The position numbers and the translations under genes were made by a program. From the NCBI GenBank assembly GCA_905236245.1, contig CAJOPC010000021.1, positions 1-48,963 of the forward strand: a DNA stretch of 48,963 bases. Reading direction: 5' to 3'. Of the stretch, positions 1-48,963 are shown piece after piece. Source of the stretch: an uncultured Alphaproteobacteria bacterium. Lineage in GTDB: Bacteria > Pseudomonadota > Alphaproteobacteria > CAAHEQ01 > UBA3637. The notes beneath the pieces were generated by a model. The model ran no database searches and had not been told where the DNA came from. It saw only the letters and a list, made by a program, of their open reading frames with translations. How positions within the stretch are numbered: position 1 is the stretch's first letter; each line of letters opens with the position of its first letter.

Positions 1-19
1 TCGTTATTATAAGAATTTG

Positions 20-48
20 TTGTATTTGGATACAATTGCATGTATAAT
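20..48 (+). promoter_or_regulatory. Putative sigma70 promoter for the GT8 gene
   Basis: TTGTAT (20-25), 17-bp spacer, TATAAT (43-48). Confidence 0.55.
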
Positions 49-92
49 GGCAAAAACGAACAAATGCTCTGATTTAGTGTAAAGGGGGAAAA

Positions 93-1283
93 ATGAAAAA
101 AAAGGCCAAGCAGAAACATCCAAAAAAACATTTATGGTTGCGAATTATATTCGGTGTGTTCTTAACGGTCTTAATTCTTGCCGGCGCGTTTTTCGGACTT
201 GCTTATTGGGATTATAGGGGATTACAAATCACAAAAGAGATTAATGCATTTGAGCGCGTTTCTTCTTCTAGTTGTTTGTTTAAGAAAAAAACAGAAGTCA
301 ACATTGCCTATATTACGGACGCAAATTATTTATATCCTACACAGGTGGCGGTCTATTCTGCCATTAAAAATAAATGCCCAAACAATATTTATCACTTTTA
401 TATTTTGACGGATAATGTGCCGATGGATCAAGCACAAAAAGCTTTTGCGCCTATGGCACGCAAGGATGTGATATTTAAAATTGTGCCACAACAAAAAGTG
501 TTAGATATAGAATTTTCTGATTTTTTAGAGCATATTTCATCGGCGGCTATGTTAAAATTTATGATTGCTGAGGCTTTGCCAGAGGTCAACAGAGTTATTT
601 ATATGGATTCGGATACAGTTGTTGTAAAAGATTTGGCGGATTTATTTAATCAGGATTTGGAGGGCAATATCGTTGGTGCTGTAACAGACATTGCCACAAT
701 GGCTCAGCCCGGGTATTTGGCTACAATAGGCTATCGGGAATCTCAGTATTTTAATGCGGGCATGTTCTTGCTAGATTTACAACAAATGCGAAATCGAGGA
801 ATCGGCGCGCATTTGAATGAGTATGTTAGAAATAATCCCAACTTAGTGTTTATAGATCAGGATGCATATAATGTTGTGTTAAGGAAAAAAATTAAAAAAC
901 TATCCTATAATTATAACTGTATGGCTTCAATGTTTTTTGAAAAAAACAAAAAAGTTTCTTTCGTCAATTATCTTCGGCACAGAGTGTTAGGGCGTTCTAT
1001 ATTAAAATCTCAGTTTTTAAAACTGTATAAAGATGAATTACCGTTGTTTTATCGAAATGTCTTTAAAGATGTTGTGATGTTCCATTATTTCGGTTTCTCT
1101 AAACCATGGCGCGGAAAAGTTAAAAAAGAATCTTATCAAATGTATTATGCTATTTGGAATGGTTATTCAGAGGGGTTAGCTAAAGAACATGGCATCAAGC
1201 GTGCGGCTATTTCAAACATTGGAAAAAAACGAGATGCGATGGGGCCTGATTTTATTCCGGGCAATCCTCCGCCTGTAAAATAA
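93..1283 (+). CDS. Glycosyltransferase family 8 protein with N-terminal membrane anchor
   Basis: GT8 motifs YITDANY, YMDSD (DxD), YFNAG, DQD and HY..KPW; basic N-terminus followed by a hydrophobic helix; GGGG RBS. Confidence 0.9.
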   Translation: MKKKAKQKHPKKHLWLRIIFGVFLTVLILAGAFFGLAYWDYRGLQITKEINAFERVSSSSCLFKKKTEVNIAYITDANYLYPTQVAVYSAIKNKCPNNIYHFYILTDNVPMDQAQKAFAPMARKDVIFKIVPQQKVLDIEFSDFLEHISSAAMLKFMIAEALPEVNRVIYMDSDTVVVKDLADLFNQDLEGNIVGAVTDIATMAQPGYLATIGYRESQYFNAGMFLLDLQQMRNRGIGAHLNEYVRNNPNLVFIDQDAYNVVLRKKIKKLSYNYNCMASMFFEKNKKVSFVNYLRHRVLGRSILKSQFLKLYKDELPLFYRNVFKDVVMFHYFGFSKPWRGKVKKESYQMYYAIWNGYSEGLAKEHGIKRAAISNIGKKRDAMGPDFIPGNPPPVK

Positions 1284-1341
1284 TGAGCTGAAATGCCTGA
1301 GTAAATTGGCGCTTGCCCAGGGGTGACAACTCATAAAATTC

Positions 1342-1370
1342 TTGACAAATAAAACAAAATAGGTTAAAAT
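1342..1370 (+). promoter_or_regulatory. Sigma70 promoter for the 1439 ORF
   Basis: TTGACA (1342-1347), 17 bp, TAAAAT (1365-1370). Confidence 0.65.
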
Positions 1371-1438
1371 CATTAACCATTGGATGTGGTTTAAAATCCA
1401 TATTTCCAAAATGATTTAATATAAAATGGAGTAATAAG

Positions 1439-2494
1439 ATGCCTCTCAATAATCGGCTCTCTGTTATTAATAACAAAAAATTATTTGCTTTTAGGCAACA
1501 AGATGAAGCTCTTTTTCGCAAGATGTTGAAATTGTTGATTCAAACAAATATAGGACGTCGGTTATTAGATGATATTTCTTCGTTGTTGAAACAGAAGCAA
1601 GAACATATTTTCTTTGCTATGCGAAGTCCTAGTGTGGATTCTGACGGAGAAACTTATCCTGATTTGCATGTCCTTATCAATCATGTTGACACCTCTTACA
1701 TGAGTCAAAAGCAAAAAGACAAATCGTTATTTACGCAAACAATTACATTGACGCATGAGTTAACACATGTAAGACAATTTTTATCCGGCAGCGAAGACCA
1801 GATGGCGGCATTTTCTGCACCGCATCAATTATATGCTTATCTGTTGCAGGAAGCAGAAGCAAGTTTGTCGGAAAGATTGTATGAGCAAGAGATGGCTAAG
1901 TTGTATCCTTCTTTGGCAGCCGGCATGCGTTTACAACGGGATGTTCCAAATTGGCGGGAAAATTATCTTCGGACATTTTTCCTTCAAGAAGATGAGCATT
2001 TTCCAATTACCAACTGGATAGATACTTTTGTGGAAGGACTTTGGAACATGTCCACTTTTGTTTTGAGCGGGAAAAAGGAAGATAGAATGTTCCGTCAATG
2101 GGCAGAAACTTCGCTCAAAGGAATGGGCGTCAATATCACATATGATGATGTGGCTCTTGAAAAGATGTGGCCTGTTACCCCTGTAAAAGGCGGAAAATAT
2201 TTATGGCTTCAAAGTGATGATACAGAGCTTAAATTTGATCGAGAAGGCAGAGTTGCTTGGGTAAGTAAAGGATTCGTTGGAGAAAATGAATCCGATATTC
2301 AATACTTGTTTTTTATGAAAAATTACGATCGTAAAAAGTATCGTGCTATGGTAAGGCGCGTTAAGGAATTATATCCACAAGCAAGTGCGAGATGCTCTAA
2401 GATAGAGGAAATAGAGTTTGGTTCCGAACCGCTTGCGCCGTTTAATCCGGTGCAATTACATGTGCGCCAAATGCGTGGAAAAGGTTCTAAATAA
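1439..2494 (+). CDS. Hypothetical protein, putative HExxH zinc metallopeptidase
   Basis: 351-aa ORF with THELTHVRQ followed by LLQEAEA (gluzincin-like third ligand); GGAG upstream; no signal peptide. Confidence 0.6.
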   Translation: MPLNNRLSVINNKKLFAFRQQDEALFRKMLKLLIQTNIGRRLLDDISSLLKQKQEHIFFAMRSPSVDSDGETYPDLHVLINHVDTSYMSQKQKDKSLFTQTITLTHELTHVRQFLSGSEDQMAAFSAPHQLYAYLLQEAEASLSERLYEQEMAKLYPSLAAGMRLQRDVPNWRENYLRTFFLQEDEHFPITNWIDTFVEGLWNMSTFVLSGKKEDRMFRQWAETSLKGMGVNITYDDVALEKMWPVTPVKGGKYLWLQSDDTELKFDREGRVAWVSKGFVGENESDIQYLFFMKNYDRKKYRAMVRRVKELYPQASARCSKIEEIEFGSEPLAPFNPVQLHVRQMRGKGSK

Positions 2495-2495
2495 C

Positions 2496-2711
2496 TTAAT
2501 GAACTTGTGCGGCAGTCAAATCATTTTGCCGGACAATGGCAAGTGCAACTTCGCGTGAAAAAGCTTGCGCCATACGTTCTCCATCCGGGCTATAAATCGC
2601 CCATACAAGATCTTCATTCTGTTGTTCTTGTTTGATATAAAAGCGATTTTCGTGTGCCACCTCTTGGGCGCAGAACGCATGCTCGGGACAAATGGTAATT
2701 TTTTTATTCAT
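2496..2711 (-). CDS. DUF1150 family small protein
   Basis: WAIYSPDGERMA..SRE.ALA...Q.D.....VH pattern; lies downstream of hsp20 as in alphaproteobacteria; start moved to ATG 2711, which overlaps the hsp20 stop. Confidence 0.8.
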   Translation of the reverse strand: MNKKITICPEHAFCAQEVAHENRFYIKQEQQNEDLVWAIYSPDGERMAQAFSREVALAIVRQNDLTAAQVH

Positions 2712-3153
2712 GAGCTTTCTTTTTGCCTTCCAAATGAAGTGGTTTAGATTTCTTTTTAATATCAATTGTTTTTATATTAGGGCATTTTTCTGGTTTTTGC
2801 AAGGTCAGTGTCAATAGACCGTTTTCCAAAAGGGCTTCGATGATTTCCATGCCGTCTGCTAAAACAAATGTTTTAATAAAAGATCTGGCGGCAATTCCTT
2901 GATGTAGGTAATGTCGTGTCGGATCATGTTCTTGACGCCCCCGGACGATCAATTGATTGTCCTCAATAGTCACATTTAAATCTGCCTCTGAATATCCAGC
3001 AACTGCCAATGTAATTTCAAAAATAGTTGGCGTTTTTTGTTCAATGTTATATGGCGGAAAAGAATCTGCGCCCTTTGCTACACGCAAAAGCATTTGTTCC
3101 AATTCATTAAATCCGACCAAAAAAGGATTATTAAATGGTGTTAGGTTGGACAT
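2704..3153 (-). CDS. ibpA: Small heat-shock protein Hsp20 (IbpA family)
   Basis: FPPYNI, LAVAG, YLHQGIAARSF and ENGLL motifs; AGGAG RBS favours ATG 3153. Confidence 0.92.
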   Translation of the reverse strand: MSNLTPFNNPFLVGFNELEQMLLRVAKGADSFPPYNIEQKTPTIFEITLAVAGYSEADLNVTIEDNQLIVRGRQEHDPTRHYLHQGIAARSFIKTFVLADGMEIIEALLENGLLTLTLQKPEKCPNIKTIDIKKKSKPLHLEGKKKAHE

Positions 3154-4570
3154 GCGCATTCTCCTTTAGCTCATGTGTAATATCTTTGATGTGTTGGGCT
3201 AACTTTGTATCTCTTTCCATCAACCCTTCAATCGTTTTGACGGCGTGGATAATTGTTGTATGATCCCGCTTAAAGCATAAAGCGATATCCGGTAACGAAA
3301 GAGGTGTTAAAGTTTTTGTTAAATACATTGCAATTTGACGTGGGCGCGCAATACAACGATCCCGACGAGTTGACTTTAAATCCTCTAAAGAAAGGTTGTA
3401 ATACTTTGCTACGACTTTTTGAATTTCAGGTGCTTTAATTGGACGTTCATAGGTATGCAAAATATCCTTTAAAACAACTTTTGTGGTTTCCATATTGATG
3501 GGGTTGCCGATCAGTTCTGAATGAGCCACGATTCGTTTAAAGGCACCTTCCAATTCACGCACGTTTGTGGTAATACTTTTTGCTAAAAATGCTAAAACAT
3601 CATTAGGAACATTTGTTTTCAGTTCTTTGTTTTTGCCAAGCAAAATGCCAAGGCGCAAATTTTCATCAGCGGGCGCAATATCAACGACAAGCCCTTGAGA
3701 AATACGTGTGCGGAGCTTTTCATCAATGCCTTGTAATTCGTTTGGCATCGAATCGGCAGAAAGAATAATTGTTTTATTTTGAGCAATTAAATTATTAAAG
3801 GTGTGGAAGAATGCGTTTTGTGACCAGGATTTACCCAAAATAAATTGAATGTCATCAATGAGCAACACATCTACAGAACGAGCCAGAGTCAAGAAGGAAT
3901 CTTTGTTTTTAGAATCTTTGGATTTTAAATCATTCCAACAACGTTGACAGAATTGTTCACAAGAAAGGTATAAAACACTTTTATTTGGATGACGCTCTTT
4001 GATGCGCCAAGCAATTGCGTGTAAAAGGTGTGTTTTACCTAAACCAGATCCAGCATGAAAATATAAAGGATTAAAAGATAAAGTATCCTCTTCGGCCACT
4101 TTCTTGGCCGCAGCATAGGCGAATTGATTTGATTTACCAACAACAAAAGTATCAAATGTATGTGCTTTGTCCAAATAGCAGGGAATTTCTTCAAACGAAT
4201 CGGAGTCGATATCGGAAATGCTTTCTGTTGATTGTAATGCCGTGGCCACAGGTTGCGCAGAAACGGTTGGGGTTACAGGAGATTCTGTTGTAGTGGTGTT
4301 TGATTTTTTTAAAGGAGGAGTTAATTTTAAATTGATGGCCGAAACTTCCGGATCTTTTGTTTTCCAAAGGGATAAAATTTGATCCACATAATTTTTTTGA
4401 ATCAGCTCATGAATACACGGACTGGCAACCGTCAAGTTGACTTGGTTGTTTTCGATACAATCAGGCACAATTTTACTAAGCCAACGCATAGCGAATCGAT
4501 CGCTTAAACTTTTGGCCAACTGTGTACAAATCTCAGCCCATTGAACCTGGATAGTATCCGTGTTTTCCAT
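3131..4570 (-). CDS. dnaA: Chromosomal replication initiator DnaA
   Basis: TFDTFVVGKSN, Walker A GSGLGKT, Walker B LLIDDIQ, NVRELEG, domain IV RQIAMYL and RDHTT; ATG 4570 with AGGGGTG RBS. Confidence 0.97.
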   Translation of the reverse strand: MENTDTIQVQWAEICTQLAKSLSDRFAMRWLSKIVPDCIENNQVNLTVASPCIHELIQKNYVDQILSLWKTKDPEVSAINLKLTPPLKKSNTTTTESPVTPTVSAQPVATALQSTESISDIDSDSFEEIPCYLDKAHTFDTFVVGKSNQFAYAAAKKVAEEDTLSFNPLYFHAGSGLGKTHLLHAIAWRIKERHPNKSVLYLSCEQFCQRCWNDLKSKDSKNKDSFLTLARSVDVLLIDDIQFILGKSWSQNAFFHTFNNLIAQNKTIILSADSMPNELQGIDEKLRTRISQGLVVDIAPADENLRLGILLGKNKELKTNVPNDVLAFLAKSITTNVRELEGAFKRIVAHSELIGNPINMETTKVVLKDILHTYERPIKAPEIQKVVAKYYNLSLEDLKSTRRDRCIARPRQIAMYLTKTLTPLSLPDIALCFKRDHTTIIHAVKTIEGLMERDTKLAQHIKDITHELKENAHVQPNTI

Positions 4571-4691
4571 TTTCACCCCTTTATAAGAATTTGGTTGTTT
4601 CTCTACCCCACAGCATACGGGTATTTTGAAAAAAAACAACAGAAAATTTTAATAATTTGTTAAATATTTTCCTTGACACTAAATGTTGTTT

Positions 4692-5186
4692 TTAGCGCCC
4701 CAAGATATTGTGTCCAGATAAGCCTAAAAAGCCATGGGTAAGGGCTATCGCTAAGGCGTCGGATGCATCGGCAGGTATGTTTTGTGGAACGGTTTTTAAT
4801 AGCGTACGCACCATCATATCTACTTGTTTCTTTTCTGCATGGCCTACACCGGTAATTGTTTTTTTAATCTGATTTGGAGTGTATTCCCCTACATTGAGCC
4901 CATAGATGGCCGGCGTCATTAGGACAACGCCGCGTGCTTGGCCTAATTTTAAAGTGGAATTAGGGTTTTTATTGACGAAGGTTTCTTCTACTGCGGCGGT
5001 ATCCGGTTTCCACTCTTCAATTAATTTTTTTAACGATTCGTGCAGCTCAAATAAACGATTCGCTAGTGGTAGCTTTTCATCTGGGTTGATGACGCCCGCT
5101 GCGACAAAAATAAAGTGGGAGCCTTGTTTATCCACAAGACCCCACCCAGTATGCCTTAATCCCGGATCCAACCCCAAAATCCGCAT
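4692..5186 (-). CDS. ruvC: Holliday junction resolvase RuvC
   Basis: ILGLDPG, AVEE, LGQARG, GHAEK and DASDALAIA motifs. Confidence 0.97.
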   Translation of the reverse strand: MRILGLDPGLRHTGWGLVDKQGSHFIFVAAGVINPDEKLPLANRLFELHESLKKLIEEWKPDTAAVEETFVNKNPNSTLKLGQARGVVLMTPAIYGLNVGEYTPNQIKKTITGVGHAEKKQVDMMVRTLLKTVPQNIPADASDALAIALTHGFLGLSGHNILGR

Positions 5187-5198
5187 AAAATTCTCCCT

Positions 5199-5939
5199 TT
5201 AAAGTTGTGCTAAGATATCCTCTGGTATATTCGCATTAGTAATAACGCGTTGGACATCATCATCTTCATTGAGTTCTTCAACAAAGCTCATTAGTTTTTG
5301 AGCAGTTTCTAAATCTGCAATAGGTGTTTCCACCGTTGGTTTCCAATCGATTCGTGCAACATTTGGCGTGCCAAGCTTTTTCTCCAAAGCATCACGCACA
5401 GCGCCTAAATCTTCCGGCTTGCAAGTAATTTCGTGTGCCGAATCGGTTGTTTGTACATCATCAGCCCCAGCATTTAAAGCTTCTTCAAACATAGCATCTG
5501 CGCTGGCAACATCCAAAGAAAATTCCAAATATCCGATCTTTTCAAAATTGAACAAAACCGAATCGCCGAAAGAACCACCGCGCTTTGTGAATAAAGCACG
5601 TAAATTTGGTGCGGTGCGTGCGCGATTGTCTGTTAAAGCTTCAACAATAATGGCGACATGTCCTGGACCATAACCTTCATAACGAACTTCTTCATAATTG
5701 CTGGTATCAGCCGTTTGGCTACCTTTCGCAATGGCGCGTTCGATATTATCCTTTGGCATATTTTCGCTGCGTGCATTTTGAATAGCTAAACGCAAACGAG
5801 GATTGCTATTTGGATCAGCTCCCCCGGTTTTAACGGCGACCGTAATTTCACGGGCGCATTTAGAAAATACGCGAGCTCTTGCTTTATCTTGAGCTCCTTT
5901 GCGGTTCATAATGTTTTTAAATTGTGAATGTCCAGACAT
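5199..5939 (-). CDS. yebC: YebC/PmpR family protein
   Basis: MSGHSQF, NPRLR, YEGYGP, TDNR and DDVQ motifs; upstream of ruvC. Confidence 0.97.
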   Translation of the reverse strand: MSGHSQFKNIMNRKGAQDKARARVFSKCAREITVAVKTGGADPNSNPRLRLAIQNARSENMPKDNIERAIAKGSQTADTSNYEEVRYEGYGPGHVAIIVEALTDNRARTAPNLRALFTKRGGSFGDSVLFNFEKIGYLEFSLDVASADAMFEEALNAGADDVQTTDSAHEITCKPEDLGAVRDALEKKLGTPNVARIDWKPTVETPIADLETAQKLMSFVEELNEDDDVQRVITNANIPEDILAQL

Positions 5940-5971
5940 GTGATTCCTTTCGTTATATGAAGGGCATTATA

Positions 5972-6784
5972 TCACAATTTGATTGTATTTTCAAGTATAT
6001 CGCCCAGAATAATGGGGCGAATCGATGTTGGTGTCAAAGTTTTTTCGTTTACTTCAACCAAGACAGCCGCAAGTGTTGATGAATTGGTTGCCGGTTCGAA
6101 TCGTTTTCTTTCGGTTCCTAATCCAAAATGGGAAAAGGCCGTTTCCGTTGTCATGCCTAGGACAGATGTGTAATCGCCGCACATGCCAACATCTGTGACA
6201 AAAGCAGTTCCTTTTTGTAAAAGATGAGCGTCCGCCGTGGGGATATGTGTATGTGTGCCCACGACAAGAGTTGCTTGACCATCCAAAAAATAGCCCATTG
6301 CTACTTTTTCGGCGGTTGTTTCGGCATGCATATCTACCACCAATAAATCATACTCATCGCGATGTGTTTCGATAAATGATTGAATTGTTTGAAACGGATC
6401 TTCAAGCGGGATTTTTGTGTTCATAAATGCTTTGCCGAGCAATTGAGTCACACACAAGCGTTTATTCCCTACATTGAAAATGTGAAAGCCTTTGCCGGCC
6501 GTATCCGTTGGATAATTGAGGGGACGAACTAATACATTTTCTTTTTGCCAGATTTCTGTGACATCCATTTTGTCAAAGGTATGATTTCCCATTGTCATAA
6601 CGTCAGCGCCTGCACGTAAAAGTTCAGCATAAGTTTTGGGGGTTAAACCCAATCCATGAGCCGCGTTTTCAGCATTGACGATGATAGCATCAATGTGGTA
6701 TTTTTCTTTCAGTTGCGGCAAATAATTCTTTACGGCCTTACGACCAGCCGCTCCTGCCACATCTCCACAAAATAGGATTTTCAT
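5972..6784 (-). CDS. ymdB: TIGR00282/YmdB-family metallophosphoesterase
   Basis: GDV, NAEN, MGNH, DMHAE, GTHTH and TDVGMCG motifs. Confidence 0.93.
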   Translation of the reverse strand: MKILFCGDVAGAAGRKAVKNYLPQLKEKYHIDAIIVNAENAAHGLGLTPKTYAELLRAGADVMTMGNHTFDKMDVTEIWQKENVLVRPLNYPTDTAGKGFHIFNVGNKRLCVTQLLGKAFMNTKIPLEDPFQTIQSFIETHRDEYDLLVVDMHAETTAEKVAMGYFLDGQATLVVGTHTHIPTADAHLLQKGTAFVTDVGMCGDYTSVLGMTTETAFSHFGLGTERKRFEPATNSSTLAAVLVEVNEKTLTPTSIRPIILGDILENTIKL

Positions 6785-7089
6785 TGTTCTAAACTTTCTG
6801 CCAATACGCCGACTTTAAGAGCTAAATTTTGAATGCTTTGAGCAATTTGATCCGTTGCTTGTTCTAGCATTTGGCTGTTTGTTGAACGTTCAAGGTGTTG
6901 TTTTTCTTCCGCCAACAACAGGCATATCATGGCCAACAATTGACCTTCTTGCATAAAACCAATGGATTTTGTTAAAGACTCAGCCCGTTTATCCAAACCT
7001 TCGGCCAATTCACGCATGTGCATTTCCTGTCCATCGTTACAGGAAAATTTATAAAAGCGCCCTCCAATTTTTAAAGAAACGACTGCCAT
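6781..7089 (-). CDS. zapA: Cell division protein ZapA
   Basis: V.LKIGGR.Y...C.DGQE.H...LA pattern and coiled C-terminus; GGAGG RBS before ATG 7089. Confidence 0.85.
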   Translation of the reverse strand: MAVVSLKIGGRFYKFSCNDGQEMHMRELAEGLDKRAESLTKSIGFMQEGQLLAMICLLLAEEKQHLERSTNSQMLEQATDQIAQSIQNLALKVGVLAESLEQ

Positions 7090-7090
7090 A

Positions 7091-7282
7091 TTAACTTTCC
7101 TCCTTGTTCTGCAAGCGAGCAAGAGCCTTGTTTAAACGGTCATGTGTTTGACGAATGACAGTTTTTAATGTCGAAATTTCTTCTCCCGCGCGCCCTTTGT
7201 CTTTTTTGGACGCATGTACTGCCGCTTCTAGTCGCAAAACCGACTGTTCCAAATTTGTAATGGCCTGCTTAATTTGTTCCAT
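7091..7282 (-). CDS. Small coiled-coil protein upstream of zapA (DUF4164-like)
   Basis: Heptad pattern LEQSVLRLEAAV; conserved alphaproteobacterial position; GAGGAG RBS. Confidence 0.65.
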   Translation of the reverse strand: MEQIKQAITNLEQSVLRLEAAVHASKKDKGRAGEEISTLKTVIRQTHDRLNKALARLQNKEES

Positions 7283-7418
7283 CAATAATTCTCCTCTAAT
7301 GTTTGATAAGCATAGCAGATTTTGTTTTCGTCGTCCAGTAAAAAACGTGCCGATTAATAAAATTCTTGCGTATTTGAAAAAAATCCTTAAAATAAAAGAG
7401 GCAACAGAAAGGATTTTT

Positions 7419-7742
7419 ATGAAAAATATCGGTGAATTGATTTCAAAAGCTCAAAAAGTACAATCTCAGATGAGTATTCTCCAATCAAAGATGGAACAAC
7501 AAGAGTTTTCCGGAGAGGCTGCTAATGGTGCGGTTAAAGTTGTGATGACCGGAAAAGGTGTTCCTGTGTCGATTAAATTGGACAAATCGATTGTGGATCC
7601 AAGTGATGTAGAAACATTGGAAGATTTGTTGATGGTTGCTTTGAAAGATGTTCGTGAAAACATCGACGGCTATATGATGTCTGAGATGGAAAAAATGCAA
7701 TCCTCTTTGGGTTTGCCACCAGGCTTTAAATTGCCGTTTTAA
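7419..7742 (+). CDS. ybaB: YbaB/EbfC nucleoid-associated protein
   Basis: AQKVQ, GEAANGAVKV, LEDL and LPPGFKLPF motifs; precedes recR; AAGGA RBS before ATG 7419. Confidence 0.93.
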   Translation: MKNIGELISKAQKVQSQMSILQSKMEQQEFSGEAANGAVKVVMTGKGVPVSIKLDKSIVDPSDVETLEDLLMVALKDVRENIDGYMMSEMEKMQSSLGLPPGFKLPF

Positions 7743-7745
7743 GTT

Positions 7746-8339
7746 ATGTCTGCACCGCAAATTGAACAGCTTATTCAATTGTTGTCGCGTTTGCCGGGGC
7801 TGGGGCCTCGTTCTGCGCGGCGCGCTGTTTTGCATCTGATTGACAAGCGGGAAAGCCATCTGATGCCTTTGATTCAAACATTACAGGATGTTGCGGCAAA
7901 TGTGAAAATTTGTCCAGTTTGTGGCAATATGGATACGGAAACTCCATGCAACATTTGTACAGATGCCAAGCGTGATGTTTCTCAAATTTGTGTGGTGGAA
8001 GATGTTGCTGATTTATGGGCGCTGGAGCGCGCCAGCTTGTTTAAAGGACATTATCATGTTTTGGGTGGCGTGTTGTCCGCATTGGATGGTGTTGGACCGG
8101 ATGAATTAAAAATAGAAAGCTTAATGGCAAGAATACAATCCGGTAATGTGCAAGAAGTGATTTTAGCCTTGCCAGCAACGGTTGATGGCCAAACAACAGC
8201 ACATTATTTGGCCGAGCGTATGGCTAAATATCCTGTTAAAGTCACCACATTATCACGGGGCGTGCCATTGGGTGGCGAATTGGATTATTTAGATGATGGC
8301 ACAATTCAAATGGCATTTAAAGCACGTCGAGACGTGTAA
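7746..8339 (+). CDS. recR: Recombination mediator RecR
   Basis: [11 protein letters not shown] HhH, C4 zinc finger, CVVE, YHVLGG and GGELDYLD. Confidence 0.97.
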
Positions 8340-8357
8340 TCTTGTATGGCCGATTTC

Positions 8358-8879
8358 TTATTCATAGACCCAATCTTGTCGTTTTAAGGTATAAGAAATA
8401 AGTTTATTTAAAAGATCATTGTAAAGCAAAATATTGGGGACTTCTCCATATGCGCCACACCCTAGATTGCTTTCGGCACATATATTGTTTTTTTGCGCAA
8501 TAATTCCCGACATTTTTAAAAATGCTGTTTTGTGTTCATGAAAAGATTGGATACATTCTTCTCGATCTTGTGGATTGGGCAAAACTGTATCAAGTGTTTT
8601 AAAGAATTCTTTTTCTTTGCACTCAATTTCTTCTTTTGTAATATCCGCTAAATAATAATAATTTTTGGCATTTGGATCGTTGTCATATATTTTCCACCGA
8701 GGACTTTTGCATTTTTGAATAATTTCTTCGGTCAATTGCTCCCCGGAACGAGGTGCAGAACGAGTAAGGGTATCTTGTTCTTGCGGGGGATTGATGACAG
8801 ATTCTTGCCTGGCCATCATACAGCCAGATAGAGACATAATGGATAAAAATAAAAATGTATACTTATAAAGTTTATGCAT
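8358..8879 (-). CDS. Hypothetical lipoprotein
   Basis: Lipobox LSGC after a hydrophobic stretch; start overlaps the lepA stop. Confidence 0.65.
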   Translation of the reverse strand: MHKLYKYTFLFLSIMSLSGCMMARQESVINPPQEQDTLTRSAPRSGEQLTEEIIQKCKSPRWKIYDNDPNAKNYYYLADITKEEIECKEKEFFKTLDTVLPNPQDREECIQSFHEHKTAFLKMSGIIAQKNNICAESNLGCGAYGEVPNILLYNDLLNKLISYTLKRQDWVYE

Positions 8880-10666
8880 TATTCTTCTCCGATTTTAAGG
8901 GCTTCGATGAAGGCATTTTGAGGAATTTCCACTTCGCCGAATTGACGCATGCGCTTTTTGCCTTCTTTTTGTTTTTCAAGAAGTTTGCGTTTACGCGTAA
9001 TATCTCCACCATAACATTTTGCGGTCACATCTTTGCGGTAGGCGGAGATATCTTCACGGGCAATAATTTTTCCGCCGATACTGGCCTGAATCGGAATCTT
9101 AAATTGGTGGCGTGGGATTAAGTCTTTTAGACGGGCACAGATTTGGCGCCCTCGGCGTTCTGCCTGTGATCTGTGAACAAGGAAAGCCAGAGCATCCACT
9201 TGTTCCCCATGAACTAAAATATTCACGCGCACTAAATCACTTGCCCGATAATCATCCACTTCGTAATCAAAGCTGGCATAACCGCGCGAGATAGATTTCA
9301 ATCGATCGTAAAAATCAAACACAATTTCATTTAACGGCAATCGATACACGGCCATAGCACGATTGCCAACATAGGTTAAATCCAATTGTTCGCCACGGCG
9401 TTCAGTGCATAGTTGTAAAATGCTGCCCAAATATTCATCCGGTGTCAAAATTGTGGCCTTTACCCAGGGTTCTTCAATTTTACGAATTGTTGTTAAATCA
9501 GGCATGTCGGCTGGATTGTGCATAACAAGCATTTCCCCGTTTGTTTTATAGACCTTATAAGCCACGGAAGGGGCCGTTGTAATTAAATCCAAATTGAATT
9601 CACGGGACAGGCGTTCTTGAATAATTTCCATATGGAGGAGCCCCAAAAAGCCACAGCGGAAGCCTTGTCCAAGAGCCATAGATTTATCGGGTGTGAATTG
9701 GAAACTTGCATCATTCAATTGCAACTTCCCAATCGCTTCTTTTAGGTTTTCATAGTCACTCATATCCACAGGGAACATAGAGCAGAACACAACACTTTGA
9801 CTGGGTTTAAAACCTGGCAAAGCCTCTTTGCAAGGATTTTTTTCGTGTGTAATTGTATCACCTACTTTTGTTTCACCAATAGTTTTCACACCACAAATCA
9901 CAAAACCAAGTTCGCCCGCGGTAATGCTGTCTGAATCTTGCATTTTTGGAGTAAAGTATCCCAAGCGTTCTACCTTGTAAGTCGCGCCCGTGGACATAAA
10001 TTGAATCTGATCGTTTTTCTTTAATGCTCCGTCCACTACGCGCACCAACACCACAATGCCTAAATAGGCATCATACCAAGAATCCACAAGCATTGCCTTT
10101 AATGGTGCGTTGGCGTCGCCCTGTGGGGGCGGTAAACGTTTGACAATTACATCCAATACTTCGTCAATGCCAATGCCTGTTTTGGCGGAAATTAGGGGCG
10201 CTCCTGTTGTGTCTAAACCAATCACATCTTCGATTTGTTTTTTCACTTTATCGGGATCGGCGGCTGGTAAATCAATTTTGTTGATGACCGGCACAATTTC
10301 ATGATTTGCATCCAAAGCTTTATACACATTGGCTAATGTTTGTGCCTCCACACCTTGTGTTGCATCCACAACCAACAAAGATCCTTCGCAAGCGTGCAAA
10401 GAACGACTAACCTCATAGCCAAAGTCCACATGTCCCGGCGTGTCAATTAAATTCAAAATATAATCGCCATATTTAAGGCGCACCGTTTGTGCTTTAATTG
10501 TAATGCCGCGCTCGCGTTCAATATCCATATTGTCCAAAATTTGAGCCTTCATTTCGCGATCGGACACGGCGCCACACTTTTGAATCAAGCGATCTGCTAA
10601 TGTAGATTTGCCGTGATCAATATGTGCCACGATGGAAAAATTACGAATATGCGATAAATCAATCAT
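8879..10666 (-). CDS. lepA: Elongation factor 4 (LepA)
   Basis: [34 protein letters not shown] and KCYGGD motifs. Confidence 0.98.
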
Positions 10667-10672
10667 AGGCAA

Positions 10673-10701
10673 ATTATAGCTGATTTTATTATAAAAATCA
10701 A
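10673..10701 (-). promoter_or_regulatory. Sigma70 promoter implying a leaderless lepA transcript
   Basis: Minus strand TTGATT, 17 bp, TATAAT, then 6 nt to ATG; no SD sequence. Confidence 0.6.
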
Positions 10702-10711
10702 TAGTGTGACA

Positions 10712-11551
10712 CTATGATTGATGCTTGACAATATTGACCATATTTGACATAAGCATTGCGACGGTCATGGGACCTACACCGCCCGGAACAGGCGTTAGCC
10801 AGCCGGCTCTGCCAAGAGCGGACTCTGAGTCCACATCACCTGTAATGCGGCTGTCTTTTGTGCGAGAAATGCCGACGTCAATGACTACGGCTCCGGGTTT
10901 TATAAAATCCCGTTTAATAAGTCCTGGGACGCCGGTTGCAGATACCAAAACATCTGCAGAGGCGCAAAGTTCCATTAGATTTTGAGTATATGTATGGGCT
11001 TGGGCAACTGTGCAATTTTCATTGAGTAAAAGTTGGGCCATCGGCCGTCCAACTAAACGAGAACGTCCCACCACAACGGCATTTAATCCAGTTAGAATTG
11101 GACGCGCTTGGTGAATTAAAGCCAGGCAGCCAAGAGGCGTACAGGGCATAATCGTTGGATGACCAGTCATAAGGCCACCTAGATTTTTTGTGGTCAGTCC
11201 ATCTGCATCTTTCTTTGGGTCAATTGTTTCAATGACGGCATCTGTATCAATATGTTCGGGTAATGGTAATTGGATCAATATTCCGTCAACGGATCTATCT
11301 TGATTCAATGTATGAATTGTTTCCATCAATTGCGCTGTGGAGATTTTGTCGGAAAGATGATAAATATTTGCTTCTATTCCAATAGAAGATGCAACGCGTG
11401 TTTTCATATTGATGTATATTGTGCTGGCAGCATTTTCTCCCAAAACGACAACTGCCAAAGTTGGCACATGCGAAAGGGTGCTGATTTCAGACCGTAATTT
11501 TTGATAAATATTTTGGGCAAGCAGCCGCCCATCTAATCGAATTGTTTCCAT
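10712..11551 (-). CDS. folD: Bifunctional methylene-THF dehydrogenase/cyclohydrolase
   Basis: GILIQLPLP, KDADG, PCTP, GRSRLVGRP and TPVPGGVGPMT motifs. Confidence 0.96.
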   Translation of the reverse strand: METIRLDGRLLAQNIYQKLRSEISTLSHVPTLAVVVLGENAASTIYINMKTRVASSIGIEANIYHLSDKISTAQLMETIHTLNQDRSVDGILIQLPLPEHIDTDAVIETIDPKKDADGLTTKNLGGLMTGHPTIMPCTPLGCLALIHQARPILTGLNAVVVGRSRLVGRPMAQLLLNENCTVAQAHTYTQNLMELCASADVLVSATGVPGLIKRDFIKPGAVVIDVGISRTKDSRITGDVDSESALGRAGWLTPVPGGVGPMTVAMLMSNMVNIVKHQS

Positions 11552-11555
11552 TTTT

Positions 11556-12446
11556 TTACTCTTTCTTTTCTATTGTGGATTTTCGAGTTGCTTCTGCCAA
11601 TAGGCGCCTGGATAAAAGATCCAGTTGCTCGATTTCCAATTGTGTTTTTACTTGTTCTTTTGTTGGCATGACTTGCTGTGTTTTCAAATCACATTTCATC
11701 ATAACCAATATCCCCTTTGGTGTTTGCATAGGCCCTAATGTTTCTCCTACTGCAATATCGCTTAATAAATCATAAAGTTCCGGTGGAAATTGTTTTGGAT
11801 CAACCCAACCTCGTTGCGCTGACTCCGGATAAGGTCCTATTTTAATGTGCTCTAAAAATGCGTCACAAGTTTTTGATTCCAATGTTGTTGAAACATTCAC
11901 ATTTTCCGGAAAAACACCTTGGGCAATTTCCCATAAAGTGATATGGTCGCCTTTAATTCCTTGGGATTTTAATTCTTTGCGCATGGCCTGATATCTTTTA
12001 TCAACAGCCAAATCAGAGACCTTTAAATCGGCGGCATGGCTGTGTAAATATTGCAACCACAGCAAATCGGCCTCCACCTGATCAATCATGGTTTTTAAAG
12101 GAACGCCGTTTTTATTTAAAAAATTCGGAAGATCCCCTTGTTTTAGTCCGTTTTGTTGTTCCAAATGATTCAGGGCATTTTGTAAATCTTGTTTAGACGC
12201 TTTTGCCCCAGCAGCAATAGCAGTTTGTTTTTTGATTGTTGATTCTATTAAATTGTCCAAAACTTGTTTTTGAAATTTCTTTTCTTCCATGCGATCATAA
12301 ACTTGCGGTTGTTGCATTTTAAGTAACTTTCCCCAATTTTTGACGTCCAAGTCGGACAGAGGCGTATCATTAACTGTCGCCTTTAATTCCATGGCCATGG
12401 TCGTTCCAGAGATGAGCAGCCATAATGTAAGAATTAAATATCTCAT
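11556..12446 (-). CDS. surA: SurA-family periplasmic chaperone (divergent PPIase domain)
   Basis: Signal peptide, ATVND.P.S..D SurA N-domain, GWV...PP.L and GPMQTPKG parvulin remnant; follows lptD. Confidence 0.78.
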   Translation of the reverse strand: MRYLILTLWLLISGTTMAMELKATVNDTPLSDLDVKNWGKLLKMQQPQVYDRMEEKKFQKQVLDNLIESTIKKQTAIAAGAKASKQDLQNALNHLEQQNGLKQGDLPNFLNKNGVPLKTMIDQVEADLLWLQYLHSHAADLKVSDLAVDKRYQAMRKELKSQGIKGDHITLWEIAQGVFPENVNVSTTLESKTCDAFLEHIKIGPYPESAQRGWVDPKQFPPELYDLLSDIAVGETLGPMQTPKGILVMMKCDLKTQQVMPTKEQVKTQLEIEQLDLLSRRLLAEATRKSTIEKKE

Positions 12447-15400
12447 TCGCCGAGTCCTCCTAAAGTTTTTAACAAAAGTTTGAACACAATAGATGTGCTA
12501 CCTTTATAGTTTCTGTCCCTTGCATATGATTTGGACACATTCATTGAGACAGCAGTACACTCATTATCATAGCGTAATTGCCATCCATATTCAATAGGGC
12601 CGCCGTGTTTTTTTAGGTTATAACGGTAATATCCGGAAGTTTGCCAGTTTTTAGTTAGTTGCGAGGATGCATTAAAACGAATTTCATCTTCTTCGTCATA
12701 ATATTTGTCATCCAACACATAGCTAGCTTGATATAGATAATTGATGCCAAGACGTAAAGGATCATTTCCTACTTGGAAGCCAACGTCATTTTTGCGTTTT
12801 GAAAAATTCTTTTGATCCAATCTGAAACGATAAGAAAGGTTCATATATTGATAGTTCATTTGAACATGTCCTACGTAATCAGATAGGTGATTGCTATAGC
12901 CCATAACGTCACTCAGTTCATCATTTGCGTGTAATCGATAGACTTGTCCGAATAAGAAGGAAAAAGAGCGCGTTCTGTTTTCATTGTGATAAGCTGTCCA
13001 TTGGAAACCATAATTGACGCGGTTGCCATATTCAATACGATCATAACCGGCAAATCGATTTTCGGAAAATAAATTCGTATCATCAAAGTCAAAGATACTA
13101 CTGTCTATATTGGGAATTTCAGATGAATTTTTTGAATTGGGTGAGGCAATTAACATCACGATGGGTTCAAATATTTGTGTGGTAGATTCTGTATACATGC
13201 CCAACGGATAGCTGATTTTTGTTGAAGCAATAGGTGAGAATCGTCCTTTATTAAAGGAGTCTTGTTGATTTCGAGTAGAAACCAAAGTATCTCTGTTTAT
13301 GTTTAACGCATATCCGTCTAAGCGCACGCTTGCTCTTGTTTTGGTCACAAGCCCGAATCCTGTGGTATAAGGAAGCTCAAAACCTTGAATACCTGATAAT
13401 CTGTTAGATTTTAAATGTGTCCGTGTGTTATACATAGCAGCATTTATTTTTGTGAAAGCAATTAATCCAGAATCTGTCAGAGGAGCGGTTGTATAATTGC
13501 TATCAACCGTAGGAATGACAATAGGAATTGATTCACTGTTGACCCCGTTTACCAAACTTTGAAAATGCCAAGCTTTTGCTTGTGTGTAAAAACGGGTTCC
13601 AAAATATTCTGCCGTCAAATGGGAACGCAAGAAAGATTCCGAATCGTCAACATTAGGGATGGTATATCGTCTGAAATATGTATCATTGATTGTTCGGAAA
13701 TATTGTCCGGAAAGACGTAAATTTTCTGTTGTATCATATTCAAAATTTGTTTTAATGTGCCCTTGTTTGGCAGAATCATTATCTTTTGTTCCGCTGAGTT
13801 GTAAATTCACAATGCCTTTTGTAAAACGCCCGGAATAATCAATAATCCCCAGTGGTAAGTGATTAAAAGATATCTCCGGTGTAAATAATAAATTTTGATT
13901 TTGTGCAAGATTTACAAAAAACGGTGTTTCAATTGCCAATCCCATTTCTCGGGTATGTCGAATGGCTGGTGCTAAAAATCCCGTTTTCCTTTTAATGGTC
14001 ATATCTGGAATTTGAAAATAGGGAAAATATAAAATAGGAAAGTCCATAATATCTAAGAACATATGATTAAAAGACAAAGTATGATCCGTAAAATCCTGGG
14101 TAATTTTTTTTGCTCCGATTTGCCATAATGGAGCTTCTCCCTGACAAACATGACAAGGTGTATAAGTTGCTTCCTGCAAGATAATGATGTTTCCATCTGA
14201 AGTGTGCATCTTCTCTGCGCTTAATAAACTGCCATCAGTAAATTGATTGGTAATGGAGTTGGCTTCTGCCTTTGATTGTTTAGGCGACAATGTCATGTTT
14301 TCAACAGTAGATTGTGTGCCGTCCGCCAAAGATAGTTGTGTTTTGTGAGGCACTAAAACTTCGTCTTTTTCTTTGTTGTAAAGAATTTTATCTGTTTTAA
14401 TTTTCAATTGATCTTGTCGTAAGATCACATTCCCTGTCGCGGTTATGATATTCTTATGCGCATCATAACTCATGTGATCTGCTTCAAAATCTATAGGAGC
14501 TTTTGGGTTTATGTGATCTAAATTAATTTTTGGAACCGCAAAACTAGGAGAGGCAAGGCCTATTACTGCCAGAAAAACACTCAAAGAAATAAATCCCATT
14601 TTGCGTTCTTTTATGAGGACAAAATACAATACAATAAGCGGAATAAATAAGTTTGAAGCCATCAAAATAATCCCCCACAAATTACGCACGGCTATATTTT
14701 CAAAAGCCAGTGAAAATGATTGTAGCAGTAATGCGCAAAAAATGATAGCATTAATTTGTTTGGATTGTCCGCGACGATTGTAAAAACCATGTAAAACACC
14801 AAAAGCGGCCAGCCATAAAAACAGCAAATTATATAATGGTTGAGTTAAACGTTTAAAGGCTTCTACTTTGCATTTGCGGTAGAGTGGAGCATCCGGTATC
14901 ATCTCGGGAGTTACTTGAATTAATTGCTTCAATGTCATTTCTCGAGGATCCATCTTATGTTTTGATTTGCCCGCTTTGTCTGAAAAGAGCATAGTATATT
15001 TATCAAATTTTAAAATGGAAAACTGTTGTGTTTGCGGCGTGTATTCTTGGCGAATACCATTGTTAAATGTGAGGCTGATGCCTTCGGGAGTTTGCATCAT
15101 AGAACCTTCGCGGGCAATTAAAGTGGATTTTTTATCATCTTTCATTTCATAAGCTAAAATACCACGCACCTTGCCGGAATTTTCTCGTTCTCTGATATAC
15201 AGGGTTGAGCCGTTTTTAAAAGAAGTAAATTGGCCTTCTTGTAATAATAAGTGAGAAAGATTGTTTTGAATTTGCCATCGAATTTCTTTGCGTTCATTAA
15301 AGGATTTGGGAATAATGTAAAGTGTTAAAAAATAACCTCCGATAATCAACAGAAAAGCTAAAAATTGTAAAGGTTTTAAAAGTTGTTTGCTGCTCATGCC

Positions 15401-15676
15401 AACGGCCTTTAATACAATCAATTCTTTGTCTGCTTGCATGCGGATAAAAACAAACAAAACGACACCGAATAAAGCCAGTGGTGATAGAATTTGTAAAAAG
15501 TTTGGTAAGACTAAAAGCGTCATTTTTAAAAAGATTCCAACAGAAACACCCTTTGTGACAATCATGTCAATCATGCGCAAAGATTGTGTCAGCCAAATCA
15601 AAGTCGTCAAGCTGATTAAAATCGCAAGAAAGCCGATTAAAGTTTGCTTAAAAATATAAGTGTTTACTGTTTTCAT
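12443..15676 (-). CDS. lptF-lptD: In-frame fusion of LptF permease (aa 1-~355) and LPS-assembly protein LptD (aa ~360-1077)
   Basis: LptF: YIFKQ, WLTQSLR, DKELIVLKAVGMS and six TM helices. LptD: FEADHMSYD jellyroll, YTPCHVC, RKTGFLAP, NRFAGYDRIE, YDNEC and LKTLG C-terminus. No stop at the junction. Confidence 0.88.
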   Translation of the reverse strand: MKTVNTYIFKQTLIGFLAILISLTTLIWLTQSLRMIDMIVTKGVSVGIFLKMTLLVLPNFLQILSPLALFGVVLFVFIRMQADKELIVLKAVGMSSKQLLKPLQFLAFLLIIGGYFLTLYIIPKSFNERKEIRWQIQNNLSHLLLQEGQFTSFKNGSTLYIRERENSGKVRGILAYEMKDDKKSTLIAREGSMMQTPEGISLTFNNGIRQEYTPQTQQFSILKFDKYTMLFSDKAGKSKHKMDPREMTLKQLIQVTPEMIPDAPLYRKCKVEAFKRLTQPLYNLLFLWLAAFGVLHGFYNRRGQSKQINAIIFCALLLQSFSLAFENIAVRNLWGIILMASNLFIPLIVLYFVLIKERKMGFISLSVFLAVIGLASPSFAVPKINLDHINPKAPIDFEADHMSYDAHKNIITATGNVILRQDQLKIKTDKILYNKEKDEVLVPHKTQLSLADGTQSTVENMTLSPKQSKAEANSITNQFTDGSLLSAEKMHTSDGNIIILQEATYTPCHVCQGEAPLWQIGAKKITQDFTDHTLSFNHMFLDIMDFPILYFPYFQIPDMTIKRKTGFLAPAIRHTREMGLAIETPFFVNLAQNQNLLFTPEISFNHLPLGIIDYSGRFTKGIVNLQLSGTKDNDSAKQGHIKTNFEYDTTENLRLSGQYFRTINDTYFRRYTIPNVDDSESFLRSHLTAEYFGTRFYTQAKAWHFQSLVNGVNSESIPIVIPTVDSNYTTAPLTDSGLIAFTKINAAMYNTRTHLKSNRLSGIQGFELPYTTGFGLVTKTRASVRLDGYALNINRDTLVSTRNQQDSFNKGRFSPIASTKISYPLGMYTESTTQIFEPIVMLIASPNSKNSSEIPNIDSSIFDFDDTNLFSENRFAGYDRIEYGNRVNYGFQWTAYHNENRTRSFSFLFGQVYRLHANDELSDVMGYSNHLSDYVGHVQMNYQYMNLSYRFRLDQKNFSKRKNDVGFQVGNDPLRLGINYLYQASYVLDDKYYDEEDEIRFNASSQLTKNWQTSGYYRYNLKKHGGPIEYGWQLRYDNECTAVSMNVSKSYARDRNYKGSTSIVFKLLLKTLGGLGE

Positions 15677-16603
15677 CTATTTATCCTTGTCGCTATTATA
15701 CGCTAAAGGATGAGAATTTTCAATGACCTTTTTTAATCTGTCTGGTAAAATGTGGGTGTAAATTTCTGTGGTTGTAATATCCGAATGGCCCAAGAGCTTT
15801 TGAACAGAGCGAAGGTCTGCATCGTGTGCAATCAGATGTGACGCAAAGGAGTGTCGGAAAACGTGGGGTGAGACGGAACTTGATTTTACGCCGGCCGAAT
15901 CGGCTAATTTTTTAAGTTCTTTGAAAAAGGCACCGCGGGTCAAATGTCCTTGTTTTGATTTTGTTGATGGGAAAAGCCATTTGTTTTTATCTGCTCGCGG
16001 AATTGTGTTGGGACGAACAGCAAGCCAACAATCTAAGGCCCCTTGGGCTTTTTCATTTAAAGGGACAATGCGTTCTTTGTTTCCTTTGCCCATGATGTAA
16101 ATATGTTTTTTTTCACGCATAACTGCTTCCATGGGAAGGCCGACAAGCTCGCTTACACGCATGCCGGAGGCATATAAAACTTCCAATAGCGCGCGCAATT
16201 CGGGGCCGGTTGCTTCAGCCGCATTGATCAATGCTGTGATATCATCTTCGGAAAGGTATTTTGGCAGTGGTTTTTGGGTTTTGGGTGATTGTAGGTAATC
16301 TGTTGGATTTTTGGTAATTTGATTTTCAGAATATAAAAAACGATAAAATTCGCGCATGCTGGAAATGCGACGGCTTTGAGTTTTTACGGCATAGCCTTGA
16401 TTCGTTATAAAGGCTAAATACTCTCTTAAATCTTGGATGGAAGCATCTTTTAATGAAATTCCTTTTTGGTGCAAGAAATCATTGAGTATTTCCAGATCAC
16501 GCCTGTAAGCTTCCAAAGTATTTCGGGCGGCCCCGCATTCGGCCGCTTGCATTTCCAAAAATGCTTCAATTTCTGGAGATATAGCAGGATTATTTTCTTT
16601 CAT
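15677..16603 (-). CDS. xerD: Tyrosine recombinase XerD
   Basis: NTLEAYRRDL, LYASGMRVSEL, GKGNKER, PHVFRHSFASH and LGHSDITTTEIYTH. Confidence 0.93.
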   Translation of the reverse strand: MKENNPAISPEIEAFLEMQAAECGAARNTLEAYRRDLEILNDFLHQKGISLKDASIQDLREYLAFITNQGYAVKTQSRRISSMREFYRFLYSENQITKNPTDYLQSPKTQKPLPKYLSEDDITALINAAEATGPELRALLEVLYASGMRVSELVGLPMEAVMREKKHIYIMGKGNKERIVPLNEKAQGALDCWLAVRPNTIPRADKNKWLFPSTKSKQGHLTRGAFFKELKKLADSAGVKSSSVSPHVFRHSFASHLIAHDADLRSVQKLLGHSDITTTEIYTHILPDRLKKVIENSHPLAYNSDKDK

Positions 16604-16733
16604 GCGTTATGACGATCTCTTGTTCCTTTTCTGATGGTGAAAAGTCACATATGGCAAAAAAGGTTGCAACGGCCCCTAAGATTAAAGCGACCACTTTGGT
16701 GATGATATGATTGTTTTTATCTGTAGATTTCAT
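16590..16733 (-). CDS. 47-aa single-TM small protein upstream of xerD (not in the ORF track)
   Basis: AGGAG RBS, MKSTDKNNHIITKVVALILGAVATFFAICDFSPSEKEQEIVITHERK*; overlaps the xerD start. Confidence 0.7.
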   Translation of the reverse strand: MKSTDKNNHIITKVVALILGAVATFFAICDFSPSEKEQEIVITHERK

Positions 16734-16785
16734 CTTTTCTCCTTCTTTCTGGACAAACAATAAAATTTATGCTATATAATTTAGC

Positions 16786-17355
16786 ATGACTCAAAAATTA
16801 TTACAACCCAAAATCTTATTGCTTGTCGGCATGATGGGTGTTGGCAAGACAAGTGTCGGGCGTTTGTTAGCCCGTAAGTTAAAGTTGCCCTTTTTGGATT
16901 CGGACAAAGAAATTGAACGGATGACGGGTTTTTCGATTTCCGATTTGTTTGCGCGTTATGGTGAAGCAGAGTTTCGGTTGGGTGAAGAAAAAGTGATGGA
17001 AAGATTACTTCATGGAGGTCCTTGTGTTTTGTCTTCGGGCGGTGGCGCCTTTTTGTCGGCTAAAACACGGAAATTATCCAAAGAAACGGCTGTGTCGGTA
17101 TGGTTAAAGGCTGGCGCCGAAGTGATTTCCGGCCGGACTCAAGGAAGAACACATCGCCCCTTGGTGCCTTCGGCGGACAATCAACAAGTTATCGAAAGAT
17201 TATTAAAGGAATGTTATCCTCTATATGCAGAAGCGGATTTAACCATTGAATCATACAATGAACATCCATCCAAAACGGTTGTTCGATTGTTGCGTGCCTT
17301 AGAGCAAAATGAAATTATTTCCCCGTATGTATCTCCTCGGGTAAGGAATAAATAA
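16786..17355 (+). CDS. aroK: Shikimate kinase
   Basis: GMMGVGKT P-loop, DSD, GEAEFR, SGGG and RPL motifs. Confidence 0.93.
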   Translation: MTQKLLQPKILLLVGMMGVGKTSVGRLLARKLKLPFLDSDKEIERMTGFSISDLFARYGEAEFRLGEEKVMERLLHGGPCVLSSGGGAFLSAKTRKLSKETAVSVWLKAGAEVISGRTQGRTHRPLVPSADNQQVIERLLKECYPLYAEADLTIESYNEHPSKTVVRLLRALEQNEIISPYVSPRVRNK

Positions 17356-18611
17356 TGGCGTGGATTATTTTGTTTTTTTTATTGTTGGGTTCATTTTATT
17401 TTTCCGGAACGGAAACGGCCGTAACAGCAGTATCAAAGCCTTTATTACATGAGCAGGCAAAGCGAGGCAATAAATGGGCCGCAAAATTATTAGAGTTGAA
17501 AAGCAATTCCCCGCTTGTTTTGGGAACATTGTTGTTTGGAAATAACATTGTGAATATTGCTTTTACCGCAATTTCAACGGGATTGTTGGTTGAATGGTTT
17601 GGTCCGCATTATGGCGTTTTGATATCGACTTTTGTTGTCAGTTTGATTGTGATGGTTTTTGCCGAGATTTTGCCTAAAACGTATGCCATGAACAACTCTT
17701 TGCCGGTAGCTTTAAAAATGACCCCTGTTTTGTCGGTTTTCGTTTTTATTTTAAAGCCGGCCGTTCGGGCATTGAATTGGTGGAGTAAAAAGGCAATGAT
17801 TTTATTGCCAAAAGCAAAAATTCAATCGGATCCAAATGAACGCTTAAAGGCGGAAATTCGTGGGGCCTTGGCCATGCAAGGAGCAAATGTTTTACCCCAG
17901 GAAAAAGGTATGTTAAAAAGTGTGTTAGATTTGGACGAAGTGAGCGTTGGGGATATTAAAGTGCATAGATCAAAAGTCGTGTTATTAAATGCCAATATGC
18001 CGCCCGCAGATATTATTAAATTTGTGATTAATACATCATATAGTCGTATTCCTGTATATAAAGGTCGTCGTGATAATATTATCGGAATCTTGCATATTAA
18101 AATGCTTATGAAAATGATGCCGTTGATTTATAGCCGAAAACGGAAATTTAATTTGCTAGATTGTTGCACAAAACCATGGTTTGTTTTAAACACGGTTTCT
18201 TTGCTGGATCAGCTTATTGCTTTTAAAAAACGTCGTGAACATTTTGCGGTTATTGTGAATGAGTATGGTGATTGGGAAGGCATTTTAACATTAGAGGATC
18301 TTTTGGAAGAAATTGTGGGAGATATTTCGGATGAAACTGATAAGATTGAAGAATCTACTTTTTCTTGGGAACGCACTGCAAACGGAGGTTATTTGTTGGA
18401 TGGTGCGGTGACTATTCGTGATATTAACAGGCATTTTCATTGGGAATTAAGTGATGAGGATGCAGCAACTTTGGCCGGATATGTTATGTATTATCTCGAG
18501 CGTATTCCCAATAAAGGACAAACATTTGATATTGCAGGATGGCAATTTACGATTATAGAAAAAGACCATAATCAATTAAAGAAAATTGAGGTTGTGCCAC
18601 CTTCGTTATAA
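17355..18611 (+). CDS. HlyC/CorC (CNNM-CBS-CorC) family Mg/Co transport protein
   Basis: FSGTETA, GNNIVN, AEILPK, YSRIPVY, LEDLLEEIVG and CorC C-domain. Confidence 0.92.
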   Translation: MAWIILFFLLLGSFYFSGTETAVTAVSKPLLHEQAKRGNKWAAKLLELKSNSPLVLGTLLFGNNIVNIAFTAISTGLLVEWFGPHYGVLISTFVVSLIVMVFAEILPKTYAMNNSLPVALKMTPVLSVFVFILKPAVRALNWWSKKAMILLPKAKIQSDPNERLKAEIRGALAMQGANVLPQEKGMLKSVLDLDEVSVGDIKVHRSKVVLLNANMPPADIIKFVINTSYSRIPVYKGRRDNIIGILHIKMLMKMMPLIYSRKRKFNLLDCCTKPWFVLNTVSLLDQLIAFKKRREHFAVIVNEYGDWEGILTLEDLLEEIVGDISDETDKIEESTFSWERTANGGYLLDGAVTIRDINRHFHWELSDEDAATLAGYVMYYLERIPNKGQTFDIAGWQFTIIEKDHNQLKKIEVVPPSL

Positions 18612-18971
18612 TCGCCAAGCCTCTTTGATGTGTTGTGGCAAAAAGGTATTATCAAATAAAACTGCATCAAAACGAATATCATAGGTTTGATATAATGGAT
18701 GTTTTGCAATGAAAACTTCTGCTGCCTTGGCGATTCGTTTTTTTGATTTTGATGTAATGGCTTCTCCCGCAGTCATTTTATCTTGTCTTTTTTTAACTTC
18801 AATAAAAATGAGTGTCTTTCTTTTTTCCATAATCAGGTCTATTTCGCTTGCGCCAGTGCCACGACCGGTGACGTAATTCATTTGAATTAAACGATATCCT
18901 TTGAAACGCAAAAACCAAAGCGCAATTTTTTCGGAAAAGTGACCGATCTTATAATTTGTTTTCTTTTTCAT
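18606..18971 (-). CDS. yraN: YraN (UPF0102) nuclease-like protein
   Basis: G..SE..A..FL..KGY, EIDLI, FIEVK.R and IRFDAV. Confidence 0.9.
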   Translation of the reverse strand: MKKKTNYKIGHFSEKIALWFLRFKGYRLIQMNYVTGRGTGASEIDLIMEKRKTLIFIEVKKRQDKMTAGEAITSKSKKRIAKAAEVFIAKHPLYQTYDIRFDAVLFDNTFLPQHIKEAWRL

Positions 18972-19779
18972 AAGATAAAATCAATTGATAAATAAATTTT
19001 TTACTGTATCCCGTTTGCTCGGATAAAAGAGCAGCTGCTTGTTTAACGGGGTATTGGGGACGAACGGACTTGATGAATTTGGGCCAATCAATAGAGATTG
19101 CCGGTTGGTCCGAAGCACCTTCAATGACGAGAACAAGTTCTCCCTTTGGCAGACCAAATTCCGTGTAATAATTAATTAAATTTTGAACGGAATCTAAACG
19201 CGTTTCTTCAAATTTTTTGGTGAGTTCTCGCACAACGGCGACTTGACGATTGCCATACTCGGACAAAATATCTTGTAAAGCGTCTAGCAATCGATTGGGT
19301 GTTTCGTAAAAAATAAGGGTTGATTTTAAGGCTTTGACTCCGGCAAGATGATTTTTGCGCGCACCGGATTTTGGGGGTAAAAAACCACCGAAATAAAAAC
19401 TGGCTGATGAAAGGCCGGACAGTTGTAAAGCGGATAAAACAGCGTTGGCTCCTGGAACAGTAGAAACTTTAATGTGGTTTGCAATACAATCACGCACCAA
19501 TTTATATCCCGGATCTGAAATAAGAGGTGTGCCTGCGTCTGAAACTAAGGCGATTGTTTTGTCGTCTTGCAACAATGTAATCAGTTTAGGACGAGCTTTA
19601 TCAGCGTTGTGATCGTGATAAGCTATCATTTTTTTTGCTTTAATCCCGAGCAAATTAAATAATTGTCCGCTTGTCCGCGTGTCTTCACAAGCCACATAAT
19701 CGGCCGATTCCAATACATCTTTTGCTCGTGCGCTGATGTCGCCGAGATTCCCAATAGGAGTTGAAACTAGGTATAACAT
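18949..19779 (-). CDS. rsmI: 16S rRNA C1402 2'-O-methyltransferase
   Basis: LYLVSTPIGNLGDI, CEDTR, SDAGTPLISDPG and RELTKKFEE. Confidence 0.96.
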   Translation of the reverse strand: MLYLVSTPIGNLGDISARAKDVLESADYVACEDTRTSGQLFNLLGIKAKKMIAYHDHNADKARPKLITLLQDDKTIALVSDAGTPLISDPGYKLVRDCIANHIKVSTVPGANAVLSALQLSGLSSASFYFGGFLPPKSGARKNHLAGVKALKSTLIFYETPNRLLDALQDILSEYGNRQVAVVRELTKKFEETRLDSVQNLINYYTEFGLPKGELVLVIEGASDQPAISIDWPKFIKSVRPQYPVKQAAALLSEQTGYSKKFIYQLILSYEKENKL

Positions 19780-19840
19780 CAAAAATCTCCTTGAAAAATT
19801 ATTTAAGACAGTATATCATAAATTTAAGGAAAAGGGAAAG

Positions 19841-21079
19841 ATGTTTAAAAAAATCTTTGTTTTTTTATTTATGGTTTTGTTGGCCGGTTGTGCGCGCCAA
19901 TATCATCCTGTTTTTTGGCGCGGAGATACCAGCCCGGCGACGGAAACACATAAAAAGGCTCCGACAGTGGCGGCTTTGTTGCCCTTGTCCGGTCAATCTA
20001 AAAGTGTAGGTGAAAGTTTGAAAAATGCCGCCTTGATGTCAGCTTTTGAAAATCGTCAAACCCCTGTCAAGGTTCTTTTCTTTGATACAGAAGGGACAGA
20101 AGGTGGTGCCGAGCAGGCTTATCAATGGGCTTTGGCACAACGTCCGGACATTGTCTTAGGACCTGTTTTTTCTAAAGAGGTGGCCGCCGTTCAAAAGTCA
20201 GGTATTTCTGTGCCGCTTTTGACATTTTCTTCGGATACATCTTTGATGAATTATAAAACAGGCACGATGGCTGTGACTGTGCCGGAACAAATTCGGCAAA
20301 TGGTGCGCTATGCTTGCCGTAATAATCAGTTGCGGTTGGGCGTATTGGGCCCAGAAAGTAAAACCGGAGAAATTTCTATGAATGCTTTGGCAGAAGAAAT
20401 ACAAAGTTGTCCGGGGATGAATATGGCGAAAATTTCATTATATGAAGCCGATACCATGAATTTCACAAAGGCTGTTCAGGATATTTTGCCACCAATTATT
20501 GATGCGGATAAGCCGAACCTTTCCGAAAAGGAAAAAGCAGAACTTGCCAAACCCATGTCTGAACGTGCAGGGTTGGATGCAATTTTTGTGTTTGAAGAAG
20601 GTATAAAGTTGAGACAGTTATTAAGTATTTTGGCTTTCTATGACGCGGGGCCTCGTGATATTCCGGTGTATACCTTTGCCGTGGTTGGTCAAATTAATGA
20701 TAATAGTGTAAATGGCGCTTATTTCGCAGATTTGGATGAAACGAATTATCGTAATTTTGCACAAAAATATCAAACAAGTTTTGGCCGAGCGCCAACACGG
20801 ATTGCTTCCCAGATGTATGATGCTTTGAGCTGGATTTTTTCGGAAGTCGCTTCTGGTAATTCTGTCTCTTTGTCGGATTTGCAGCAAAAAAGCCGTTATT
20901 GGGGTGTTGATGGTTTGATTCATTTGAATTCAGATGGAACAAATAGACGTGCGCTCCAATTAAAACAGAAACGTGGTTCTCGCAGTGTGTTAGTCGAGGC
21001 GGCAGAAGATGATTTTTCAAGCTTGTCCAATGCCAATGTCGGCGGCTTTATGGGGCAAGAAGCAACACTAGCTTATTAA
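19841..21079 (+). CDS. Penicillin-binding protein activator-like (LpoA-type periplasmic binding fold) lipoprotein
   Basis: Lipobox LAGC, ALLPLSG, VLGPVFS, YDA and GVDG...L..DG...R.L; divergent from rsmI as in alphaproteobacteria; promoter TTGAAA-17-TATCAT at 19791-19819. Confidence 0.8.
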   Translation: MFKKIFVFLFMVLLAGCARQYHPVFWRGDTSPATETHKKAPTVAALLPLSGQSKSVGESLKNAALMSAFENRQTPVKVLFFDTEGTEGGAEQAYQWALAQRPDIVLGPVFSKEVAAVQKSGISVPLLTFSSDTSLMNYKTGTMAVTVPEQIRQMVRYACRNNQLRLGVLGPESKTGEISMNALAEEIQSCPGMNMAKISLYEADTMNFTKAVQDILPPIIDADKPNLSEKEKAELAKPMSERAGLDAIFVFEEGIKLRQLLSILAFYDAGPRDIPVYTFAVVGQINDNSVNGAYFADLDETNYRNFAQKYQTSFGRAPTRIASQMYDALSWIFSEVASGNSVSLSDLQQKSRYWGVDGLIHLNSDGTNRRALQLKQKRGSRSVLVEAAEDDFSSLSNANVGGFMGQEATLAY

Positions 21080-22127
21080 GCATTAAGATGCCGTCTAACG
21101 TTGGAAGAATGCCCGTTTTATTCAGAGTTATCCAATTTTGTTGAAGGGCCTTTTTGAGGCCGTTGGGATCAAGATTTTTAATCGGATAAGGTATGTTGCG
21201 AAGGCGGAGTCCCATCAAGAGTTTTTCCAACTCTCTTTGTTCCTCGGTCAGCTTTTCTATTTGGGTGGGCGTTTTTAACCATAAAGAAACAGAGGCTTTG
21301 TTTTGTGTGGCATTTAATCCGATGCGTCCGTGGGCCGCAGGACCTATGCCGATATAATCACACCCAAGCCAATAAGCCATGTTGTGGCGACATTCAAAAC
21401 CTTTTTGCGCATAATTCGATACTTCATAAGCAGGACATTTGGCGTTATTCATTATTTCATCGGTTAGCGAATACATCTTTCGCATTTGTATTTCTGAAGG
21501 CAAAATCATATGCTGATGTCCAAAAACTGTATTTGGTTCAATGGTAAGTTGATATAGCGAATAATGAGGTAATTGGAAAGAAAGTGCTTTTTGTAATTCA
21601 TTTTCCCAATCTTTTAATTTTTGATGAGGGCGTGCGTAAATTAAATCCATATTGATGTTATTAAAAATTTCTTGAGCCGTCTGAATAATTTTTATTGCCG
21701 TTTGGATGGAATGCTTTCTGCCCAAAAATTGAAGCGCTTTTTTATTCAAAGATTGGACGCCGACAGATAAACGATTGATCCCACTTTTTTTAAAGAACAA
21801 CATTTTTTCTTTTGTGATCGCATCTGGATTAGCTTCCACGGAAATTTCACAATCTGGGGCTAAGGCGTAGTATTTTTGAATTGTATTCATCAGCTTGTCG
21901 AATAGTTGAGGACTCATTAAACTGGGGGTGCCACCACCAAAAAAAATGCTGGTTATGGGTTTTGTTGTTTGAAATTGTTTTAAATCTCTAAGGTAGCCTT
22001 GAAATAAAACATCTTCATCAATGTTCTTATTGACACAGCTGGCAAAATCACAGTATGGACACTTGGATAAGCAATAGGGCCAATGGACATATAATGCGTG
22101 CAAATAAGGGGTTGATTTTGGGGACAC
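21048..22127 (-). CDS. hemW: Radical SAM heme chaperone HemW
   Basis: YVHWPYCLSKCPYCDF, FGGGTPS, EANP, YEVSN and HN.AYW. Confidence 0.92.
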   Translation of the reverse strand: MSPKSTPYLHALYVHWPYCLSKCPYCDFASCVNKNIDEDVLFQGYLRDLKQFQTTKPITSIFFGGGTPSLMSPQLFDKLMNTIQKYYALAPDCEISVEANPDAITKEKMLFFKKSGINRLSVGVQSLNKKALQFLGRKHSIQTAIKIIQTAQEIFNNINMDLIYARPHQKLKDWENELQKALSFQLPHYSLYQLTIEPNTVFGHQHMILPSEIQMRKMYSLTDEIMNNAKCPAYEVSNYAQKGFECRHNMAYWLGCDYIGIGPAAHGRIGLNATQNKASVSLWLKTPTQIEKLTEEQRELEKLLMGLRLRNIPYPIKNLDPNGLKKALQQNWITLNKTGILPTLDGILMLNKLVLLLAP

Positions 22128-22156
22128 TTGACAATCCTTAAAAAAAACAGTATCGT
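22128..22156 (+). promoter_or_regulatory. Sigma70 promoter for hpf-ptsN-rnhA
   Basis: TTGACA (22128-22133), 17 bp, TATCGT. Confidence 0.55.
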
Positions 22157-22191
22157 AATTCTTAGATTAATTTTAACTGAAAGGGAATAAA

Positions 22192-22740
22192 ATGCAAGTA
22201 ATTATTAACGGACATCAAATTGACTTGGGGGATAGTTGGAGAACATATACAACCGAGAAATTGACAGATATTGCACAGAAATATTTCCCGAAGGCGTTGG
22301 ACGCAACGGTTAAAGTTTCTCGTAGCGGCGAACAGCTGAAATCAGAAATTATTGTGCATCCTGCACAAGGAACGGTTATTTCGGCAGAAGGAAAAGCCGG
22401 CGATGCGTATGGTTCCATTGATGAAGCTTTGGGTAAAATGAGCCGTCAATTAAATAAATACAAAAACAAACTGGTCGGACATAAGTTTAGTACAGTAGAG
22501 ATGGTTGATATGTCCGTGATTGACGCGGAACAAGAAAAAGAAGTAGTGGGTGATGCGCCGGTTATTATTGCAGAAATGCAAACAGAGTTGCCTTTGTGTA
22601 CTGTTGCGACCGCTGTGATGCGGATGGATTTATCTGGACAAAATGCTTTGTTGTTCCGTAATACAGCCCATGGCGGATTAAACATGGTTTATCGTCGTGC
22701 AGACGGGAACATCGGTTGGGTTGATCCGAAAAACAAATAA
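22192..22740 (+). CDS. hpf: Ribosome hibernation promoting factor (long HPF/RaiA)
   Basis: I.GHQIDLG, DAY.SID.A, PVIIAE and NMVYRRADGNIGW. Confidence 0.92.
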   Translation: MQVIINGHQIDLGDSWRTYTTEKLTDIAQKYFPKALDATVKVSRSGEQLKSEIIVHPAQGTVISAEGKAGDAYGSIDEALGKMSRQLNKYKNKLVGHKFSTVEMVDMSVIDAEQEKEVVGDAPVIIAEMQTELPLCTVATAVMRMDLSGQNALLFRNTAHGGLNMVYRRADGNIGWVDPKNK

Positions 22741-22749
22741 GGAGTTTTT

Positions 22750-23205
22750 ATGAAGATTTCGACTATTTTATCGCGGGATGCCGTTTTGCCCCATGTAAAG
22801 GCAAAAAGCAAGAAACAGCTATTGGGTGAGTTGGCGGCATTGGCGGCTGCGAAAATGAAATTAGACGAATCGGTCGTTTTAGATGCTTTAATTGAACGCG
22901 AACGTTTGGGGACGACCGGCATTGGTTTCGGTGTTGCTTTGCCCCATACGCGGTTGCCGAAATTGAAGAAGATCTTTTGCGGTTTTGCAAAGTCCGATCC
23001 TGTTGATTTTGAAGCGGTGGATAATAAACCTGTGGATTTGGCTTTTGTGTTGTTGGTTCCGGAAGAGGCTGGAGCCGATCATTTAAAGGCGTTGGCAAGG
23101 TTATCTCGTTTATTGAAAGATGAAGAAGTTGTCGCTGCTTTAAGAAAGGCGAAAACTGCAGACGAACTTTATGATTTGGTGATTCAAAACGATTCTAATG
23201 AATAA
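22750..23205 (+). CDS. ptsN: PTS IIA-Ntr
   Basis: [21 protein letters not shown] and HLKALA. Confidence 0.93.
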
Positions 23206-23635
23206 ACATGTGCTTTTATACACAGACGGAGCTTGTTCCGGGAATCCTGGTCCCGGAGGATGGGCTTGTATTTTGGTGTATAATGGCATAGAAAAAGAAT
23301 TTTCAGATGGTGAGCATGAAACAACGAATAATCGGATGGAAATGACCGCAGTTATTAAAGGATTGCAAGCCCTTAAAGAACCTTGCGATATTGATTTGTA
23401 CACGGATAGCAAGTATGTTTTGGAAGGGGCTACCAAATGGCTTGCTGGGTGGCAAGAAAAAGGTTGGAAACGCGCCGACAAAAAACCCGTTTTAAATGTT
23501 GATTTGTGGCAGATTTTATCCGATCAAATGGGGCGCCATAACATTACTTGGCATTGGGTAAAAGGACATGCCGGAAATACTTTTAATGAAAAGGTAGATG
23601 CGTTGGCTGTCTTGCAACGCGATTCTCATAAATAA
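23198..23635 (+). CDS. rnhA: Ribonuclease HI
   Basis: [26 protein letters not shown] and [10 protein letters not shown]. Confidence 0.97.
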
Positions 23636-24918
23636 AGATAAAGCCAAACTATCAGAATCAGCCAGGGTAATCTGACATTCCACCATATTAGTGAAAGATT
23701 ATTGGTCCGATTTATTAAATCAAAGAATTTTTGAGCATAAATTTTTTGCACAACAAAGGTTCCAATTGTTACGGCAAATCCAATGATTAAAGTAGCCAAT
23801 TGAACGGCTAAATCTGCATTTGTTAAAAAATGCAAATAAGGACGAGGCGTTATAAAGGCTGCCAAAAGTGCTGTAATAGGCAAAGCATCAGCAAGGAAGA
23901 AGATAACGCCGGCCCAAATAAGCCATGTTGCAATGGACATGTTGGGTGTTATGAACCACGATAGATCGCCTTGGAATATGCCCCATGCTAGTGTGATTAT
24001 AGCAAACAGAGAGCTGGCAATAATTGCACCAGATGTTTGTAGTTTGTATTGATCAAAACTTGTTCTTTTTGTGCGGCCAAAATACAAAAACCATGGTGAA
24101 ACTAAAAACATCAAAATGCTAGAAAATAAAATTTGTTGAAAAGGAATTTGTGATAAAGGCGTTGGCTCGGTGATTTCTTTTAAAACAGGTGTTTCAATTT
24201 CATAATAATACATACCGCTGTGAATATACAGTTTTAAGACGTCATCATTTGTAGTAGAAGCTGGCAAAACAAGTTTTGTATGTGTTCCTTTTACTTCGGC
24301 TTTAACCGATAAAAGCTGTTTGTTGTAATCAAACGCTGTTAATTGATGCGGTAAATGGGGCAAATCAAGGTGAAGTAAAATAGTGTTATCCTGTTGTCTG
24401 GTCGCTTGAGCAGAAAGTCGATTCATATATGTAGGAATTGGTGTGTTCACCAAAGTTTGTGTAATACCTGTGCAAGCCGGTGTAATGATTGCCGTTTCGC
24501 GAGGTAAATCCAGTTTCAAACGAATCGGTTGTGTGATGCAAGTTTCTTCGTGGCAGGCGCTCCAACTCCCCGATACGGTAAAGGTGATCGGTTGTTTGAT
24601 GTCTTGAATGGCATAAGTGATGGGAAAGAACATTTGATCGTCATAGACTTGCCGGAAAGGGATCAATACTGTGCCAGGGCTGTGATTAGATGTTGTTGTG
24701 GCTAAATCAGGTGTTTTTAATTCCCAGCCAGGAAATGGTTGAGCGTGAACCGCCAAATAATTTAATCCGATTTGTGGAGATGTTAGACAAGAAACGAGGC
24801 GAATTTTGGCAAAAGGCAATTCCTGCCAATCGCTATGTCCTGGCATTTCGCTCCATATTGAAGCCGAACAAGTCCAGCTCCACATCAGCATAATTAAAAA
24901 TAAAATCCCCTTTTTCAT
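23626..24918 (-). CDS. DsbD-related protein: periplasmic DsbD N-domain plus degenerate TM region
   Basis: Signal peptide, [16 protein letters not shown] Cys pair and about 6 C-terminal TM helices; no thioredoxin domain. Confidence 0.55.
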
Positions 24919-25008
24919 GAAAAATATCATAGCAAAAAAAAACTTGATTGTCTTTAAAAAAATGATATAATAAAAACGTTTTGATAAATTTATTTGGAGG
25001 AAACGACT

Positions 25009-25560
25009 ATTTTAAACAATTATAATAGGGCAGATACGCGGAGCCCTGATACAAACAAAGATGAACCGCGCATTAACGAAAAAATCAACGCTTTACAAAT
25101 TCGGCTTATAGATGAAAACGGGATTAATGTCGGCATTATGACCGCACGCGAGGCTTTGCGTCGCGCAAATGAAGCCGGATTAGATTTAATTGAAATTTCC
25201 AGTAATCCGAACGGTTCTGTGTGTAAGATTATGGATGCTGGCAAATATAAGTACGAATTACAGAAGCGTAAAGCCGAAGCGAAGAAAAAACAAAAAATTC
25301 AAGAAACAAAAGAAATTAAGTTTACCCCAAACATTGGTGATAATGATTATCAAGTTAAAATGCGTAATGCTAAAAAATTCTTGGCCGAAGGGGATAAAGT
25401 GAAATTTACTGTGCGTTTCCGTGGACGTGAAATGTCCTATCAAGATTTGGGAGCAGCTGTTTTGCAGCGCGCTATTGCGGATGTTGCGGATGTTGCTAAA
25501 GTGGAACAAGCGCCAAAATTAGAAGGGCGCAACATGGGAACTTTGGTTAGCCCGAAATAA
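25009..25560 (+). CDS. infC: Translation initiation factor IF-3 with ATT start codon
   Basis: RINEKI, LDLIEIS, CKIMD.GKYKYE, KEIKF and FRGRE; GGAGG at 24996-25000 lies 8 nt before in-frame ATT 25009. Confidence 0.95.
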   Translation: MLNNYNRADTRSPDTNKDEPRINEKINALQIRLIDENGINVGIMTAREALRRANEAGLDLIEISSNPNGSVCKIMDAGKYKYELQKRKAEAKKKQKIQETKEIKFTPNIGDNDYQVKMRNAKKFLAEGDKVKFTVRFRGREMSYQDLGAAVLQRAIADVADVAKVEQAPKLEGRNMGTLVSPK

Positions 25561-25584
25561 GCGCAATAAAAAGGGGGGGAGAGC

Positions 25585-25881
25585 ATGAAACATTTATTAA
25601 TTAAGTTTATTTTCGCAAGTTGTTGCGGAGGAATGTTGTTCTTTGCTCCAAATGTGTGGGCAATACTGATTGATACTGGACTTGGGGCTGGTACAACGGT
25701 TCTTGATTCAAGTATGTGGAATGAATCGGAAGGTTCAACAGATGGAAGAACCGATGAAGGACAAGACAATGCCTCCGTTGAAAATGAAGATGATGATTGG
25801 CCTACACCAGAAGAGTTGTATGATATAGCTGTAAGACAAAGCGAACAGGCTAATCGCGAAAATTCGACCGAAATCGAATAG
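25585..25881 (+). CDS. Small acidic secreted hypothetical protein
   Basis: Strong G-rich RBS, signal peptide ending VWA, D/E-rich mature part. Confidence 0.6.
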   Translation: MKHLLIKFIFASCCGGMLFFAPNVWAILIDTGLGAGTTVLDSSMWNESEGSTDGRTDEGQDNASVENEDDDWPTPEELYDIAVRQSEQANRENSTEIE

Positions 25882-25931
25882 GTCGGTGAAATAGCACACA
25901 ATAAAAAAATCAAAAAAAATGAAAAAAAGTG

Positions 25932-25960
25932 TTGCAAAGGCCAAAAAAAGTATGTAAATT
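25932..25960 (+). promoter_or_regulatory. Putative promoter of the secreted-protein/T4SS operon
   Basis: TTGCAA, 17 bp, TAAATT, preceded by A-tracts (UP-like). Confidence 0.45.
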
Positions 25961-25994
25961 GGACCTAGGTACTTTTTTAAAGAGGGAGGATTGT

Positions 25995-28900
25995 ATGCAG
26001 AATTTTATCCGAATTTTGTTATTAGGTGTTGCATTTGTGTGTGGGGCAAGCTGTGAGGTTTGGGCAGCAGATTCGCAACATTATGTTGGGCTTCCGCGAG
26101 ATGGAATGTTAGATATTTTTGCAGATAGCGATGGTCATGCAATTTTTACTTTTCATATTGGCTCTACGGATCAGGTGTTTCATACGGCGGCCCAGGCCCG
26201 AGAGGCTTTGATAGATGAGTACTATGGTAGCCGTGAGGATCGCGCACTGAGGACTTTTGATGCTCTTGTGAGTGCATATGGTTTAAGTCCGAATGATAGT
26301 AGTACTCAATATTTTCAACCAAGAGATTACACGAGAACGTGGACCAGAGATGATAATGGACAGGTTGTTTTTGAAACACAACTTAAATCGATAACTATTC
26401 CTGGTTCTGCAGGAGGCAATTCAAATGGTTCTAGTTCGGATTATACGTATATGCCGGGAGCCTCTTGGACATCGCCAAGTGAGGTTGGTAGTGTAGGTGG
26501 TGGAGTTTTGTCTGCGCGAGAGGCAATGAAATATTCTAATATCATGGGGGTTGCTCCAAGAGATCCTACGCAACTTTCTTTTGGGCCAGTTCAGGGGGCG
26601 ACAGATCAATTTACTGGCAGCCTTACCGAATTGATGGGCAAGCCAGGGGGAAGAGAGTATTATCATGCGGTAATTGCTCCACAATTGGGTGATATGGGTA
26701 TCACGGTATTGAATAATGCGGCAAATAATACGACCTATTATGCAAAAAAGGAGGATTTACCACAGTTAAATGGTACTTTGAATCAAACCATTAAGATAGA
26801 TGGTGTCCCTATGCAAGTGGGAGATCTGGATACTGCGTCCATACGATCTTTGGCCGAAGCAAGCGGTATGACGTATAATAATGATACTACTTCTTTCAAA
26901 TATAATACCGACAGTTTAAGTGGTGTTACAAGAAACCCAGGAGGAGATTATTCTGCTACGGTTAATGGGACGGAAGTTTCCGGTATTTCACGGGAGATGT
27001 TGCCGTTTTCTATGGCCCAAACTGCAGATGATCATTTCCAGGCAAAAGTGGATCAAGTAGGAACAGCCGTACCGGTTACAACTGCAGATGGACGAACGAC
27101 GGGATGGTATGATGAAAAAACAAAAACAATAACCGTTGGAGGTCAGACATATACAGGGGTCATTGCAGAAGGAGATACTTTTTATGGTGGTAATCAGACT
27201 TTCCAACGAGCGGGGGAGGCCGCAGGATATGAGGTATATGACAAGTTTAATACCCATGTTGATCCCCAAAATGTTTCTATTAGAGTTGTAGATGGAAAGC
27301 CAGTTGCTGTTGATCGTCTTGGGCAAGTGATGGATGGGGCACACTTGGTGCCAAAGTCATTGGCTTCGGAATATAGTATGGATTCATACTTGGTTTATGA
27401 TAAAGACGGTGGTACTTGGAGTATAAGAGGTAATGATGCAAGCGGATCTCTTGTTCCAGCTCAAGTGCTTCAATATAATCCAGCGACAAATACATTTGAA
27501 TTGTCGGATGCACAGCGGCAATTGAACGCGGCACATGTTGCCAATCAGAACAATTATAACGCACAAATGGCAAAACTGGGCGAACAAATAAAGGGCGCAG
27601 AGGATGTTTTGCGTTTTGCAACCGTGCCCGAAAAGAATGCCGAAGGTCAGAAAACTGGTGGAACTACCTGGTTAAGCGATAGCGATAAGGAAACAATTCG
27701 AGGATTTATTAACAATGGTAATGCGGCTGGGTTGCAGGAGTATTTTGCGAACAACAATCCGGGTTTGTCTGAAGGGGATGTTAAAGCATTAGTGAATGCG
27801 GCTGCATCTCGGGCTACTCTTGATTCCTTGGCTAAACAACCAGGTGTGACGCAAGGGGATGTTCCTACTATGAACTTTAATAGTGCTATTGATAATGATT
27901 TAAAGAAAATGCAAACTCTTGCCGGTACAGTGAATGGAAATGATACGCTTGAGAATCGTTGGAATGCTTTGACCAGTTTGGCAGGTTTGGCTAATGGATA
28001 TGCTGATCCTAATTCGCCGACTTATAATCCTAGCTTTAATCCCAATAATATGCCATCAAGCATTGGATCCGCGATGGATGCGTCTCAGTACTTTTTTGAT
28101 ACGTCAGGAGATACGCTTAAGGGTGCCAATAAGACATTGTGGGATAATTTGAGATTTGGTCAAAATGATTATAATCAGTCTGGATATTACGCATTGAATG
28201 ACCAGAATCGTGGAATAATAGATGGACGCTACATGTTTGATGCCCGAGAAGGTAGTGAGTTTTCAAAGGGTTTGGCCAAGTTGGGTTTGAAAGTTGTGAC
28301 GCCGGATGGTGGTGATACATGGCAATTTGTGGCTGCGGGAGATTATAAGGATTTAGGTAGTGCATATATGGACTATGCTGCGGCAAGGAATGCTTATGAT
28401 GCATTATCTGGTCGTGGAAGTATGTCTCAAAGTACTTCGACAGTTGGCCGGTTACAAAATACGATTAGAGATCTTGAAAATAGGCTAAGTGAAATGCCAT
28501 TCTTTAAGAATAAGGACCAGAAGGCTCAAGCGGCTCAGCTTAAGCAACAGCTTGCAGACGCCAAAAAAGAACTTGCGGCAGCACAGGGACTGGTCGATAC
28601 TTATAAAAAGGATTTGAATGATCCTACTAATTTCAGCAAGTATTCAGAACTTGTTGGTCCTATGCAGGCGGCTCAGGACAGATTGGCGGCAGCTGAGGCA
28701 GCTTTAAAGAAAAACCCAAATGATCCAAAAGCAAAACAGGCTGTTGAATCGGCTAAGAAGGCGTTAGAAGATGCGCAAAATGCGTCCAAGCAAAATGTGC
28801 AAGATCTAGGGGCCCAACATATAGCAGCCGAGGCGGCAAATGCGGCACGGGAAAAGTTGATAGCAGAGTCAAGGAATGCTGCAAATCAAACTCTTGCCGG

Positions 28901-29984
28901 AGCGGCTGGATCTGGTGATACACCTAATGGACTTGGAACAAACAATAATGGAACATTTGTGCCAAGCGCTGGATTTGCACCGTTCTATAATATGATGATG
29001 GATCCGGATAGCGAGATTGGTGCGGGTATGCGTAATTATTTTGCAAGTAGCATTGACCCAAATACTGGTAATACATCTTCTGATTATCACAACCTTGATT
29101 TTTACAAGAATATGAGTCCGGAGCAAAGGGAAGCCTTTGATAAGTGGTTTGGTGGTTTGTCTCCCGAAGAAAGGCAAGCTTTGCAGACTGCCGGTGTCCA
29201 AACGGATGGTCCAATGGGAACGAAAAAAACTGAAGATCCATTGATGGCCCAAACCGAATTGGATAAGAAGGGAATGGATGTTCCACATGAAGCAAAGGTG
29301 GCAGATATTATCCAGTTAGCCTTAGAAATCACGAATACTCTTATGACCGACAATGAATTCGATGAAGTTAAGAACGTCGAAATTGCGGCAGGTGATATTG
29401 GCGAGGCCGTTGGCCCTGTTGAACCGACAGCGTTGGCAGATTCTGATTCTGTGACTCCAAGTGGTCGAATCACCAGTGCGGCAAGTTCTGCAGCCACATT
29501 GTTGAAGATGAGTCCTGTTGACTTGGATCTTTTGAGCACACATGTTGCACAAGAGGAAGAGGAGAATAATACACCTGCTTTACAAACGGGTCTTGGCGGA
29601 ACAAGTCAAGGACAAGGAACCGGAGAGGATGGCACACTTAATCCACCTGCACCGACGCCCGTTGTGGACTCAGAATATGTGAAGGAGATTAAACGACGTC
29701 GGCTTGAATTATTGCGTCAAACAGTGAATAGAGTTATTCCGTTGGCTGAAGGCATGAATGCAATATCCAAAGATTACTTTGAACGTGCAGACGGTTTTGT
29801 GTCGGATTTGAAGCCGGTGGTGACACAGAATGGATCTTTGGGTGGAAATCAAGACGTGAGTCGGTTTGTCTTGTTTGAGAACTTGCGTGCCAGTGCGTTG
29901 ACAGGGGCTCAAATGAGTGTGCAAAGTGCTAGAATTTTGAATGAACAGGAGGTTGTAGATGAAACTACATCAAGCAATAATTAA
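25995..29984 (+). CDS. Large secreted protein (~1329 aa) with coiled-coil segment and VirB5/TrbJ-like C-terminal helical region
   Basis: GGAGG RBS before ATG 25995; signal peptide ending VWA; G/T/N/D-rich N-half, Ala/Lys/Gln heptads, C-terminus resembles the downstream paralogues. Confidence 0.7.
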   Translation: MQNFIRILLLGVAFVCGASCEVWAADSQHYVGLPRDGMLDIFADSDGHAIFTFHIGSTDQVFHTAAQAREALIDEYYGSREDRALRTFDALVSAYGLSPNDSSTQYFQPRDYTRTWTRDDNGQVVFETQLKSITIPGSAGGNSNGSSSDYTYMPGASWTSPSEVGSVGGGVLSAREAMKYSNIMGVAPRDPTQLSFGPVQGATDQFTGSLTELMGKPGGREYYHAVIAPQLGDMGITVLNNAANNTTYYAKKEDLPQLNGTLNQTIKIDGVPMQVGDLDTASIRSLAEASGMTYNNDTTSFKYNTDSLSGVTRNPGGDYSATVNGTEVSGISREMLPFSMAQTADDHFQAKVDQVGTAVPVTTADGRTTGWYDEKTKTITVGGQTYTGVIAEGDTFYGGNQTFQRAGEAAGYEVYDKFNTHVDPQNVSIRVVDGKPVAVDRLGQVMDGAHLVPKSLASEYSMDSYLVYDKDGGTWSIRGNDASGSLVPAQVLQYNPATNTFELSDAQRQLNAAHVANQNNYNAQMAKLGEQIKGAEDVLRFATVPEKNAEGQKTGGTTWLSDSDKETIRGFINNGNAAGLQEYFANNNPGLSEGDVKALVNAAASRATLDSLAKQPGVTQGDVPTMNFNSAIDNDLKKMQTLAGTVNGNDTLENRWNALTSLAGLANGYADPNSPTYNPSFNPNNMPSSIGSAMDASQYFFDTSGDTLKGANKTLWDNLRFGQNDYNQSGYYALNDQNRGIIDGRYMFDAREGSEFSKGLAKLGLKVVTPDGGDTWQFVAAGDYKDLGSAYMDYAAARNAYDALSGRGSMSQSTSTVGRLQNTIRDLENRLSEMPFFKNKDQKAQAAQLKQQLADAKKELAAAQGLVDTYKKDLNDPTNFSKYSELVGPMQAAQDRLAAAEAALKKNPNDPKAKQAVESAKKALEDAQNASKQNVQDLGAQHIAAEAANAAREKLIAESRNAANQTLAGAAGSGDTPNGLGTNNNGTFVPSAGFAPFYNMMMDPDSEIGAGMRNYFASSIDPNTGNTSSDYHNLDFYKNMSPEQREAFDKWFGGLSPEERQALQTAGVQTDGPMGTKKTEDPLMAQTELDKKGMDVPHEAKVADIIQLALEITNTLMTDNEFDEVKNVEIAAGDIGEAVGPVEPTALADSDSVTPSGRITSAASSAATLLKMSPVDLDLLSTHVAQEEEENNTPALQTGLGGTSQGQGTGEDGTLNPPAPTPVVDSEYVKEIKRRRLELLRQTVNRVIPLAEGMNAISKDYFERADGFVSDLKPVVTQNGSLGGNQDVSRFVLFENLRASALTGAQMSVQSARILNEQEVVDETTSSNN

Positions 29985-30939
29985 TGCCGTTTGTGGTGCT
30001 GCTTTATTGGGGATGACGGTAGCTTCACCGGTTCGGAGTTATGCTTCGACAAGTGAGAAAATGGCTGAGATTCAGGAAGTGTTCACTTATCTTTCTGCGG
30101 GGGTTACCATACTTGCGGCAGGAGTGTCTTTGGTAACTACAGCTGGATGTCCGCTCTTTTGGTGTACGGATTCTATGCCTATGAAGGATGGAATTGGTAC
30201 TGGTTCATTTAATATAGATATTGCCGGGGCCCTTGTGGATGCTGCTGCCATTTGGGTGACCTCAGAATCTGGAACCGAGTGGAAAGGTTTGGAAGATGGT
30301 TTGCAAGCTGCTGTGCGAAAAATCGGCGAAGCAGAGGATCTACAAGAGTCTGGAGTGGAAGAAGCCTTTGTTGATAAATCAGAAATTTTGGTTGAATCCT
30401 TAGATACGGCTGGTTTGGAAGCACTGGAAGATCCAAGCGGAAACATTCCTAAGACACTCGATGAGATTATCAGTTCTCCAGCGAAAATTCAGGATGCTTT
30501 TGGCACGGTATCAGTAAGTCAATTGCAATCGGGTAGTAGTAATGGTAGCAATAGTGGTAGTAATACGAATAGTGGTAGTAATGGAACGTCAACAACGACA
30601 GTGCCATCTAATACCAATTTACAAACAGGCGTGAATCCCGAAAATCTGACGGCTGAGGAGTTAGACTTATTAAGAGCTCGTAGGCGTGAGGCTCATTTAC
30701 AAAAAGTTGCAACTGCAGGTGCTGCTCGTGCTCATTTGATGAAGGTTATTGCTAAAAGAGAAAAAGAGGCAGTTGAGAAGATGAAAGAAGTCGGTAAGGC
30801 CGATGGATTGGTTGCAAATGTTAAGTTGGTGACGGCAGATGATTTATATTTGGGACAGTTGCAAAATACAATGAATTCAGTTTTGGGGCAAGAAGTTGCA
30901 AATGAGGCTGCTGCGGCCTTGCAGAGTATTGAAGAATAA
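29959..30939 (+). CDS. Secreted protein, putative VirB5/TrbJ-like paralogue 2
   Basis: Signal peptide, hydrophobic segment, CPLFWC, S/N/G linker and shared C-terminal helical region. Confidence 0.6.
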   Translation: MKLHQAIINAVCGAALLGMTVASPVRSYASTSEKMAEIQEVFTYLSAGVTILAAGVSLVTTAGCPLFWCTDSMPMKDGIGTGSFNIDIAGALVDAAAIWVTSESGTEWKGLEDGLQAAVRKIGEAEDLQESGVEEAFVDKSEILVESLDTAGLEALEDPSGNIPKTLDEIISSPAKIQDAFGTVSVSQLQSGSSNGSNSGSNTNSGSNGTSTTTVPSNTNLQTGVNPENLTAEELDLLRARRREAHLQKVATAGAARAHLMKVIAKREKEAVEKMKEVGKADGLVANVKLVTADDLYLGQLQNTMNSVLGQEVANEAAAALQSIEE

Positions 30940-30950
30940 AGGAGGAGAAA

Positions 30951-31772
30951 ATGCGTAGAAAGCTTTTATTATCGGTTGTGGTGAGCTGTTTTCTTTTTTG
31001 TTCCAGTGTAGGTTATGGAAAGGTTGTTTTCCCGACCGGCGGTTTAGTCCATTCGCAGATACAAGATCCTATTAGCGCATTGGTTGAGGCTTTATTTTTA
31101 GCCATACAGTATACTCGTAAAGATACGGAAATTGATGCGAGCGCAGGTATTAAAAAGATAAAGGATAACATTGGACAAGGTGATGGTCCGGGAATTTCAG
31201 CAACGGGAGCTTCAGGCGCTGATACTGTTACTGATGAAGAAGCAGCTGAGATGGTTAAGGCAGCAGAAGAAGAGGCTGCAACAGTTCCTAATTTGATTAT
31301 TGAACTGATTGAGAAAAAGGAAGCCGATTTTAAGAAAGTTCAAGCGGTTATTGCAGATCAAGCTTTTGTGCGCGATAGCGCTGAAGTTAATGCTGATTGC
31401 GAATGTGATAATGGTAAAAAAGGCACACAATGTAGCCCTGTAGATTGTGCTGTTGATCGTCAAAATGAAGATTTAATGACCGCCTCAACGGCAGCATCGA
31501 CATTAGCAGATAGCTTTTTCCAAAAGGGGCAAGATGAAAGTTATGAAAAATTACAAGGGTTGATAGACCAGATTAATAGTGATGAAACGCTGATTGATTT
31601 CGTCGCAGATATGGGTGCTGTTTCTGTTTATTCTTCGGATCAATTGGTGGATATGATTGAGTTGTATGCATATGACTTGGCAGCTCAATCCTATCGTAAT
31701 TTATCAACGGTTGGCGTTGCGGAAGTTGATGTCGCACAAGCTGTGAAAGGGGATGTAGATGATGATTCGTAA
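30951..31772 (+). CDS. Secreted protein, putative VirB5/TrbJ-like paralogue 3
   Basis: AGGAGG RBS, signal peptide, IQDP motif, YEKLQGLIDQINSDET resembling the VirB5 C-terminal helix-turn-helix. Confidence 0.6.
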   Translation: MRRKLLLSVVVSCFLFCSSVGYGKVVFPTGGLVHSQIQDPISALVEALFLAIQYTRKDTEIDASAGIKKIKDNIGQGDGPGISATGASGADTVTDEEAAEMVKAAEEEAATVPNLIIELIEKKEADFKKVQAVIADQAFVRDSAEVNADCECDNGKKGTQCSPVDCAVDRQNEDLMTASTAASTLADSFFQKGQDESYEKLQGLIDQINSDETLIDFVADMGAVSVYSSDQLVDMIELYAYDLAAQSYRNLSTVGVAEVDVAQAVKGDVDDDS

Positions 31773-32637
31773 TAAAACTTTTTCAGGTATTATTTTAGGG
31801 GCTCTTTTTATGTCCTCGCTTGTTTGGGCGACATGTCCACCGGAAGGTCGTCCCAAGATTGTGATGGCTCCGTGGGCTGTGACCGATCCAATCCGTAATA
31901 TAACGGGTGCAGTTTTGACGTTGATATCCATGGGTAAGCATCCAAAACAAGTTGCAAAGATTGTTGGACACCAACAGGAAGTAGATGCTTTGATTGATGG
32001 TGAGGAGTCTTATAAGGTTGAGGAAGGAACGGGTTCGGGATCTGGTCCTTTGGAAATTAGCGCCTATACATATATCAAAGAAAAGATTTTTGATAAGCAA
32101 ATGTATTCTCCTTATTCAAAATTGAATAATAAGATTAAACCTTTATTAGGAGGTAGTAGTTCTTCCGGTTCCGGGGAATCCGGTGGTTCATCTGGCTCTG
32201 ATGGTTCTTCGGGCTCTAATGGTTCTTCGGGTTCTAGTGGTTCTTCGGGTTCAAGCTCGGGCGTTTCAAATTCAAGATTGCGTGAAGTTATCTTAGAAGA
32301 ATTTTTCATCGAAAATTCGGCTAAAAATACCGAGGAAAATCGTAAGAAAGTTCAACGTAATCGGGATGATTATTTAAGGGCTTTGGGAACTGAATATACG
32401 CGTTTGTCCAATACTGTTCAATCAAAAATCGGAGATGATATGGCGGCTGTTGTCGCAGCAGTTAGTGGAGATGGTTCTATAGGAATTGTGTCTGGAACCG
32501 ATCAGAGTTGGAAAGCTATTAACAAAGCAGTTTTGGTGGATTTGGCTTTGCAAATTGAAATGATGGAATTGGAAGCGGCACGGTTCTTGTCTGTTCAACC
32601 TATTCCAATGATTGATAATCCAGAACAAGGGTCGTAA
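31759..32637 (+). CDS. Secreted protein, putative VirB5/TrbJ-like paralogue 4
   Basis: Signal peptide ending VWA, VTDP motif, Gly-Ser linker and shared C-terminal region. Confidence 0.6.
   Translation: MMIRNKTFSGIILGALFMSSLVWATCPPEGRPKIVMAPWAVTDPIRNITGAVLTLISMGKHPKQVAKIVGHQQEVDALIDGEESYKVEEGTGSGSGPLEISAYTYIKEKIFDKQMYSPYSKLNNKIKPLLGGSSSSGSGESGGSSGSDGSSGSNGSSGSSGSSGSSSGVSNSRLREVILEEFFIENSAKNTEENRKKVQRNRDDYLRALGTEYTRLSNTVQSKIGDDMAAVVAAVSGDGSIGIVSGTDQSWKAINKAVLVDLALQIEMMELEAARFLSVQPIPMIDNPEQGS
32185..32256 (+). repeat. 4 x 18-bp imperfect tandem repeat encoding GSSGSx
   Basis: ggttcatctggctctgat / ggttcttcgggctctaat / ggttcttcgggttctagt / ggttcttcgggttcaagc. Confidence 0.85.
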
Positions 32638-32647
32638 GGAGGATCAG

Positions 32648-33853
32648 ATGAAAAAGTTTTTAATTGGTTTACTACTTTTGGGCGTGAGCGTTTCTGCTGT
32701 CGCGGTGGATGAGCCGTACGATTCTCATGCGAGAGCTACAGGTTATAATATGGCCGCAGGAAAACAGCAGGGAACTGAATTGGGAAATAGAAATGATAAT
32801 CCTACTTATCGTAAAGATGATGATATCGCGGCTGGTATCAATATGGGGCTTGGTTCTATTTCCATGGTGGATTCTCTTTTGGGAATGTTTACTAAATTTA
32901 CAATAATGGGAAAACTTAATGAATGGGCTAAAGATGCCATTCAAGGTTTGATTTCTTCTGGAGAATCTAAGGCTGCTAACTGCCCGCTGTGTGCTACGAC
33001 ATTGGCAACGGAAGCAACAGGTGGCCCTGAAGATCCGGCTTATGCTGGGGCTTATGCTTCATTTTTGTTGTCTTGTGAGACAATGCCTCCTGTTATGTTA
33101 AAACCTGGTCCAAACGAGCAACATTCTTTTGAAGATACTGTTTGCCCGGTGTGTGTGGAATCTATTGGACATAAGTGGCCACCGATTCTTTTTGTGGCGC
33201 CGGATGTGATGGGTTTGGTTGTTTCAGGTGTAAAATTGCTCACAACACAATTTTTACAGGATGCTAATAAAGTTATTGCACAATTGGTTGGAGCAGAAGG
33301 CCATGTGACAGATAAATGGGTTGGTCCGCCATCTCGTAATACAGTTATTCAAACTATGGGCGAAGTTATTGCGGTTACTTCTCATACATTTGCTTCCTTG
33401 GGTTTTGATGCAAGTGAATACAAGGGAATAGAGGCTCCGGATAAAGCTTCTAGACGAGAATTATTTGAATATCGTTCTAAACAGATTGCCGAAGATCAAA
33501 GATCTTTAAAGAATGTGACACAAAAGAATTTGCGTTTGTTGTATCGTGCTCAACAACGTTCGGTAAAGGCTTTGACTCGTGCGATGGAATTAAAAAAGCA
33601 ATTAAATGTTTTGGCAGATGTGGATGCTAAGATTGATGCAAAATATGATAATTTGCCATCTTCTTTGTCGGCAGAAGCCAGTCGTCGGGCCTTGTTTGGT
33701 GCTTTGATGCAATTAAAATTAAGTATAGTGGCTGCGCGTACGAAAATGCGTTCAGAGGCTTTGGAATTAGAATTTAAACCCATGGTTAAACAAACAGAAG
33801 GTGTGAAATTAGCCACGGGAACTGCTGGGATAACAGACGGAGGCTCACAATGA
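32648..33853 (+). CDS. Secreted Cys-containing protein, putative VirB5/TrbJ-like paralogue 5
   Basis: AGGAGG RBS before ATG 32648, signal peptide AVA, CPLC and CPVC motifs, helical C-terminus. Confidence 0.55.
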   Translation: MKKFLIGLLLLGVSVSAVAVDEPYDSHARATGYNMAAGKQQGTELGNRNDNPTYRKDDDIAAGINMGLGSISMVDSLLGMFTKFTIMGKLNEWAKDAIQGLISSGESKAANCPLCATTLATEATGGPEDPAYAGAYASFLLSCETMPPVMLKPGPNEQHSFEDTVCPVCVESIGHKWPPILFVAPDVMGLVVSGVKLLTTQFLQDANKVIAQLVGAEGHVTDKWVGPPSRNTVIQTMGEVIAVTSHTFASLGFDASEYKGIEAPDKASRRELFEYRSKQIAEDQRSLKNVTQKNLRLLYRAQQRSVKALTRAMELKKQLNVLADVDAKIDAKYDNLPSSLSAEASRRALFGALMQLKLSIVAARTKMRSEALELEFKPMVKQTEGVKLATGTAGITDGGSQ

Positions 33854-35013
33854 AAAAATCATTCTTTTTGTTTGTTTGTTTAACTGCATTGGTTGCCGGA
33901 ACAGGACATGCGGCACGTTATGGGGTTACGCCAATGGTAGAACGTCAAATTGGCACGATAGGAAAGTATCTTCCTTCTCATAACGAGGCACTCGATAACG
34001 CGTTGACGGCACACAATTTGCTTAATAAGTTGCCGGAGTTACAGAAGGTGTCCGAGACAATGCGTACTTTGGGACTTACAACCAAAAAAATGCAAAAATA
34101 TTTTGATAGTTTGATGAAGTGTAATGAACAACGGTTTGCCGGACGTTTTAAGAATCCTCGGGCGATGGTTGATAAAGTGCGGCAGGAATATGCACAACGT
34201 GTTGACGCAATGCCAAAAGAGGCTGATTCGGATCCGGATAGTATTGTTCCGTTATCTATCAGACAACGTGATGAGCGTAGTAAGCGTAAGGCGCAGATTG
34301 AAAACGAGGTAATGACAGATGTTTTTAAAAATGGTGAAAAATATGGTGGTGAGATTATAGCTAAATCTTCTGCTGTTGCGCCCAAAGTGATGCCTCGAAA
34401 TTCCGAGTATAATGTGCTCCAAGAAATGGGAGATTTGGAGACGGGCTTGAATAATGCTAAGGTTGGTCAAGAACAGTTGGCATCCACGTTTAAGCGGATG
34501 CAAGACGATTTTTCTCGCCAACTTGAGAAATTAGGTTTGTCGTATCCGAATTTAGATCTGTCAAAGGGGGCTCAGGTTTTGTCAGTGCGTAAAGCGCTCA
34601 AAGAGGTGAAAAGTCGTTATCTAAACGAAGCTAAAGCATATATCGTGAAGTTGGACGAACAGGACGCGGCTCATCCAGATTTAGCTAAAGAACGTGAAGC
34701 GCGTTCTATGAATAAAGAAAAAGTTATGGCGCGGATGCAAGAGCAATTCCCGGAGGCTTTTTCTGAATTACAAAGTTTGGATTATCAAACCCCACAACAA
34801 CAGCAACAGTTGTTGGTTACGGCCTTGGAACAGGATAAGGAAGCCTTGGTGTATTTAACAGCTACAAATGCTGTAGAAGTAGATCAGCGCATGGCTGAAG
34901 GGCGTTCAAATCGAGCCATGGTCCAAGAGTTAGTCGATAAAGCCTTTAATTTGGTTGACGAAAATATGGAACAGGCGTTTGATTTTGATTTTAGTATGTG
35001 TCAATCAAGCTAA
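33850..35013 (+). CDS. Secreted all-helical/coiled-coil hypothetical protein
   Basis: Signal peptide ending GHA; ATGA overlap with the previous gene; charged helical sequence. Confidence 0.65.
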   Translation: MKKSFFLFVCLTALVAGTGHAARYGVTPMVERQIGTIGKYLPSHNEALDNALTAHNLLNKLPELQKVSETMRTLGLTTKKMQKYFDSLMKCNEQRFAGRFKNPRAMVDKVRQEYAQRVDAMPKEADSDPDSIVPLSIRQRDERSKRKAQIENEVMTDVFKNGEKYGGEIIAKSSAVAPKVMPRNSEYNVLQEMGDLETGLNNAKVGQEQLASTFKRMQDDFSRQLEKLGLSYPNLDLSKGAQVLSVRKALKEVKSRYLNEAKAYIVKLDEQDAAHPDLAKEREARSMNKEKVMARMQEQFPEAFSELQSLDYQTPQQQQQLLVTALEQDKEALVYLTATNAVEVDQRMAEGRSNRAMVQELVDKAFNLVDENMEQAFDFDFSMCQSS

Positions 35014-35030
35014 TTGACAAGGAGATTTGA

Positions 35031-35651
35031 ATGGCGCAGCAGTTGCAGTCAGCATGGCATTTGACGCGTTTGTTGATGGTATCGTGTTGGATTCTGTGGG
35101 TGTTGGTGTTTTTTGTGACTGTGACTCTTTTCCAGGCGGTCATACAGATTCATGTGGTTGCTCAGGTCGTTCGGCAAAACTCGATGTTTTTTGAGGATTT
35201 AAGCCAGGTCGTTCCGATTAATGCGGGTATTTGGACGCGTGTGGATGATATGTTGGTGCGCTTTTATTTGGAAATGCGTTATTCCATTATTCCGGATTTG
35301 GATGAAATGAAAAGACGGTGGGGAGAAGCAGGTATCGTATCATATTTGTCTTCTTCGTCGGCCTATAATGCATTTATGCCTAAACCCAATGAAATTTCCC
35401 AAATTGTTACGTCAACACCTCCGCGGGTTGTTGATGTGACGCGGGTGGAACGGCAAGGTGGTCGTTATTCTGTTGACTTTGATTTATATGAGTTTGATAA
35501 GATATCTAAATGGCGTAAAACAAGTAAGACGGCAACTTTGGACTTTACGTATGATCGTAGTAGAGTCTTGTTGGTTCCTGAGATGGGTAATCCCAATGGT
35601 TTTGTGATCACACGTGTCAGTGAATCTGAAGAAAAATCTGTGACGAATTAA
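35031..35651 (+). CDS. virB8: VirB8-like T4SS inner-membrane protein (copy 1)
   Basis: N-terminal TM, LVRFYLEMRY, VSYLSS..AY..F and C-terminal NPNGFVIT. Confidence 0.75.
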   Translation: MAQQLQSAWHLTRLLMVSCWILWVLVFFVTVTLFQAVIQIHVVAQVVRQNSMFFEDLSQVVPINAGIWTRVDDMLVRFYLEMRYSIIPDLDEMKRRWGEAGIVSYLSSSSAYNAFMPKPNEISQIVTSTPPRVVDVTRVERQGGRYSVDFDLYEFDKISKWRKTSKTATLDFTYDRSRVLLVPEMGNPNGFVITRVSESEEKSVTN

Positions 35652-35712
35652 TTTTTTTGTTGGATATTTTATTTTTATGTGTTAAAGTAGGAAAGGTATA
35701 GTAAGAGAGGTA

Positions 35713-35895
35713 ATGAAAATGAGAAAAGTTTTATTATTAGCAGTGGTTGTCGGAGCTGTTGTTTTAGCAGCATGTACATCTGTGTATGAAAAACCACCAG
35801 TTGGAATCGGAACAGAATATTCTGAATTAAAAAAGTCGCCTTGTGCTTGTTTAGAGCTGAAAAAGGCTCCAGAGGTGCCAGAGTGGTTCTCTTAA
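35713..35895 (+). CDS. virB7: VirB7-like small lipoprotein
   Basis: Lipobox LAAC, KSPCAC motif, position between two virB8 genes. Confidence 0.65.
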   Translation: MKMRKVLLLAVVVGAVVLAACTSVYEKPPVGIGTEYSELKKSPCACLELKKAPEVPEWFS

Positions 35896-35909
35896 AAAAG
35901 GGGGCCTAA

Positions 35910-36611
35910 ATGGCTGGTGAAACCACAGGACAACAAGGACATCACAAAATTTCTGCGCGAGAGGTATTACAGGAAGAAAGATACCTGTGGATGTCGCGCG
36001 CTTTTACAGTTATGGTCGTGTTGGCCATTATTTGTAATGTTATTTTGTTGATTGCTTTAGCTAATGTGACGCCGGTGATGCGTGTGCAGCCATTTTATTT
36101 GGAAATACAAGATAAAGATCATCAAGTTATCAATATTGTTCGGCCGAGTGCGGAGACTTTGGATTCCGATTTGTTAAAAGAATCTTTGTTGCGCCAATAT
36201 TTATTGGCTCGATTTGGAATGGGATCGGATTTAACCGAATTAGAAGAGCGTTGGGGTGAAGATGGAATTGTTTATTGGATGAGCGTTGATTCCGTGTTCT
36301 CACAATTTACAGAAGAAGCTCGTAAGTTATTGCGTTTGGCATATGAAGACAATTTGGTGAGAAGTGTGCGTATTTTGTCAGCAAAGAAGGCCAGCCAAGG
36401 TAGCACGGAAGGGGCTGCTGACGTGTGGGAAGTTAAATTGGAATTTCAAGATATAGACAGATCATCTGAAGAGCCAAAGTTTCGGTATTTTGTGGCAAAG
36501 GTTGAGGTTATTTTCCAACCGACACGGTCCGGTTTATTGTGGAGTCAAAGGTTGAAAAACCCGCTTGGTTTTACGGTAACCAGATTTGGTTTGACCGCTG
36601 TTGAAAAATAA
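35910..36611 (+). CDS. virB8: VirB8-like T4SS inner-membrane protein (copy 2)
   Basis: TM followed by P..RVQPF, LRQYLLAR, VYWMS..VF..F and NPLGFTVT. Confidence 0.82.
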   Translation: MAGETTGQQGHHKISAREVLQEERYLWMSRAFTVMVVLAIICNVILLIALANVTPVMRVQPFYLEIQDKDHQVINIVRPSAETLDSDLLKESLLRQYLLARFGMGSDLTELEERWGEDGIVYWMSVDSVFSQFTEEARKLLRLAYEDNLVRSVRILSAKKASQGSTEGAADVWEVKLEFQDIDRSSEEPKFRYFVAKVEVIFQPTRSGLLWSQRLKNPLGFTVTRFGLTAVEK

Positions 36612-36678
36612 AAATCTGATATATTTAAGCTAAGAAAATTTTTTCTTGTAAAAAACTTAAAAAAAACACTTTTTTTAC

Positions 36679-36707
36679 TGGACTTTCATTTCATTTTTAG
36701 ATAAGCT
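36679..36707 (+). promoter_or_regulatory. Putative internal promoter upstream of virB9
   Basis: TGGACT, 17 bp, TAAGCT in an AT-rich 130-bp gap. Confidence 0.4.
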
Positions 36708-36741
36708 GAAGTAAAGCGGTGTCTAGAAAAAAGGAGGACAA

Positions 36742-38433
36742 GTGAAAAAGAAGGTATTTTTAAAGGGGGTTTTACCTTTATTAACAGGGGCAGTTTCTGC
36801 TATTTCTCTTTCTGCAATTGCGCAAAATTTGCCGGCGGATCCGCAAGCGGCTCAATTGGCCGATGCTATGGCTGGAACAGCGGGAGAATATGATGAAGTC
36901 AATTTGGATTATATTCATTCGTTGGGAATGCAACAAAAAGCGTGGAATAATCCATTAGCTCACATGGGTGCTGGTCAAACAAAACCAGGTTATTCAAAGT
37001 ATAATTGGACGCCTGATACTGTTTTGCCTGTGCGTGTGCGTGAAGGCATGATGACATTGATCAACTTGCCCGCATGGGAGTTGATAGAAAATGCACACAT
37101 TGGTTCTCCGGAATCTTTTTATGGTAAAGTGGTGGCGCCAAATTCAATCATGATTTATGCGGAACCTTCCTATATCGGTGTGGATAGTAACATGATTTTG
37201 TTTGGACGCTCTGGAAATCGATATGTGTTCTATTTGCGTAGTGAAACATTTAACACAGATAAAATCACACAATCCGTTGTGGATGTATTGGTTGGTCCGC
37301 GTTGGACGCCTGTCGCTGATGGTGGACAGATGCGTGAAGGAAATGGAACATCTACCATGGCCTCTATGCCGACAATCAATTTGGCTGGCGGATTTTCTAC
37401 GGGAACATCTGGTTCTGTTGCTAATGCTTCTGTGGCTCAAAATATCGCAGATGAGTGGAAAAATAGTGTTCCTATGGACCCTGAGAGCTTGAAATTTGAT
37501 TTGGATATGTTTTTGCCAAATCCTGATGATGTGGATATCGCTCCGGATAATATTTGGAGAGATAATATTTTCACCTATATTGATTTGGGACCGAAGGCAT
37601 TGACGATGACACAGCGTCCTGTGGTTAGTTTGTTAGTGCAAGATACAGAGGTGCCAGTCGGATTTAGAACGCGTGGCGCGAATAGTCGTTTGATTGTTGT
37701 AGAAGCAATTGGTGATTTAGTGTTGCGTAATGGTCAAAAAGTTATTTGTATTAAATTAAGACGTGATCCTGCGGCTGGTTTGGAATATACGGATTATAGC
37801 GGATTTAATGAAAAACCATATGCGTATTTGCAACAGTTGCCGTCACGTTCTGGAGATATGCCGAACCCAGAAGTGACTTTGAATAACGGATCTATGTTGC
37901 ATGGTAGCAGTCCATATGTTTCAGCACAAAATGGCGGTGGCGTTGTAAATGCTGGTTATGCTACGGAAACGGGTGGATTAAATCCATATGCAACGCCTTC
38001 ATATGCAATGCCTTCTTATTGTGCGGATACGACAGGCGCAAATCGTTGTGCTGCCGGTGGAACATGGCAGGATATTCGTCCAATTCCTGAATCTGCAGTC
38101 AATTATGCCCCGGCTTATGCTGGTGTAGAGGCTGCAACGGCTGATCGTGGAACGGTCTTGCCTGTGGCGGTCAATGAGACAATCGCTTTAGAGTTTGGTA
38201 CGGCGCCTGATATTGCAGACTTGGAAAAGCTGTGGGAGCAAGTATATGCGGCTAATGCAGATATTTTATCTGGATATGATCCATATTATTCCGTCGATGC
38301 TTCTGCAAACGGCGAGATGGCGGATCTGTTCCGTTTAAGGGCCGGCACTGTGAAAGATGCTGAAACCGGAGACGCCTTGTGCCGTAAGTTGGGTCGTCGA
38401 GGATACTCATGCTCGGTTGTGCGTATTAAATAA
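36742..38433 (+). CDS. virB9: VirB9/TrbG outer-membrane core subunit fused to a C-terminal SPOR domain
   Basis: Signal peptide; TLINLP..E.I....IG, SNM......NRY.F.L, P..IW.D..FTY, LVLRNGQKVICI; C-terminal FRLRAG....A...ALC..L...G.SC. Confidence 0.85.
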   Translation: MKKKVFLKGVLPLLTGAVSAISLSAIAQNLPADPQAAQLADAMAGTAGEYDEVNLDYIHSLGMQQKAWNNPLAHMGAGQTKPGYSKYNWTPDTVLPVRVREGMMTLINLPAWELIENAHIGSPESFYGKVVAPNSIMIYAEPSYIGVDSNMILFGRSGNRYVFYLRSETFNTDKITQSVVDVLVGPRWTPVADGGQMREGNGTSTMASMPTINLAGGFSTGTSGSVANASVAQNIADEWKNSVPMDPESLKFDLDMFLPNPDDVDIAPDNIWRDNIFTYIDLGPKALTMTQRPVVSLLVQDTEVPVGFRTRGANSRLIVVEAIGDLVLRNGQKVICIKLRRDPAAGLEYTDYSGFNEKPYAYLQQLPSRSGDMPNPEVTLNNGSMLHGSSPYVSAQNGGGVVNAGYATETGGLNPYATPSYAMPSYCADTTGANRCAAGGTWQDIRPIPESAVNYAPAYAGVEAATADRGTVLPVAVNETIALEFGTAPDIADLEKLWEQVYAANADILSGYDPYYSVDASANGEMADLFRLRAGTVKDAETGDALCRKLGRRGYSCSVVRIK

Positions 38434-38442
38434 GGATTTTTA

Positions 38443-41400
38443 ATGGCAGAGAATCGGAAAAGCTTATCAGAACAATCAAAACAACGGACAACTTGGATTT
38501 TATCCGTTATGGGTTTGATCATTTTGATGTTGTTTATTGTGGTTTTCTGCTCTTTAAGACAGAAAGAAGCTCCTGTTGTGCGTCAACAAGAACAAGATGT
38601 CTTTACGGTGACATCCACATTAGATGACGCAAATAATGGAGATTCGGGGATCCCCGATTGGAATGCGGAAAAAGCACAATTAATTATTAATCCCGCCGAG
38701 GTTGATTTAGGTAAAGCAATTTTGGGGGCGACAGCTGAGGCCAATGTTATTTTAAGAGCGGAAGATGCCCCGATTGTCTTTTTGCAAAAGTATCTAGCGG
38801 AAACGACGGATAATGGTTTTATCTTGACGGGTCCTTGTATGGAAAAAACGCAATTGAATGCGGGCGAGGAATGTGTATTGAAAGTTACTTGGACGCCTGT
38901 GACAGTGCGCAACATACAAAATGTATTGACAATTGTATGGCGGACTGATGATCCTCGAGTTTTGCGTGATCAAAGAAGCCAAATCCAATTAAGAGCAAGT
39001 TCGACAGATTCTAAAGATTGTGTTTGTTGTGAAATCGAAAAAGAAACAGAGCCTGTTGTTCCTCAAAAGGGTGTCAATGTTGCGACCGGTGAGGAAGTTG
39101 AAATCAAAGATGGCAAGGTCATCGTAGATGGTAAAGAGATCGAAGTCAAAGGAGAAGTTGCTATTGATCCGGACAGCGATATTTTTGTTATTGTTGAGCC
39201 AGAACGCATAGCATTAAGTTTGGATAATAAGTTTTTGGGTCGTGTTTCCGATCGTCGTACGGTCGTAGATGCAGAAGGTAAAACTATTGGTCGGTTATTA
39301 GGAGATGATACATTAGTTGATTCTAATTTCAATATTTTAGGGGCAGCGCTACCATTGGTTTCTGTATTAGATGCTCAAGGCGCCGTTATTGGTAAAACAG
39401 AGGTCACTCAAGATGGAAAAAATGTTCGTGTTGTTGATGCAGATGGCGAAATTGGAACTTTGAGAGTAGATGGATCTGTTGTGGATAGATCGGGCACTCA
39501 AATCGGTATGTTGCGCGATTGGGGTATGGCCATGGATTTGTCTGGCGAGTTGATGGGGGCGGTTTTGCCAACAGGTGTGGTTGTTAATTCAAACAAGAAA
39601 GCTTTAGGACATATTCAACAAAATGGCTTTATTTTGGATGATAGCGGTATCTTGATTGGTGGTGTTGTGCCAAAAGGTATTGCGGTCGGAACAGGATGTC
39701 GTTCATATGGAACGATTGCGTTAAATGGTCAGGTTAAGGATTCATATGGTCAGGTTGTTGGTCGAGTGATGTTGGATCGAGGTGTTGTTGATACAAACTT
39801 TAACGAGCTTGGTGCGGCAGTGTCTGCGGGTGTTATCGTTGATATGAAAGGCCAAGTAATTGGGTTTGTTAATTCAGAAGGTAAAGCTGTTGATGGTAAA
39901 GGTTCTTTAATTGGATGTATTGCGCCGAACGGAGTGGTGTCTGCAGGCAAGAAGAACGTAGGCGGTATTTTGCAAAAAGGTAAAGTGACAAGTAATACAT
40001 GCGGTGTGTTGGGTTCTGTATATCCAGATGCAAGTGTTATGAATCAAGATGTTCAACCCATTGGAAAAGTGCGTTCGGATGGATATGTTATTGACAAGCA
40101 AAATAACCGTTTAGGTATTGTTGTTCCTCGGGGCACAGTGCTTGCTGAAGCTTGTAATTTGATGGGTGTTATTTCTGTTACCGGTCAGGTGATTAATACA
40201 AAAGGGATGTCTATCGGATGTATCAATATGTCTCGCCAAGCTGTCGATACAGAAGGCCGAGAAATTGGTAAAATAACTCCGACGGGACCGGTATTGGCCG
40301 CAGATGGTACTTTGGTTGGTCGAGCAAGATATGATGGACGAATTATTGATAAATCCGGGAAAGTAATTGATTGTATTAATCCAGATGGTAGTAGCTCTGT
40401 GGGACAATCCGCAGGTAGTGGCCGTGGTAATGGTGCAATTTTTGATGATAATGGTTTGCCGACAGGGTGGACTTCTTTGGCTGGTAAATGTTATGATGAA
40501 CGCAATGATGAAGTTGGTACTATTGCTTTCAATGGTTGGGTTTCTGATAAAAACGGACGGTTGATCGGATTTATGCCGCCAAATGGTTTTGTTGTTTCTT
40601 CTTCTGGATCCATTTTAGGTAATTATAACGCATTGTTGGGCTTGGTTCAAAATTTGAACGGAGATGAGTTAGGTCGTGTTATGCCCGATTGGACGGTTTT
40701 AAATGTTGATGGAACTGAAATTTTAGGAGCTCTTATTCCTTCAAATGCTGGATTTGTTGATTTGTCTGGTAAAGTTATCGGGCGTTTAAATGGGGATGGT
40801 AAGGCAATCAATGCAGAAGGCAGTGTATTAGGTAAAGTTTTGGCTGATGGTGCTTTGTATGGAAATGATAATGCATTGCTTGGTGGTATGGTTCCTACCG
40901 GAGCGGTGTTGTCTTCATTGGGCGCATATGTTGGATTGGCCAATGAACAAGGAGATGTGTTGGCTCAAGGAACCCGTATTGGTCGTGCTCTTTCCAATGG
41001 ATTGGTTGTTACACCGGATAATCGTATATTGGGCCGTGTATGGATGCCAATGTCTGTTTTGGTGTCTGGAGAAGGTGTTATTGGAACGATTGTTCCTAAG
41101 GCTGTGAATAAATCTGATAGCACTGCTTATCAGTTGGCCGGATATGATAAGACGGGCAATTATCTTGGAAGTGTTTCTCCATTTGGTGTTTTACTATCTA
41201 GTGATGGGCGTTTAGGTGGTAGGGCCGTGCCGATTACCATGGTTGTTGATACCAGTCGTCGTTTTATTGGTTGGGTTAATTTTAAAGGACAAGTTGTAAA
41301 TGCCGAAGGGCAAGGTGTTGGTGTTTTAATGGGCGATGGCCTTGTTTTGGACAGCGACGGACATTTGGTTGGAACCGTTGTTCGTAAAGGAACTGTTGTG

Positions 41401-44400
41401 AATTCTCAAGGTGAATTTATGGGAATGGTTGGTGTTGATGGTGTGGTTCAAACTGCCAGTGGCGCGACACCCTTATTTATTGGGCCATCGGATGTTATGA
41501 TGTCGTCTGATTTTAAGACAGAAGGTCGGTTGTTGCCTATCGGTTTAGGAATGTCTGTAGTCAAAGGTTTACAAGGTTGGACACAGGCGGATGGCCAAAT
41601 TGCTAATGCCTCCGGCGTTGTTGGACGTGTGTTTGCGGATAATCGTGTTCAAGATGGGGCCGGTGTTATTACAAGCGGATATATCCCATTGGGGGCACCT
41701 TCTGTGCATGAGACGGTTTCCGGCATTGTGAATGAGGTAGGTAATGTTGTATCTGTGGCCGGTAAAACTTTGGGTGTTGTTTTAGCCCCGGATTATACAA
41801 TCCAGAATGGTTTGTTGGTTGGGCGTATACGCACGCAATCTGTATTTGTTCGGAATATAACGAATCCTGAACCTGTGGGCCCAGCCTCTTTGGATGGTTC
41901 TGTTTATCGGGAGCGCACGGTTAAAAGTGTTGCCGATTTAATGTTGAATAATTTTGCGGTAGATTCGAATAAGAAGGTAATGGCTTGTGCCGTTCCTGCT
42001 GGTTATGCGACGGCTGTGAATTTGACGCCATTGGGCGTAGAAGATGAAATGGGTTCAATCGCAAAAGATACAAAGGTTCAAGCACAAAGTTCCGGTTTGG
42101 GTATTACATATTTGAATTCCAGCACGATCAATGGTGGTATTTTTGCCCCAGGATTAGTGGTTGATAAAAATGGTGCTATTTTAGGCAGAAGTAATGCATT
42201 GAGTGATGTTGTGGATAAAAGCGGTAAAAAGATTGCTTCGCGGATGGCTTTTGATTCAGCTTTAACAGAAGAAACAATTTGGGCCGGCGGTGTAATTCGC
42301 ACAGGTGCGGTTATTGATGACTATGCTAAAAAGGTTGGCGCTGTCGCTGCGGATGGAACTTTAGTTGGTGTTGCAAACTCTTTTAAAGGGCGTATTTTGT
42401 CGGATGGTTCAGCCGTTGGTGTTTCGGAGCCGGAAGTTTATAATTCTATGCCATATGTCGGACATTTAACTTCTCAAGGAGTGCCGTTCAGCTATGAGCG
42501 AACGATTATTGGTCGCACAACATTGCAGGGCGATGTGATAGATGCTTCTAATAAAGTGCTTTTCCAAACATTGGATGATGGAACGATTTTAGGAAAGACT
42601 CGGCCTTTGGAAGGTGTTATTTTGCCGTTTAGAACAGCGGTATCTCAACAAAATACAGTTTTGGGAATCATGGATGGTGATGCGCATGTTCTTTCTCCAA
42701 GTGGGGAAGATGTTGGCCCTGTGGCGAATAATGGTGCGGTTAAAGGTGATCATGAATTAAAGGATATCGGTGGTTTAATTCCGGATACTTTGGTTGTGAA
42801 TAATTGTAAAGTTATTGGTCAAACAGCTTATAACGGTGAAGTGGTGAATGGTCAAGGTAATACAGTTGGTCGTATGCAACCAGATGAATGGGCGGAAGAT
42901 ACGCAAGGTAAAAAATTAGGGCGTTCGGTGCGCTATGGACCTGTGACAGGTCTAGAAACAACGGCATGGAATTATGTAGGGCGTGTGTTGCCAGATTCAA
43001 CGGTTGTGAATCCTGATGGTGTGTTGATTGGGTGCGCTCAAAATGATAAGATGGTGTTAGATTCTTCGGGCGAAGAAATTGGCCGTGTTAGAAGCCGTGG
43101 TCCAGTATTTAACAAAGAACACAGAATGTTTGGTCGTGTAGATGCTATGGGTCGAGTAGTTGGCGTGGACAATGAAATCCTTGGATTTATTGCTGGCCGT
43201 GAAGATAAAGCTTATAACTTTGAAGGTAAAGAAATTGGTTGGATGGCTTCACGTGAAGACGAGTTGTTCTTTAATCCGGATGGGACATTGGCCAAAGTTT
43301 TGAGTCGTGAAGGTGATGTGAAAGATGCTGATGGCAACTTCCTGTTTAGAATTGATCAAAAAACAGGCAAAATTTACGATAAATATGGCAATGAAATTGG
43401 TCAGTTAGGGGAAGAAAATTATGTGTACTTATATGATATGGAAGATCATATTGTTGCTCGGTTAGTGGGATGTGAATTGAAAAAGTTGCCCGAAGGGAAC
43501 AAGATGGGTATGTTATTAGCGGATGGAACAATCCAAGATGACAATGGTGAATTGATTTTATCTGCAACGCCCGATGGTAAAGTGTTTAATCCAGATGGAA
43601 CTCAGTATGGTCGTTTTTCCGGTATAGGTTTGGATTTGCGTCGATGCGGATTGTCGGGAACTAATGCTGCGGCTAGTCGTAAAATCGTTTGGGGCGGCAA
43701 ACCTTATACAGTTGAAAATGGTATGATTTTAAATGAACAGGGTGAGGGCATTGGTTATATTGATGAGAATGGTAGGCCTTATTGGTTTGATAAAGCTAAG
43801 CCAGAAGTTATTAAGCCTCGGGAAGATCCTCGGGTGCGTCCTGACTTGCCAAAGCCACGTAAGCTGACGCCAGAGGAACGCGAAAGAATGGTAGATATTG
43901 TGAATAAGCGCCGTAAATTGATGCAAAAGGAATTGGGTAAACCTGTCGAAATTCCCGGATATATTAAGGCGATGGCAAAGAAACACAAAGACAAGGATTG
44001 GGGGAGCGATAAGGCTGTTTCTACTTGGCCGGTTGATATGTCCAATGTGCTGTTAGCCGATAAGGCAATTCCTGCTGTTTTGGTTCGGTCTATTGATTCT
44101 CGTTATGCGGACGTGCCTGTGACGGCGATGGTAGAACGTCATATTTATGCTGAAGAAGGCCGGCGTATTTTGATCCCAGCGGGCAGCCATTTGATTGGTG
44201 AAGCGTCCGGAGGAGCTGCCGGTGCAGGTGGTATTTGGGATACTAGCAAAATTGCTATTTCATGGAAGCGGTTGATTCGTCCGGATGGGGCTGCATTTAA
44301 ATTTTCAGCAACATCAGGTGACGCACAAGGTCGTGGCGGTGTTGCGGCTTATTTGGATGATCGGTTCTTTGAAAAGTATGCTCGTCCGGTCTTGGCAACA

Positions 44401-44937
44401 TTTGCCGAAGGCGCCGTGTTAAAGGCAACCGAGTTGAATCAGTCTGATGAAGAAAAGGCAGCAGAGGCAAGTGCTTCGGGTGAAACGCCGGGTAAGCAGA
44501 CACGTGATATGTTGATTAAGAACTTTAAAGATATTTATGATCAGATGATCGAAGCCGCTGGTAGTGTTGAGACAATTGTTTATGTTCCATCCGGAACGCG
44601 GATAACCGTATTTGCCAATACCGATTTGTGGTTGCGTTCTGTGAGTGATGATGTGGAGGATGAGTCAAAAGGAAATTTGGTTGGAAATTTATTTGAGTCT
44701 AAAGATTCAGAAACAGGAGATGTCGAGCCATGGACTAAAGCTCGTTCAAAAGAGATGCAAGATGGTGCTGGCTCAGATGATGATATGGGCGGGGATTCCG
44801 GTGCATCGGGTGGTGGCCGGTTAAATCCTACGCCTGATGTGGATGCTATCTACGAGCCAGAATTGCCAGATGATTTAGATAATCGAACAGTTTTGCCTGT
44901 CGGTAGTCAAGAATCAGACGACAAGAATTATTTTTAG
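38443..44937 (+). CDS. virB10: Giant VirB10/TrbI protein (2164 aa): TM, Ig-like domain, 17-aa repeat array, TrbI domain
   Basis: TrbI motifs IPAVL..SIDS, ILIPAGS.LIG, W.RLIRPDG, DAQGRGG, TIVYVPSGTRITVF; lies between virB9 and virB11. Confidence 0.9.
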   Translation: MAENRKSLSEQSKQRTTWILSVMGLIILMLFIVVFCSLRQKEAPVVRQQEQDVFTVTSTLDDANNGDSGIPDWNAEKAQLIINPAEVDLGKAILGATAEANVILRAEDAPIVFLQKYLAETTDNGFILTGPCMEKTQLNAGEECVLKVTWTPVTVRNIQNVLTIVWRTDDPRVLRDQRSQIQLRASSTDSKDCVCCEIEKETEPVVPQKGVNVATGEEVEIKDGKVIVDGKEIEVKGEVAIDPDSDIFVIVEPERIALSLDNKFLGRVSDRRTVVDAEGKTIGRLLGDDTLVDSNFNILGAALPLVSVLDAQGAVIGKTEVTQDGKNVRVVDADGEIGTLRVDGSVVDRSGTQIGMLRDWGMAMDLSGELMGAVLPTGVVVNSNKKALGHIQQNGFILDDSGILIGGVVPKGIAVGTGCRSYGTIALNGQVKDSYGQVVGRVMLDRGVVDTNFNELGAAVSAGVIVDMKGQVIGFVNSEGKAVDGKGSLIGCIAPNGVVSAGKKNVGGILQKGKVTSNTCGVLGSVYPDASVMNQDVQPIGKVRSDGYVIDKQNNRLGIVVPRGTVLAEACNLMGVISVTGQVINTKGMSIGCINMSRQAVDTEGREIGKITPTGPVLAADGTLVGRARYDGRIIDKSGKVIDCINPDGSSSVGQSAGSGRGNGAIFDDNGLPTGWTSLAGKCYDERNDEVGTIAFNGWVSDKNGRLIGFMPPNGFVVSSSGSILGNYNALLGLVQNLNGDELGRVMPDWTVLNVDGTEILGALIPSNAGFVDLSGKVIGRLNGDGKAINAEGSVLGKVLADGALYGNDNALLGGMVPTGAVLSSLGAYVGLANEQGDVLAQGTRIGRALSNGLVVTPDNRILGRVWMPMSVLVSGEGVIGTIVPKAVNKSDSTAYQLAGYDKTGNYLGSVSPFGVLLSSDGRLGGRAVPITMVVDTSRRFIGWVNFKGQVVNAEGQGVGVLMGDGLVLDSDGHLVGTVVRKGTVVNSQGEFMGMVGVDGVVQTASGATPLFIGPSDVMMSSDFKTEGRLLPIGLGMSVVKGLQGWTQADGQIANASGVVGRVFADNRVQDGAGVITSGYIPLGAPSVHETVSGIVNEVGNVVSVAGKTLGVVLAPDYTIQNGLLVGRIRTQSVFVRNITNPEPVGPASLDGSVYRERTVKSVADLMLNNFAVDSNKKVMACAVPAGYATAVNLTPLGVEDEMGSIAKDTKVQAQSSGLGITYLNSSTINGGIFAPGLVVDKNGAILGRSNALSDVVDKSGKKIASRMAFDSALTEETIWAGGVIRTGAVIDDYAKKVGAVAADGTLVGVANSFKGRILSDGSAVGVSEPEVYNSMPYVGHLTSQGVPFSYERTIIGRTTLQGDVIDASNKVLFQTLDDGTILGKTRPLEGVILPFRTAVSQQNTVLGIMDGDAHVLSPSGEDVGPVANNGAVKGDHELKDIGGLIPDTLVVNNCKVIGQTAYNGEVVNGQGNTVGRMQPDEWAEDTQGKKLGRSVRYGPVTGLETTAWNYVGRVLPDSTVVNPDGVLIGCAQNDKMVLDSSGEEIGRVRSRGPVFNKEHRMFGRVDAMGRVVGVDNEILGFIAGREDKAYNFEGKEIGWMASREDELFFNPDGTLAKVLSREGDVKDADGNFLFRIDQKTGKIYDKYGNEIGQLGEENYVYLYDMEDHIVARLVGCELKKLPEGNKMGMLLADGTIQDDNGELILSATPDGKVFNPDGTQYGRFSGIGLDLRRCGLSGTNAAASRKIVWGGKPYTVENGMILNEQGEGIGYIDENGRPYWFDKAKPEVIKPREDPRVRPDLPKPRKLTPEERERMVDIVNKRRKLMQKELGKPVEIPGYIKAMAKKHKDKDWGSDKAVSTWPVDMSNVLLADKAIPAVLVRSIDSRYADVPVTAMVERHIYAEEGRRILIPAGSHLIGEASGGAAGAGGIWDTSKIAISWKRLIRPDGAAFKFSATSGDAQGRGGVAAYLDDRFFEKYARPVLATFAEGAVLKATELNQSDEEKAAEASASGETPGKQTRDMLIKNFKDIYDQMIEAAGSVETIVYVPSGTRITVFANTDLWLRSVSDDVEDESKGNLVGNLFESKDSETGDVEPWTKARSKEMQDGAGSDDDMGGDSGASGGGRLNPTPDVDAIYEPELPDDLDNRTVLPVGSQESDDKNYF
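39205..43790 (+). repeat. Protein-level array of ~17-aa VxDxxGxxIGxVxxDG repeats in VirB10 (approximate bounds)
   Basis: Examples: QVKDSYGQVVGRVMLDR / VIVDMKGQVIGFVNSEG / KAVDGKGSLIGCIAPNG / SVMNQDVQPIGKVRSDG; diverged at the DNA level. Confidence 0.85.
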
Positions 44938-44951
44938 GAGTTTAAATTTAA

Positions 44952-45938
44952 ATGGGTGGCGGATTAGTTGATTCATACAGAGTTTTGGAAATGGCTTTGA
45001 AGCCCTTGTCATATTGGTATAGTCAAGACAATGTGGAAGATGTTGCAGTCAATAATCCTGGCGGTATATGGTTGCGTCTTCGAGGTCGTCATGCGCATCC
45101 GTGGCATTATTATGAAGATCCAAAACTAACAAGAGAATATTTGTATAATATTATGTATTTGATTGCAAATACATTGGAACAGCCGTTTGGTCCAGAGATT
45201 CAAATTCCGATGCTTTACACGGATTTGCCCGGCGGACACCGTTTCGGCGGTATTATGGGGCAAAATGTGCGTTATGATGAAAATGATTTGGAGGGCGGTA
45301 TTGCATTCGATATCCGTGTTTATCGGCCAGATGTTGATATTAAAATGGAAGAATTTGGTTTGGTCAAAGGTGGTCGCTTACATCAATTGAATCGTTTGAA
45401 AAATGTGGAAGATCCGGATGATCCGTATGAGCGATTGGTTTTATCTATCAAACGTGGAGATCATTTGTTGATCAGTGGTGGAACGGCGACCGGTAAAACA
45501 ACATTTTTAAATAATATCTTGAAATTATTGGATGAACACAAGCGTATTGTGACGGTTGAAGATACACGAGAATTGATTGTTCATCAACCGAATCATGTAC
45601 ATTTGTTGGTTTCTCGTGCTGGTGCGGCAAACAAATTTGGTTATGCTCAAGTGGTGGACTTGGTTAACCGTTTTACGCCGGATTCTATTATTTGCGGAGA
45701 GATTTCAACAGATAATGCTTCTGCTATATGGGAATTGATGAATACTGGTCACGATAACTGCTTTGCAACTATTCACGCAGATAGTGCGGAAACGGCTTAT
45801 CGCGCTTTTATCAGCCGAATTATGCATACAAATCGTGAGCTGGATCAAGATAAAACATTTAAAGAAATGAAAGAGCGGTTGCGTGTTGTTCAAATCAATC
45901 GTGATGGAAATATTCGTGCAATTACTGCTATTACTTAA
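44952..45938 (+). CDS. virB11: VirB11-family secretion ATPase
   Basis: DVAVNNPG, Walker A GGTATGKT, Asp box VEDTREL, Walker B PDSIICGE and His box NTGH..ATIHA. Confidence 0.92.
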   Translation: MGGGLVDSYRVLEMALKPLSYWYSQDNVEDVAVNNPGGIWLRLRGRHAHPWHYYEDPKLTREYLYNIMYLIANTLEQPFGPEIQIPMLYTDLPGGHRFGGIMGQNVRYDENDLEGGIAFDIRVYRPDVDIKMEEFGLVKGGRLHQLNRLKNVEDPDDPYERLVLSIKRGDHLLISGGTATGKTTFLNNILKLLDEHKRIVTVEDTRELIVHQPNHVHLLVSRAGAANKFGYAQVVDLVNRFTPDSIICGEISTDNASAIWELMNTGHDNCFATIHADSAETAYRAFISRIMHTNRELDQDKTFKEMKERLRVVQINRDGNIRAITAIT

Positions 45939-45949
45939 AGGAGAAAAGT

Positions 45950-46504
45950 TTGAGAACGGTACCGACTTTGTATATTGCACAAACTGCTGATGGTATTGGA
46001 CTTCCTTTGCCGTCATATACGAGTCGTTATCATGTGGGATTAAATCTTCAAGCTGCAATTCCTTCTGCAATGCGATTGGAGCCAGGGGAAAGAGTTGTTG
46101 TTCCTTGTGGTTTTGAGATAGGAATTCCAGATGGTTATTGTGGTCAAATTTTAAGTAATGCCGCTATGGCGCAAGCACACGGATTGATTATTTTGGGTGG
46201 TCCTCAACTTGTGCATCCGGCAGATCGTGGTCCTTTATTTTTGTTGCTTCAAAATATATCGGCAAAACAGGTTGTGTTGCATCGTGGAGATGTTGTGGCA
46301 CAATTGATTATTTGCCCCGTTGTTCAAGTTGCGTGGCGTGATTTAACAAGAAAGGATAGTTATTTGGCTCCCACAACAGATGTTGATGGCTTAGTTTTAG
46401 ATGCAGCAGAAGTTCAAAGTGAAGGAGCAACAGAAAAAACACCCTCTAAACGGGTTTATAAAAGCCCCAGGAATCGATTTGCAAGTGAAGAGGAAGAAGA
46501 ATGA
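45950..46504 (+). CDS. dUTPase-fold protein with degenerate catalytic motifs
   Basis: LPLPSY, GLNL.AA, LEPGER.VVP.G..I.IP.GY.GQI and RGD.VAQL frame retained; motifs 2, 3 and 5 altered; AGGAG RBS with TTG start. Confidence 0.8.
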   Translation: MRTVPTLYIAQTADGIGLPLPSYTSRYHVGLNLQAAIPSAMRLEPGERVVVPCGFEIGIPDGYCGQILSNAAMAQAHGLIILGGPQLVHPADRGPLFLLLQNISAKQVVLHRGDVVAQLIICPVVQVAWRDLTRKDSYLAPTTDVDGLVLDAAEVQSEGATEKTPSKRVYKSPRNRFASEEEEE

Positions 46505-46980
46505 AAATCGTTAGAATTTGTTTGTTGTTGGGCTTTTTTTTCGTTTTGCCAACCCTCGCGGCGGAAAATTTAGGTTTTTATTCTTTAAAGACGGATTTGG
46601 TAAATTTACGTGCCGGTCCGGCAGAACGTTTCCCCATTAAATGGGTTTATCAAGAGCGTAATTATCCTGTAGAGGTTATTGATACTTTTGAAATGTGGCG
46701 TCAGGTTCGAGAGGCAGATGGAACGATTGGTTGGATACATGAAAAGATGTTAAAGCCCACTCGGTATGTGGTGATTCAAGATGAGGACAAATTGTTGTCT
46801 AGTCCTAGTGTGTCTGGTAAAGTTATTGCCTATGTTCAGCCGGGTGTTATTGGACATGTGCATTCTTGCCCGGCCGGGGATTATTGCCTTTTGCAATTTG
46901 TTCACAAAGATCATAAAGTTGAAGGATGGTTTCCTCGTCGTCTTGTGTGGGGGCTTTATGAAGGCGAAGTTATTGAATAA
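46501..46980 (+). CDS. Secreted tandem bacterial SH3 (SH3_4) domain protein
   Basis: SLK...VNLRAGP...PI.WVY, PVEVI..FE.WR.VR..DG..GW and GW.....VWG. Confidence 0.88.
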   Translation: MKIVRICLLLGFFFVLPTLAAENLGFYSLKTDLVNLRAGPAERFPIKWVYQERNYPVEVIDTFEMWRQVREADGTIGWIHEKMLKPTRYVVIQDEDKLLSSPSVSGKVIAYVQPGVIGHVHSCPAGDYCLLQFVHKDHKVEGWFPRRLVWGLYEGEVIE

Positions 46981-47268
46981 TTATTCGCATTTATAGATGG
47001 CAGTTGCCGGATTAAATAAACGACATGAAAAATAATGTTTTTCCACATAAACGGCTTTTTTGTTTGTGCGTGCACAGGCCGCTTGTGCCAAAGGCAGCGT
47101 TTCTTCTTGATTATGCCACAGCGGATTATAGCAAATAACAGGTTGCTTGTTGGAAGATTGGCCTACTGGATTAACAGAGCCGGCTTCTCGACGCATATCC
47201 TCAAAGGGCTCAAATTGCGAACAAGCGCTCAATAAAAAAACAGCTATTAAAATAAGACTTTTTTTCAT
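46981..47268 (-). CDS. Small Cys-containing lipoprotein
   Basis: Lipobox LSAC and four further Cys; overlaps the mscS stop. Confidence 0.7.
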   Translation of the reverse strand: MKKSLILIAVFLLSACSQFEPFEDMRREAGSVNPVGQSSNKQPVICYNPLWHNQEETLPLAQAACARTNKKAVYVEKHYFSCRLFNPATAIYKCE

Positions 47269-48209
47269 TTTTCTAAATGGACAACCTGTTGTGGATATGG
47301 AATCTCGATATTGTTTTCTTTAAATGCATCCCAAATGGCAAACATCAAGTTGCTTTTAACAACCAAACCTTGCGTCACATTCTTTAAAATAGCGCGTAAC
47401 TCAAGTTTGACGCAACTATCTGCAAAGTCTGTTAATAATACGAACGGGGCAGGATCTTGCTGTAAAGCAGGTTCATTTTGTGCCACGGAAAGTAAAATGC
47501 GTTCAACAAGTCGTAAGTCTGAATTATATGAAACGCCTACCGAAATAATAATACGGCCTAAACGATCTCCCTTCGTAATGTTTTCCAAATTTTGTGACAA
47601 AACCTCAGAGTTTGGAATTAAGATTCGTGTTTTTGCAAATGTTTCAAGTTCTGTTGAACGAATATGAATACTTTTGACAATTCCTTCTTGTCCGCTGATC
47701 TTAATCCAGTCACCTTTTTGAATTGGACGTTCGAATAAAATCAAAAGACCGGAAATAAAATTATTCACAATATGTTGTAAGCCAAAACCGATTCCAACGG
47801 ACAAGGCACCGATAATGACTGCTAAGCTTTGTAGATTAACTCCTAACAACGATAAGCCGCCCCATGTGGCAATCACCCAACCTAGATAGCCGAGTAGCGT
47901 CACAAACGAGTAGTAAATACCTTTGTCGATTTTGTCATGGCGCTTGATCCAGTTAATCATAGCTTTTTTGATAATGCGGAAAACGGTTAAAATAACCCAC
48001 ACAAACAAAATTGCTTTTAAAATTGCCGTGTAATTTATTTTATCCCATTTAAAATTTGGAAAGATAACAGCAATTGTTTCCGGATGCCAGACAGCATAGC
48101 CGATTAAAATTAGCAGAATAATCCATAGTAAGATATTATTCAAAATCACAAGCCAATTGGGCATCATAAAAGGGGATGAATCTGTGGCTCGTTTTTTGAA
48201 TATGTTCAT
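47265..48209 (-). CDS. mscS: Small-conductance mechanosensitive channel
   Basis: GALSVGIGFGLQ..NNFISG, ERP..GDWI, IPNS and IEIPYPQ. Confidence 0.93.
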   Translation of the reverse strand: MNIFKKRATDSSPFMMPNWLVILNNILLWIILLILIGYAVWHPETIAVIFPNFKWDKINYTAILKAILFVWVILTVFRIIKKAMINWIKRHDKIDKGIYYSFVTLLGYLGWVIATWGGLSLLGVNLQSLAVIIGALSVGIGFGLQHIVNNFISGLLILFERPIQKGDWIKISGQEGIVKSIHIRSTELETFAKTRILIPNSEVLSQNLENITKGDRLGRIIISVGVSYNSDLRLVERILLSVAQNEPALQQDPAPFVLLTDFADSCVKLELRAILKNVTQGLVVKSNLMFAIWDAFKENNIEIPYPQQVVHLEK

Positions 48210-48212
48210 GAT

Positions 48213-48722
48213 TTATTCCGCTGATAAAGGGGATTTTAAACAGTCTTCAATAGCCGCACAAGCCTCAGCTTCTGTCATTTTATGAATGACGGCATATTCT
48301 GGAGCCAAACGACCCAAGGCCTTTTCATAAAGTTGACGCTCGCTATATGTTTGAGTTGCTATTTCTGGATTTTTATATAAATCTCTCAAAACTTCTGCTA
48401 AGGAAACAGGGTCTCCTGAACCAATCTTGGCAATATATTCTGCGGAACGTTTACTCCATTGAACGCGTTTTGTCTTTGTCTTTGTGCGTAAAACGTTTTC
48501 AACAGTTTCCATTGTAATGGGGGTTGCTACTTGACGCAAGCCTTTTTCTACGGCCTGATCAGAAGGGATTTTCATTGTCATTTTGTCTTTTGTAAAATGT
48601 ATCGCAATCAAATCTAAATCCTGTCCGGCGACAGTTGTAGTTTGTCGCTCTGTCACTTGCCCTACACCATGCGCAGGATAAACAACAAAATCACCGGGAT
48701 TGAATGTATAATTCTTCGACAT
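48213..48722 (-). CDS. carD: CarD family transcriptional regulator
   Basis: GDFVVYPAHGVG, GLR, WSKR, SGD...AEV.RDL and YSERQLYE.A..RL. Confidence 0.94.
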   Translation of the reverse strand: MSKNYTFNPGDFVVYPAHGVGQVTERQTTTVAGQDLDLIAIHFTKDKMTMKIPSDQAVEKGLRQVATPITMETVENVLRTKTKTKRVQWSKRSAEYIAKIGSGDPVSLAEVLRDLYKNPEIATQTYSERQLYEKALGRLAPEYAVIHKMTEAEACAAIEDCLKSPLSAE

Positions 48723-48838
48723 CTTTTCTCCGTTTCATTTTCGTTTTCCCTCAACAGCGCCAGTATAGCACGTTTTATAACGAAAGACCAGCAAAAAATG
48801 ACAAAAATAAAAAAGATTTTGTTTTGATAAGAAAAAGA

Positions 48839-48867
48839 TTGCTTTTTAAGTTAAAATTTGATAAAAT
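48839..48867 (+). promoter_or_regulatory. Sigma70 promoter of the tRNA
   Basis: TTGCTT, 17 bp, TAAAAT followed by GC-rich agcgcc discriminator. Confidence 0.6.
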
Positions 48868-48885
48868 AGCGCCGTGTATTGTATG

Positions 48886-48962
48886 GGGCCTGTAGCTCAG
48901 TTGGTTAGAGCTGTCCGCTCATAACGGATAGGTCGTGGGTTCAAGTCCTACCGGGCCCACCA
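48886..48962 (+). tRNA. tRNA with CAT anticodon, most likely tRNA-Ile2 (lysidine)
   Basis: 77-nt cloverleaf, acceptor GGGCCTG/CGGGCCC, TTCAA T-loop and encoded CCA; paired G1-C72 excludes fMet; C4-G69/C5-G68 are typical of TilS substrates. Confidence 0.88.
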
Positions 48963-48963
48963 A

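Follow-up and report, generated by a model that had tools for sequence, protein, structure and literature searches.

The window analysed here is a 48,963-nt stretch of contig CAJOPC010000021.1 (assembly GCA_905236245.1) of an uncultured alphaproteobacterium. On its reverse strand, LptF, a subunit of the lipopolysaccharide pump of the inner membrane, and LptD, the lipopolysaccharide pore of the outer membrane, are encoded in a single 1077-aa frame with no stop codon between them, as the initial annotation had stated and the list of open reading frames bears out (Table 1). The stop codon of a xerD-like recombinase gene adjoins the start codon of this lptFD gene without a gap. At the other end, the ATG of a surA-like gene overlaps the lptFD stop codon (ATGA); its Shine–Dalgarno sequence, AGGAGG, is situated inside the last lptFD codons (duplex energy of -10.2 kcal/mol for this start).

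Table 1. Features of the lptFD locus, with positions given in the window
Feature	Position	Strand	Remarks
surA-like gene	11556..12446	(-)	from the ORF list; SurA_N match
lptF-lptD fused ORF	12443..15676	(-)	one 1077-aa frame; stop codon 12443-12445
Putative mature LptD part, aa 381-1077	12446..14536	(-)	N-terminal beta-jellyroll, then C-terminal beta-barrel
Putative h- and c-regions, aa 360-380, MGFISLSVFLAVIGLASPSFA	14537..14599	(-)	predicted signal peptidase I cut after Ala380
Internal in-frame ATG (Met360)	14597..14599	(-)	without Shine–Dalgarno sequence, not conserved
Putative n-region KERK, aa 356-359	14600..14611	(-)	short cytoplasmic loop from TM6 to the signal-peptide core
LptF part, aa 1-355	14612..15676	(-)	six TM helices, periplasmic beta-jellyroll between TM3 and TM4
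xerD-like tyrosine recombinase gene	15677..16603	(-)	Phage_integrase and SAM-like domains

The N-terminal half is LptF, not LptG: besides the shared Pfam family LptF_LptG (PF03739, aa 7-355, E 8.8e-63), it reaches 231.2 bits over aa 6-353 with the NCBIfam model for LptF (TIGR04407, cut-off 230) and only 76.5 bits with that for LptG (TIGR04408). In the AF2 model its helices span residues 2-42, 46-82, 96-143, 263-295, 305-331 and 335-355, and strands (150-232) fall between the third and the fourth. Solved LptB2FG structures, on which the orientation of LptF is based, together with the positive loop after TM6, place both termini of this half, by inference, in the cytoplasm. The C-terminal half matches LptD_N (PF03968) at aa 398-480 (36 bits, cut-off 20.4), LptD (PF04453) at aa 644-1011 (146.5 bits, cut-off 22.4, E 1.8e-42) and the NCBIfam LptD model NF002997 over aa 390-1057; in the AF2 model, residues 396 to 1069 are all-beta and most pLDDT values are 80-95. 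These two halves are the only LptF and the only LptD found in the window's genome.

The other Lpt components were searched for beyond the window. lptG, whose absence from the locus had been remarked upon in the initial annotation, was found on another contig (C35:10644-11702, 175.9 bits). LptC and LptA are likewise encoded as a natural single protein, of 335 aa. Each of the 24 family genomes searched gave a match to this LptC-LptA protein, in 22 cases as a single stretch covering both halves; in the outgroups where both halves were matched they lie in separate frames. No hydrophobic stretch was seen by eye after the N-terminal anchor of LptC-LptA; at this joint, where no membrane crossing is needed, the LptA signal peptide would have been lost, in contrast to the signal segment kept in LptF-LptD. 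Most members of the order have one LptA-like unit in the fused gene, and G021 apparently has two. Directly after lptC-lptA comes a 244-aa ABC ATPase ORF, a candidate lptB identified by its position and by ATP-binding motifs read by eye. The LptE family (PF04390) gave no match in the window's 85%-complete genome; for five relatives, three scores are sub-threshold at 21.7-22.5 bits (cut-off 23), that of G014 is 15 bits and G024 shows no match.

Distribution of the fusion

The junction is bridged by a contig assembled independently from run X1, possibly the source sample; over positions 12300-14776 it shows 0 differences from the window. Among the 79 other species genomes of the order, a search for the same fusion found it as a full-length single frame in 68 and in partial form in 6; the junction is thus read in one frame in 74, across 16 genera and down to 37% identity. 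Public data contain 58 fused protein clusters. Neither a stop codon nor a frameshift interrupts the junction in the run X1 assembly or in these 74 relatives. Such recurrence is far more than chance or error would produce, and the fusion is confirmed as genuine and inherited across this order of small-genome Alphaproteobacteria. One relative, G009, differs in having lptF and lptD in different frames, and it sits within the fused clade (support 100/99). Unless an indel error is responsible there, the split arrangement is viable, and the fusion is thus not obligatory.

Public records name these genes 'LptF' alone or 'LptD' alone, so that one of the two essential functions is invisible in each record.

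Some LptDs stand alone, and their N-termini can be compared with the junction. In G009 the stand-alone LptD begins with MKGKYFSALLLSFMTFSAQA↓F and in the outgroup G026 with MMRLILLAILCCFIVQPCFA↓K (the arrow marks the predicted cut), and in the stand-alone sisters P0088 and P0123 the homologous segment is likewise N-terminal. The junction segment is homologous to the ordinary N-terminal signal peptide of stand-alone LptDs. Separate LptF-LptD fusions are also present in three distant lineages, and every one of these has an n-h-c/AxA junction of its own. A small indel is the probable origin of the fusion: lptG would have moved away first, and the indel would then have joined lptF and lptD, which were adjacent or overlapping. 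Once joined, the two are difficult to separate again, the internal start and its Shine–Dalgarno sequence having decayed; the fusion may be adaptive or a neutral ratchet.

The junction segment and its interpretation

The joint is a 25-aa signal-peptide-like segment of n-h-c design, VLIKERK-MGFISLSVFLAVIGLASPSFA↓VPKINLDH, with Ala380 at position -1. Ala380 corresponds to nt 14539-14537 and Val381 to nt 14536-14534; sequence and arithmetic thus agree with the cut originally proposed at SFA↓V, between 14537 and 14536. By rule, the Sec signal peptide and signal peptidase I site expected of an LptD are therefore both present, but internal instead of N-terminal. Signal peptidase I itself is encoded in the genome (TIGR02227, 175.6 bits, cut-off 47; C45:16163-16768).

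The motif was scored by a rule-based count rather than by a trained predictor, on a set of 72 distinct fused proteins. The -1 residue is Ala in 71 of them and Ser in one, the -3 residue is A, S, V or T in 69, and a polar or helix-breaking residue occurs at -6 to -4 in all 72. The h- and c-regions together measure 15-23 aa (median 17) in 71/72, a length proper to signal peptides, and the n-region has a net charge of +1 to +9 in the 62 proteins that could be parsed by script (in the remaining 10 the script halted because residue -2 or -4 was charged). In alignment A1, Ala380 is nearly invariant and its flanking positions are unconserved. By these comparisons the cleavage motif is under selection, whereas the remainder of the junction drifts.

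Of the two proposals made in the initial annotation, the comparisons favour a polyprotein split by signal peptidase I; that the chain is inserted by Sec and cut into LptF and a free LptD is, from sequence, the probable reading. For topology, cleavage and product fate we infer the following. The six LptF helices would enter the inner membrane with the C-terminus toward the cytoplasm. The next 25 residues would be the former LptD signal peptide (basic n-region, hydrophobic core of ~9-17 residues, polar c-region and small-x-Ala motif), forming with TM6 a hairpin that re-enters the Sec translocon, upon which LptD export would begin. A cut by signal peptidase I after Ala380 would then leave (i) LptF keeping the signal peptide as a short seventh C-terminal helix and (ii) an ordinary mature LptD bound for the outer membrane and assembly by BAM, surA being the next gene. 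LptF and LptD would be produced strictly 1:1, and LptD would be targeted co-translationally. Two features count against cleavage: the h-region of the window's protein (~15 residues, Kyte-Doolittle mean of ~1.8 over 19 residues by hand calculation) is so hydrophobic that a TM predictor would also call a helix, and in the window's sub-clade the loop from TM6 to the core consists of only four residues (KERK).

The same hydrophobicity, with the single frame, would suit a junction that stays uncut as a permanent seventh TM helix, one chain then reaching from LptF in the inner membrane to the LptD barrel in the outer one; the LptC-LptA fusion of the same order could likewise be seen as part of a trend to covalently linked Lpt parts. 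This tethered trans-envelope bridge, also put forward in the initial annotation, is disfavoured by the conserved -1/-3 motif and by geometry, and we consider it unlikely. A permanent anchor gives no cause for Ala at -1 in 71/72 proteins, a small residue at -3 in 69/72 and a polar c-region in 72/72, and in stand-alone LptDs this segment is the N-terminal signal peptide. The core of ~9-17 residues is shorter than the uncharged runs of 19-27 aa in LptF's own helices. In AF2, aa 360-389 have pLDDT below 50 and the sole helix there is of 13 residues (362-374), while both halves fold confidently; in the model the segment is not an integrated TM7. From Ala380 to the first jellyroll strand (396) there are ~15 residues, ~5 nm when fully extended. 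In the E. coli bridge the jellyrolls of LptF, LptC and LptA precede the N-terminal edge of LptD, and by analogy such a length would be too short to pass around them. Retention of LptC-LptA in the family genomes (24/24 matched) also argues against a tether. Were the junction uncut or partly cut, it would combine with LptC-LptA into a hard-wired bridge for LPS at envelope contact sites, with length and stoichiometry both fixed, a reading that is equally unlikely. A milder version, compatible with cleavage, is that the retained signal peptide may serve as a functional seventh LptF helix by the lateral gate, the usual place of the LptC helix.

Unlikely, too, is the reading in which an internal start, here ATG 14599, supplies most of the LptD and the read-through fusion is minor or irrelevant. 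Met360 lies exactly where a stand-alone pre-LptD would begin, and in-frame ATG, GTG or TTG codons occur close to the n-region in many relatives. Against this, ATG 14599 lacks a Shine–Dalgarno sequence, no clear one having been noted originally either, in a genome whose genes do use it: its anti-Shine–Dalgarno duplex energy is -0.9 kcal/mol, whereas the 27 ORFs of at least 200 aa in the window have a median of -5.9 at their starts, and the value for 308 internal in-frame ATGs is -2.3 kcal/mol. No conserved internal start was found: Met360 is replaced by Ile in the five closest relatives, the positions of candidate starts vary among relatives, and 5 of 22 genomes (G008, G015, G016, G011 and G017) have no usable ATG, GTG or TTG from TM6 to halfway through the h-region, and hence no start that would leave a functional signal peptide. 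Moreover, as no stop codon follows lptF, ribosomes run on into lptD and the fusion is necessarily made. Internal initiation thus does not serve generally as a route to LptD; some is possible in the window's genome, with its in-frame ATG right at the start of the h-region.

Finally, that a stop codon was lost by assembly or sequencing error, or that the fusion is pseudogenised in a reduced genome, is extremely improbable in spite of the draft state of the genome (55 contigs, estimated 85% complete), the differing frames of G009 and contig breaks near the junction in two relatives, given that the run X1 assembly agrees at every junction base, 74/79 genomes read through, G009 is nested among fused relatives and both halves are full-length by score, with many invariant residues, and have no second copy in the genome.

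Comparison with known systems and implications

The canonical Lpt machine, as studied in E. coli, comprises seven proteins, LptB2FGC-LptA-LptDE (PMC8727689, PMC9972910). Like it, the window's genome has the LptF, LptG, LptB, LptC, LptA and LptD families, with surA after LptD and the usual jellyroll plus barrel in LptD. It differs in that LptF and LptD form one ORF, LptC and LptA another, and lptG is unlinked, so that the seven genes of E. coli compare with four or five here, LptE being sub-threshold and seen in relatives only.

A likeness also exists to FbcH of Bradyrhizobium japonicum, reportedly shown experimentally by Thony-Meyer, Hennecke and colleagues (~1989-1991) to be a cytochrome b/cytochrome c1 polyprotein that is processed. 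There too, an alphaproteobacterial polytopic inner-membrane protein comes first in the fusion and an exported member of its complex second, and an internal signal peptide at the joint stays on the upstream protein, yielding separate subunits, as LptF-LptD would. However, FbcH processing is reportedly established by experiment, whereas that of LptF-LptD is deduced, and both FbcH products remain at the inner membrane in one complex whereas LptD, an outer-membrane beta-barrel, must leave it altogether.

To our knowledge, cellular bacterial polyproteins of the viral-envelope type are rare. In the envelope polyproteins of flavi-, pesti- and bunyaviruses, host signal peptidase cuts at internal signal sequences (PMC5113920, PMC8002126). 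The likeness extends to a membrane span followed by a small-x-small site, a cut on the lumenal (here periplasmic) side, a freed ectodomain and equimolar output; viral polyproteins, however, depend on the signal peptidase complex of the eukaryotic ER and are unrelated in sequence to LptF-LptD. For the second fusion, terms for engineered LptC-LptA constructs occur in PMC12065857 and PMC10208570. Such constructs resemble the 335-aa protein in joining LptC and LptA jellyrolls in one chain, but they are laboratory constructs whereas the gene of the window's order is natural. Our literature search found no description of a natural LptF-LptD or LptC-LptA fusion.

If the cut occurs, LptF-LptD would be a rare cellular bacterial polyprotein and, per the literature searched, the first case of an inner-membrane protein and an outer-membrane beta-barrel derived from one chain. 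Co-translational export would then be feasible for a barrel precursor of 700 residues whose signal peptide is internal and follows a six-helix membrane protein. The LptC-LptA fusion touches on the open question of the number of LptA units in the periplasmic bridge; in the window's order this number is encoded in the gene. The LptF-LptD fusion, if read correctly, would likewise be a natural experiment on the effect of fixed 1:1 production of LptF and LptD.

The lptFD gene and its neighbours

In the window, lptF and lptD are read as one open frame, lptFD, on the minus strand (features and their coordinates are listed in the table). Scoring against NCBIfam models identified the N-terminal part as LptF (231.2 bits for TIGR04407, cut-off 230, versus 76.5 bits for LptG), and the remainder of the product aligns to full-length LptD. 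The joint between the two parts reads LYFVLI-KERK-MGFISLSVFLAVIGLA-SPSFA/VPKINLDH, where the slash marks the predicted signal peptidase I cut between Ala380 and Val381. The position of this cut in the initial annotation (14537/14536) proved correct, and its statement that lptG is missing from the usual lptF-lptG-lptD-surA order was borne out by the location of lptG on another contig of the window genome, after uvrC and pgsA.

The xerD stop codon directly adjoins the lptFD start codon, and the lptFD stop codon overlaps the surA ATG (ATGA), with the surA AGGAGG inside the last lptFD codons. In the LKTLGG motif, nearly invariant at the LptD C-terminus, the Leu-Gly-Gly codons spell out this Shine-Dalgarno sequence; the protein motif and the ribosome-binding site may limit each other's freedom to change. 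The SurA homologue itself looks, from its sequence, like a reduced SurA because it is short and matches SurA_N, whereas its rotamase match is weak, below threshold at 17.7 bits (cut-off 27).

Features of lptFD, its surroundings and the LptC-LptA ORF (amino acid positions refer to the respective product)
Feature	Position	Strand	Details
lptFD	window 12443..15676	-	one lptF-lptD ORF, 1077 aa
LptF_LptG (Pfam)	aa 7-355		E 8.8e-63
LptD_N (Pfam)	aa 398-480		
LptD (Pfam)	aa 644-1011		E 1.8e-42
LptD, full length (NCBIfam)	aa 390-1057		NF002997
Met360 codon	window 14599	-	internal in-frame ATG
Ala380 codon	window 14539-14537	-	residue -1 of predicted cut
LKTLGG motif/surA AGGAGG	window 12443-12470	-	
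SurA homologue	window 11556-12446	-	296 aa
LptC-LptA ORF	contig C30:19553-20557 of the window genome (locus L031:871-1878)	+	335 aa; outside window, between kdsD-like gene and lptB
LptC part	aa 23-192		TIGR04409, 42.2 bits (cut-off 38)
LptA part	aa 211-330		TIGR03002, 43.4 bits (below cut-off 71.7)

The junction and the fate of the product

When the window protein was aligned with 21 relatives and, separately, with 54 database proteins, the joint was found to vary in both sequence and length, apart from a nearly invariant Ala380 within an AxA consensus. Rule-based motif counts were made on 72 distinct fused proteins. The residue at -1 is Ala in 71 and Ser in one, and that at -3 is Ala (38), Ser (13), Val (12), Thr (6), Phe (2) or Leu (1); a polar or helix-breaking residue occurs at -6 to -4 in all 72. 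The loop preceding the h-region carries a net charge of +1 to +9 in the 62 proteins that could be parsed by script (in the other 10 a charge at -2 or -4 halted the script). The uncharged stretch formed by the h- and c-regions spans 15-23 residues (median 17) in 71 of the 72 proteins; uncharged runs in LptF's own helices span 19-27 residues. For the ER system, one account (PMC2120157) includes the statement that h-regions are shorter in cleaved signal peptides than in uncleaved signal anchors. A signal of the lipoprotein type was ruled out, since neither the window junction nor any of the 72 fused junctions has Cys at +1. On these sequence features the junction is a conserved predicted signal peptide, more than a linker.

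In a structure model of the window protein (AF2; mean pLDDT 79.5), folding is confident for the all-beta LptD and, in LptF, for the six helices and the jellyroll, and residues 360-389 fall below pLDDT 50, with a 13-residue helix (362-374) as the only one there. The pTM of 0.50 means that the relative placement of the LptF and LptD halves is not interpretable.

We consider it likely that the lptFD product is a polyprotein, inserted by Sec and cut after Ala380 by signal peptidase I, the gene for which is present in the window genome. Cleavage would yield a normal mature LptD and an LptF on which the signal peptide remains as a short seventh helix. The same logic applies to Bradyrhizobium FbcH, a cytochrome b/c1 polyprotein, and to viral polyproteins cut by signal peptidase. 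That the junction stays uncut, with LptF and LptD working as one chain, is very unlikely: the conserved -1, -3 and c-region features would be left unexplained, and the first strand of the LptD jellyroll is only ~15 residues away from the membrane in the AF2 model. If the bridge resembles that of E. coli, where an LptF-LptC-LptA chain stands ahead of LptD, these residues would be too few to reach the far end of that chain.

Internal initiation could supply LptD separately, and in-frame ATG, GTG or TTG candidates are found in many genomes, at variable positions; as the main route to LptD, it is nevertheless very improbable. Shine-Dalgarno pairing is in use in the window (median duplex energy -5.9 kcal/mol over 27 ORF starts; -10.2 for surA and -5.2 for lptFD). 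At ATG 14599, which had been described as lacking a clear Shine-Dalgarno sequence, the energy is indeed only -0.9 kcal/mol, no better than at 308 internal in-frame ATGs (median -2.3). The corresponding Met360 is replaced by Ile in the five closest relatives, and five of 22 genomes (G008, G015, G016, G011 and G017) have no candidate start between TM6 and the middle of the h-region. An internal start was thus rejected as a general mechanism on the basis of non-conservation and the missing Shine-Dalgarno sequence. With no stop codon in between, ribosomes translating lptF all continue into lptD.

Distribution and origin of the fusion

The window genome is a 1.12-Mb draft (55 contigs, 85% complete). 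An independently built contig of sequencing run X1, possibly that of the source sample, matches the window over positions 12300-14776 without any difference or indel and therefore bridges the joint. No RNA data sets were listed as containing the window sequence; another run, X2, has a small share, one of its contigs (245 nt) lying on 13402-13646. The order to which the window genome belongs consists of one family (80 species genomes, 16 genera). In 68 of the 79 other genomes the whole protein is encoded in one open frame (1071-1101 aa, 37-68% identity), and in six more (G007, G068, G074, G066, G090 and G065) the joint is read in one frame, the gene being broken elsewhere or by contig ends. The claim that neither a frameshift nor a stop interrupts the joint thus stands, given the identical X1 assembly and the recurrence in relatives, and an artefact is hardly conceivable, an assembly error being rejected by the same X1 identity and by the single frame in other genomes of the order.

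Genome G005 was ruled out as a second split case, since each of its two pieces is still open where its contig ends, precisely at the junction; in G060, judged from coordinates, the contig breaks just past it. LptD was not found in G049 (98% complete) or G062 (75%) with either a protein query or PF04453, which could mean that the LPS translocon has been lost or that the assembly has a gap; a single LptF/LptG-family match was obtained in G049. A word-indexed search of public proteins retrieved 58 fused clusters, which, where named, are called only 'LptF' or only 'LptD' and come from 'Alphaproteobacteria bacterium' MAGs. The relatives' records are MAGs, many of them out of animal digestive tracts.

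Of 16 outgroup families of the class that were searched, 14 gave matches, and in 9 of these the genes are separate and in the order lptF-lptG-lptD. In genome G026 and in another group, two Haematospirillum sp. records among them, lptF and lptD are neighbours in different frames. Separate frames also ruled out fusion at the loci with 30-33% identity and adjacent lptF and lptD, which include the Haematospirillum records. Two apparent candidates, L095 and L106, were discarded: their frames of 1129 and 1166 aa are a long open lptD reading frame out of phase with lptF. In G026, 5 nt separate the lptF stop codon from the lptD ATG, and the N-terminus of LptD is an ordinary signal peptide, MMRLILLAILCCFIVQPCFA/K. 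Adjacency without fusion in this genome means that loss of lptG from between lptF and lptD preceded the fusion; it would take no more than a small indel to fuse such adjacent genes.

The sole split lptF/lptD pair in the order is that of G009 (locus L026, on contig G009:C6), where the lptF TGA overlaps the lptD ATG (ATGA) and AAGGAG lies upstream. This genome is nested inside the fused clade as sister to G010 and G016 (support 100/99), and its arrangement reflects either a one-base indel that split the genes again or an error in this MAG, which is 78% complete.

Searching 1.84 billion representatives exhaustively and without profiles yielded three further fused proteins (P0065, the fragment P0095 and P0106), with only 28-32% identity to the window protein. 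Their domains were confirmed, and each has its own n-h-c joint, the endings being AGA/K, AKA/A and LFA/Q. In a tree of 66 LptD parts, obtained by a quick search, with a long P0106 branch and heterogeneous composition, the label 'fused' requires at least four changes; the partners of P0065 and P0106 in the tree (SH-aLRT 100 and 97) are stand-alone LptDs that start with Met and a normal signal peptide. The fusion therefore arose, or was undone, several times, and the two pairings suggest independent fusion events. Six LptD homologues of 852-932 aa (P0083, P0094, P0134, P0141, P0145 and P0202) have ~170-230 additional N-terminal residues ahead of the jellyroll; in the two scanned, P0083 and P0145, this extension gave no Pfam match.

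A second fusion and its bearing on LPS transport

The window genome also encodes LptC and LptA in one ORF, which has an N-terminal membrane anchor and, as judged by eye, no internal hydrophobic segment or signal peptide. Each of the 24 other family genomes searched gave a match to the protein, in 22 of them as one stretch over both halves; in G014 and G021 the match is split into two or three stretches within one open frame, that of G021 being 470 aa long with an extra LptA-like stretch. In outgroups with both halves matched, LptC and LptA are in separate frames. LptE (PF04390) was not detected in the window genome; among five relatives, four gave only sub-threshold matches (cut-off 23), in ORFs of 168-196 aa, with 21.7-22.5 bits in G021, G022 and G061 and 15 bits in G014, and G024 had none. 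LptE may be very divergent in the order.

No description of a natural LptF-LptD or LptC-LptA fusion was found in the literature searched, in which 'LptF-LptD', 'LptFD' and 'LptD-LptF' have 0 occurrences. PMC9938171 was set aside as a fusion report, 'fused' there referring to fluorescent tags. All parts of both proteins are of known families; what is new is that an inner-membrane permease is paired with an outer-membrane barrel, that this pairing is conserved across the order and recurs, and that a natural LptC-LptA fusion accompanies it. The contrast between the two fusions is informative: both parts of LptC-LptA are periplasmic and the downstream signal peptide is gone, whereas in LptF-LptD the chain must re-cross the membrane, and the predicted signal peptide and cleavage site are kept. 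The LptF-LptD fusion was either selected, for 1:1 output and co-translational targeting of LptD, or fixed by a neutral ratchet in compact genomes.

Follow-up and report, generated by a model that had tools for sequence, protein, structure and literature searches.

The gene order of this locus, familiar from rvh, a type IV secretion system (T4SS) of Rickettsia, raises the question of what kind of machine is encoded here and from which ancestor it descends. The T4SS core locus occupies positions 25995-46504 of the window, i.e., of the 48,963-nucleotide stretch of DNA from an uncultured alphaproteobacterium that was analysed. As originally predicted, it consists of 13 co-oriented and tightly packed genes, which strand, spacing (overlaps or gaps of at most ~130 bp) and Pfam matches confirm. 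Six secreted-protein genes are followed by VirB8, a VirB7-like lipoprotein, a second VirB8, VirB9, VirB10, VirB11 and a degenerate dUTPase-like gene, next to which lies an SH3 protein gene:

25995-29984, + strand: g01, secreted protein of 1,329 aa with a signal-peptide-like N-terminus and unknown fold
29959-30939, + strand: g02, secreted protein of 326 aa, no Pfam match
30951-31772, + strand: g03, VirB5-like secreted paralogue
31759-32637, + strand: g04, VirB5-like secreted protein with a Ser/Gly linker
32648-33853, + strand: g05, VirB5-like secreted paralogue
33850-35013, + strand: g06, secreted long-helix protein of unknown family, directly upstream of VirB8a
35031-35651, + strand: VirB8a, upstream and more divergent copy (Pfam PF04335, E 8.6e-7)
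35713-35895, + strand: putative VirB7-like lipoprotein of 60 aa with lipobox LAAC, between the two VirB8 genes
35910-36611, + strand: VirB8b, downstream and more canonical copy (Pfam PF04335, E 5.3e-13)
36742-38433, + strand: VirB9, 563 aa, with a low-complexity linker (Pfam CagX, E 3.1e-15)
38443-44937, + strand: VirB10, 2,164 aa, TrbI/VirB10 domain at residues 1870-2064 (E 1.6e-29)
44952-45938, + strand: VirB11 ATPase (Pfam T2SSE, E 3.2e-22)
45950-46504, + strand: degenerate dUTPase-fold protein (Pfam dUTPase, E 1e-8)
46501-46980, + strand: secreted SH3 protein (Pfam SH3_4, E 1.7e-18), overlapping the dUTPase-like gene by 4 bp

The six ORFs upstream of VirB8a have hydrophobic N-termini of the kind seen in Sec signal peptides (inspection and hydropathy scan), and a Pfam scan gave none of them a match above cut-off. 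g04, which contains an 18-bp tandem repeat (32184-32249) and for which AlphaFold predicts a helical fold (pLDDT 72), is a founder of a 40-member paralogue family (blastp clustering) that is present several times in a locus (2-3 copies in most loci, 4 in L067). The VirB5-like profile A1 aligns with VirB5 of an Erythrobacter plasmid (hhalign 95%, E 4e-8), a protein that itself matches PF07996 (30.3 bits, cut-off 24.7), and the families of g03 (97.3%, E 1.7e-11, 117 C-terminal columns) and g05 (95.9%, E 6e-9) align with A1. By profile comparison (hhalign 95-97%), the six secreted proteins include at least three VirB5 homologues (g03, g04 and g05), which bears out the multiple tip-like proteins of the original prediction. 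The C-terminus of g02 is possibly VirB5-like as well, with a weak match to A1 that is colinear across the C-terminal 89 columns (hhalign 45%, E 2e-4), and the C-terminus of g01 reaches only 3.5%. Orthologues of g01 (694-1,403 aa) are found at the same position in the six loci of the same genus that were fetched (L052-L057), with conservation confined to the C-terminal ~280 aa; tblastn matches cover only the query part between residues 1047 and 1328. g06 belongs to a 17-member cluster to which the window and every one of the 16 clustered loci contribute, and in its alignment (A2) H55, C91, G166, A325, D329 and C384 are invariant. No relation of g06 to A1 or to plasmid VirB5 was detected, and its AlphaFold model (pLDDT 80, pTM 0.68) found no Foldseek match at E<=1e-3. 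The array evolves fast, its proteins being 25-49% identical where VirB9 is 50-77% identical.

Among the core proteins, both VirB8 copies have an invariant NPxG motif (VirB8a in 17 sequences, alignment A3; VirB8b in A4), and the VirB8b profile matches Bartonella VirB8 (4mei, 6e-10). The 60-aa lipoprotein between them matches no Pfam family; it is putatively VirB7-like, judged from position, size, lipobox and conservation, and may bind VirB9. It shows the invariant pattern C..YE..VGIG..LK.SPCAC..P.W and a mean column identity of 68% in 14 sequences. VirB9 has a conserved C-terminal domain of ~90 aa (A5) and no sequence match in the PDB. The SPOR domain that had been assigned to it is unconfirmed, the Pfam score (E 0.0058, 17.4 bits) lying beneath the cut-off of 21.

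VirB10 comprises a transmembrane segment within residues 14-43, a weak ASH-like domain (83-165), ~1,500 aa of degenerate β-hairpin (β-flower) repeats, the TrbI barrel domain and an acidic tail (Pfam, TM scan and hairpin motif count). Pfam Bflower_2 matches in nine stretches (E 6.4e-70), and neither DNA tandem repeats nor self-BLAST repeats were found. Orthologues measure ~2,100-2,300 aa across the family, and giant VirB10s (open frames of 1,280-2,838 aa) occur in 10 alphaproteobacterial families with small genomes. Together with the several VirB5-like proteins, this giant VirB10 upholds the distinct architecture that had been proposed. VirB11 shows 67-83% identity across 33 related loci and scores 149 bits with TIGR02788, under the cut-off of 250. 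The dUTPase-like protein scores 81 bits with NF001862 (cut-off 103). Compared with the genome's own Dut (C43:11850-12359), and in a motif numbering that we take to be the usual one, motif 1 has Asp replaced by Asn, motif 2 has lost Arg-Ser and motif 5 is absent; the C-terminal tail is basic, then acidic, and keeps S.RR.V.SIRNRYK in 10 orthologues. The SH3 protein and the dUTPase-like gene are present together in 13 of the 33 related loci.

The separate islets that had been predicted were found on other contigs: virB2 on C12, virB3-virB4 on C24, virD4 on C4 and three VirB6-like genes on C45. A genome devoid of virB4 and virB6 would have pointed to an incomplete relic; here the subunit set is complete (B2, B3, B4, at least three B5-like, three B6-like, B7-like, two B8, B9, B10, B11 and D4) and spread over five contigs. 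The VirB6-like ORFs have 4-9 hydrophobic segments and are 29-39% identical (tblastn) to ORFs of relatives that match TrbL, although they themselves do not match Pfam TrbL even at E 0.05. VirD4 is full-length (743 aa, PF02534, E 2.4e-52) and unlinked to the core locus.

That the locus is chromosomal and vertically maintained, as first proposed, is supported by its distribution and by synteny. VirB9 is found in 77 of 80 genomes of the family, in 16/16 genera and in 53 of the 54 genomes with a completeness of 90% or more; the hosts are gut and rumen bacteria with genomes of ~0.7-2 Mb. In 31 of 33 loci, VirB9, giant VirB10 and VirB11 are colinear; contig ends interrupt the remaining two. Upstream of VirB9, tblastn locates the VirB7-like gene in 28 and VirB8b in 29 of these 33; in loci where a match is missing, the 10-kb flank stops near those genes. 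All 20 loci fetched carry an array of signal-peptide ORFs with a g06-type ORF directly before VirB8a (tblastn match to g06 in 14 of the 20). Outside the window's genus the arrays come after folD/surA/lptFG-lptD-like ORFs, named by their match to Pfam-scanned genes of the window. In sister families the order is contiguous, B2-B3-B4-[array]-B8-B7-B8-B9-B10-B11, and the scatter of T4SS genes in the genome studied here is therefore secondary.

With a probability of roughly 70%, we read the locus as the core of a P-type (VirB/D4-like) T4SS that is chromosomal, inherited vertically and domesticated from a conjugative ancestor, most likely a non-conjugative system for contact and translocation whose function and target we infer. 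The ancestor would have been a conjugative system of the kind still found on MobA/MobL plasmids of free-living Alphaproteobacteria. The machine would be powered by VirB4, VirB11 and VirD4, and the VirB7-like protein, VirB9 and the C-terminus of VirB10 would form its outer-membrane core. Between membrane anchor and TrbI barrel, ~1,800 aa of VirB10 might build an enlarged periplasmic or surface scaffold, comparable to CagY in Helicobacter. The fast-evolving multi-copy VirB5-like proteins, together with g01, g02 and g06, may serve as variable pilus-tip or surface adhesins that select the target cell, as TrwJ copies do in Bartonella, and VirD4 would deliver proteins as substrates into a partner cell, be it another bacterium or a eukaryote of the gut. 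Searches for XVIPCD and TLC effectors gave no match, and the controls were likewise silent.

A pilus machine for adhesion only, without substrate translocation, is unlikely, even though the amplified, rapidly diverging VirB5-like genes and the three copies of VirB2 in family f58 recall Bartonella Trw, in which amplified trwL and trwJ are described to mediate host-specific adhesion (PMC2883598). Trw is, however, described as devoid of a coupling protein (PMC2883598), whereas here a full-length VirD4 is kept, though unlinked, and VirB11 is kept too. Moreover, adhesion and translocation are not mutually exclusive.

Quite improbable is conjugative or ICE-type DNA transfer, with relaxase and oriT in the unassembled 15% of the genome. 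It would agree with the presence of VirD4, with MobA/MobL plasmid T4SSs as nearest named relatives, and with a genome that is 85% complete. However, in line with the original prediction, searches with three relaxase families (PF03432, PF08751 and PF03389) were negative, in a genome whose missing part could hold a relaxase. The T4SS genes lie on five contigs amid housekeeping genes, and the plasmid relatives have neither VirB5 amplification nor a giant VirB10. The locus resembles the rest of the genome in GC content, and its chromosomal neighbourhood is the same in each of the 20 inspected loci, which represent 12 of the 16 genera in the family. Its flanks are housekeeping as predicted, with dnaA, lepA, folD, an lptF/G-lptD fusion, hpf, rnhA and infC upstream and mscS, carD and a tRNA downstream; only the claimed lack of an integrase needs amending, by one gene:

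15677-16603: Phage_integrase-family gene with a XerC/D domain pair (Pfam), ~9 kb upstream of the T4SS locus

We read this gene as chromosomal housekeeping because of its XerC/D pair, its adjacency to the lptFG-lptD gene and its position in relatives: in those of the 20 loci that extend so far, the lptFG-lptD-like ORF has upstream of it an ORF of equal size whose N-terminus is conserved (Pfam scan on the window copy only).

True membership of, or a sister relationship to, the Rickettsiales rvh system, with the B8-B7-B8 duplication and multi-copy VirB6 acquired by descent, is very improbable. The core had been called rvh-like, and this holds for gene order, since B8-B7-B8-B9-B10-B11 is islet C of Rickettsia, where B3-B4 and B2 likewise form separate islets (PMC2653234, Figure 9 legend), but not for descent. 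Three large VirB6-like genes and an upstream VirB8 that is the more divergent copy, as is RvhB8-II in Rickettsia (PMC4676284), speak for rvh, and so do core proteins that score higher with the NCBIfam models PRK13897, PRK13898 and PRK13900 than with PRK13850, PRK13853 and PRK13851. Three of five published hallmarks fail, however. VirB5, which rvh is defined as lacking (PMC11077975), is multi-copy, and neither VirB4 nor VirB9 is duplicated: VirB9 is single copy in 77 of the 80 family genomes and VirB4 in the genome itself (tblastn), the unassembled part of which could contain a second copy of either. In addition, NPxG is kept in both VirB8 copies and described as lost in RvhB8-II (PMC4676284), and the locus is contiguous in the sister families. 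Among PDB matches of VirB8 at E<=10, VirB8 of Bartonella and Brucella and TrwG are present and R. typhi RvhB8-II (4O3V) is absent.

Phylogenetic analysis separates the systems as well. References (f137) were assigned to the rvh type by a score above cut-off with NF010473, presumably a rickettsial model, by two VirB4, tandem VirB6 and a B8-B9-B10-B11-D4 operon. Their VirB4 is 17-22% identical to the query, more distant than ordinary plasmid VirB4 (25%), and forms its own clade (support 1.0). The query groups with f24 and f58 (support 1.0), and this clade is joined next by the Microvirga and Erythrobacter plasmids (0.96-0.98), whose VirB4 is the closest named, with 35-38% identity. In the VirB8 tree, the copies from f1, f24 and f58 form one VirB8a clade (UFBoot 79) and one VirB8b clade (UFBoot 97), both of which exclude the single-copy VirB8 of f154, f22, plasmids and rvh-type genomes; plasmid and single-copy VirB8 intervene between rvh-type VirB8 and the pair. 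As judged from this tree, the topology shows that the VirB8 duplication arose within this lineage, and a grouping with rvh was not recovered. Membership was thus rejected on single-copy VirB4 and VirB9, the presence of VirB5-like genes and both trees, and the likeness to Rickettsia rvh (B8-B7-B8, several large VirB6, scattered islets) is, on these comparisons, convergent and not inherited.

A decaying relic without present function is hardly credible: the proteins are very divergent, with all core proteins below NCBIfam equivalog cut-offs, VirB4 named 'hypothetical protein' by NCBI and VirB10 split into two ORFs in one sister genome (G435), but all 14 window ORFs are intact, the 6.5-kb frame included, the VirB7-like protein and VirB9 have mean column identities of 58-68%, and gene length and order are conserved in 16 genera with genomes under ~2 Mb, in which unused genes are normally lost.

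Compared with known systems, the domesticated T4SS proposed here shares with Helicobacter pylori Cag a giant VirB10 orthologue in which a long stretch of repeats precedes the conserved C-terminal domain, and a VirB9 best matched by the Pfam CagX model. CagY is described as a VirB10 orthologue that differs from the others in having a large repeat region (PMC5954226); its repeats are α-helical modules (PMC2581425) encoded by DNA direct repeats (PMC2194252) and recombine. In contrast, the window's VirB10 has degenerate β-hairpins (Bflower_2) that show neither DNA repeats nor a self-BLAST signal, and no Cag-specific genes were seen. With Bartonella Trw, a chromosomal, domesticated conjugation machine, it has in common that surface components associated with the pilus (VirB5/TrwJ) are amplified in tandem and diverge rapidly, whereas Trw combines the missing coupling protein with heavy amplification of VirB2 (PMC2883598); in the genome studied here VirD4 is present and one VirB2 was found. 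Rickettsiales rvh resembles it in the order B8-B7-B8-B9-B10-B11, in B3-B4 and B2 islets, in several enlarged tandem VirB6, and in being chromosomal, in a reduced-genome host and with no relaxase found. Besides the copy numbers of VirB4, VirB9 and VirB5, the NPxG motifs and the trees, the two differ in VirD4, unlinked here, and in VirB10, of 2,164 aa here and 457-472 aa in the rvh-type genomes examined. The sister group in the VirB4 tree consists of two plasmid T4SSs, one from Erythrobacter aureus (NZ_CP031358), the other from Microvirga sp. VF16 (NZ_CP069357). They differ in being contiguous, in carrying a MobA/MobL relaxase and one VirB8, and in the size of VirB10 (529-590 aa). The array family of the window is homologous to their VirB5, with one annotated VirB5 in the Erythrobacter locus and two unnamed ORFs at that position in Microvirga, and their order, B2-B3-B4-B5-...-B7-B8-B9-B10-B11-D4, is in its basic form shared with the system of the window.

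Thirteen tightly packed genes in one orientation occupy 25995-46504 of the window, and an overlapping SH3 gene extends to 46980. ORF and Pfam scans bear out the original prediction of a packed VirB8-B7-B8-B9-B10-B11 locus with secreted proteins among housekeeping genes; signal peptides of the six upstream ORFs (the array) were called by inspection and a hydropathy scan.

25995-35013, +, six ORFs (g01-g06) with signal-peptide-like N-termini and without Pfam family
35031-35651, +, VirB8, copy a (Pfam PF04335, E 8.6e-7)
35713-35895, +, VirB7-like lipoprotein of 60 aa with lipobox, between the two VirB8 genes
35910-36611, +, VirB8, copy b (Pfam PF04335, E 5.3e-13)
36742-38433, +, VirB9/CagX (Pfam, E 3.1e-15)
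38443-44937, +, VirB10 of 2,164 aa, TrbI domain at residues 1870-2064 (E 1.6e-29)
44952-45938, +, VirB11 (Pfam, E 3.2e-22)
45950-46504, +, dUTPase-fold protein (Pfam, E 1e-8)

The upstream flank carries dnaA, yebC, lepA, folD, an lptF/G-lptD fusion, a XerC/D-type recombinase gene, hpf, rnhA, and infC, and the downstream flank mscS, carD, and a tRNA gene. That no integrase lies near the locus holds with a qualification: the XerC/D-type enzyme, 9 kb upstream, is the sole tyrosine recombinase of the window, and we read it as a chromosomal housekeeping gene, since relatives have in this position, next to an lptFG-lptD-like ORF, one of equal size whose N-terminus is conserved. As dnaA (3131-4639, -) is in the window and the cumulative GC skew climbs steadily through it, the T4SS locus would be no more than about 25 kb from the region where replication probably starts. 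The fusion (12443-15676, -) is one 1,077-aa ORF comprising an LptF/LptG permease (7-355), LptD_N (398-480), and the LptD barrel (644-1011); ORFs of 1,074-1,097 aa that share its conserved N-terminus stand upstream of the array in those relatives' loci that reach that far, and an envelope-spanning LPS exporter in one polypeptide would be unusual. Between rnhA and infC, a 434-aa ORF (23626-24930, -) has no Pfam family at E<=1e-5.

The genome (1.12 Mb, 55 contigs, 85% complete), of which the window is the entire contig C21, encodes the remaining subunits in separate islets on other contigs, as had been expected:

C24, virB3 (weak Pfam match, 19 bits vs 23.9) and virB4 (813 aa), beside gatCAB
C4, virD4 (743 aa; PF02534, E 2.4e-52), between genes of no assigned function and the gene for a 2,490-aa autotransporter
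C12, virB2, alone
C45:28130-33827, three tandem polytopic VirB6-like ORFs of 689, 433, and 772 aa

VirB2, VirB4, VirB8 (two copies), VirB9, VirB10, VirB11, and VirD4 score above their Pfam cut-offs. A comparison of profiles points to VirB5, transitive homology to VirB6, and gene position together with the lipobox to VirB7. The subunits VirB2-B11 and VirD4 of a P-type (VirB/D4-like) system are thus represented; none of the core proteins reaches an NCBIfam equivalog cut-off. The VirB6-like ORFs, with 4-9 hydrophobic segments, do not reach the TrbL Pfam threshold by themselves and are 29-39% identical to three tandem TrbL-matching ORFs of a genome from the same genus. By tblastn no second VirB4 or VirB9 is found in this 85% complete genome, and the two VirB8 genes form the only paralogue pair.

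Beside the VirB6-like genes, C45:23388-28120 (-) contains a gene for a 355-aa regulator with two HTH_3 domains (79% identity with its same-genus orthologue) and four genes without assigned function. These five genes always follow VirB6-like genes, their homologues adjoin VirB11 on the opposite strand in the GTDB-level family f58, and they probably belong to the T4SS regulon. At C4:80976-92889, virD4 is flanked by genes encoding 372, 212, and 146 aa and by the autotransporter gene, which encodes at least 2,490 aa and reaches the contig end. ORFs with type IV pilin-like N-termini (…GRSM/ITEML.V.AIVG/A…) are located at C12:7349-7975 and C45:19628-20155, one of them adjoining virB2, and C12:15593-15934 encodes a second T2SS/T4P-type ATPase.

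The core had been proposed to resemble rvh, the Rickettsiales vir homologue T4SS. Published descriptions give Rickettsia islet C as B9a-B8a-B7-B8b-B9b-B10-B11-D4, islet A as B3-B4a-B6a-e, and B2 as standing alone (PMC2653234), and name as hallmarks that B4, B8, and B9 are duplicated, that B6 occurs in several copies, and that B5 is absent (PMC11077975). Two of these hallmarks recur in the window's system, since two PF04335 genes enclose the VirB7-like gene and, by transitive homology, the three ORFs on C45 represent a multi-copy VirB6, but three do not. Instead of a pair corresponding to RvhB4-I and RvhB4-II, four genomes of the window's family have one VirB4 match each (with at most two candidates per genome scored); the rvh-type genomes G366 and G215 have two copies each. 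VirB9 is encoded by one ORF per genome in 77/80 genomes of the family, paired matches in the survey being the N-terminal and the C-terminal portion of a single ORF, and g03, g04, and g05 are VirB5-like (hhalign 95-97%). As an rvh-type reference, the VirB4 equivalog NF010473, which we take to be a rickettsial model, was compared with 401 genomes of the class, and its cut-off was exceeded only by two genomes of one family (f137). In both, VirB4 occurs twice, VirB4-I is followed by tandem VirB6-like genes, and a B8-B9-B10-B11-D4 operon encodes a VirB10 of 457-472 aa; this locus structure, together with the NF010473 score, fits rvh.

Phylogenetic analysis separates the two systems. In a VirB4 tree (80 sequences, 771 columns, FastTree LG+G), rvh-type VirB4s form a clade of their own (support 1.0); their identity with the VirB4 of the window's genome is 17-22%, lower than the 25% of ordinary plasmid VirB4. 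The window's family falls outside that clade and joins families f24 and f58 (support 1.0), then f78, and then MobA/MobL plasmids from Microvirga and Erythrobacter (support 0.96-0.98), with which it shares 35-38% identity. Among 30 of the 150 VirB4 neighbours listed there are no Rickettsiales, the names being 'Alphaproteobacteria bacterium' MAGs, Sphingorhabdus, Kordiimonadaceae, and Parvibaculaceae. In a VirB8 tree (IQ-TREE, 46 sequences, 218 columns), B8a and B8b are separate clades, each with the window's family, f24, and f58 (UFBoot 79 and 97), and the single-copy VirB8 of f154, f22, plasmids, and rvh-type genomes all fall outside the pair, a topology that places the duplication within the window's lineage. 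VirB8 profiles match Bartonella, Brucella, and TrwG structures, with R. typhi RvhB8-II absent at E<=10. The locus is unbroken in families f58 and f24, where it reads B2(s)-B3-B4-[secreted array]-B8a-B7-B8b-B9-giant B10-B11, so that the scatter in the window's genome is secondary. The rvh likeness is best read as convergence; the system is less Rickettsia-like than the original prediction proposed, and more widely distributed than that prediction could know. A different arrangement is seen in f154 (G232:C1, L078+L079), where VirB9 and a 506-aa VirB10 are separated by a block with a 616-aa ORF weakly matching the window's VirB11 (26% identity, E 8e-7), another ORF of 408 aa, and a number of short ones with N-termini that by eye are pilin-like; in this block T4SS and pilus genes may be combined.

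A VirB11 scan with one genome per species yields 33 loci (67-83% identity), all from gut, rumen, or faecal MAGs, 32 of them named 'Alphaproteobacteria bacterium' and one 'Pseudomonadota bacterium'. VirB9, giant VirB10, and VirB11 keep the same order in 31 loci, and contig ends cut the other two. Upstream, tblastn detects the VirB7-like gene in 28/33 and VirB8b in 29/33 loci, the 10-kb flank stopping near these genes elsewhere; dUTPase-like and SH3 genes follow downstream in 13/33. Within the window's family the single-copy VirB9 spans 16/16 genera and 53/54 genomes that are at least 90% complete. In all 20 fetched loci VirB8a is preceded by a g06-type ORF and three to seven signal-peptide ORFs. 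Outside the window's genus the array begins directly after ORFs matching the window's folD, surA-like, and lptFG-lptD genes, and in the window these genes are inverted and situated 10-15 kb upstream of the array. The shared position and neighbours of the array argue that the T4SS is vertically inherited in a stable chromosomal neighbourhood, with local rearrangement, and the VirB9 survey and the synteny of the 20 loci agree with the vertical maintenance predicted earlier. A conjugative T4SS or ICE would be recognized by a relaxase with a linked integration or mobility module, a combination not found in the window's genome; as predicted, no relaxase was detected, three families (PF03432, PF08751, and PF03389) giving no match at E<=0.1 in the genome at 85% completeness.

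In VirB10, Bflower_2 matches in nine stretches (E 6.4e-70) and a weak ASH-like domain stands ahead of the TrbI domain. Its repeat region is rich in Gly and Val, with a hairpin period of about 17 aa. At the DNA level, 38443-44937 contains no tandem repeats except one 35-bp stretch, and self-BLAST reveals none. A length survey across 401 genomes of the class picked out 18, from 10 families and each 1.1-2.5 Mb in size, whose VirB10 C-terminal domain belongs to an open frame of 1,280-2,838 aa; the next tier of relatives has frames of 508-843 aa, and the remaining matches, ordinary systems included, 284-672 aa. In an f58 genome (G435:C7, L074+L075; 17214-25267 of the joined stretch) the giant VirB10 is represented by two adjacent ORFs of 1,148 and 1,534 aa, and this break may be genuine or may stem from a frameshift or faulty assembly. 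The term 'beta-flower' is absent among the papers listed by a literature search on VirB10, TrbI, and type IV secretion.

The proposal of multiple tip-like secreted proteins holds for part of the array. Clustering by blastp of 100 array ORFs from 16 loci and the window gives a 40-member family that includes g04, with 2-3 paralogues in most loci and 4 in locus L067, and a g06 family that is universal among the clustered loci. The profile of the g04 family (A1, 35 sequences) matches the protein encoded right after VirB4 on the Erythrobacter aureus plasmid (hhalign 95%, E 4e-8), which belongs to the VirB5 family PF07996 (30.3 bits vs a cut-off of 24.7). Since the families of g03 (97.3%) and g05 (95.9%) are in turn linked to A1 by hhalign, at least three VirB5-like paralogues (g03, g04, and g05) are encoded. 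They diverge much faster than the core, array proteins being 25-49% identical where VirB9 is 50-77% identical. The link of g02 to A1 is weak (45%), and g01 and g06 have no hhalign link to it; g06, with two invariant cysteines, is a putative system-specific subunit. AlphaFold models of g04 (pLDDT 72) and g06 (pLDDT 80) are long-helix bundles without a Foldseek match in the PDB at E<=1e-3, an ESM Atlas search with g06 returned no usable match, and Pfam gave scattered chance matches only on 35 array proteins. Spectrin repeats, the best match of g04 in a wide fold comparison (Z 8.1), were set aside as a generic helical bundle, and CagL, at rank 25 with E 1.8, is not a significant fold relative of an array protein. 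Within g04, an 18-bp tandem repeat (32184-32252, 3.7 copies) encodes a Ser/Gly-rich linker, a possible site of length variation.

For VirB9, the match to SPOR (PF05036) is weak (E 0.0058, 17.4 bits vs a cut-off of 21); its C-terminal domain is conserved across the family, and the C-terminal 101 aa have no sequence match in the PDB. Searches of the PDB by phmmer with single VirB8 copies and the VirB9 profile gave no T4SS match. A complex prediction for VirB9 235-352 with residues 21-60 of the VirB7-like protein, using the VirB9 and VirB7-like alignments A5 and A6, scored 0.07 vs a mark of 0.32 and speaks neither for nor against an interaction. Catalytic dUTPases (Dut) carry five motifs, among them the Asp of motif 1 and the C-terminal motif 5. 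Compared with the Dut encoded on C43 of the same genome, the dUTPase-like protein has Asn for the motif 1 Asp, has lost Arg-Ser of motif 2, and lacks motif 5; in 10/10 aligned orthologues the C-terminus is replaced by the tail S.RR.V.SIRNRYK followed by acidic residues, and NF001862 scores 81 bits vs a cut-off of 103. The degenerate dUTPase of the original prediction is thereby corroborated as a putative non-catalytic Dut-fold protein, a candidate regulator, adaptor, or substrate whose gene is found with VirB11 only among closer members of the family (13/33 loci).

A complete and intact subunit set and vertical conservation, with no relaxase in three families searched in a genome 85% complete, characterize this T4SS. 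Such a system would form an ATP-driven, envelope-spanning channel with three features remodelled: the enlarged VirB10 would act as scaffold for a larger assembly in the periplasm or on the surface, contact with target cells would be mediated by the variable VirB5-like proteins together with g01, g02, and g06, and VirD4 would recruit protein substrates, for which the dUTPase-like protein with its basic tail, the ankyrin-repeat proteins, and the products of the genes adjoining virD4 are first candidates. A search of sequencing runs lists one DNA data set with this sequence, possibly the source sample, and no RNA data set. One solid ankyrin-repeat protein (C15:2199-2495, 182 aa; its best stretch scores 41 bits, or 64.7 together with the adjoining one) is encoded, and of eight weak Ank_2 matches six are in ORFs of 504-1,649 aa, large ORFs being on C48, C45, C46, and C9; these matches hint at eukaryote-directed proteins and possible effectors. 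PF20410 (XVIPCD) and PF03219 (ATP/ADP translocase) have no match in the genome and are uninformative, as the controls are equally silent; PF12574 (Rickettsia Sca4), used as a Rickettsia tag in the class sample, gave no signal, controls included.

Published descriptions portray gut and rumen Alphaproteobacteria with genomes near 1 Mb as devoid of most biosynthetic capacities and standard transporters and probably dependent on other cells; by size, GC content, and habitat the window's genome would fit the GTDB order Rs-D84 / 'Ca. Enterousia'. The words secretion, T4SS, and VirB are absent from the main text of a metabolic study (PMC12306168), a literature search on RF32 Alphaproteobacteria and type IV secretion found no report, and no mention of the giant-VirB10 T4SS was found in the searchable literature. 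A conserved chromosomal T4SS with adhesin-like arrays is a concrete, testable candidate for partner contact. Tentatively, with roughly one chance in four, we propose that a large undescribed radiation of Alphaproteobacteria with reduced genomes, represented in the sample by 10 GTDB-level families, has in this T4SS its defining organelle for interacting with a host or partner; the rvh-like traits (VirB8 duplication around VirB7, several VirB6, scattering) would be convergent, the beta-flower arm of VirB10 would form an extended periplasmic or extracellular sheath, and the diversifying VirB5-like array would set partner specificity. Metabolically crippled gut bacteria might thereby attach to a protist or bacterium, inject proteins, and possibly draw metabolites.

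Three known systems invite comparison. The rvh system has been termed a bona fide rickettsial signature (PMC11077975), and the window's system would be a second, independent remodelling of rvh-like kind (VirB8 duplication around VirB7, multiple VirB6, scattered islets), which helps to part adaptive from historical features of rvh. RvhB8-II has lost the NPxG motif (PMC4676284), whereas both VirB8 copies of the window's system keep it. In the Cag system, CagY repeats are encoded by recombining DNA repeats (PMC5954226, PMC2194252); in contrast, the window's VirB10 has degenerate Bflower_2 repeats without DNA repeats, and neither CagY-like recombining repeats nor Cag-specific subunits place it with the Cag type, so that it would represent a second giant-VirB10 lineage besides CagY, from another repeat type. 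With Bartonella Trw the system has VirB5 amplification in common, of which it would be a new example.

Follow-up and report, generated by a model that had tools for sequence, protein, structure and literature searches.

A module of predicted secreted proteins encoded beside a type IV secretion operon in a family of uncultured Alphaproteobacteria

[quoted passage not shown] The question addressed here is what their products might contribute to the secretion machine. A sequence-only reading had proposed that they form a diversified, heteromeric set of secreted VirB5/TrbJ-like tip proteins with a common C-terminal docking domain. The five reading frames are designated A through E, F is a sixth secreted reading frame just downstream, and X is a bridging family from other genera. 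Coordinates are provided in Table 1.

Table 1 Features of the module and of the adjoining T4SS genes
Feature	Position	Strand	Description and basis
A	25995..29984	+	secreted, 1329 aa (1351 aa from upstream GTG at 25929); ORF call
Shared C-terminal domain in A	29658..29960	+	residues 1244-1344 of the GTG ORF; hhalign
B	29959..30939	+	secreted, 326 aa; ORF call
Shared C-terminal domain in B	30640..30933	+	residues 228-325; hhalign
C	30951..31772	+	secreted, all-helical, 273 aa; ORF call, AlphaFold model
Shared C-terminal domain in C	31320..31721	+	residues 124-257; hhalign, model
D	31759..32637	+	secreted, all-helical, 292 aa; ORF call, AlphaFold model
Shared C-terminal domain in D	32263..32607	+	residues 169-283; hhalign, model
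E	32648..33853	+	secreted, 401 aa (413 aa from upstream TTG at 32612); ORF call
F	33850..35013	+	sixth secreted ORF, 387 aa; ORF call
VirB8 paralogue a	35031..35651	+	Pfam PF04335, E 8.6e-7
VirB8 paralogue b	35910..36611	+	Pfam PF04335, E 5.3e-13
VirB9 (CagX domain)	36742..38433	+	Pfam PF03524, E 3.1e-15
VirB10, giant, 2164 aa	38443..44937	+	PF21785 in 9 stretches, E 6.4e-70; PF03743, E 1.6e-29; NCBIfam VirB10 domain
VirB11 ATPase	44952..45938	+	TIGR02788, E 1.1e-43 (below curated cut-off); Pfam T2SSE

Genes A through E are tightly packed on one strand and are followed directly by F and by virB8-virB8-virB9-virB10-virB11; from A through the first virB8, neighboring frames overlap or are separated by gaps of 17 nt or less. 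The five frames, their coordinates, and their span of lengths from 273 to ~1330 residues had been given correctly in the sequence-only reading, and all ten of the C-terminal motifs it quoted are present in the translations. The start of A is most plausibly the ATG at 25995, which corresponds to Met 23 of the GTG frame and is preceded by GAGGGAGG, and that of E is most plausibly at 32648 (MKKF). Each of A through F carries a hydrophobic, signal-peptide-like segment at its N-terminus that is kept in the orthologues. This call is heuristic, and in that sense the proteins are, as had been claimed, predicted to be exported. Searches with A through F against Pfam (E ≤ 0.01) and NCBIfam (E ≤ 0.1) returned zero matches, and thus no toxin, enzyme or effector domain. 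A scan for promoters and terminators gave no excess above shuffled sequence. Upstream of A is a small reading frame (25585-25881, 98 aa) with a signal-like start; it is not conserved across 16 loci of the genus and is doubtful.

The proteins vary in their N-terminal parts. That of A is long, variable and genus-specific, and is joined to a conserved C-terminal region of ~250 residues. B (a family of 22 sequences) has a glycine-rich, hydrophobic mature N-terminus, and its orthologues in other genera measure ~230 residues. D contains a Ser/Gly-rich insert at residues ~132-168. E bears a Cys-rich N-terminal extension, confined to close relatives, and has two long helices in its C-terminal part (nucleotides ~33458-33784). 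F, the best conserved of the unknowns, spans 383-531 residues within the genus and 499-554 in other genera.

The VirB10 protein is built from an N-terminal membrane anchor, beta-flower repeats and a C-terminal TrbI domain, and the C-terminus of VirB9 shows a weak SPOR-like match (E 0.0058) that lies below the Pfam cut-off. VirB3-VirB4, VirD4 and VirB2 are encoded elsewhere in the genome on other contigs, and another contig (C45) carries three tandem polytopic VirB6-like reading frames. Of 80 genomes examined from the family, 72 have TrbL matches, in most cases two to three each. The T4SS set of this genome thus comprises VirB2, B3, B4, three VirB6, two VirB8, B9, B10, B11 and D4; a canonical VirB5 was not found. 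Indeed, a six-frame search of the genome with PF07996, the VirB5 family of Pfam, gave no match even at E ≤ 10.

Single-sequence methods reveal no kinship among the five proteins. In an all-versus-all BLASTP comparison of A through E no pair reached E < 1, C-terminal HMMs built from the last ~125 residues of each family and run against 1861 genome ORFs gave cross-family matches only at E 1.2-8.6, and iterated jackhmmer searches did not merge C, D, E and F, each of which contributed a single orthologue at every locus. Profile-profile comparison with hhalign, in which signal peptides were trimmed and reversed profiles served as the null, gave a different picture. C and D were joined at 91-97% (E 1.9e-10 to 1.2e-6; 91% and 1.2e-6 when trimmed), and trimmed profiles also linked A with B (65%, E 5.9e-5, 96 columns), B with C (48%, E 1.8e-4) and B with D (40%, E 2.9e-4); A and D were paired in the untrimmed comparison (31%, E 5e-4). 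All four families are joined through X: A at 85% (E 6e-6, 101 columns, trimmed), B at 93-95% (E 4e-8 to 5e-7; 93% and 4.6e-7 trimmed), C at 90-94% (90%, E 1.8e-6 trimmed) and D at 92% (E 5.5e-7, trimmed). In every case the alignment falls in the C-terminal ~100 residues, which are in register. Real pairs score 36-57 bits (36-53 for A through D when trimmed) whereas reversed controls reach at most 23, and the network is unchanged with other master sequences. By contrast, the best trimmed score of E against every family is below 23 bits, the null level, F is unrelated to A through E by profile comparison, and a merged C+D profile brings no gain in reaching A, B or E. The C-terminal region that had been thought common to all five is therefore confirmed for A through D and not supported for E. 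On the basis of these profiles, A through D are ancient paralogues with a common tail domain, their identity being less than 20% and their kinship visible to profile-profile comparison only.

AlphaFold models of C (pLDDT 74) and D (pLDDT 70) display an identical order of seven helices over their full lengths, the last two of which are 40-48 residues long. The C-terminal domain of C is modelled as short helices followed by a hairpin of two long ones (163-210 and 214-254), and that of D as helices 167-182, 192-237 and 240-279. The N-terminal parts had been considered unrelated; for C and D the helix order of the models is the same throughout. The broader picture of variable N-termini joined to a common domain stands for A through D. 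A superposition of the D model onto the VirB5 protein TrwJ (8rt9_A) yields a Z-score of 7.1, with an rmsd of 4.6 over 120 residues and colinear C-terminal halves, and the comparison with CagL (4yvm_A) a Z-score of 6.2. Neither rises above generic helical bundles, namely spectrin repeats and designed bundles, which fit D at least equally well (best Z 8.2). Among the best 50 structural matches listed for C (Z ≥ 6.8) there were only helical hairpins and no VirB5. Foldseek searches of the PDB with both models returned nothing at E ≤ 0.001, and 3 of the 18 weak rows for D were VirB5-family chains.

Membership in the VirB5/TrbJ family, the central proposal of the sequence-only reading, failed every sequence test. 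PF07996 was matched by none of the 56 D and 33 E members searched (E ≤ 1), nor by any of the 27 module proteins taken from four further genera or the 16 distant D relatives; NCBIfam likewise gave nothing for A through F. Against a VirB5 reference profile of 19 sequences, C scored 36 bits (E 1.5e-4) untrimmed and 24 bits trimmed, D scored 15 bits, and the trimmed module families as a whole lay at 15-26 bits, with a reversed null of up to 23. F was considered as a true VirB5 and rejected: its 43.7 bits (E 1.9e-5) arose mostly from the signal peptide, with a 22-residue gap, and fell to 25.8 bits upon trimming. A Pfam search with 15 D members and PDB sequence-profile searches with D and F produced weak or unrelated matches only, F being without a PDB relative, and a scan of the genome contigs with F found no relative. 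In the ESM Atlas, the only leads for D, all below 0.9, were DUF4141 at 0.87 and a cluster at 0.86 in which 32% of the members carry PF07996; the N-terminal part of A gave no usable match. The compact orthologues, at 225-290 residues, do have the size of a VirB5, whose mature form measures about 200-250 residues; the forms in the window span 273-1329. As judged by sequence, VirB5 homology of the module proteins is not proven.

A further hint lies near the N-termini, where two proteins had been noted to carry an I/V-x-DP motif. C contains QIQDPIS and D contains AVTDPIR; the bona fide VirB5s retrieved for comparison start with GVPTFD, LVHDP or VVNDP, and a mature N-terminus of the form hydrophobic-P-V/I-x-D or V-x-D-P is what we take to define the family. 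Among 35 D and 34 E sequences, 10 and 8, respectively, show the strict pattern P[VIT]xD at residues 13-75, as compared with 16 of 1288 ORFs and 7 of 399 signal-peptide-like ORFs in the background (1.2-1.8%), although these counts overstate the case because related genomes are not independent. The motif is enriched in these two families; C (2 of 35) and B (1 of 22) seldom have it, and no member of A (0 of 16) or X (0 of 21) does. Note that the E members with the motif come from other genera, and that the corresponding aspartate in the E of the window lies ~190 residues from the N-terminus.

The module is physically tied to the T4SS operon across a bacterial family and is found in one lineage only. 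It is syntenic with virB8-virB8-virB9-virB10 in 34 of the 34 related loci examined, and at least nine genera retain its order of genes while the upstream neighbor varies (infC, folD, a uvrA-like gene and others). The D profile matches 55 of 80 genomes of the family and 9 of 16 genera, jackhmmer recovers one C orthologue in each of 35 sources, and C, D, E and F each have a single orthologue per locus in all genera sampled. The module comprises 4-7 genes among the 34 loci, five being the mode (26 loci; 4 of 8 genera sampled). In one other genus the second and third genes upstream of the orthologue of B are extra reading frames with EGF-like domains. The hosts are uncultured Alphaproteobacteria with small genomes (about 1-2 Mb), and their nearest public relatives are titled as bins from gut and rumen metagenomes. 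An exhaustive profile search of 1.84 billion proteins recovered just 95 cluster representatives of the D family, which is for that reason regarded as otherwise undescribed. A literature search under RF32 and CAG-239, presumably the lineage names for this group, returned no paper on a T4SS in the lineage.

That the set is diversified, as had been proposed, is borne out by its rapid divergence. A through F share 27-49% identity with their closest relatives, whereas VirB9 shares 63-76%, and the orthologues of A, which range from 533 to 1403 residues, align over the C-terminal 6-22% alone. Synonymous sites are saturated at protein identities of 30-45%.

The constant position ahead of the T4SS genes suggests that the proteins are probably surface or tip parts of the machine. 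A through D, and probably E, are accordingly put forward, tentatively, as Sec-exported, all-helical T4SS subunits of the periplasm and cell surface, whose likeliest role may be that of functional counterparts of VirB5-type minor pilin/stalk-tip proteins. The C-terminal unit, a short helix and a hairpin of two 40-48-residue helices, would serve as the scaffold that incorporates each paralogue into the machine, and the fast-evolving N-terminal halves, together with the extension of more than 1000 residues in A, would be exposed and bind the target cell.

Several likenesses are consistent with this role. As in VirB5, TraC of pKM101, TrwJ of R388 and CagL (PF07996, N-terminal DUF4141), there is a predicted Sec signal, a compact form of ~230-290 residues, an all-helical fold with long C-terminal helices and a location within a P-type T4SS operon, in a genome where no other VirB5 was found; more tentatively, one may add the N-terminal motif, which some D and E members carry, and the TrwJ comparison for D. 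Unlike that family, the module has five to seven different genes rather than one, one of them greatly extended, and is not next to virB4 or virB6. Tandem amplification of trwJ (VirB5) and trwL (VirB2) is described for the Bartonella Trw system and proposed there to diversify target binding (PMC2883598). Both cases present tandem variants of a surface-exposed T4SS component, a putative one in the present case, that diverge faster than the rest. The Trw copies are, however, recent, plainly VirB5 and co-amplified with trwI and trwH (VirB6/VirB7), whereas those of the module are ancient, and each forms an orthologous family of its own that is stable from one genus to the next. The absence of BLASTP similarity, the separation of families by jackhmmer and the placement of the VirB6 paralogues on another contig all set it apart from a Trw-type array. 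A parallel in gene content is the rvh T4SS of Rickettsiales, which is described as P-type and chromosomal, with scattered loci, duplicated VirB8, several large tandem VirB6 and no recognisable VirB5; the same source describes the Ptl system as being without VirB5 (PMC2653234). A chromosomal P-type T4SS with scattered loci, duplicated VirB8, several large tandem VirB6 and no recognisable VirB5 is likewise found here, in a reduced-genome alphaproteobacterium. The likeness is one of gene content; no counterpart of A through F is reported for rvh, and the present case has one VirB9 in the window and a 2164-residue VirB10.

Other explanations must be weighed against a VirB5-like role. The proteins might be Sec-dependent cargo, exported to the periplasm, perhaps assembled there by means of the C-terminal domain, before being released, or displayed, by way of the outer-membrane channel of the T4SS. 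Pertussis toxin subunits, whose genes lie upstream of the ptl genes, leave by this route. The signal-peptide-like segments, the position immediately upstream of the T4SS genes, the rapid evolution and hypervariable N-terminal region of A, the EGF-like domains in the two extra reading frames of one other genus, and the parallel with the ptx-ptl arrangement of Bordetella pertussis, in which tandem signal-peptide-bearing subunit genes also precede a T4SS without VirB5, would all fit. The proteins here are, in contrast, all-helical and without any toxin or enzyme domain, VirD4 is present in the genome whereas to our knowledge the Ptl system is without it, the single orthologues of C through F suit structural parts better, and the VirB5-like features of D and E would be left unexplained; a cargo role is considered unlikely. 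The same may be said of lineage-specific accessories of the periplasmic or outer-membrane core complex, comparable to the Cag- or Dot/Icm-specific additions, that would be required for assembly around so large a VirB10 and a doubled VirB8 and play no part in the tip or in adhesion. Strict synteny with virB8-virB11, an odd apparatus (beta-flower repeats in VirB10, two VirB8, three VirB6) and the conservation of the unrelated F alongside A through E speak for such a role, but core parts are usually conserved, yet few genes of the locus evolve as fast as A through E, A varies in length and alignable extent even between close relatives, and the number of genes in the module is not constant.

That the genes encode unrelated envelope proteins, adjacent to the T4SS by chance and alike at their C-termini through coiled-coil composition, would agree with the negative BLASTP and HMM results and with the generic fold matches. 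It is very improbable: the reversed profiles keep both composition and helical periodicity and still fall short of the real pairs, the helical neighbors E and F of the same genomes do not match, and gene order is kept where the upstream neighbor changes. The least probable explanation, to which hardly any weight is given, is that the proteins would be translocated effectors whose shared C-terminal ~100 residues are a signal domain read by VirD4, as are the BID of Bartonella Beps and the XVIPCD of Xanthomonas effectors. The presence of VirD4 is in keeping with it, and so are four tandem genes next to a T4SS whose products combine variable N-termini with a shared helical domain at the C-terminus. 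An effector would, however, be expected to have no Sec signal, whereas these N-terminal segments are kept in the orthologues and therefore point to the Sec route to the periplasm, beyond the cytoplasmic coupling protein; known effector domains were not found in Pfam or NCBIfam.

If the proteins do act at the tip, how they might be arranged is a further question. In the account of the R388 machine, a VirB5 pentamer sits on a VirB6 pentamer (PMC9259494). The C5-symmetric tip there is a homopentamer; here there are five different proteins, and five is the modal module size. One could thus envision a stalk tip formed by a heteropentamer of five ancient paralogues (A or X, B, C, D and E), one per position, with the shared C-terminal helices as the ring and five N-terminal heads directed outward, one of them of more than 1000 residues, although such an assembly is a long shot. 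The heteromeric set of the sequence-only reading passed weakly for one pair: the predicted C+D complex scored 0.49, as compared with 0.00 for the best control, and the verdict of the tool was weak support. In the benchmark of this score 58 of 80 solved complexes attained the 0.49 mark, as did 2 of 110 mismatches; of those that attained it, only 7 of the 80 complexes, but both mismatches, stood at 0.60 or less. Contact agreement between runs was at least 4%, and the partner pLDDT was at least 50.

The present analysis describes a chromosomal, rvh-like T4SS that is conserved across a family of uncultured, small-genome Alphaproteobacteria. Because the module is its fastest-evolving and presumably exposed part, it provides the best handle on target recognition. 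If its proteins replace VirB5, they would illustrate the extent to which the tip of a T4SS can diverge and be multiplied, and their profiles could be used to search for the "missing" VirB5 functions in reduced-genome lineages such as the Rickettsiales.

The module consists of five ORFs, A-E, on the + strand with minimal spacing between them, followed by a sixth, F (see table). The five are present and tightly packed as described in the sequence-only reading, and all ten of the motifs quoted there were found in the translations. The ATG that it picked for A, at 25995, is preceded by a good ribosome-binding site. Downstream of F lie two VirB8 genes, VirB9, a VirB10 of 2164 residues with beta-flower repeats, and VirB11, as assigned with Pfam and NCBIfam. 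Neither collection provided a curated family match for any of A-F. Each of the six proteins opens with a basic and then a hydrophobic stretch, as in Sec signal peptides by a heuristic criterion. The reality of the 98-residue ORF preceding A is doubtful, since it is not kept among 16 loci of the genus.

Features of the module, its surroundings, and the remaining secretion genes (positions are in the window unless a contig or locus is named)
Feature	Location	Strand	Description
434-aa ORF	23626-24930	-	between rnhA and infC, on the strand opposite to the module; no Pfam/NCBIfam match
98-aa ORF	25585-25881	+	between infC and A; strong ribosome-binding site, signal-like start (…VWA/ILIDTG)
A	25929/25995-29984	+	ORF, 1351 or 1329 aa
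B	29959-30939	+	ORF, 326 aa
C	30951-31772	+	ORF, 273 aa
D	31759-32637	+	ORF, 292 aa
E	32612/32648-33853	+	ORF, 413 or 401 aa
E, N-terminal ~190 aa	32648-33250	+	Cys-rich extension, CPLC...C...CPVC
F	33850-35013	+	ORF, 387 aa
VirB9	36742-38433	+	
VirB10	38443-44937	+	2164 aa, beta-flower repeats, TrbI domain
VirB2/TrbC pilin	contig C12		
VirB3-VirB4	contig C24		
VirD4	contig C4		
VirB6-like	contig C45, 28130-33827	-	three tandem polytopic ORFs, 772, 433, 689 aa
EGF-like ORFs	locus L031, 3235-5346	+	two extra secreted ORFs, one other genus

The gene order A, B, C, D, E, F, virB8a, virB8b, virB9, virB10 is kept in 14 genomes of the genus, and 20 further loci show the same order with variations upstream of C; the sample comprised 34 loci from eight genera. 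Iterated jackhmmer searches of 3144 ORFs revealed exactly one orthologue of C, D, and E per locus and one of F, except for a single locus with two matches, and never merged the four families. Because each occurs once per locus and none merge, C, D, E, and F each constitute an old orthologous family, distinct from the rest. Upstream of C lie 76 ORFs, which were sorted into the B family (22 members, namely B of the window and ~230-residue proteins of other genera), a bridging family referred to as X (21 members, other genera only), the A family (16 members, this genus only), and a few small groups. The modal module size is five (26 of the 34 loci), with six in five loci, seven in two, and four in one. 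Of 80 genomes examined from the bacterial family, 55 (9 of 16 genera) contain a D-family member. The D family is small, with 22 clusters in a set of 5.8 billion proteins and 95 representatives retrieved by profile search among 1.84 billion.

Several members display individual features. In B and its genus orthologues the mature N-terminal part (residues ~35-105), rich in Gly/Ala, is hydrophobic, contains one or two segments that resemble membrane helices, and could insert into a membrane; this part is absent from the ~230-residue orthologues of other genera. The Cys-rich extension of E is confined to the closest relatives and lies ahead of the position at which the mature chain starts in E orthologues from other genera. 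F, which is secreted, conserved, and always encoded directly upstream of virB8a, has an invariant Cys 91 and varies in length from 383 to 531 residues within the genus and from 499 to 554 in other genera. It is a seventh partner of the machine, unexplained in that Pfam, PDB, and profile searches provided no relatives. The EGF-like ORFs of L031, which are the second and third genes ahead of the B orthologue, match PF07974 (E 3.6e-15) and a Teneurin-type EGF domain (E 4.5e-17), which are eukaryote-like adhesion modules.

A C-terminal helical region had been proposed as common to all five proteins. All-versus-all BLASTP among A-E revealed no similarity, and HMMs of the family C-termini (last ~125 residues), searched against the 1861 ORFs of the genome, gave cross-family matches only at E 1.2-8.6. 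Profile-profile comparison with trimmed signal peptides, however, joins A, B, X, C, and D in register through their last ~100 residues. The pairs are B-X (probability 93%, E 4.6e-7), X-D (92%, 5.5e-7), C-D (91%, 1.2e-6), X-C (90%, 1.8e-6), A-X (85%, 6e-6), A-B (65%, 5.9e-5), B-C (48%, 1.8e-4), and B-D (40%, 2.9e-4). These real pairs score 36-53 bits, as compared with at most 23 bits for reversed-profile controls, which preserve composition and helix periodicity, and the network is the same with other master sequences and without trimming. The E and F families match none of the others and, being helical and from the same genomes, double as internal negative controls. On the basis of these profiles, A-D are paralogues with a common tail, linked through X. 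Judging by its position and best score, A probably represents the X orthologue in this genus, its N-terminal region having expanded greatly. The proposal thus holds for A-D; for E it is not supported, its two-helix tail being similar by eye but linked to A-D by no test.

The AlphaFold models of C (pLDDT 74, 34 sequences) and D (pLDDT 70, 56 sequences) are of moderate confidence. In each, seven helices follow one another in an identical order. The first two, at the N-terminus, are of low confidence; three short ones come next, and then two long antiparallel helices of high confidence (163-210 and 214-254 in C, 192-237 and 240-279 in D). The shared domain corresponds to the last short helix and the hairpin of long helices. 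In these models C and D appear alike over their whole length, beyond the tail, so that the N-terminal parts, previously described as unrelated, seem not to be wholly so for this pair.

The proteins had also been likened to VirB5/TrbJ. No module member matches PF07996 or an NCBIfam model. PF07996 identified two alphaproteobacterial VirB5s, which together with an IncN TraC-type protein and their relatives gave a VirB5 reference profile of 19 non-redundant sequences. Against it, untrimmed C scored 36 bits (E 1.5e-4, C 168-240 with TraC 125-196), but with signal peptides trimmed the scores of C and D fell to 24 and 15 bits, respectively, both within the null range; family membership is accordingly not supported by sequence. 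The D model superimposes on TrwJ (8rt9_A) with Z 7.1 and an rmsd of 4.6 Å over 120 residues, the C-terminal halves being colinear, and on CagL with Z 6.2, and VirB5-family chains account for 3 of its 18 weak Foldseek matches. Spectrin repeats and designed bundles, however, reach Z 8.2 and ClyA 6.9, and the best 50 structural matches of the C model are generic hairpins. Note that TrwJ itself resembles Hemolysin E, according to the R388 paper (PMC9259494). The predicted structures of C and D are compatible with VirB5, albeit unspecifically. The most specific hint of VirB5 lies in the N-terminal motif: after the signal peptide genuine VirB5s start GVPTFD, LVHDP, or VVNDP, and C and D of the window have QIQDPIS and AVTDPIR, respectively. 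A strict P[VIT]xD at residues 13-75 is enriched in D (10/35) and E (8/34) over the background (16/1288 ORFs; 7/399 signal-peptide-like ORFs) but rare or absent in C (2/35), B (1/22), X (0/21), A (0/16), and F (1/35), ratios that are indicative only, as related genomes are not independent.

The source assembly (1.12 Mb, 85% complete) leaves only VirB1, VirB5, and VirB7 of the T4SS unaccounted for. The VirB6-like proteins escape Pfam TrbL at E <= 0.001 in this genome and were recovered with VirB6 of relatives as query; 72 of 80 family genomes yielded TrbL matches, usually two or three large paralogues in tandem. The usual VirB10 is several-fold smaller than that encoded here, which has an anchor at its N-terminus, ends in a normal TrbI domain, and also carries an ASH/choice-of-anchor-D-like domain and at least nine beta-flower repeats (PF21785, E 6.4e-70). 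VirB10 is large in all related loci, although most of the sequences are truncated by the edge of the retrieved stretch or contig. Residues 512-561 of VirB9 form a weak SPOR-like (peptidoglycan-binding) end (E 0.0058, below the Pfam cut-off), and the titles of its public relatives name uncultured Alphaproteobacteria bins of animal and human gut origin. With its duplicated VirB8, multiple VirB6, scattered loci, and VirB5 not found, the apparatus resembles the rvh system of Rickettsiales as described in PMC2653234.

We tentatively propose that the proteins constitute a T4SS-bound helical module filling a VirB5-like role. Following Sec export, the common helical tail would attach each protein to the T4SS, most likely at the VirB6/VirB2 stalk or the pilus, and the variable heads would point outward and bind the target, as VirB5 does elsewhere. 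It is unlikely that they are Sec-dependent cargo released via the T4SS; VirD4-dependent effectors with a signal domain are hardly credible, being contradicted by the signal peptides. Identities to the five closest relatives are 27-49% for A-F versus 63-76% for VirB9, such that on this measure the module evolves faster than the machine; an interpretation as lineage-specific accessory parts of the core is likewise unlikely. The module is inherited together with virB8-virB11, and chance proximity to the T4SS genes is very improbable.

A bolder version of the proposed VirB5-like role, in which each position of a heteropentameric tip is taken by a different paralogue, is improbable; five is the modal module size. 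A two-chain prediction for mature C and D scored 0.49 (runs of 0.59, 0.49, and 0.24), as compared with 0.00 in all three controls, with a contact agreement of at least 4% and partner pLDDT of at least 50. Of 80 solved complexes 58 attained the 0.49 mark, as did 2 of 110 mismatches; at 0.60 or below there were only 7 of the 80, plus both mismatches. The heteromeric assembly suggested earlier thereby gains weak support from the C/D pair: it is nudged upward but not established.

The nearest known parallel is the Trw locus of Bartonella, where tip proteins are likewise multiplied but, according to PMC2883598, as recent duplicates that are plainly VirB5. In the present system the divergence is ancient: every paralogue has become fixed as an orthologous family in its own right, and VirB5 can be recognized in none of them. 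What is described here is a P-type T4SS equipped with a secreted module of several paralogues, specific to this lineage.

Follow-up and report, generated by a model that had tools for sequence, protein, structure and literature searches.

A SPOR-family domain at the C terminus of VirB9 in an alphaproteobacterial type IV secretion locus: a possible cell-wall tether

The virB locus and its three-part VirB9 protein

The window, by which we mean the whole 48,963-nucleotide stretch of DNA analyzed here, carries on one strand a virB gene series in the order virB8, lipoprotein gene, virB8, virB9, virB10, and virB11 (Table 1). The virB9 homologue begins with a GTG start codon, a few bases downstream of a Shine-Dalgarno sequence (AAGGAGG), and virB10 starts 9 nt past its end. 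Scans for promoters and terminators returned nothing separating these two genes, and promoter-like sites showed no excess (28 found versus 28.1 expected). A profile search of the 1.12-Mb genome for CagX/VirB9 (PF03524) gave a single match, the virB9 of the window, with an identical range on the protein (aa 85 to 338), and its product is probably the VirB9 subunit of the sole type IV secretion system in this organism. VirB4 and VirD4 are encoded on other contigs of the genome. There was no match to TrbL/VirB6 in this 85%-complete genome. Six ORFs upstream of the series (25929 to 35013) were considered as VirB6 candidates and rejected, as none looks polytopic and none has a Pfam family; each has a signal-like N-terminal hydrophobic segment, and two have one further segment.

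Table 1. Features of the virB region, with positions numbered along the window
Feature	Position	Strand	Basis or remarks
Two VirB8 paralogues flanking the lipoprotein gene	35031-35651, 35910-36611	+	Pfam VirB8, E 8.6e-7 and 5.3e-13
Lipoprotein candidate, 60 aa, lipobox LAAC, between the two virB8 genes	35713..35895	+	ORF
virB9 homologue with C-terminal SPOR tail	36742..38433	+	563 aa plus stop; ORF translation
Putative Sec signal peptide, aa 1-27, ending in AIA before Q	36742..36822	+	Hydrophobic aa 5-23
VirB9/CagX core, N- and C-terminal beta domains, aa 85-338	36994..37755	+	PF03524
Low-complexity, indel-rich tether, aa 343-478, A/G/P/Y/S-rich	37768..38175	+	Composition, length variation, low identity
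Conserved tether motif, aa 442-452, [MWF]-x-P-[ILM]-x-x-I-P-x-x-V	38065..38097	+	Homologue counts
Predicted SPOR-fold domain, aa 479-563	38176..38430	+	hhalign, profile search, AlphaFold model, ESM Atlas
Codon of Glu484, position of the conserved SPOR Gln (FtsN Q251, RlpA Q270)	38191..38193	+	Alignments
Arg531-Leu532-Arg533, strand beta3; Args equivalent to RlpA R309 and R311	38332..38340	+	Alignments
Giant VirB10, 2164 aa	38443..44937	+	Bflower_2 E 6.4e-70, TrbI E 1.6e-29, NCBIfam VirB10
VirB11 ATPase	44952..45938	+	TIGR02788 E 1.1e-43; Pfam T2SSE

The lipoprotein candidate has weak lipoprotein-type NCBIfam matches only, and its position, where virB7 usually lies, suggests that it is VirB7. 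The giant VirB10 has an N-terminal membrane segment, about nine beta-flower repeats, and a C-terminal TrbI/VirB10 domain (aa 1870 to 2064); a VirB10-like gene with the same repeats follows the VirB9-SPOR gene in all 11 loci that were read. Elsewhere, the genome encodes an Amidase_3 enzyme, four OmpA-like proteins, one Polysacc_deac_1 protein that is not linked to the virB operon, and three canonical SPOR proteins, one of them RlpA-like, one a carboxypeptidase-SPOR protein, and one SPOR only.

The VirB9 protein has three parts behind a putative signal peptide, for which cleavage is predicted between AIA and Q. Its core matches PF03524 over nearly the whole profile (positions 4 to 196 of 198) with 57 bits against a cut-off of 34.2; all 65 homologues match the family as well. 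The NCBIfam equivalog for P-type VirB9 (TIGR02781) reached 36.2 bits, far below its cut-off of 217.7; thus, the core is divergent and is not a P-type equivalog. A preliminary description of this region, which covered 37760 to 38433 (aa 340 to 563 plus the stop codon of the ORF), had placed the end of the VirB9 part at VICIKL and a low-complexity linker behind it, and both proposals agree with the range and the above-cut-off score of the CagX match and with the composition that follows it. The tether is about 135 aa long; over 128 of these (aa 343 to 470), A leads with 19 residues, ahead of G (16), P (12), Y (11), and S (10). The motif-to-motif span that includes it varies from 98 to 184 aa in 61 of the 65 homologues; the search for the anchoring motif failed to find it in the other 4. 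Mean column identity is 0.2 to 0.5 in this poorly conserved linker, compared with 0.64 to 0.79 in the last 85 aa. Within the tether, one short motif is conserved, with I448 in 61, P449 in 63, and V or I at position 452 in 60 of the 65 homologues. The closest relatives are only 76% identical at the protein level, a distance at which synonymous sites would be saturated.

A SPOR-family domain with an altered binding face

By profile homology and predicted fold, the C-terminal 85 aa of VirB9 are a true SPOR-family domain, in agreement with the ~80-aa domain proposed in the preliminary description. The Pfam SPOR profile (PF05036; cut-off of 21) gave 17.4 bits with the whole protein and 22.0 bits with the isolated last 94 aa, the latter match spanning only profile positions 27 to 76, and 48 of the 65 homologues matched SPOR at an E value of ≤0.01. 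When an alignment of the tail domain (34 sequences) was compared with 26 canonical SPOR domains by hhalign, the probability was 98.65% and the E value was 4.5e-16, over 76 columns and template positions 2 to 77 of 77. A search of 1.84 billion proteins with the domain profile returned 801 matches at an E value of ≤1e-3, among which the VirB9 family was followed next by proteins with Pfam SPOR domains of 61 to 117 bits (E values of 1e-18 to 1e-10). Other searches returned little: BLASTP of the tail domain against the SPOR-only protein of the same genome gave nothing significant (E value of 36), a PDB sequence search with the single domain gave no SPOR match, one with the full-length profile gave nothing relevant, VirB9 structures included, and when the domain profile was used, the sole match was a weak one to CwlC (1x60; E value of 0.074). 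A homologue search limited to this region returned 19 proteins, all of them VirB9 with PF03524 (19 of 19). The alphaproteobacterial W and C...C pattern is common to the tail domain and the SPOR proteins of the same genome.

The AlphaFold model of the tail domain (mean pLDDT of 85, pTM of 0.72) has the order beta-alpha-beta-beta-alpha-beta, with predicted strands at aa 480 to 488, 514 to 519, 529 to 537, and 558 to 562 and helices at aa 491 to 509 and 540 to 552 (in model numbering, strands 11 to 19, 45 to 50, 60 to 68, and 89 to 93 and helices 22 to 40 and 71 to 83). The SPOR fold, on which the preliminary description had let its domain assignment depend, was recovered in this model: the best solved structural matches were RlpA (6i05/6i09; Z score of 10.0, rmsd of 2.2 Å, 75 to 76 residues aligned) and CwlC (1x60; Z score of 9.0), compared with Z scores of 6.2 or less for unrelated folds. 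The top Foldseek matches of the model were CwlC, DedD, and RlpA, and SPOR clusters made up 28 of the 30 named matches of the domain in the ESM Atlas. The agreement with SPOR, in sequence and in structure, is far beyond chance.

The binding face is kept in part and differs in part from that of canonical SPOR domains. In RlpA, Q270 (equivalent to FtsN Q251) is reported as the one highly conserved glycan-contacting residue, with an amide that hydrogen-bonds the lactyl carboxylate (PMC6895207). Glu484 falls in this column by hhalign, by the canonical profile aligned with the PDB sequences of FtsN, RlpA, and CwlC, and by structural alignment, in which model residue 11 pairs with RlpA residue 266, placing model residue 15 on Q270. 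Glu occupies the position in 121 of 121 family members, whereas Gln does so in 24 of 26 canonical SPORs of the same and related genomes. A carboxylate in the place of Gln should repel the lactyl carboxylate, and FtsN Q251E is described as a mutant defective in denuded-glycan binding that roughly halves septal localization of the isolated FtsN SPOR domain (bioRxiv 10.1101/2024.05.13.594014). The RlpA F274 position is H, S, N, A, or G in the family and is aromatic in none of the 121 members. The R309 and R311 equivalents, assigned with hhalign and the canonical profile against PDB sequences, are Arg in 121 of 121 members at each position, and the L307 equivalent is Leu in 108 of 121. In RlpA, these two Args and R302 are reported to belong to a basic patch next to the Gln (PMC6895207); no equivalent of R302 is evident in the tail domain. 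Of the Cys pair, one residue is present in 121 and the other in 120 of the 121 members.

The charge of the domain is inverted as well. Net charge ranges from −6 to +2 in the tail domains (mean of −2.3, median pI of 4.96, n = 34) and from +2 to +12 in canonical SPORs of the same and related genomes (mean of +6.1, median pI of 9.9, n = 26), and known SPORs are described as keeping the basic patch without exception (PMC6895207). The domain is strongly conserved across lineages: in 34 sequences from several families, mean column identity is 61% and 16 columns are invariant, compared with 39% and no invariant columns in canonical SPORs. The conserved positions include loop residues (PYYSVD) that are variable in canonical SPORs. 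A protein interface would account for such conservation no less well than a glycan site would. Main-chain atoms are reported to make most of the SPOR-glycan contacts (PMC6895207), so that with the fold conserved, some of the binding can be retained.

Distribution and comparison with known systems

The VirB9-SPOR architecture is widespread in the order to which this organism belongs, with a match in all but 2 of 80 genomes (78 of 80). When the class was sampled evenly, 16 of 301 genomes had a match, representing at least 11 families in this class-wide sample, and all 8 frames taken from other families were CagX positive. The fusion is fixed in whole lineages of small-genome (0.7- to 2-Mb) gut alphaproteobacteria. 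One order of such bacteria, Rs-D84, has been described as probably partner dependent (PMC12306168); a term search of that paper found neither "secretion" nor "VirB". Many of these proteins already carry both Pfam annotations in databases, so the architecture is visible there, and we found no paper that describes it.

Canonical VirB9/TraO/TrbG/CagX proteins (PF03524) resemble the window protein in the core and in virB gene order, and the nearest plasmid relatives are 35 to 39% identical over the core. The window protein differs by about 225 extra C-terminal residues, comprising the tether and the SPOR domain. Canonical VirB9 lacks the SPOR tail, in line with the preliminary description: in each of the 17 plasmid records found with tblastn, the alignment is confined to aa ~49 to 345, and the VirB9 proteins of Paracaedimonas (318 aa) and Azospirillum (444 aa) are likewise without it. 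In the comparison set of SPOR proteins (PF05036), comprising FtsN, DamX, DedD, RlpA, and CwlC (1uta, 2lfv, 6ztg, 6i05, and 1x60), the domains share with the tail the fold and its secondary-structure order, full-length profile homology, and the R309/R311 Args. They differ from it in that the tail has Glu for Gln (a natural counterpart of FtsN Q251E), has no F274 aromatic residue, is acidic, and sits on a secretion-system subunit, whereas canonical SPORs sit on division or wall-remodeling proteins.

A related end domain occurs on VirB9 proteins of sphingomonad megaplasmids (Sphingosinicella sp. BN140058 p1 and an Erythrobacter aureus YH-07 plasmid), which have a tail of ~130 aa. The Sphingosinicella tail matched our domain alignment by hhalign with a probability of 96.5% (E value of 7.6e-10, 80 columns). 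SPOR was the sole Pfam family returned for the two tails, below threshold (12.2 and 17.0 bits), and the canonical SPOR profile aligned with the sphingomonad tail over its last 31 columns only (81%). Where canonical SPORs have the Gln, these tails carry Asp; the RLRVGP motif is retained in them, as is the Cys pair. They differ from the window protein in a shorter tether, in a plasmid rather than chromosomal location, and in an accompanying VirB10 of normal size (548 and 529 aa). Since a related tail thus occurs beside an ordinary-sized VirB10, the tail does not require the giant VirB10 repeats as a partner, and the idea that the tail works with these beta-flower repeats is weakened by the 548-aa VirB10 of Sphingosinicella. 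The VirB9 of Microvirga (550 aa) also has a long P/A-rich tail with a C...C end, and its homology was rejected as unsupported (hhalign probability of 3.9%, no Pfam match).

Among type IV secretion systems, the closest functional analogue of the tail may be Legionella DotK, an OmpA-like lipoprotein of the Dot/Icm core complex that is reported to bind peptidoglycan and to be needed for polar localization (PMC10266036). Both DotK and the VirB9 tail place a wall-binding-type module on an outer membrane core complex, although for the tail, peptidoglycan binding is a prediction. DotK, part of a type IVB system, is a subunit in its own right whose OmpA-like fold recognizes the peptide stem, while the VirB9 tail has a predicted SPOR fold fused in cis to VirB9 in a VirB-type system, and Pfam finds no OmpA domain in it.

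Possible roles of the VirB9 tail

VirB7, VirB9, and VirB10 build outer membrane core complexes, and it is on account of this that we expect a core-complex role for the VirB9 of the window: its core domains would build such a complex with the VirB7-like lipoprotein and the C-terminal domain of VirB10. The tether, presumably disordered, would hang the disulfide-capable SPOR-fold domain into the periplasm, and with one tail per VirB9, each machine would carry a ring of about 14. The reading that we favor, to which we give a probability of roughly 45%, is that the tail tethers the core complex to the cell wall through a noncanonical binding site. The Amidase_3 enzyme, the three canonical SPOR proteins, and the four OmpA-like proteins encoded in the genome indicate that the usual SPOR substrate is made in this cell, and the better conservation of the domain than of the tether, with its spread over genomes and families, speaks for selection. 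The domain would tie the machine to the peptidoglycan sacculus and may fix or restrict its position, in a manner like that of DotK. Because the site appears to have been re-tuned, with Glu for Gln, the aromatic platform gone, and an acidic charge but with the two Args of the carboxylate pocket kept, weaker binding or a different ligand is expected in comparison with the division-site SPORs of the cell. This would keep the machine from simply competing with those proteins at the septum. Like the periplasmic location and the copy number, peptidoglycan binding and any effect on localization are expectations, whereas the architecture, the SPOR homology and predicted fold, the residue changes, the inverted charge, and the conservation are seen in the sequences and the model.

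The preliminary description had gone further and suggested that the core complex is tethered to septal or new-pole peptidoglycan. Canonical binding of denuded glycan by the tail would recruit the machine to the septum, and by that to the new pole, or retain it there, in line with the SPOR homology and predicted fold and with the Amidase_3 enzyme encoded in the genome. There are precedents: the Legionella machine is reported to be assembled at mid-cell, the future new pole, with a peptidoglycan-binding subunit as anchor (PMC10266036), and a SPOR protein and AmiC are reported to mark the new pole in Sinorhizobium (PMC7822825). The avidity of many copies could offset a weak site, and the Q251E exchange in FtsN only about halves septal localization (10.1101/2024.05.13.594014). 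However, this suggestion rests on canonical denuded-glycan binding and is therefore unsupported as stated: the SPOR-family tail and the DotK precedent stand, but the canonical Gln, the aromatic residue, and the basic charge have been lost, with the Glu invariant. Moreover, three SPOR proteins that are basic and have the Gln are present in this cell, from which it would follow that the VirB9 tail diverged from the septal type under selection. Septal or new-pole targeting is thus possible but is not the default expectation, and we regard it as unlikely.

Alternatively, the SPOR fold may have been co-opted as a protein-protein interface that no longer binds the wall, docking onto another part of the machine or associating with itself into a ring under the core complex. 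The invariant columns with the PYYSVD loop, the acidic charge, the missing Gln and aromatic residue, and the second conserved motif in the tether all speak for such a module, but its partner protein is so far hypothetical, and a related tail next to an ordinary-sized VirB10 removes the need for the giant repeats. Both Args of the glycan carboxylate pocket are also invariant, and all characterized SPOR domains are reported to bind denuded glycans (10.1101/2022.07.01.498525); we consider docking less probable than the wall tether, and somewhat unlikely overall. Far less probable still is that the Glu-type acidic SPOR recognizes a modified wall, such as de-N-acetylated glycan with cationic amines, so that the machine is placed according to the pattern of wall modification. 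In simulations, the RlpA SPOR domain is reported to release N-deacetylated glycan as the Gln hydrogen bond is lost (PMC6895207), and Glu could instead pair with the free amine. VirB9 tails repeatedly have an acidic residue at this position, either Glu or, in the sphingomonad and P0241 forms, Asp. In Legionella, DotK binding and Dot/Icm placement are reported to be controlled by how far peptidoglycan is acetylated (PMC10266036), and the genome encodes the one Polysacc_deac_1 protein. Yet this deacetylase is unlinked to the operon and its substrate is hypothetical, the unchanged Arg pair points to continued binding of an anionic group, and the idea is purely inferential. The more general proposition that the tail is a re-targeted SPOR, selected against ordinary denuded septal glycan and reading either a modified wall or a protein partner, is in our view tentative and on the doubtful side.

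How type IV secretion machines are fixed in the envelope and how they choose their position is known for very few systems. In Legionella, positioning needs a separate peptidoglycan-binding subunit, whereas here a wall-binding-type domain would be built into the VirB9 ring itself. The natural, acidic Gln-to-Glu variant offers a ready test of ligand choice in SPOR domains, and since a related tail is found on plasmids of sphingomonads that are cultured and nonpathogenic, the tether idea is testable by ordinary genetics. If the re-targeted reading is true, the secretion machine would have its own address in the envelope, separate from that of the division proteins; SPOR would not be a single-ligand domain, and a type IV machine would carry a built-in reader of position.

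The VirB9 protein and its terminal domain

The preliminary description placed a VirB9-SPOR fusion at 37760-38433, which corresponds to the final 224 codons plus the stop codon of a longer ORF encoding 563 aa. AAGGAGG lies upstream of its GTG start, and residues 5 to 23 form a hydrophobic segment, such that residues 1 to 27 look like a Sec signal peptide. The Pfam CagX/VirB9 domain was matched at residues 85 to 338 (57 bits, cut-off 34.2; profile positions 4 to 196 of 198). Because the match is limited to these residues, the VirB9 core ends at VICIKL, as had been proposed. The low-complexity linker described after this core was also borne out, with A (19), G (16), P (12), Y (11), and S (10) being the commonest of the 128 residues at positions 343 to 470. 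Between the KLRRDP motif and the first strand of the SPOR domain lie 98 to 184 aa in 61 of 65 aligned homologues (in the remaining four the motif was not found), and column identity was 0.2 to 0.5 with many gaps in this tether, compared with 0.64 to 0.79 for the final 85 residues. A motif, [MWF]-x-P-[ILM]-x-x-I-P-x-x-V (residues 442 to 452), is kept in the otherwise variable tether, with I448 present in 61 and P449 in 63 of the 65 homologues. Just upstream of it is a partly conserved cysteine pair (C427 in 36/65 and C436 in 27/65).

Pfam recognized the terminal domain as SPOR marginally and with the second half of the profile only (17.4 bits for the whole protein, 22.0 bits for the isolated 94 aa); the match reached an E value of ≤0.01 in 48 of 65 homologues. 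Pairwise BLASTP of the domain against the genome's own SPOR protein gave no match, and the best result of PDB sequence searches was CwlC (E = 0.074). We then compared alignment A3, consisting of 34 VirB9 domain sequences, with A4, consisting of 26 canonical SPOR domains from the window's own genome (G000) and its relatives; hhalign covered the whole template over 76 columns (probability 98.65%, E = 4.5e-16). Searched against 1.84 billion proteins, the A3 profile had 801 matches at E ≤ 1e-3, in which proteins with Pfam SPOR scores of 61 to 117 bits stood just below the VirB9 family, and 10 of the 20 matches scanned with Pfam were non-VirB9 SPOR proteins. SPOR clusters made up 28 of 30 named matches (score 0.90 to 0.91) in an ESM Atlas feature search with residues 470 to 563. 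An AlphaFold model built from A3 (mean pLDDT 85, pTM 0.72) had the order beta-alpha-beta-beta-alpha-beta, and its best PDB matches in Foldseek were the SPOR domains of CwlC, DedD, and RlpA. On re-alignment, the model matched RlpA with a Z score of 10.0 (rmsd 2.2 A; 75-76 of 76-77 residues), CwlC with 9.0, and a Burkholderia exported protein, which the canonical SPOR profile also touches, with 10.4; the following rows, all unrelated, had Z ≤ 6.2. Since the hhalign comparison, the A3 profile search, the ESM Atlas search, and the model agree, the fold named in the preliminary description holds, and the last domain of VirB9 is a SPOR domain.

Genomic setting and distribution

The window also encodes DnaA, LepA, FolD, SurA, and IF3 and is chromosomal DNA. 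Its genome (1.12 Mb in 55 contigs, 85% complete) contains no VirB9 that we could find other than this one. The T4SS genes are scattered, with VirB4 on contig C24, VirD4 on contig C4, and the VirB9 operon on the same contig as dnaA.

Features of the window around virB9 and elsewhere on the contig
Feature	Coordinates	Strand	Remarks
Permease-LptD ORF	12443-15676	-	1077 aa
Six consecutive ORFs	25929-35013	+	1351, 326, 273, 292, 413, and 387 aa; directly upstream of virB8 genes
VirB8	35031-35651	+	first gene of order
Lipoprotein candidate	35713-35895	+	60 aa; between two VirB8 genes
Second VirB8	35910-36611	+	directly before virB9 in gene order
virB9 with SPOR tail	36742-38433	+	563-aa ORF
Conserved tether motif	38065-38097	+	within virB9
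VirB10	38443-44937	+	2164 aa; after virB9
VirB11	44952-45938	+	after VirB10

All six upstream ORFs begin with a signal-like hydrophobic segment, and none matched a Pfam or NCBIfam family; their position fits VirB6-type genes, but they are not polytopic, and we rejected a VirB6 identity. The giant VirB10 consists of an N-terminal membrane segment, an ASH-like domain, about nine beta-flower repeats (Bflower_2, E = 6.4e-70), and a C-terminal TrbI domain (residues 1870 to 2064). A separate ORF of the window fuses an LptF/LptG-type inner-membrane permease (residues 7 to 355) to LptD_N and an LptD barrel (residues 398 to 1011). This fusion is conserved in the lineage, because PF03739 and PF04453 are both present in the best 120 of its 166 relatives (E ≤ 1e-10), most of which have a similar length of about 1062 to 1091 aa.

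A full-length VirB9 search (8000 scored candidates) returned 918 proteins at E ≤ 1e-3, and the tail is present in each of the best 120, whose lengths are 509 to 617 aa. Many relatives already bear both Pfam domains in precomputed annotation, and their database names read only "TrbG/VirB9 family ... [Alphaproteobacteria bacterium]." Among contigs representing one genome per species, 412 stretches encode a relative, the best 80 being nearly all from uncultured Alphaproteobacteria of the gut of goat, yak, sheep, deer, buffalo, rabbit, horse, and human. The window's order, sampled as 80 genomes in a single family and 16 genera, had a match in 78 genomes (G030 via a different SPOR protein only and G023 via a contig-end fragment only), including 54/54 high-quality genomes. 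All 80 genomes are small (0.7 to 2.0 Mb). In an even draw across the class, 35 of 301 genomes matched the domain profile at E ≤ 1e-8 and 16, from 11 families, at E ≤ 1e-31; of these 16 frames, 15 are VirB9 sized (485 to 605 aa), the other being a fragment at a contig end. A twelfth family was represented by two 0.9-Mb genomes that matched at E = 1e-15. Frames from other families were CagX positive in 8/8 cases and SPOR positive (E ≤ 0.01) in 6/8. A VirB10 with Gly/Val/Asp-rich (beta-flower-type) repeats directly follows VirB9-SPOR in 11/11 loci read, representing several families.

The altered binding site

In the hhalign alignment, Glu484 falls on the SPOR glutamine (I-a-i-E-l-G on i-Q-l-g-A-f), and the same column of the canonical profile holds the Gln of FtsN (1uta), RlpA (6i05), and CwlC (1x60). 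The structural alignment, starting with model residue 11 at RlpA 266, likewise places model residue 15 (Glu484) on Q270.

Residues of the VirB9 SPOR domain in 121 sequences (P0001 to P0121; P0002 is identical to the query), with equivalences to FtsN and RlpA taken from alignments
Position	Residues
Gln position (FtsN Q251, RlpA Q270)	Glu 121/121
FtsN S254	T 102, S 11, A 7, I 1
RlpA F274	H 35, S 35, N 31, A 16, G 4; never aromatic
RlpA L307	L 108, V 11, T 2
RlpA R309	Arg 121/121
RlpA R311	Arg 121/121
Two Cys of domain	121/121 and 120/121

The canonical set has Gln (24/26) or Arg (2/26) at the glutamine position. By eye, Glu was present and a stop codon came straight after the domain in 77/77 tails from named species genomes (80 loci minus 3 whose match stopped short of residue 563), and Glu was retained even in G324, the most divergent of the eight frames from other families. 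Exceptions among the 50%-identity representatives are VirB9 tails with Gln in P0152 and with Asp in P0241. Some non-VirB9 proteins of 380 to 480 aa with two SPOR domains (P0168, P0205, P0209, P0211, P0213, P0214, P0227-P0229, P0231, and P0265-P0267) have Glu at the Gln position of the N-terminal SPOR (motif F-Y-[VI]-E-[LI]-G), and the Glu type therefore exists outside VirB9 too. The calculated charge of the VirB9 domain is inverted relative to that of canonical SPORs: net charge is -6 to +2 (mean -2.3, median pI 4.96) for 34 VirB9 85-aa domains versus +2 to +12 (mean +6.1, median pI 9.9) for 26 canonical ones.

According to PMC6895207, this Gln is the sole residue highly conserved across SPOR domains, and its amide in RlpA hydrogen bonds to the MurNAc lactyl carboxylate and the GlcNAc N-acetyl group; F274 stacks on sugar, the basic patch is "strictly preserved," and the other glycan contacts are mostly made via main-chain atoms. 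In FtsN, Q251, S254, W283, R285, and I313 matter for septal localization (Duncan et al. 2013, as quoted by PMC6895207 and bioRxiv 10.1101/2024.05.13.594014), and the preprint used Q251E as a mutant defective in denuded-glycan binding, with septal localization of the isolated domain down about 2-fold. Judged from its sequence, the binding site of the VirB9 tail is not canonical. Read against this literature, the residue counts and charges indicate that the tail is a natural, fixed Q251E-type SPOR from which the aromatic side chain and the net positive charge have also been lost, whereas the two pocket arginines are kept. Since beta1 and beta3 are antiparallel neighbors in SPOR and Q270 clusters with R309 (PMC6895207), Glu484 should adjoin Arg531, and it could itself fill the carboxylate pocket or help bind a cationic group.

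A tblastn search of 72,556 plasmids returned 17 records, all aligned over residues ~49 to 345 only. In the two best matches, Sphingosinicella sp. BN140058 p1 (VirB9 of 430 aa) and the Erythrobacter aureus YH-07 plasmid (432 aa), the annotated VirB9 runs about 130 aa past the matched part into a related end domain that has RLRVGP, the Cys pair, and Asp at the Gln position. Pfam returned SPOR alone for these tails, below threshold (12.2 and 17.0 bits), and hhalign aligned the Sphingosinicella tail with A3 over 80 columns (96.5%, E = 7.6e-10); the canonical SPOR profile aligned only the last 31 columns (81%). The adjacent VirB10 proteins, at 548 and 529 aa, are normal in length, unlike the window's giant, and the tail is therefore not dependent on a giant VirB10. 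In VirB9 of Microvirga sp. VF16 plasmid pMVF16-3 (2746-4398 of record L130, 550 aa), a long tail rich in Pro and Ala has a W...C...C end that is SPOR-like by eye; homology to SPOR was not supported (hhalign 3.9%, no Pfam match). Azospirillum and Paracaedimonas VirB9 have no tail.

Possible roles of the tail

In VirB7/9/10 structures, multiple copies of the VirB9 C-terminal domain lie beneath the outer membrane. A disordered tether of 135 aa would be long enough to reach the sacculus, and the conserved cysteine pair fits an oxidizing compartment. Wall genes of the genome encode an Amidase_3 enzyme, an RlpA-like DPBB-SPOR protein, a carboxypeptidase-SPOR protein, a SPOR-only protein, an SLT-type transglycosylase, and four OmpA-like proteins; the organism is thus predicted to make peptidoglycan, presumably including the denuded form. 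A precedent for a wall-binding module on a T4SS core complex exists in Legionella, whose Dot/Icm core complex contains the OmpA-like lipoprotein DotK; according to PMC10266036, DotK binds peptidoglycan depending on its acetylation state and is needed to keep Dot/Icm at the poles after mid-cell assembly. We tentatively favor the reading that the tail is a tether to the wall whose binding site has been re-tuned, with a probability of roughly 0.45.

The acidity and very high conservation of the domain would also suit a protein-docking or self-associating module, as would the SPOR-SPOR interaction, independent of glycan binding, argued for in the preprint (bioRxiv 10.1101/2024.05.13.594014); yet the arginine pair is invariant and no partner was identified, and we consider such a module rather unlikely. 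Doubtful to a greater degree is the canonical septal or new-pole targeting of the preliminary description, as the tail has diverged from the SPORs that this cell retains, which are basic and carry Gln, even if avidity arising from a high copy number could make up for a weak site. That the tail reads de-N-acetylated glycan seems very improbable, and conservation in practice excludes a vestigial domain.

Full-text literature searches found no paper joining "VirB9" with "SPOR domain" and none joining "RF32," "Alphaproteobacteria," and "type IV secretion"; judged by titles and the beginnings of abstracts, none of the listed papers that join "type IV secretion" with "SPOR domain" concerns such a fusion. 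The available text of a 2025 paper on reduced-genome gut Alphaproteobacteria of order Rs-D84, to which the window's genome may or may not belong, contains neither "secretion" nor "VirB" (PMC12306168). The VirB9 and SPOR families are both known; as far as these searches reach, their lineage-wide combination, with an altered binding site, is undescribed.
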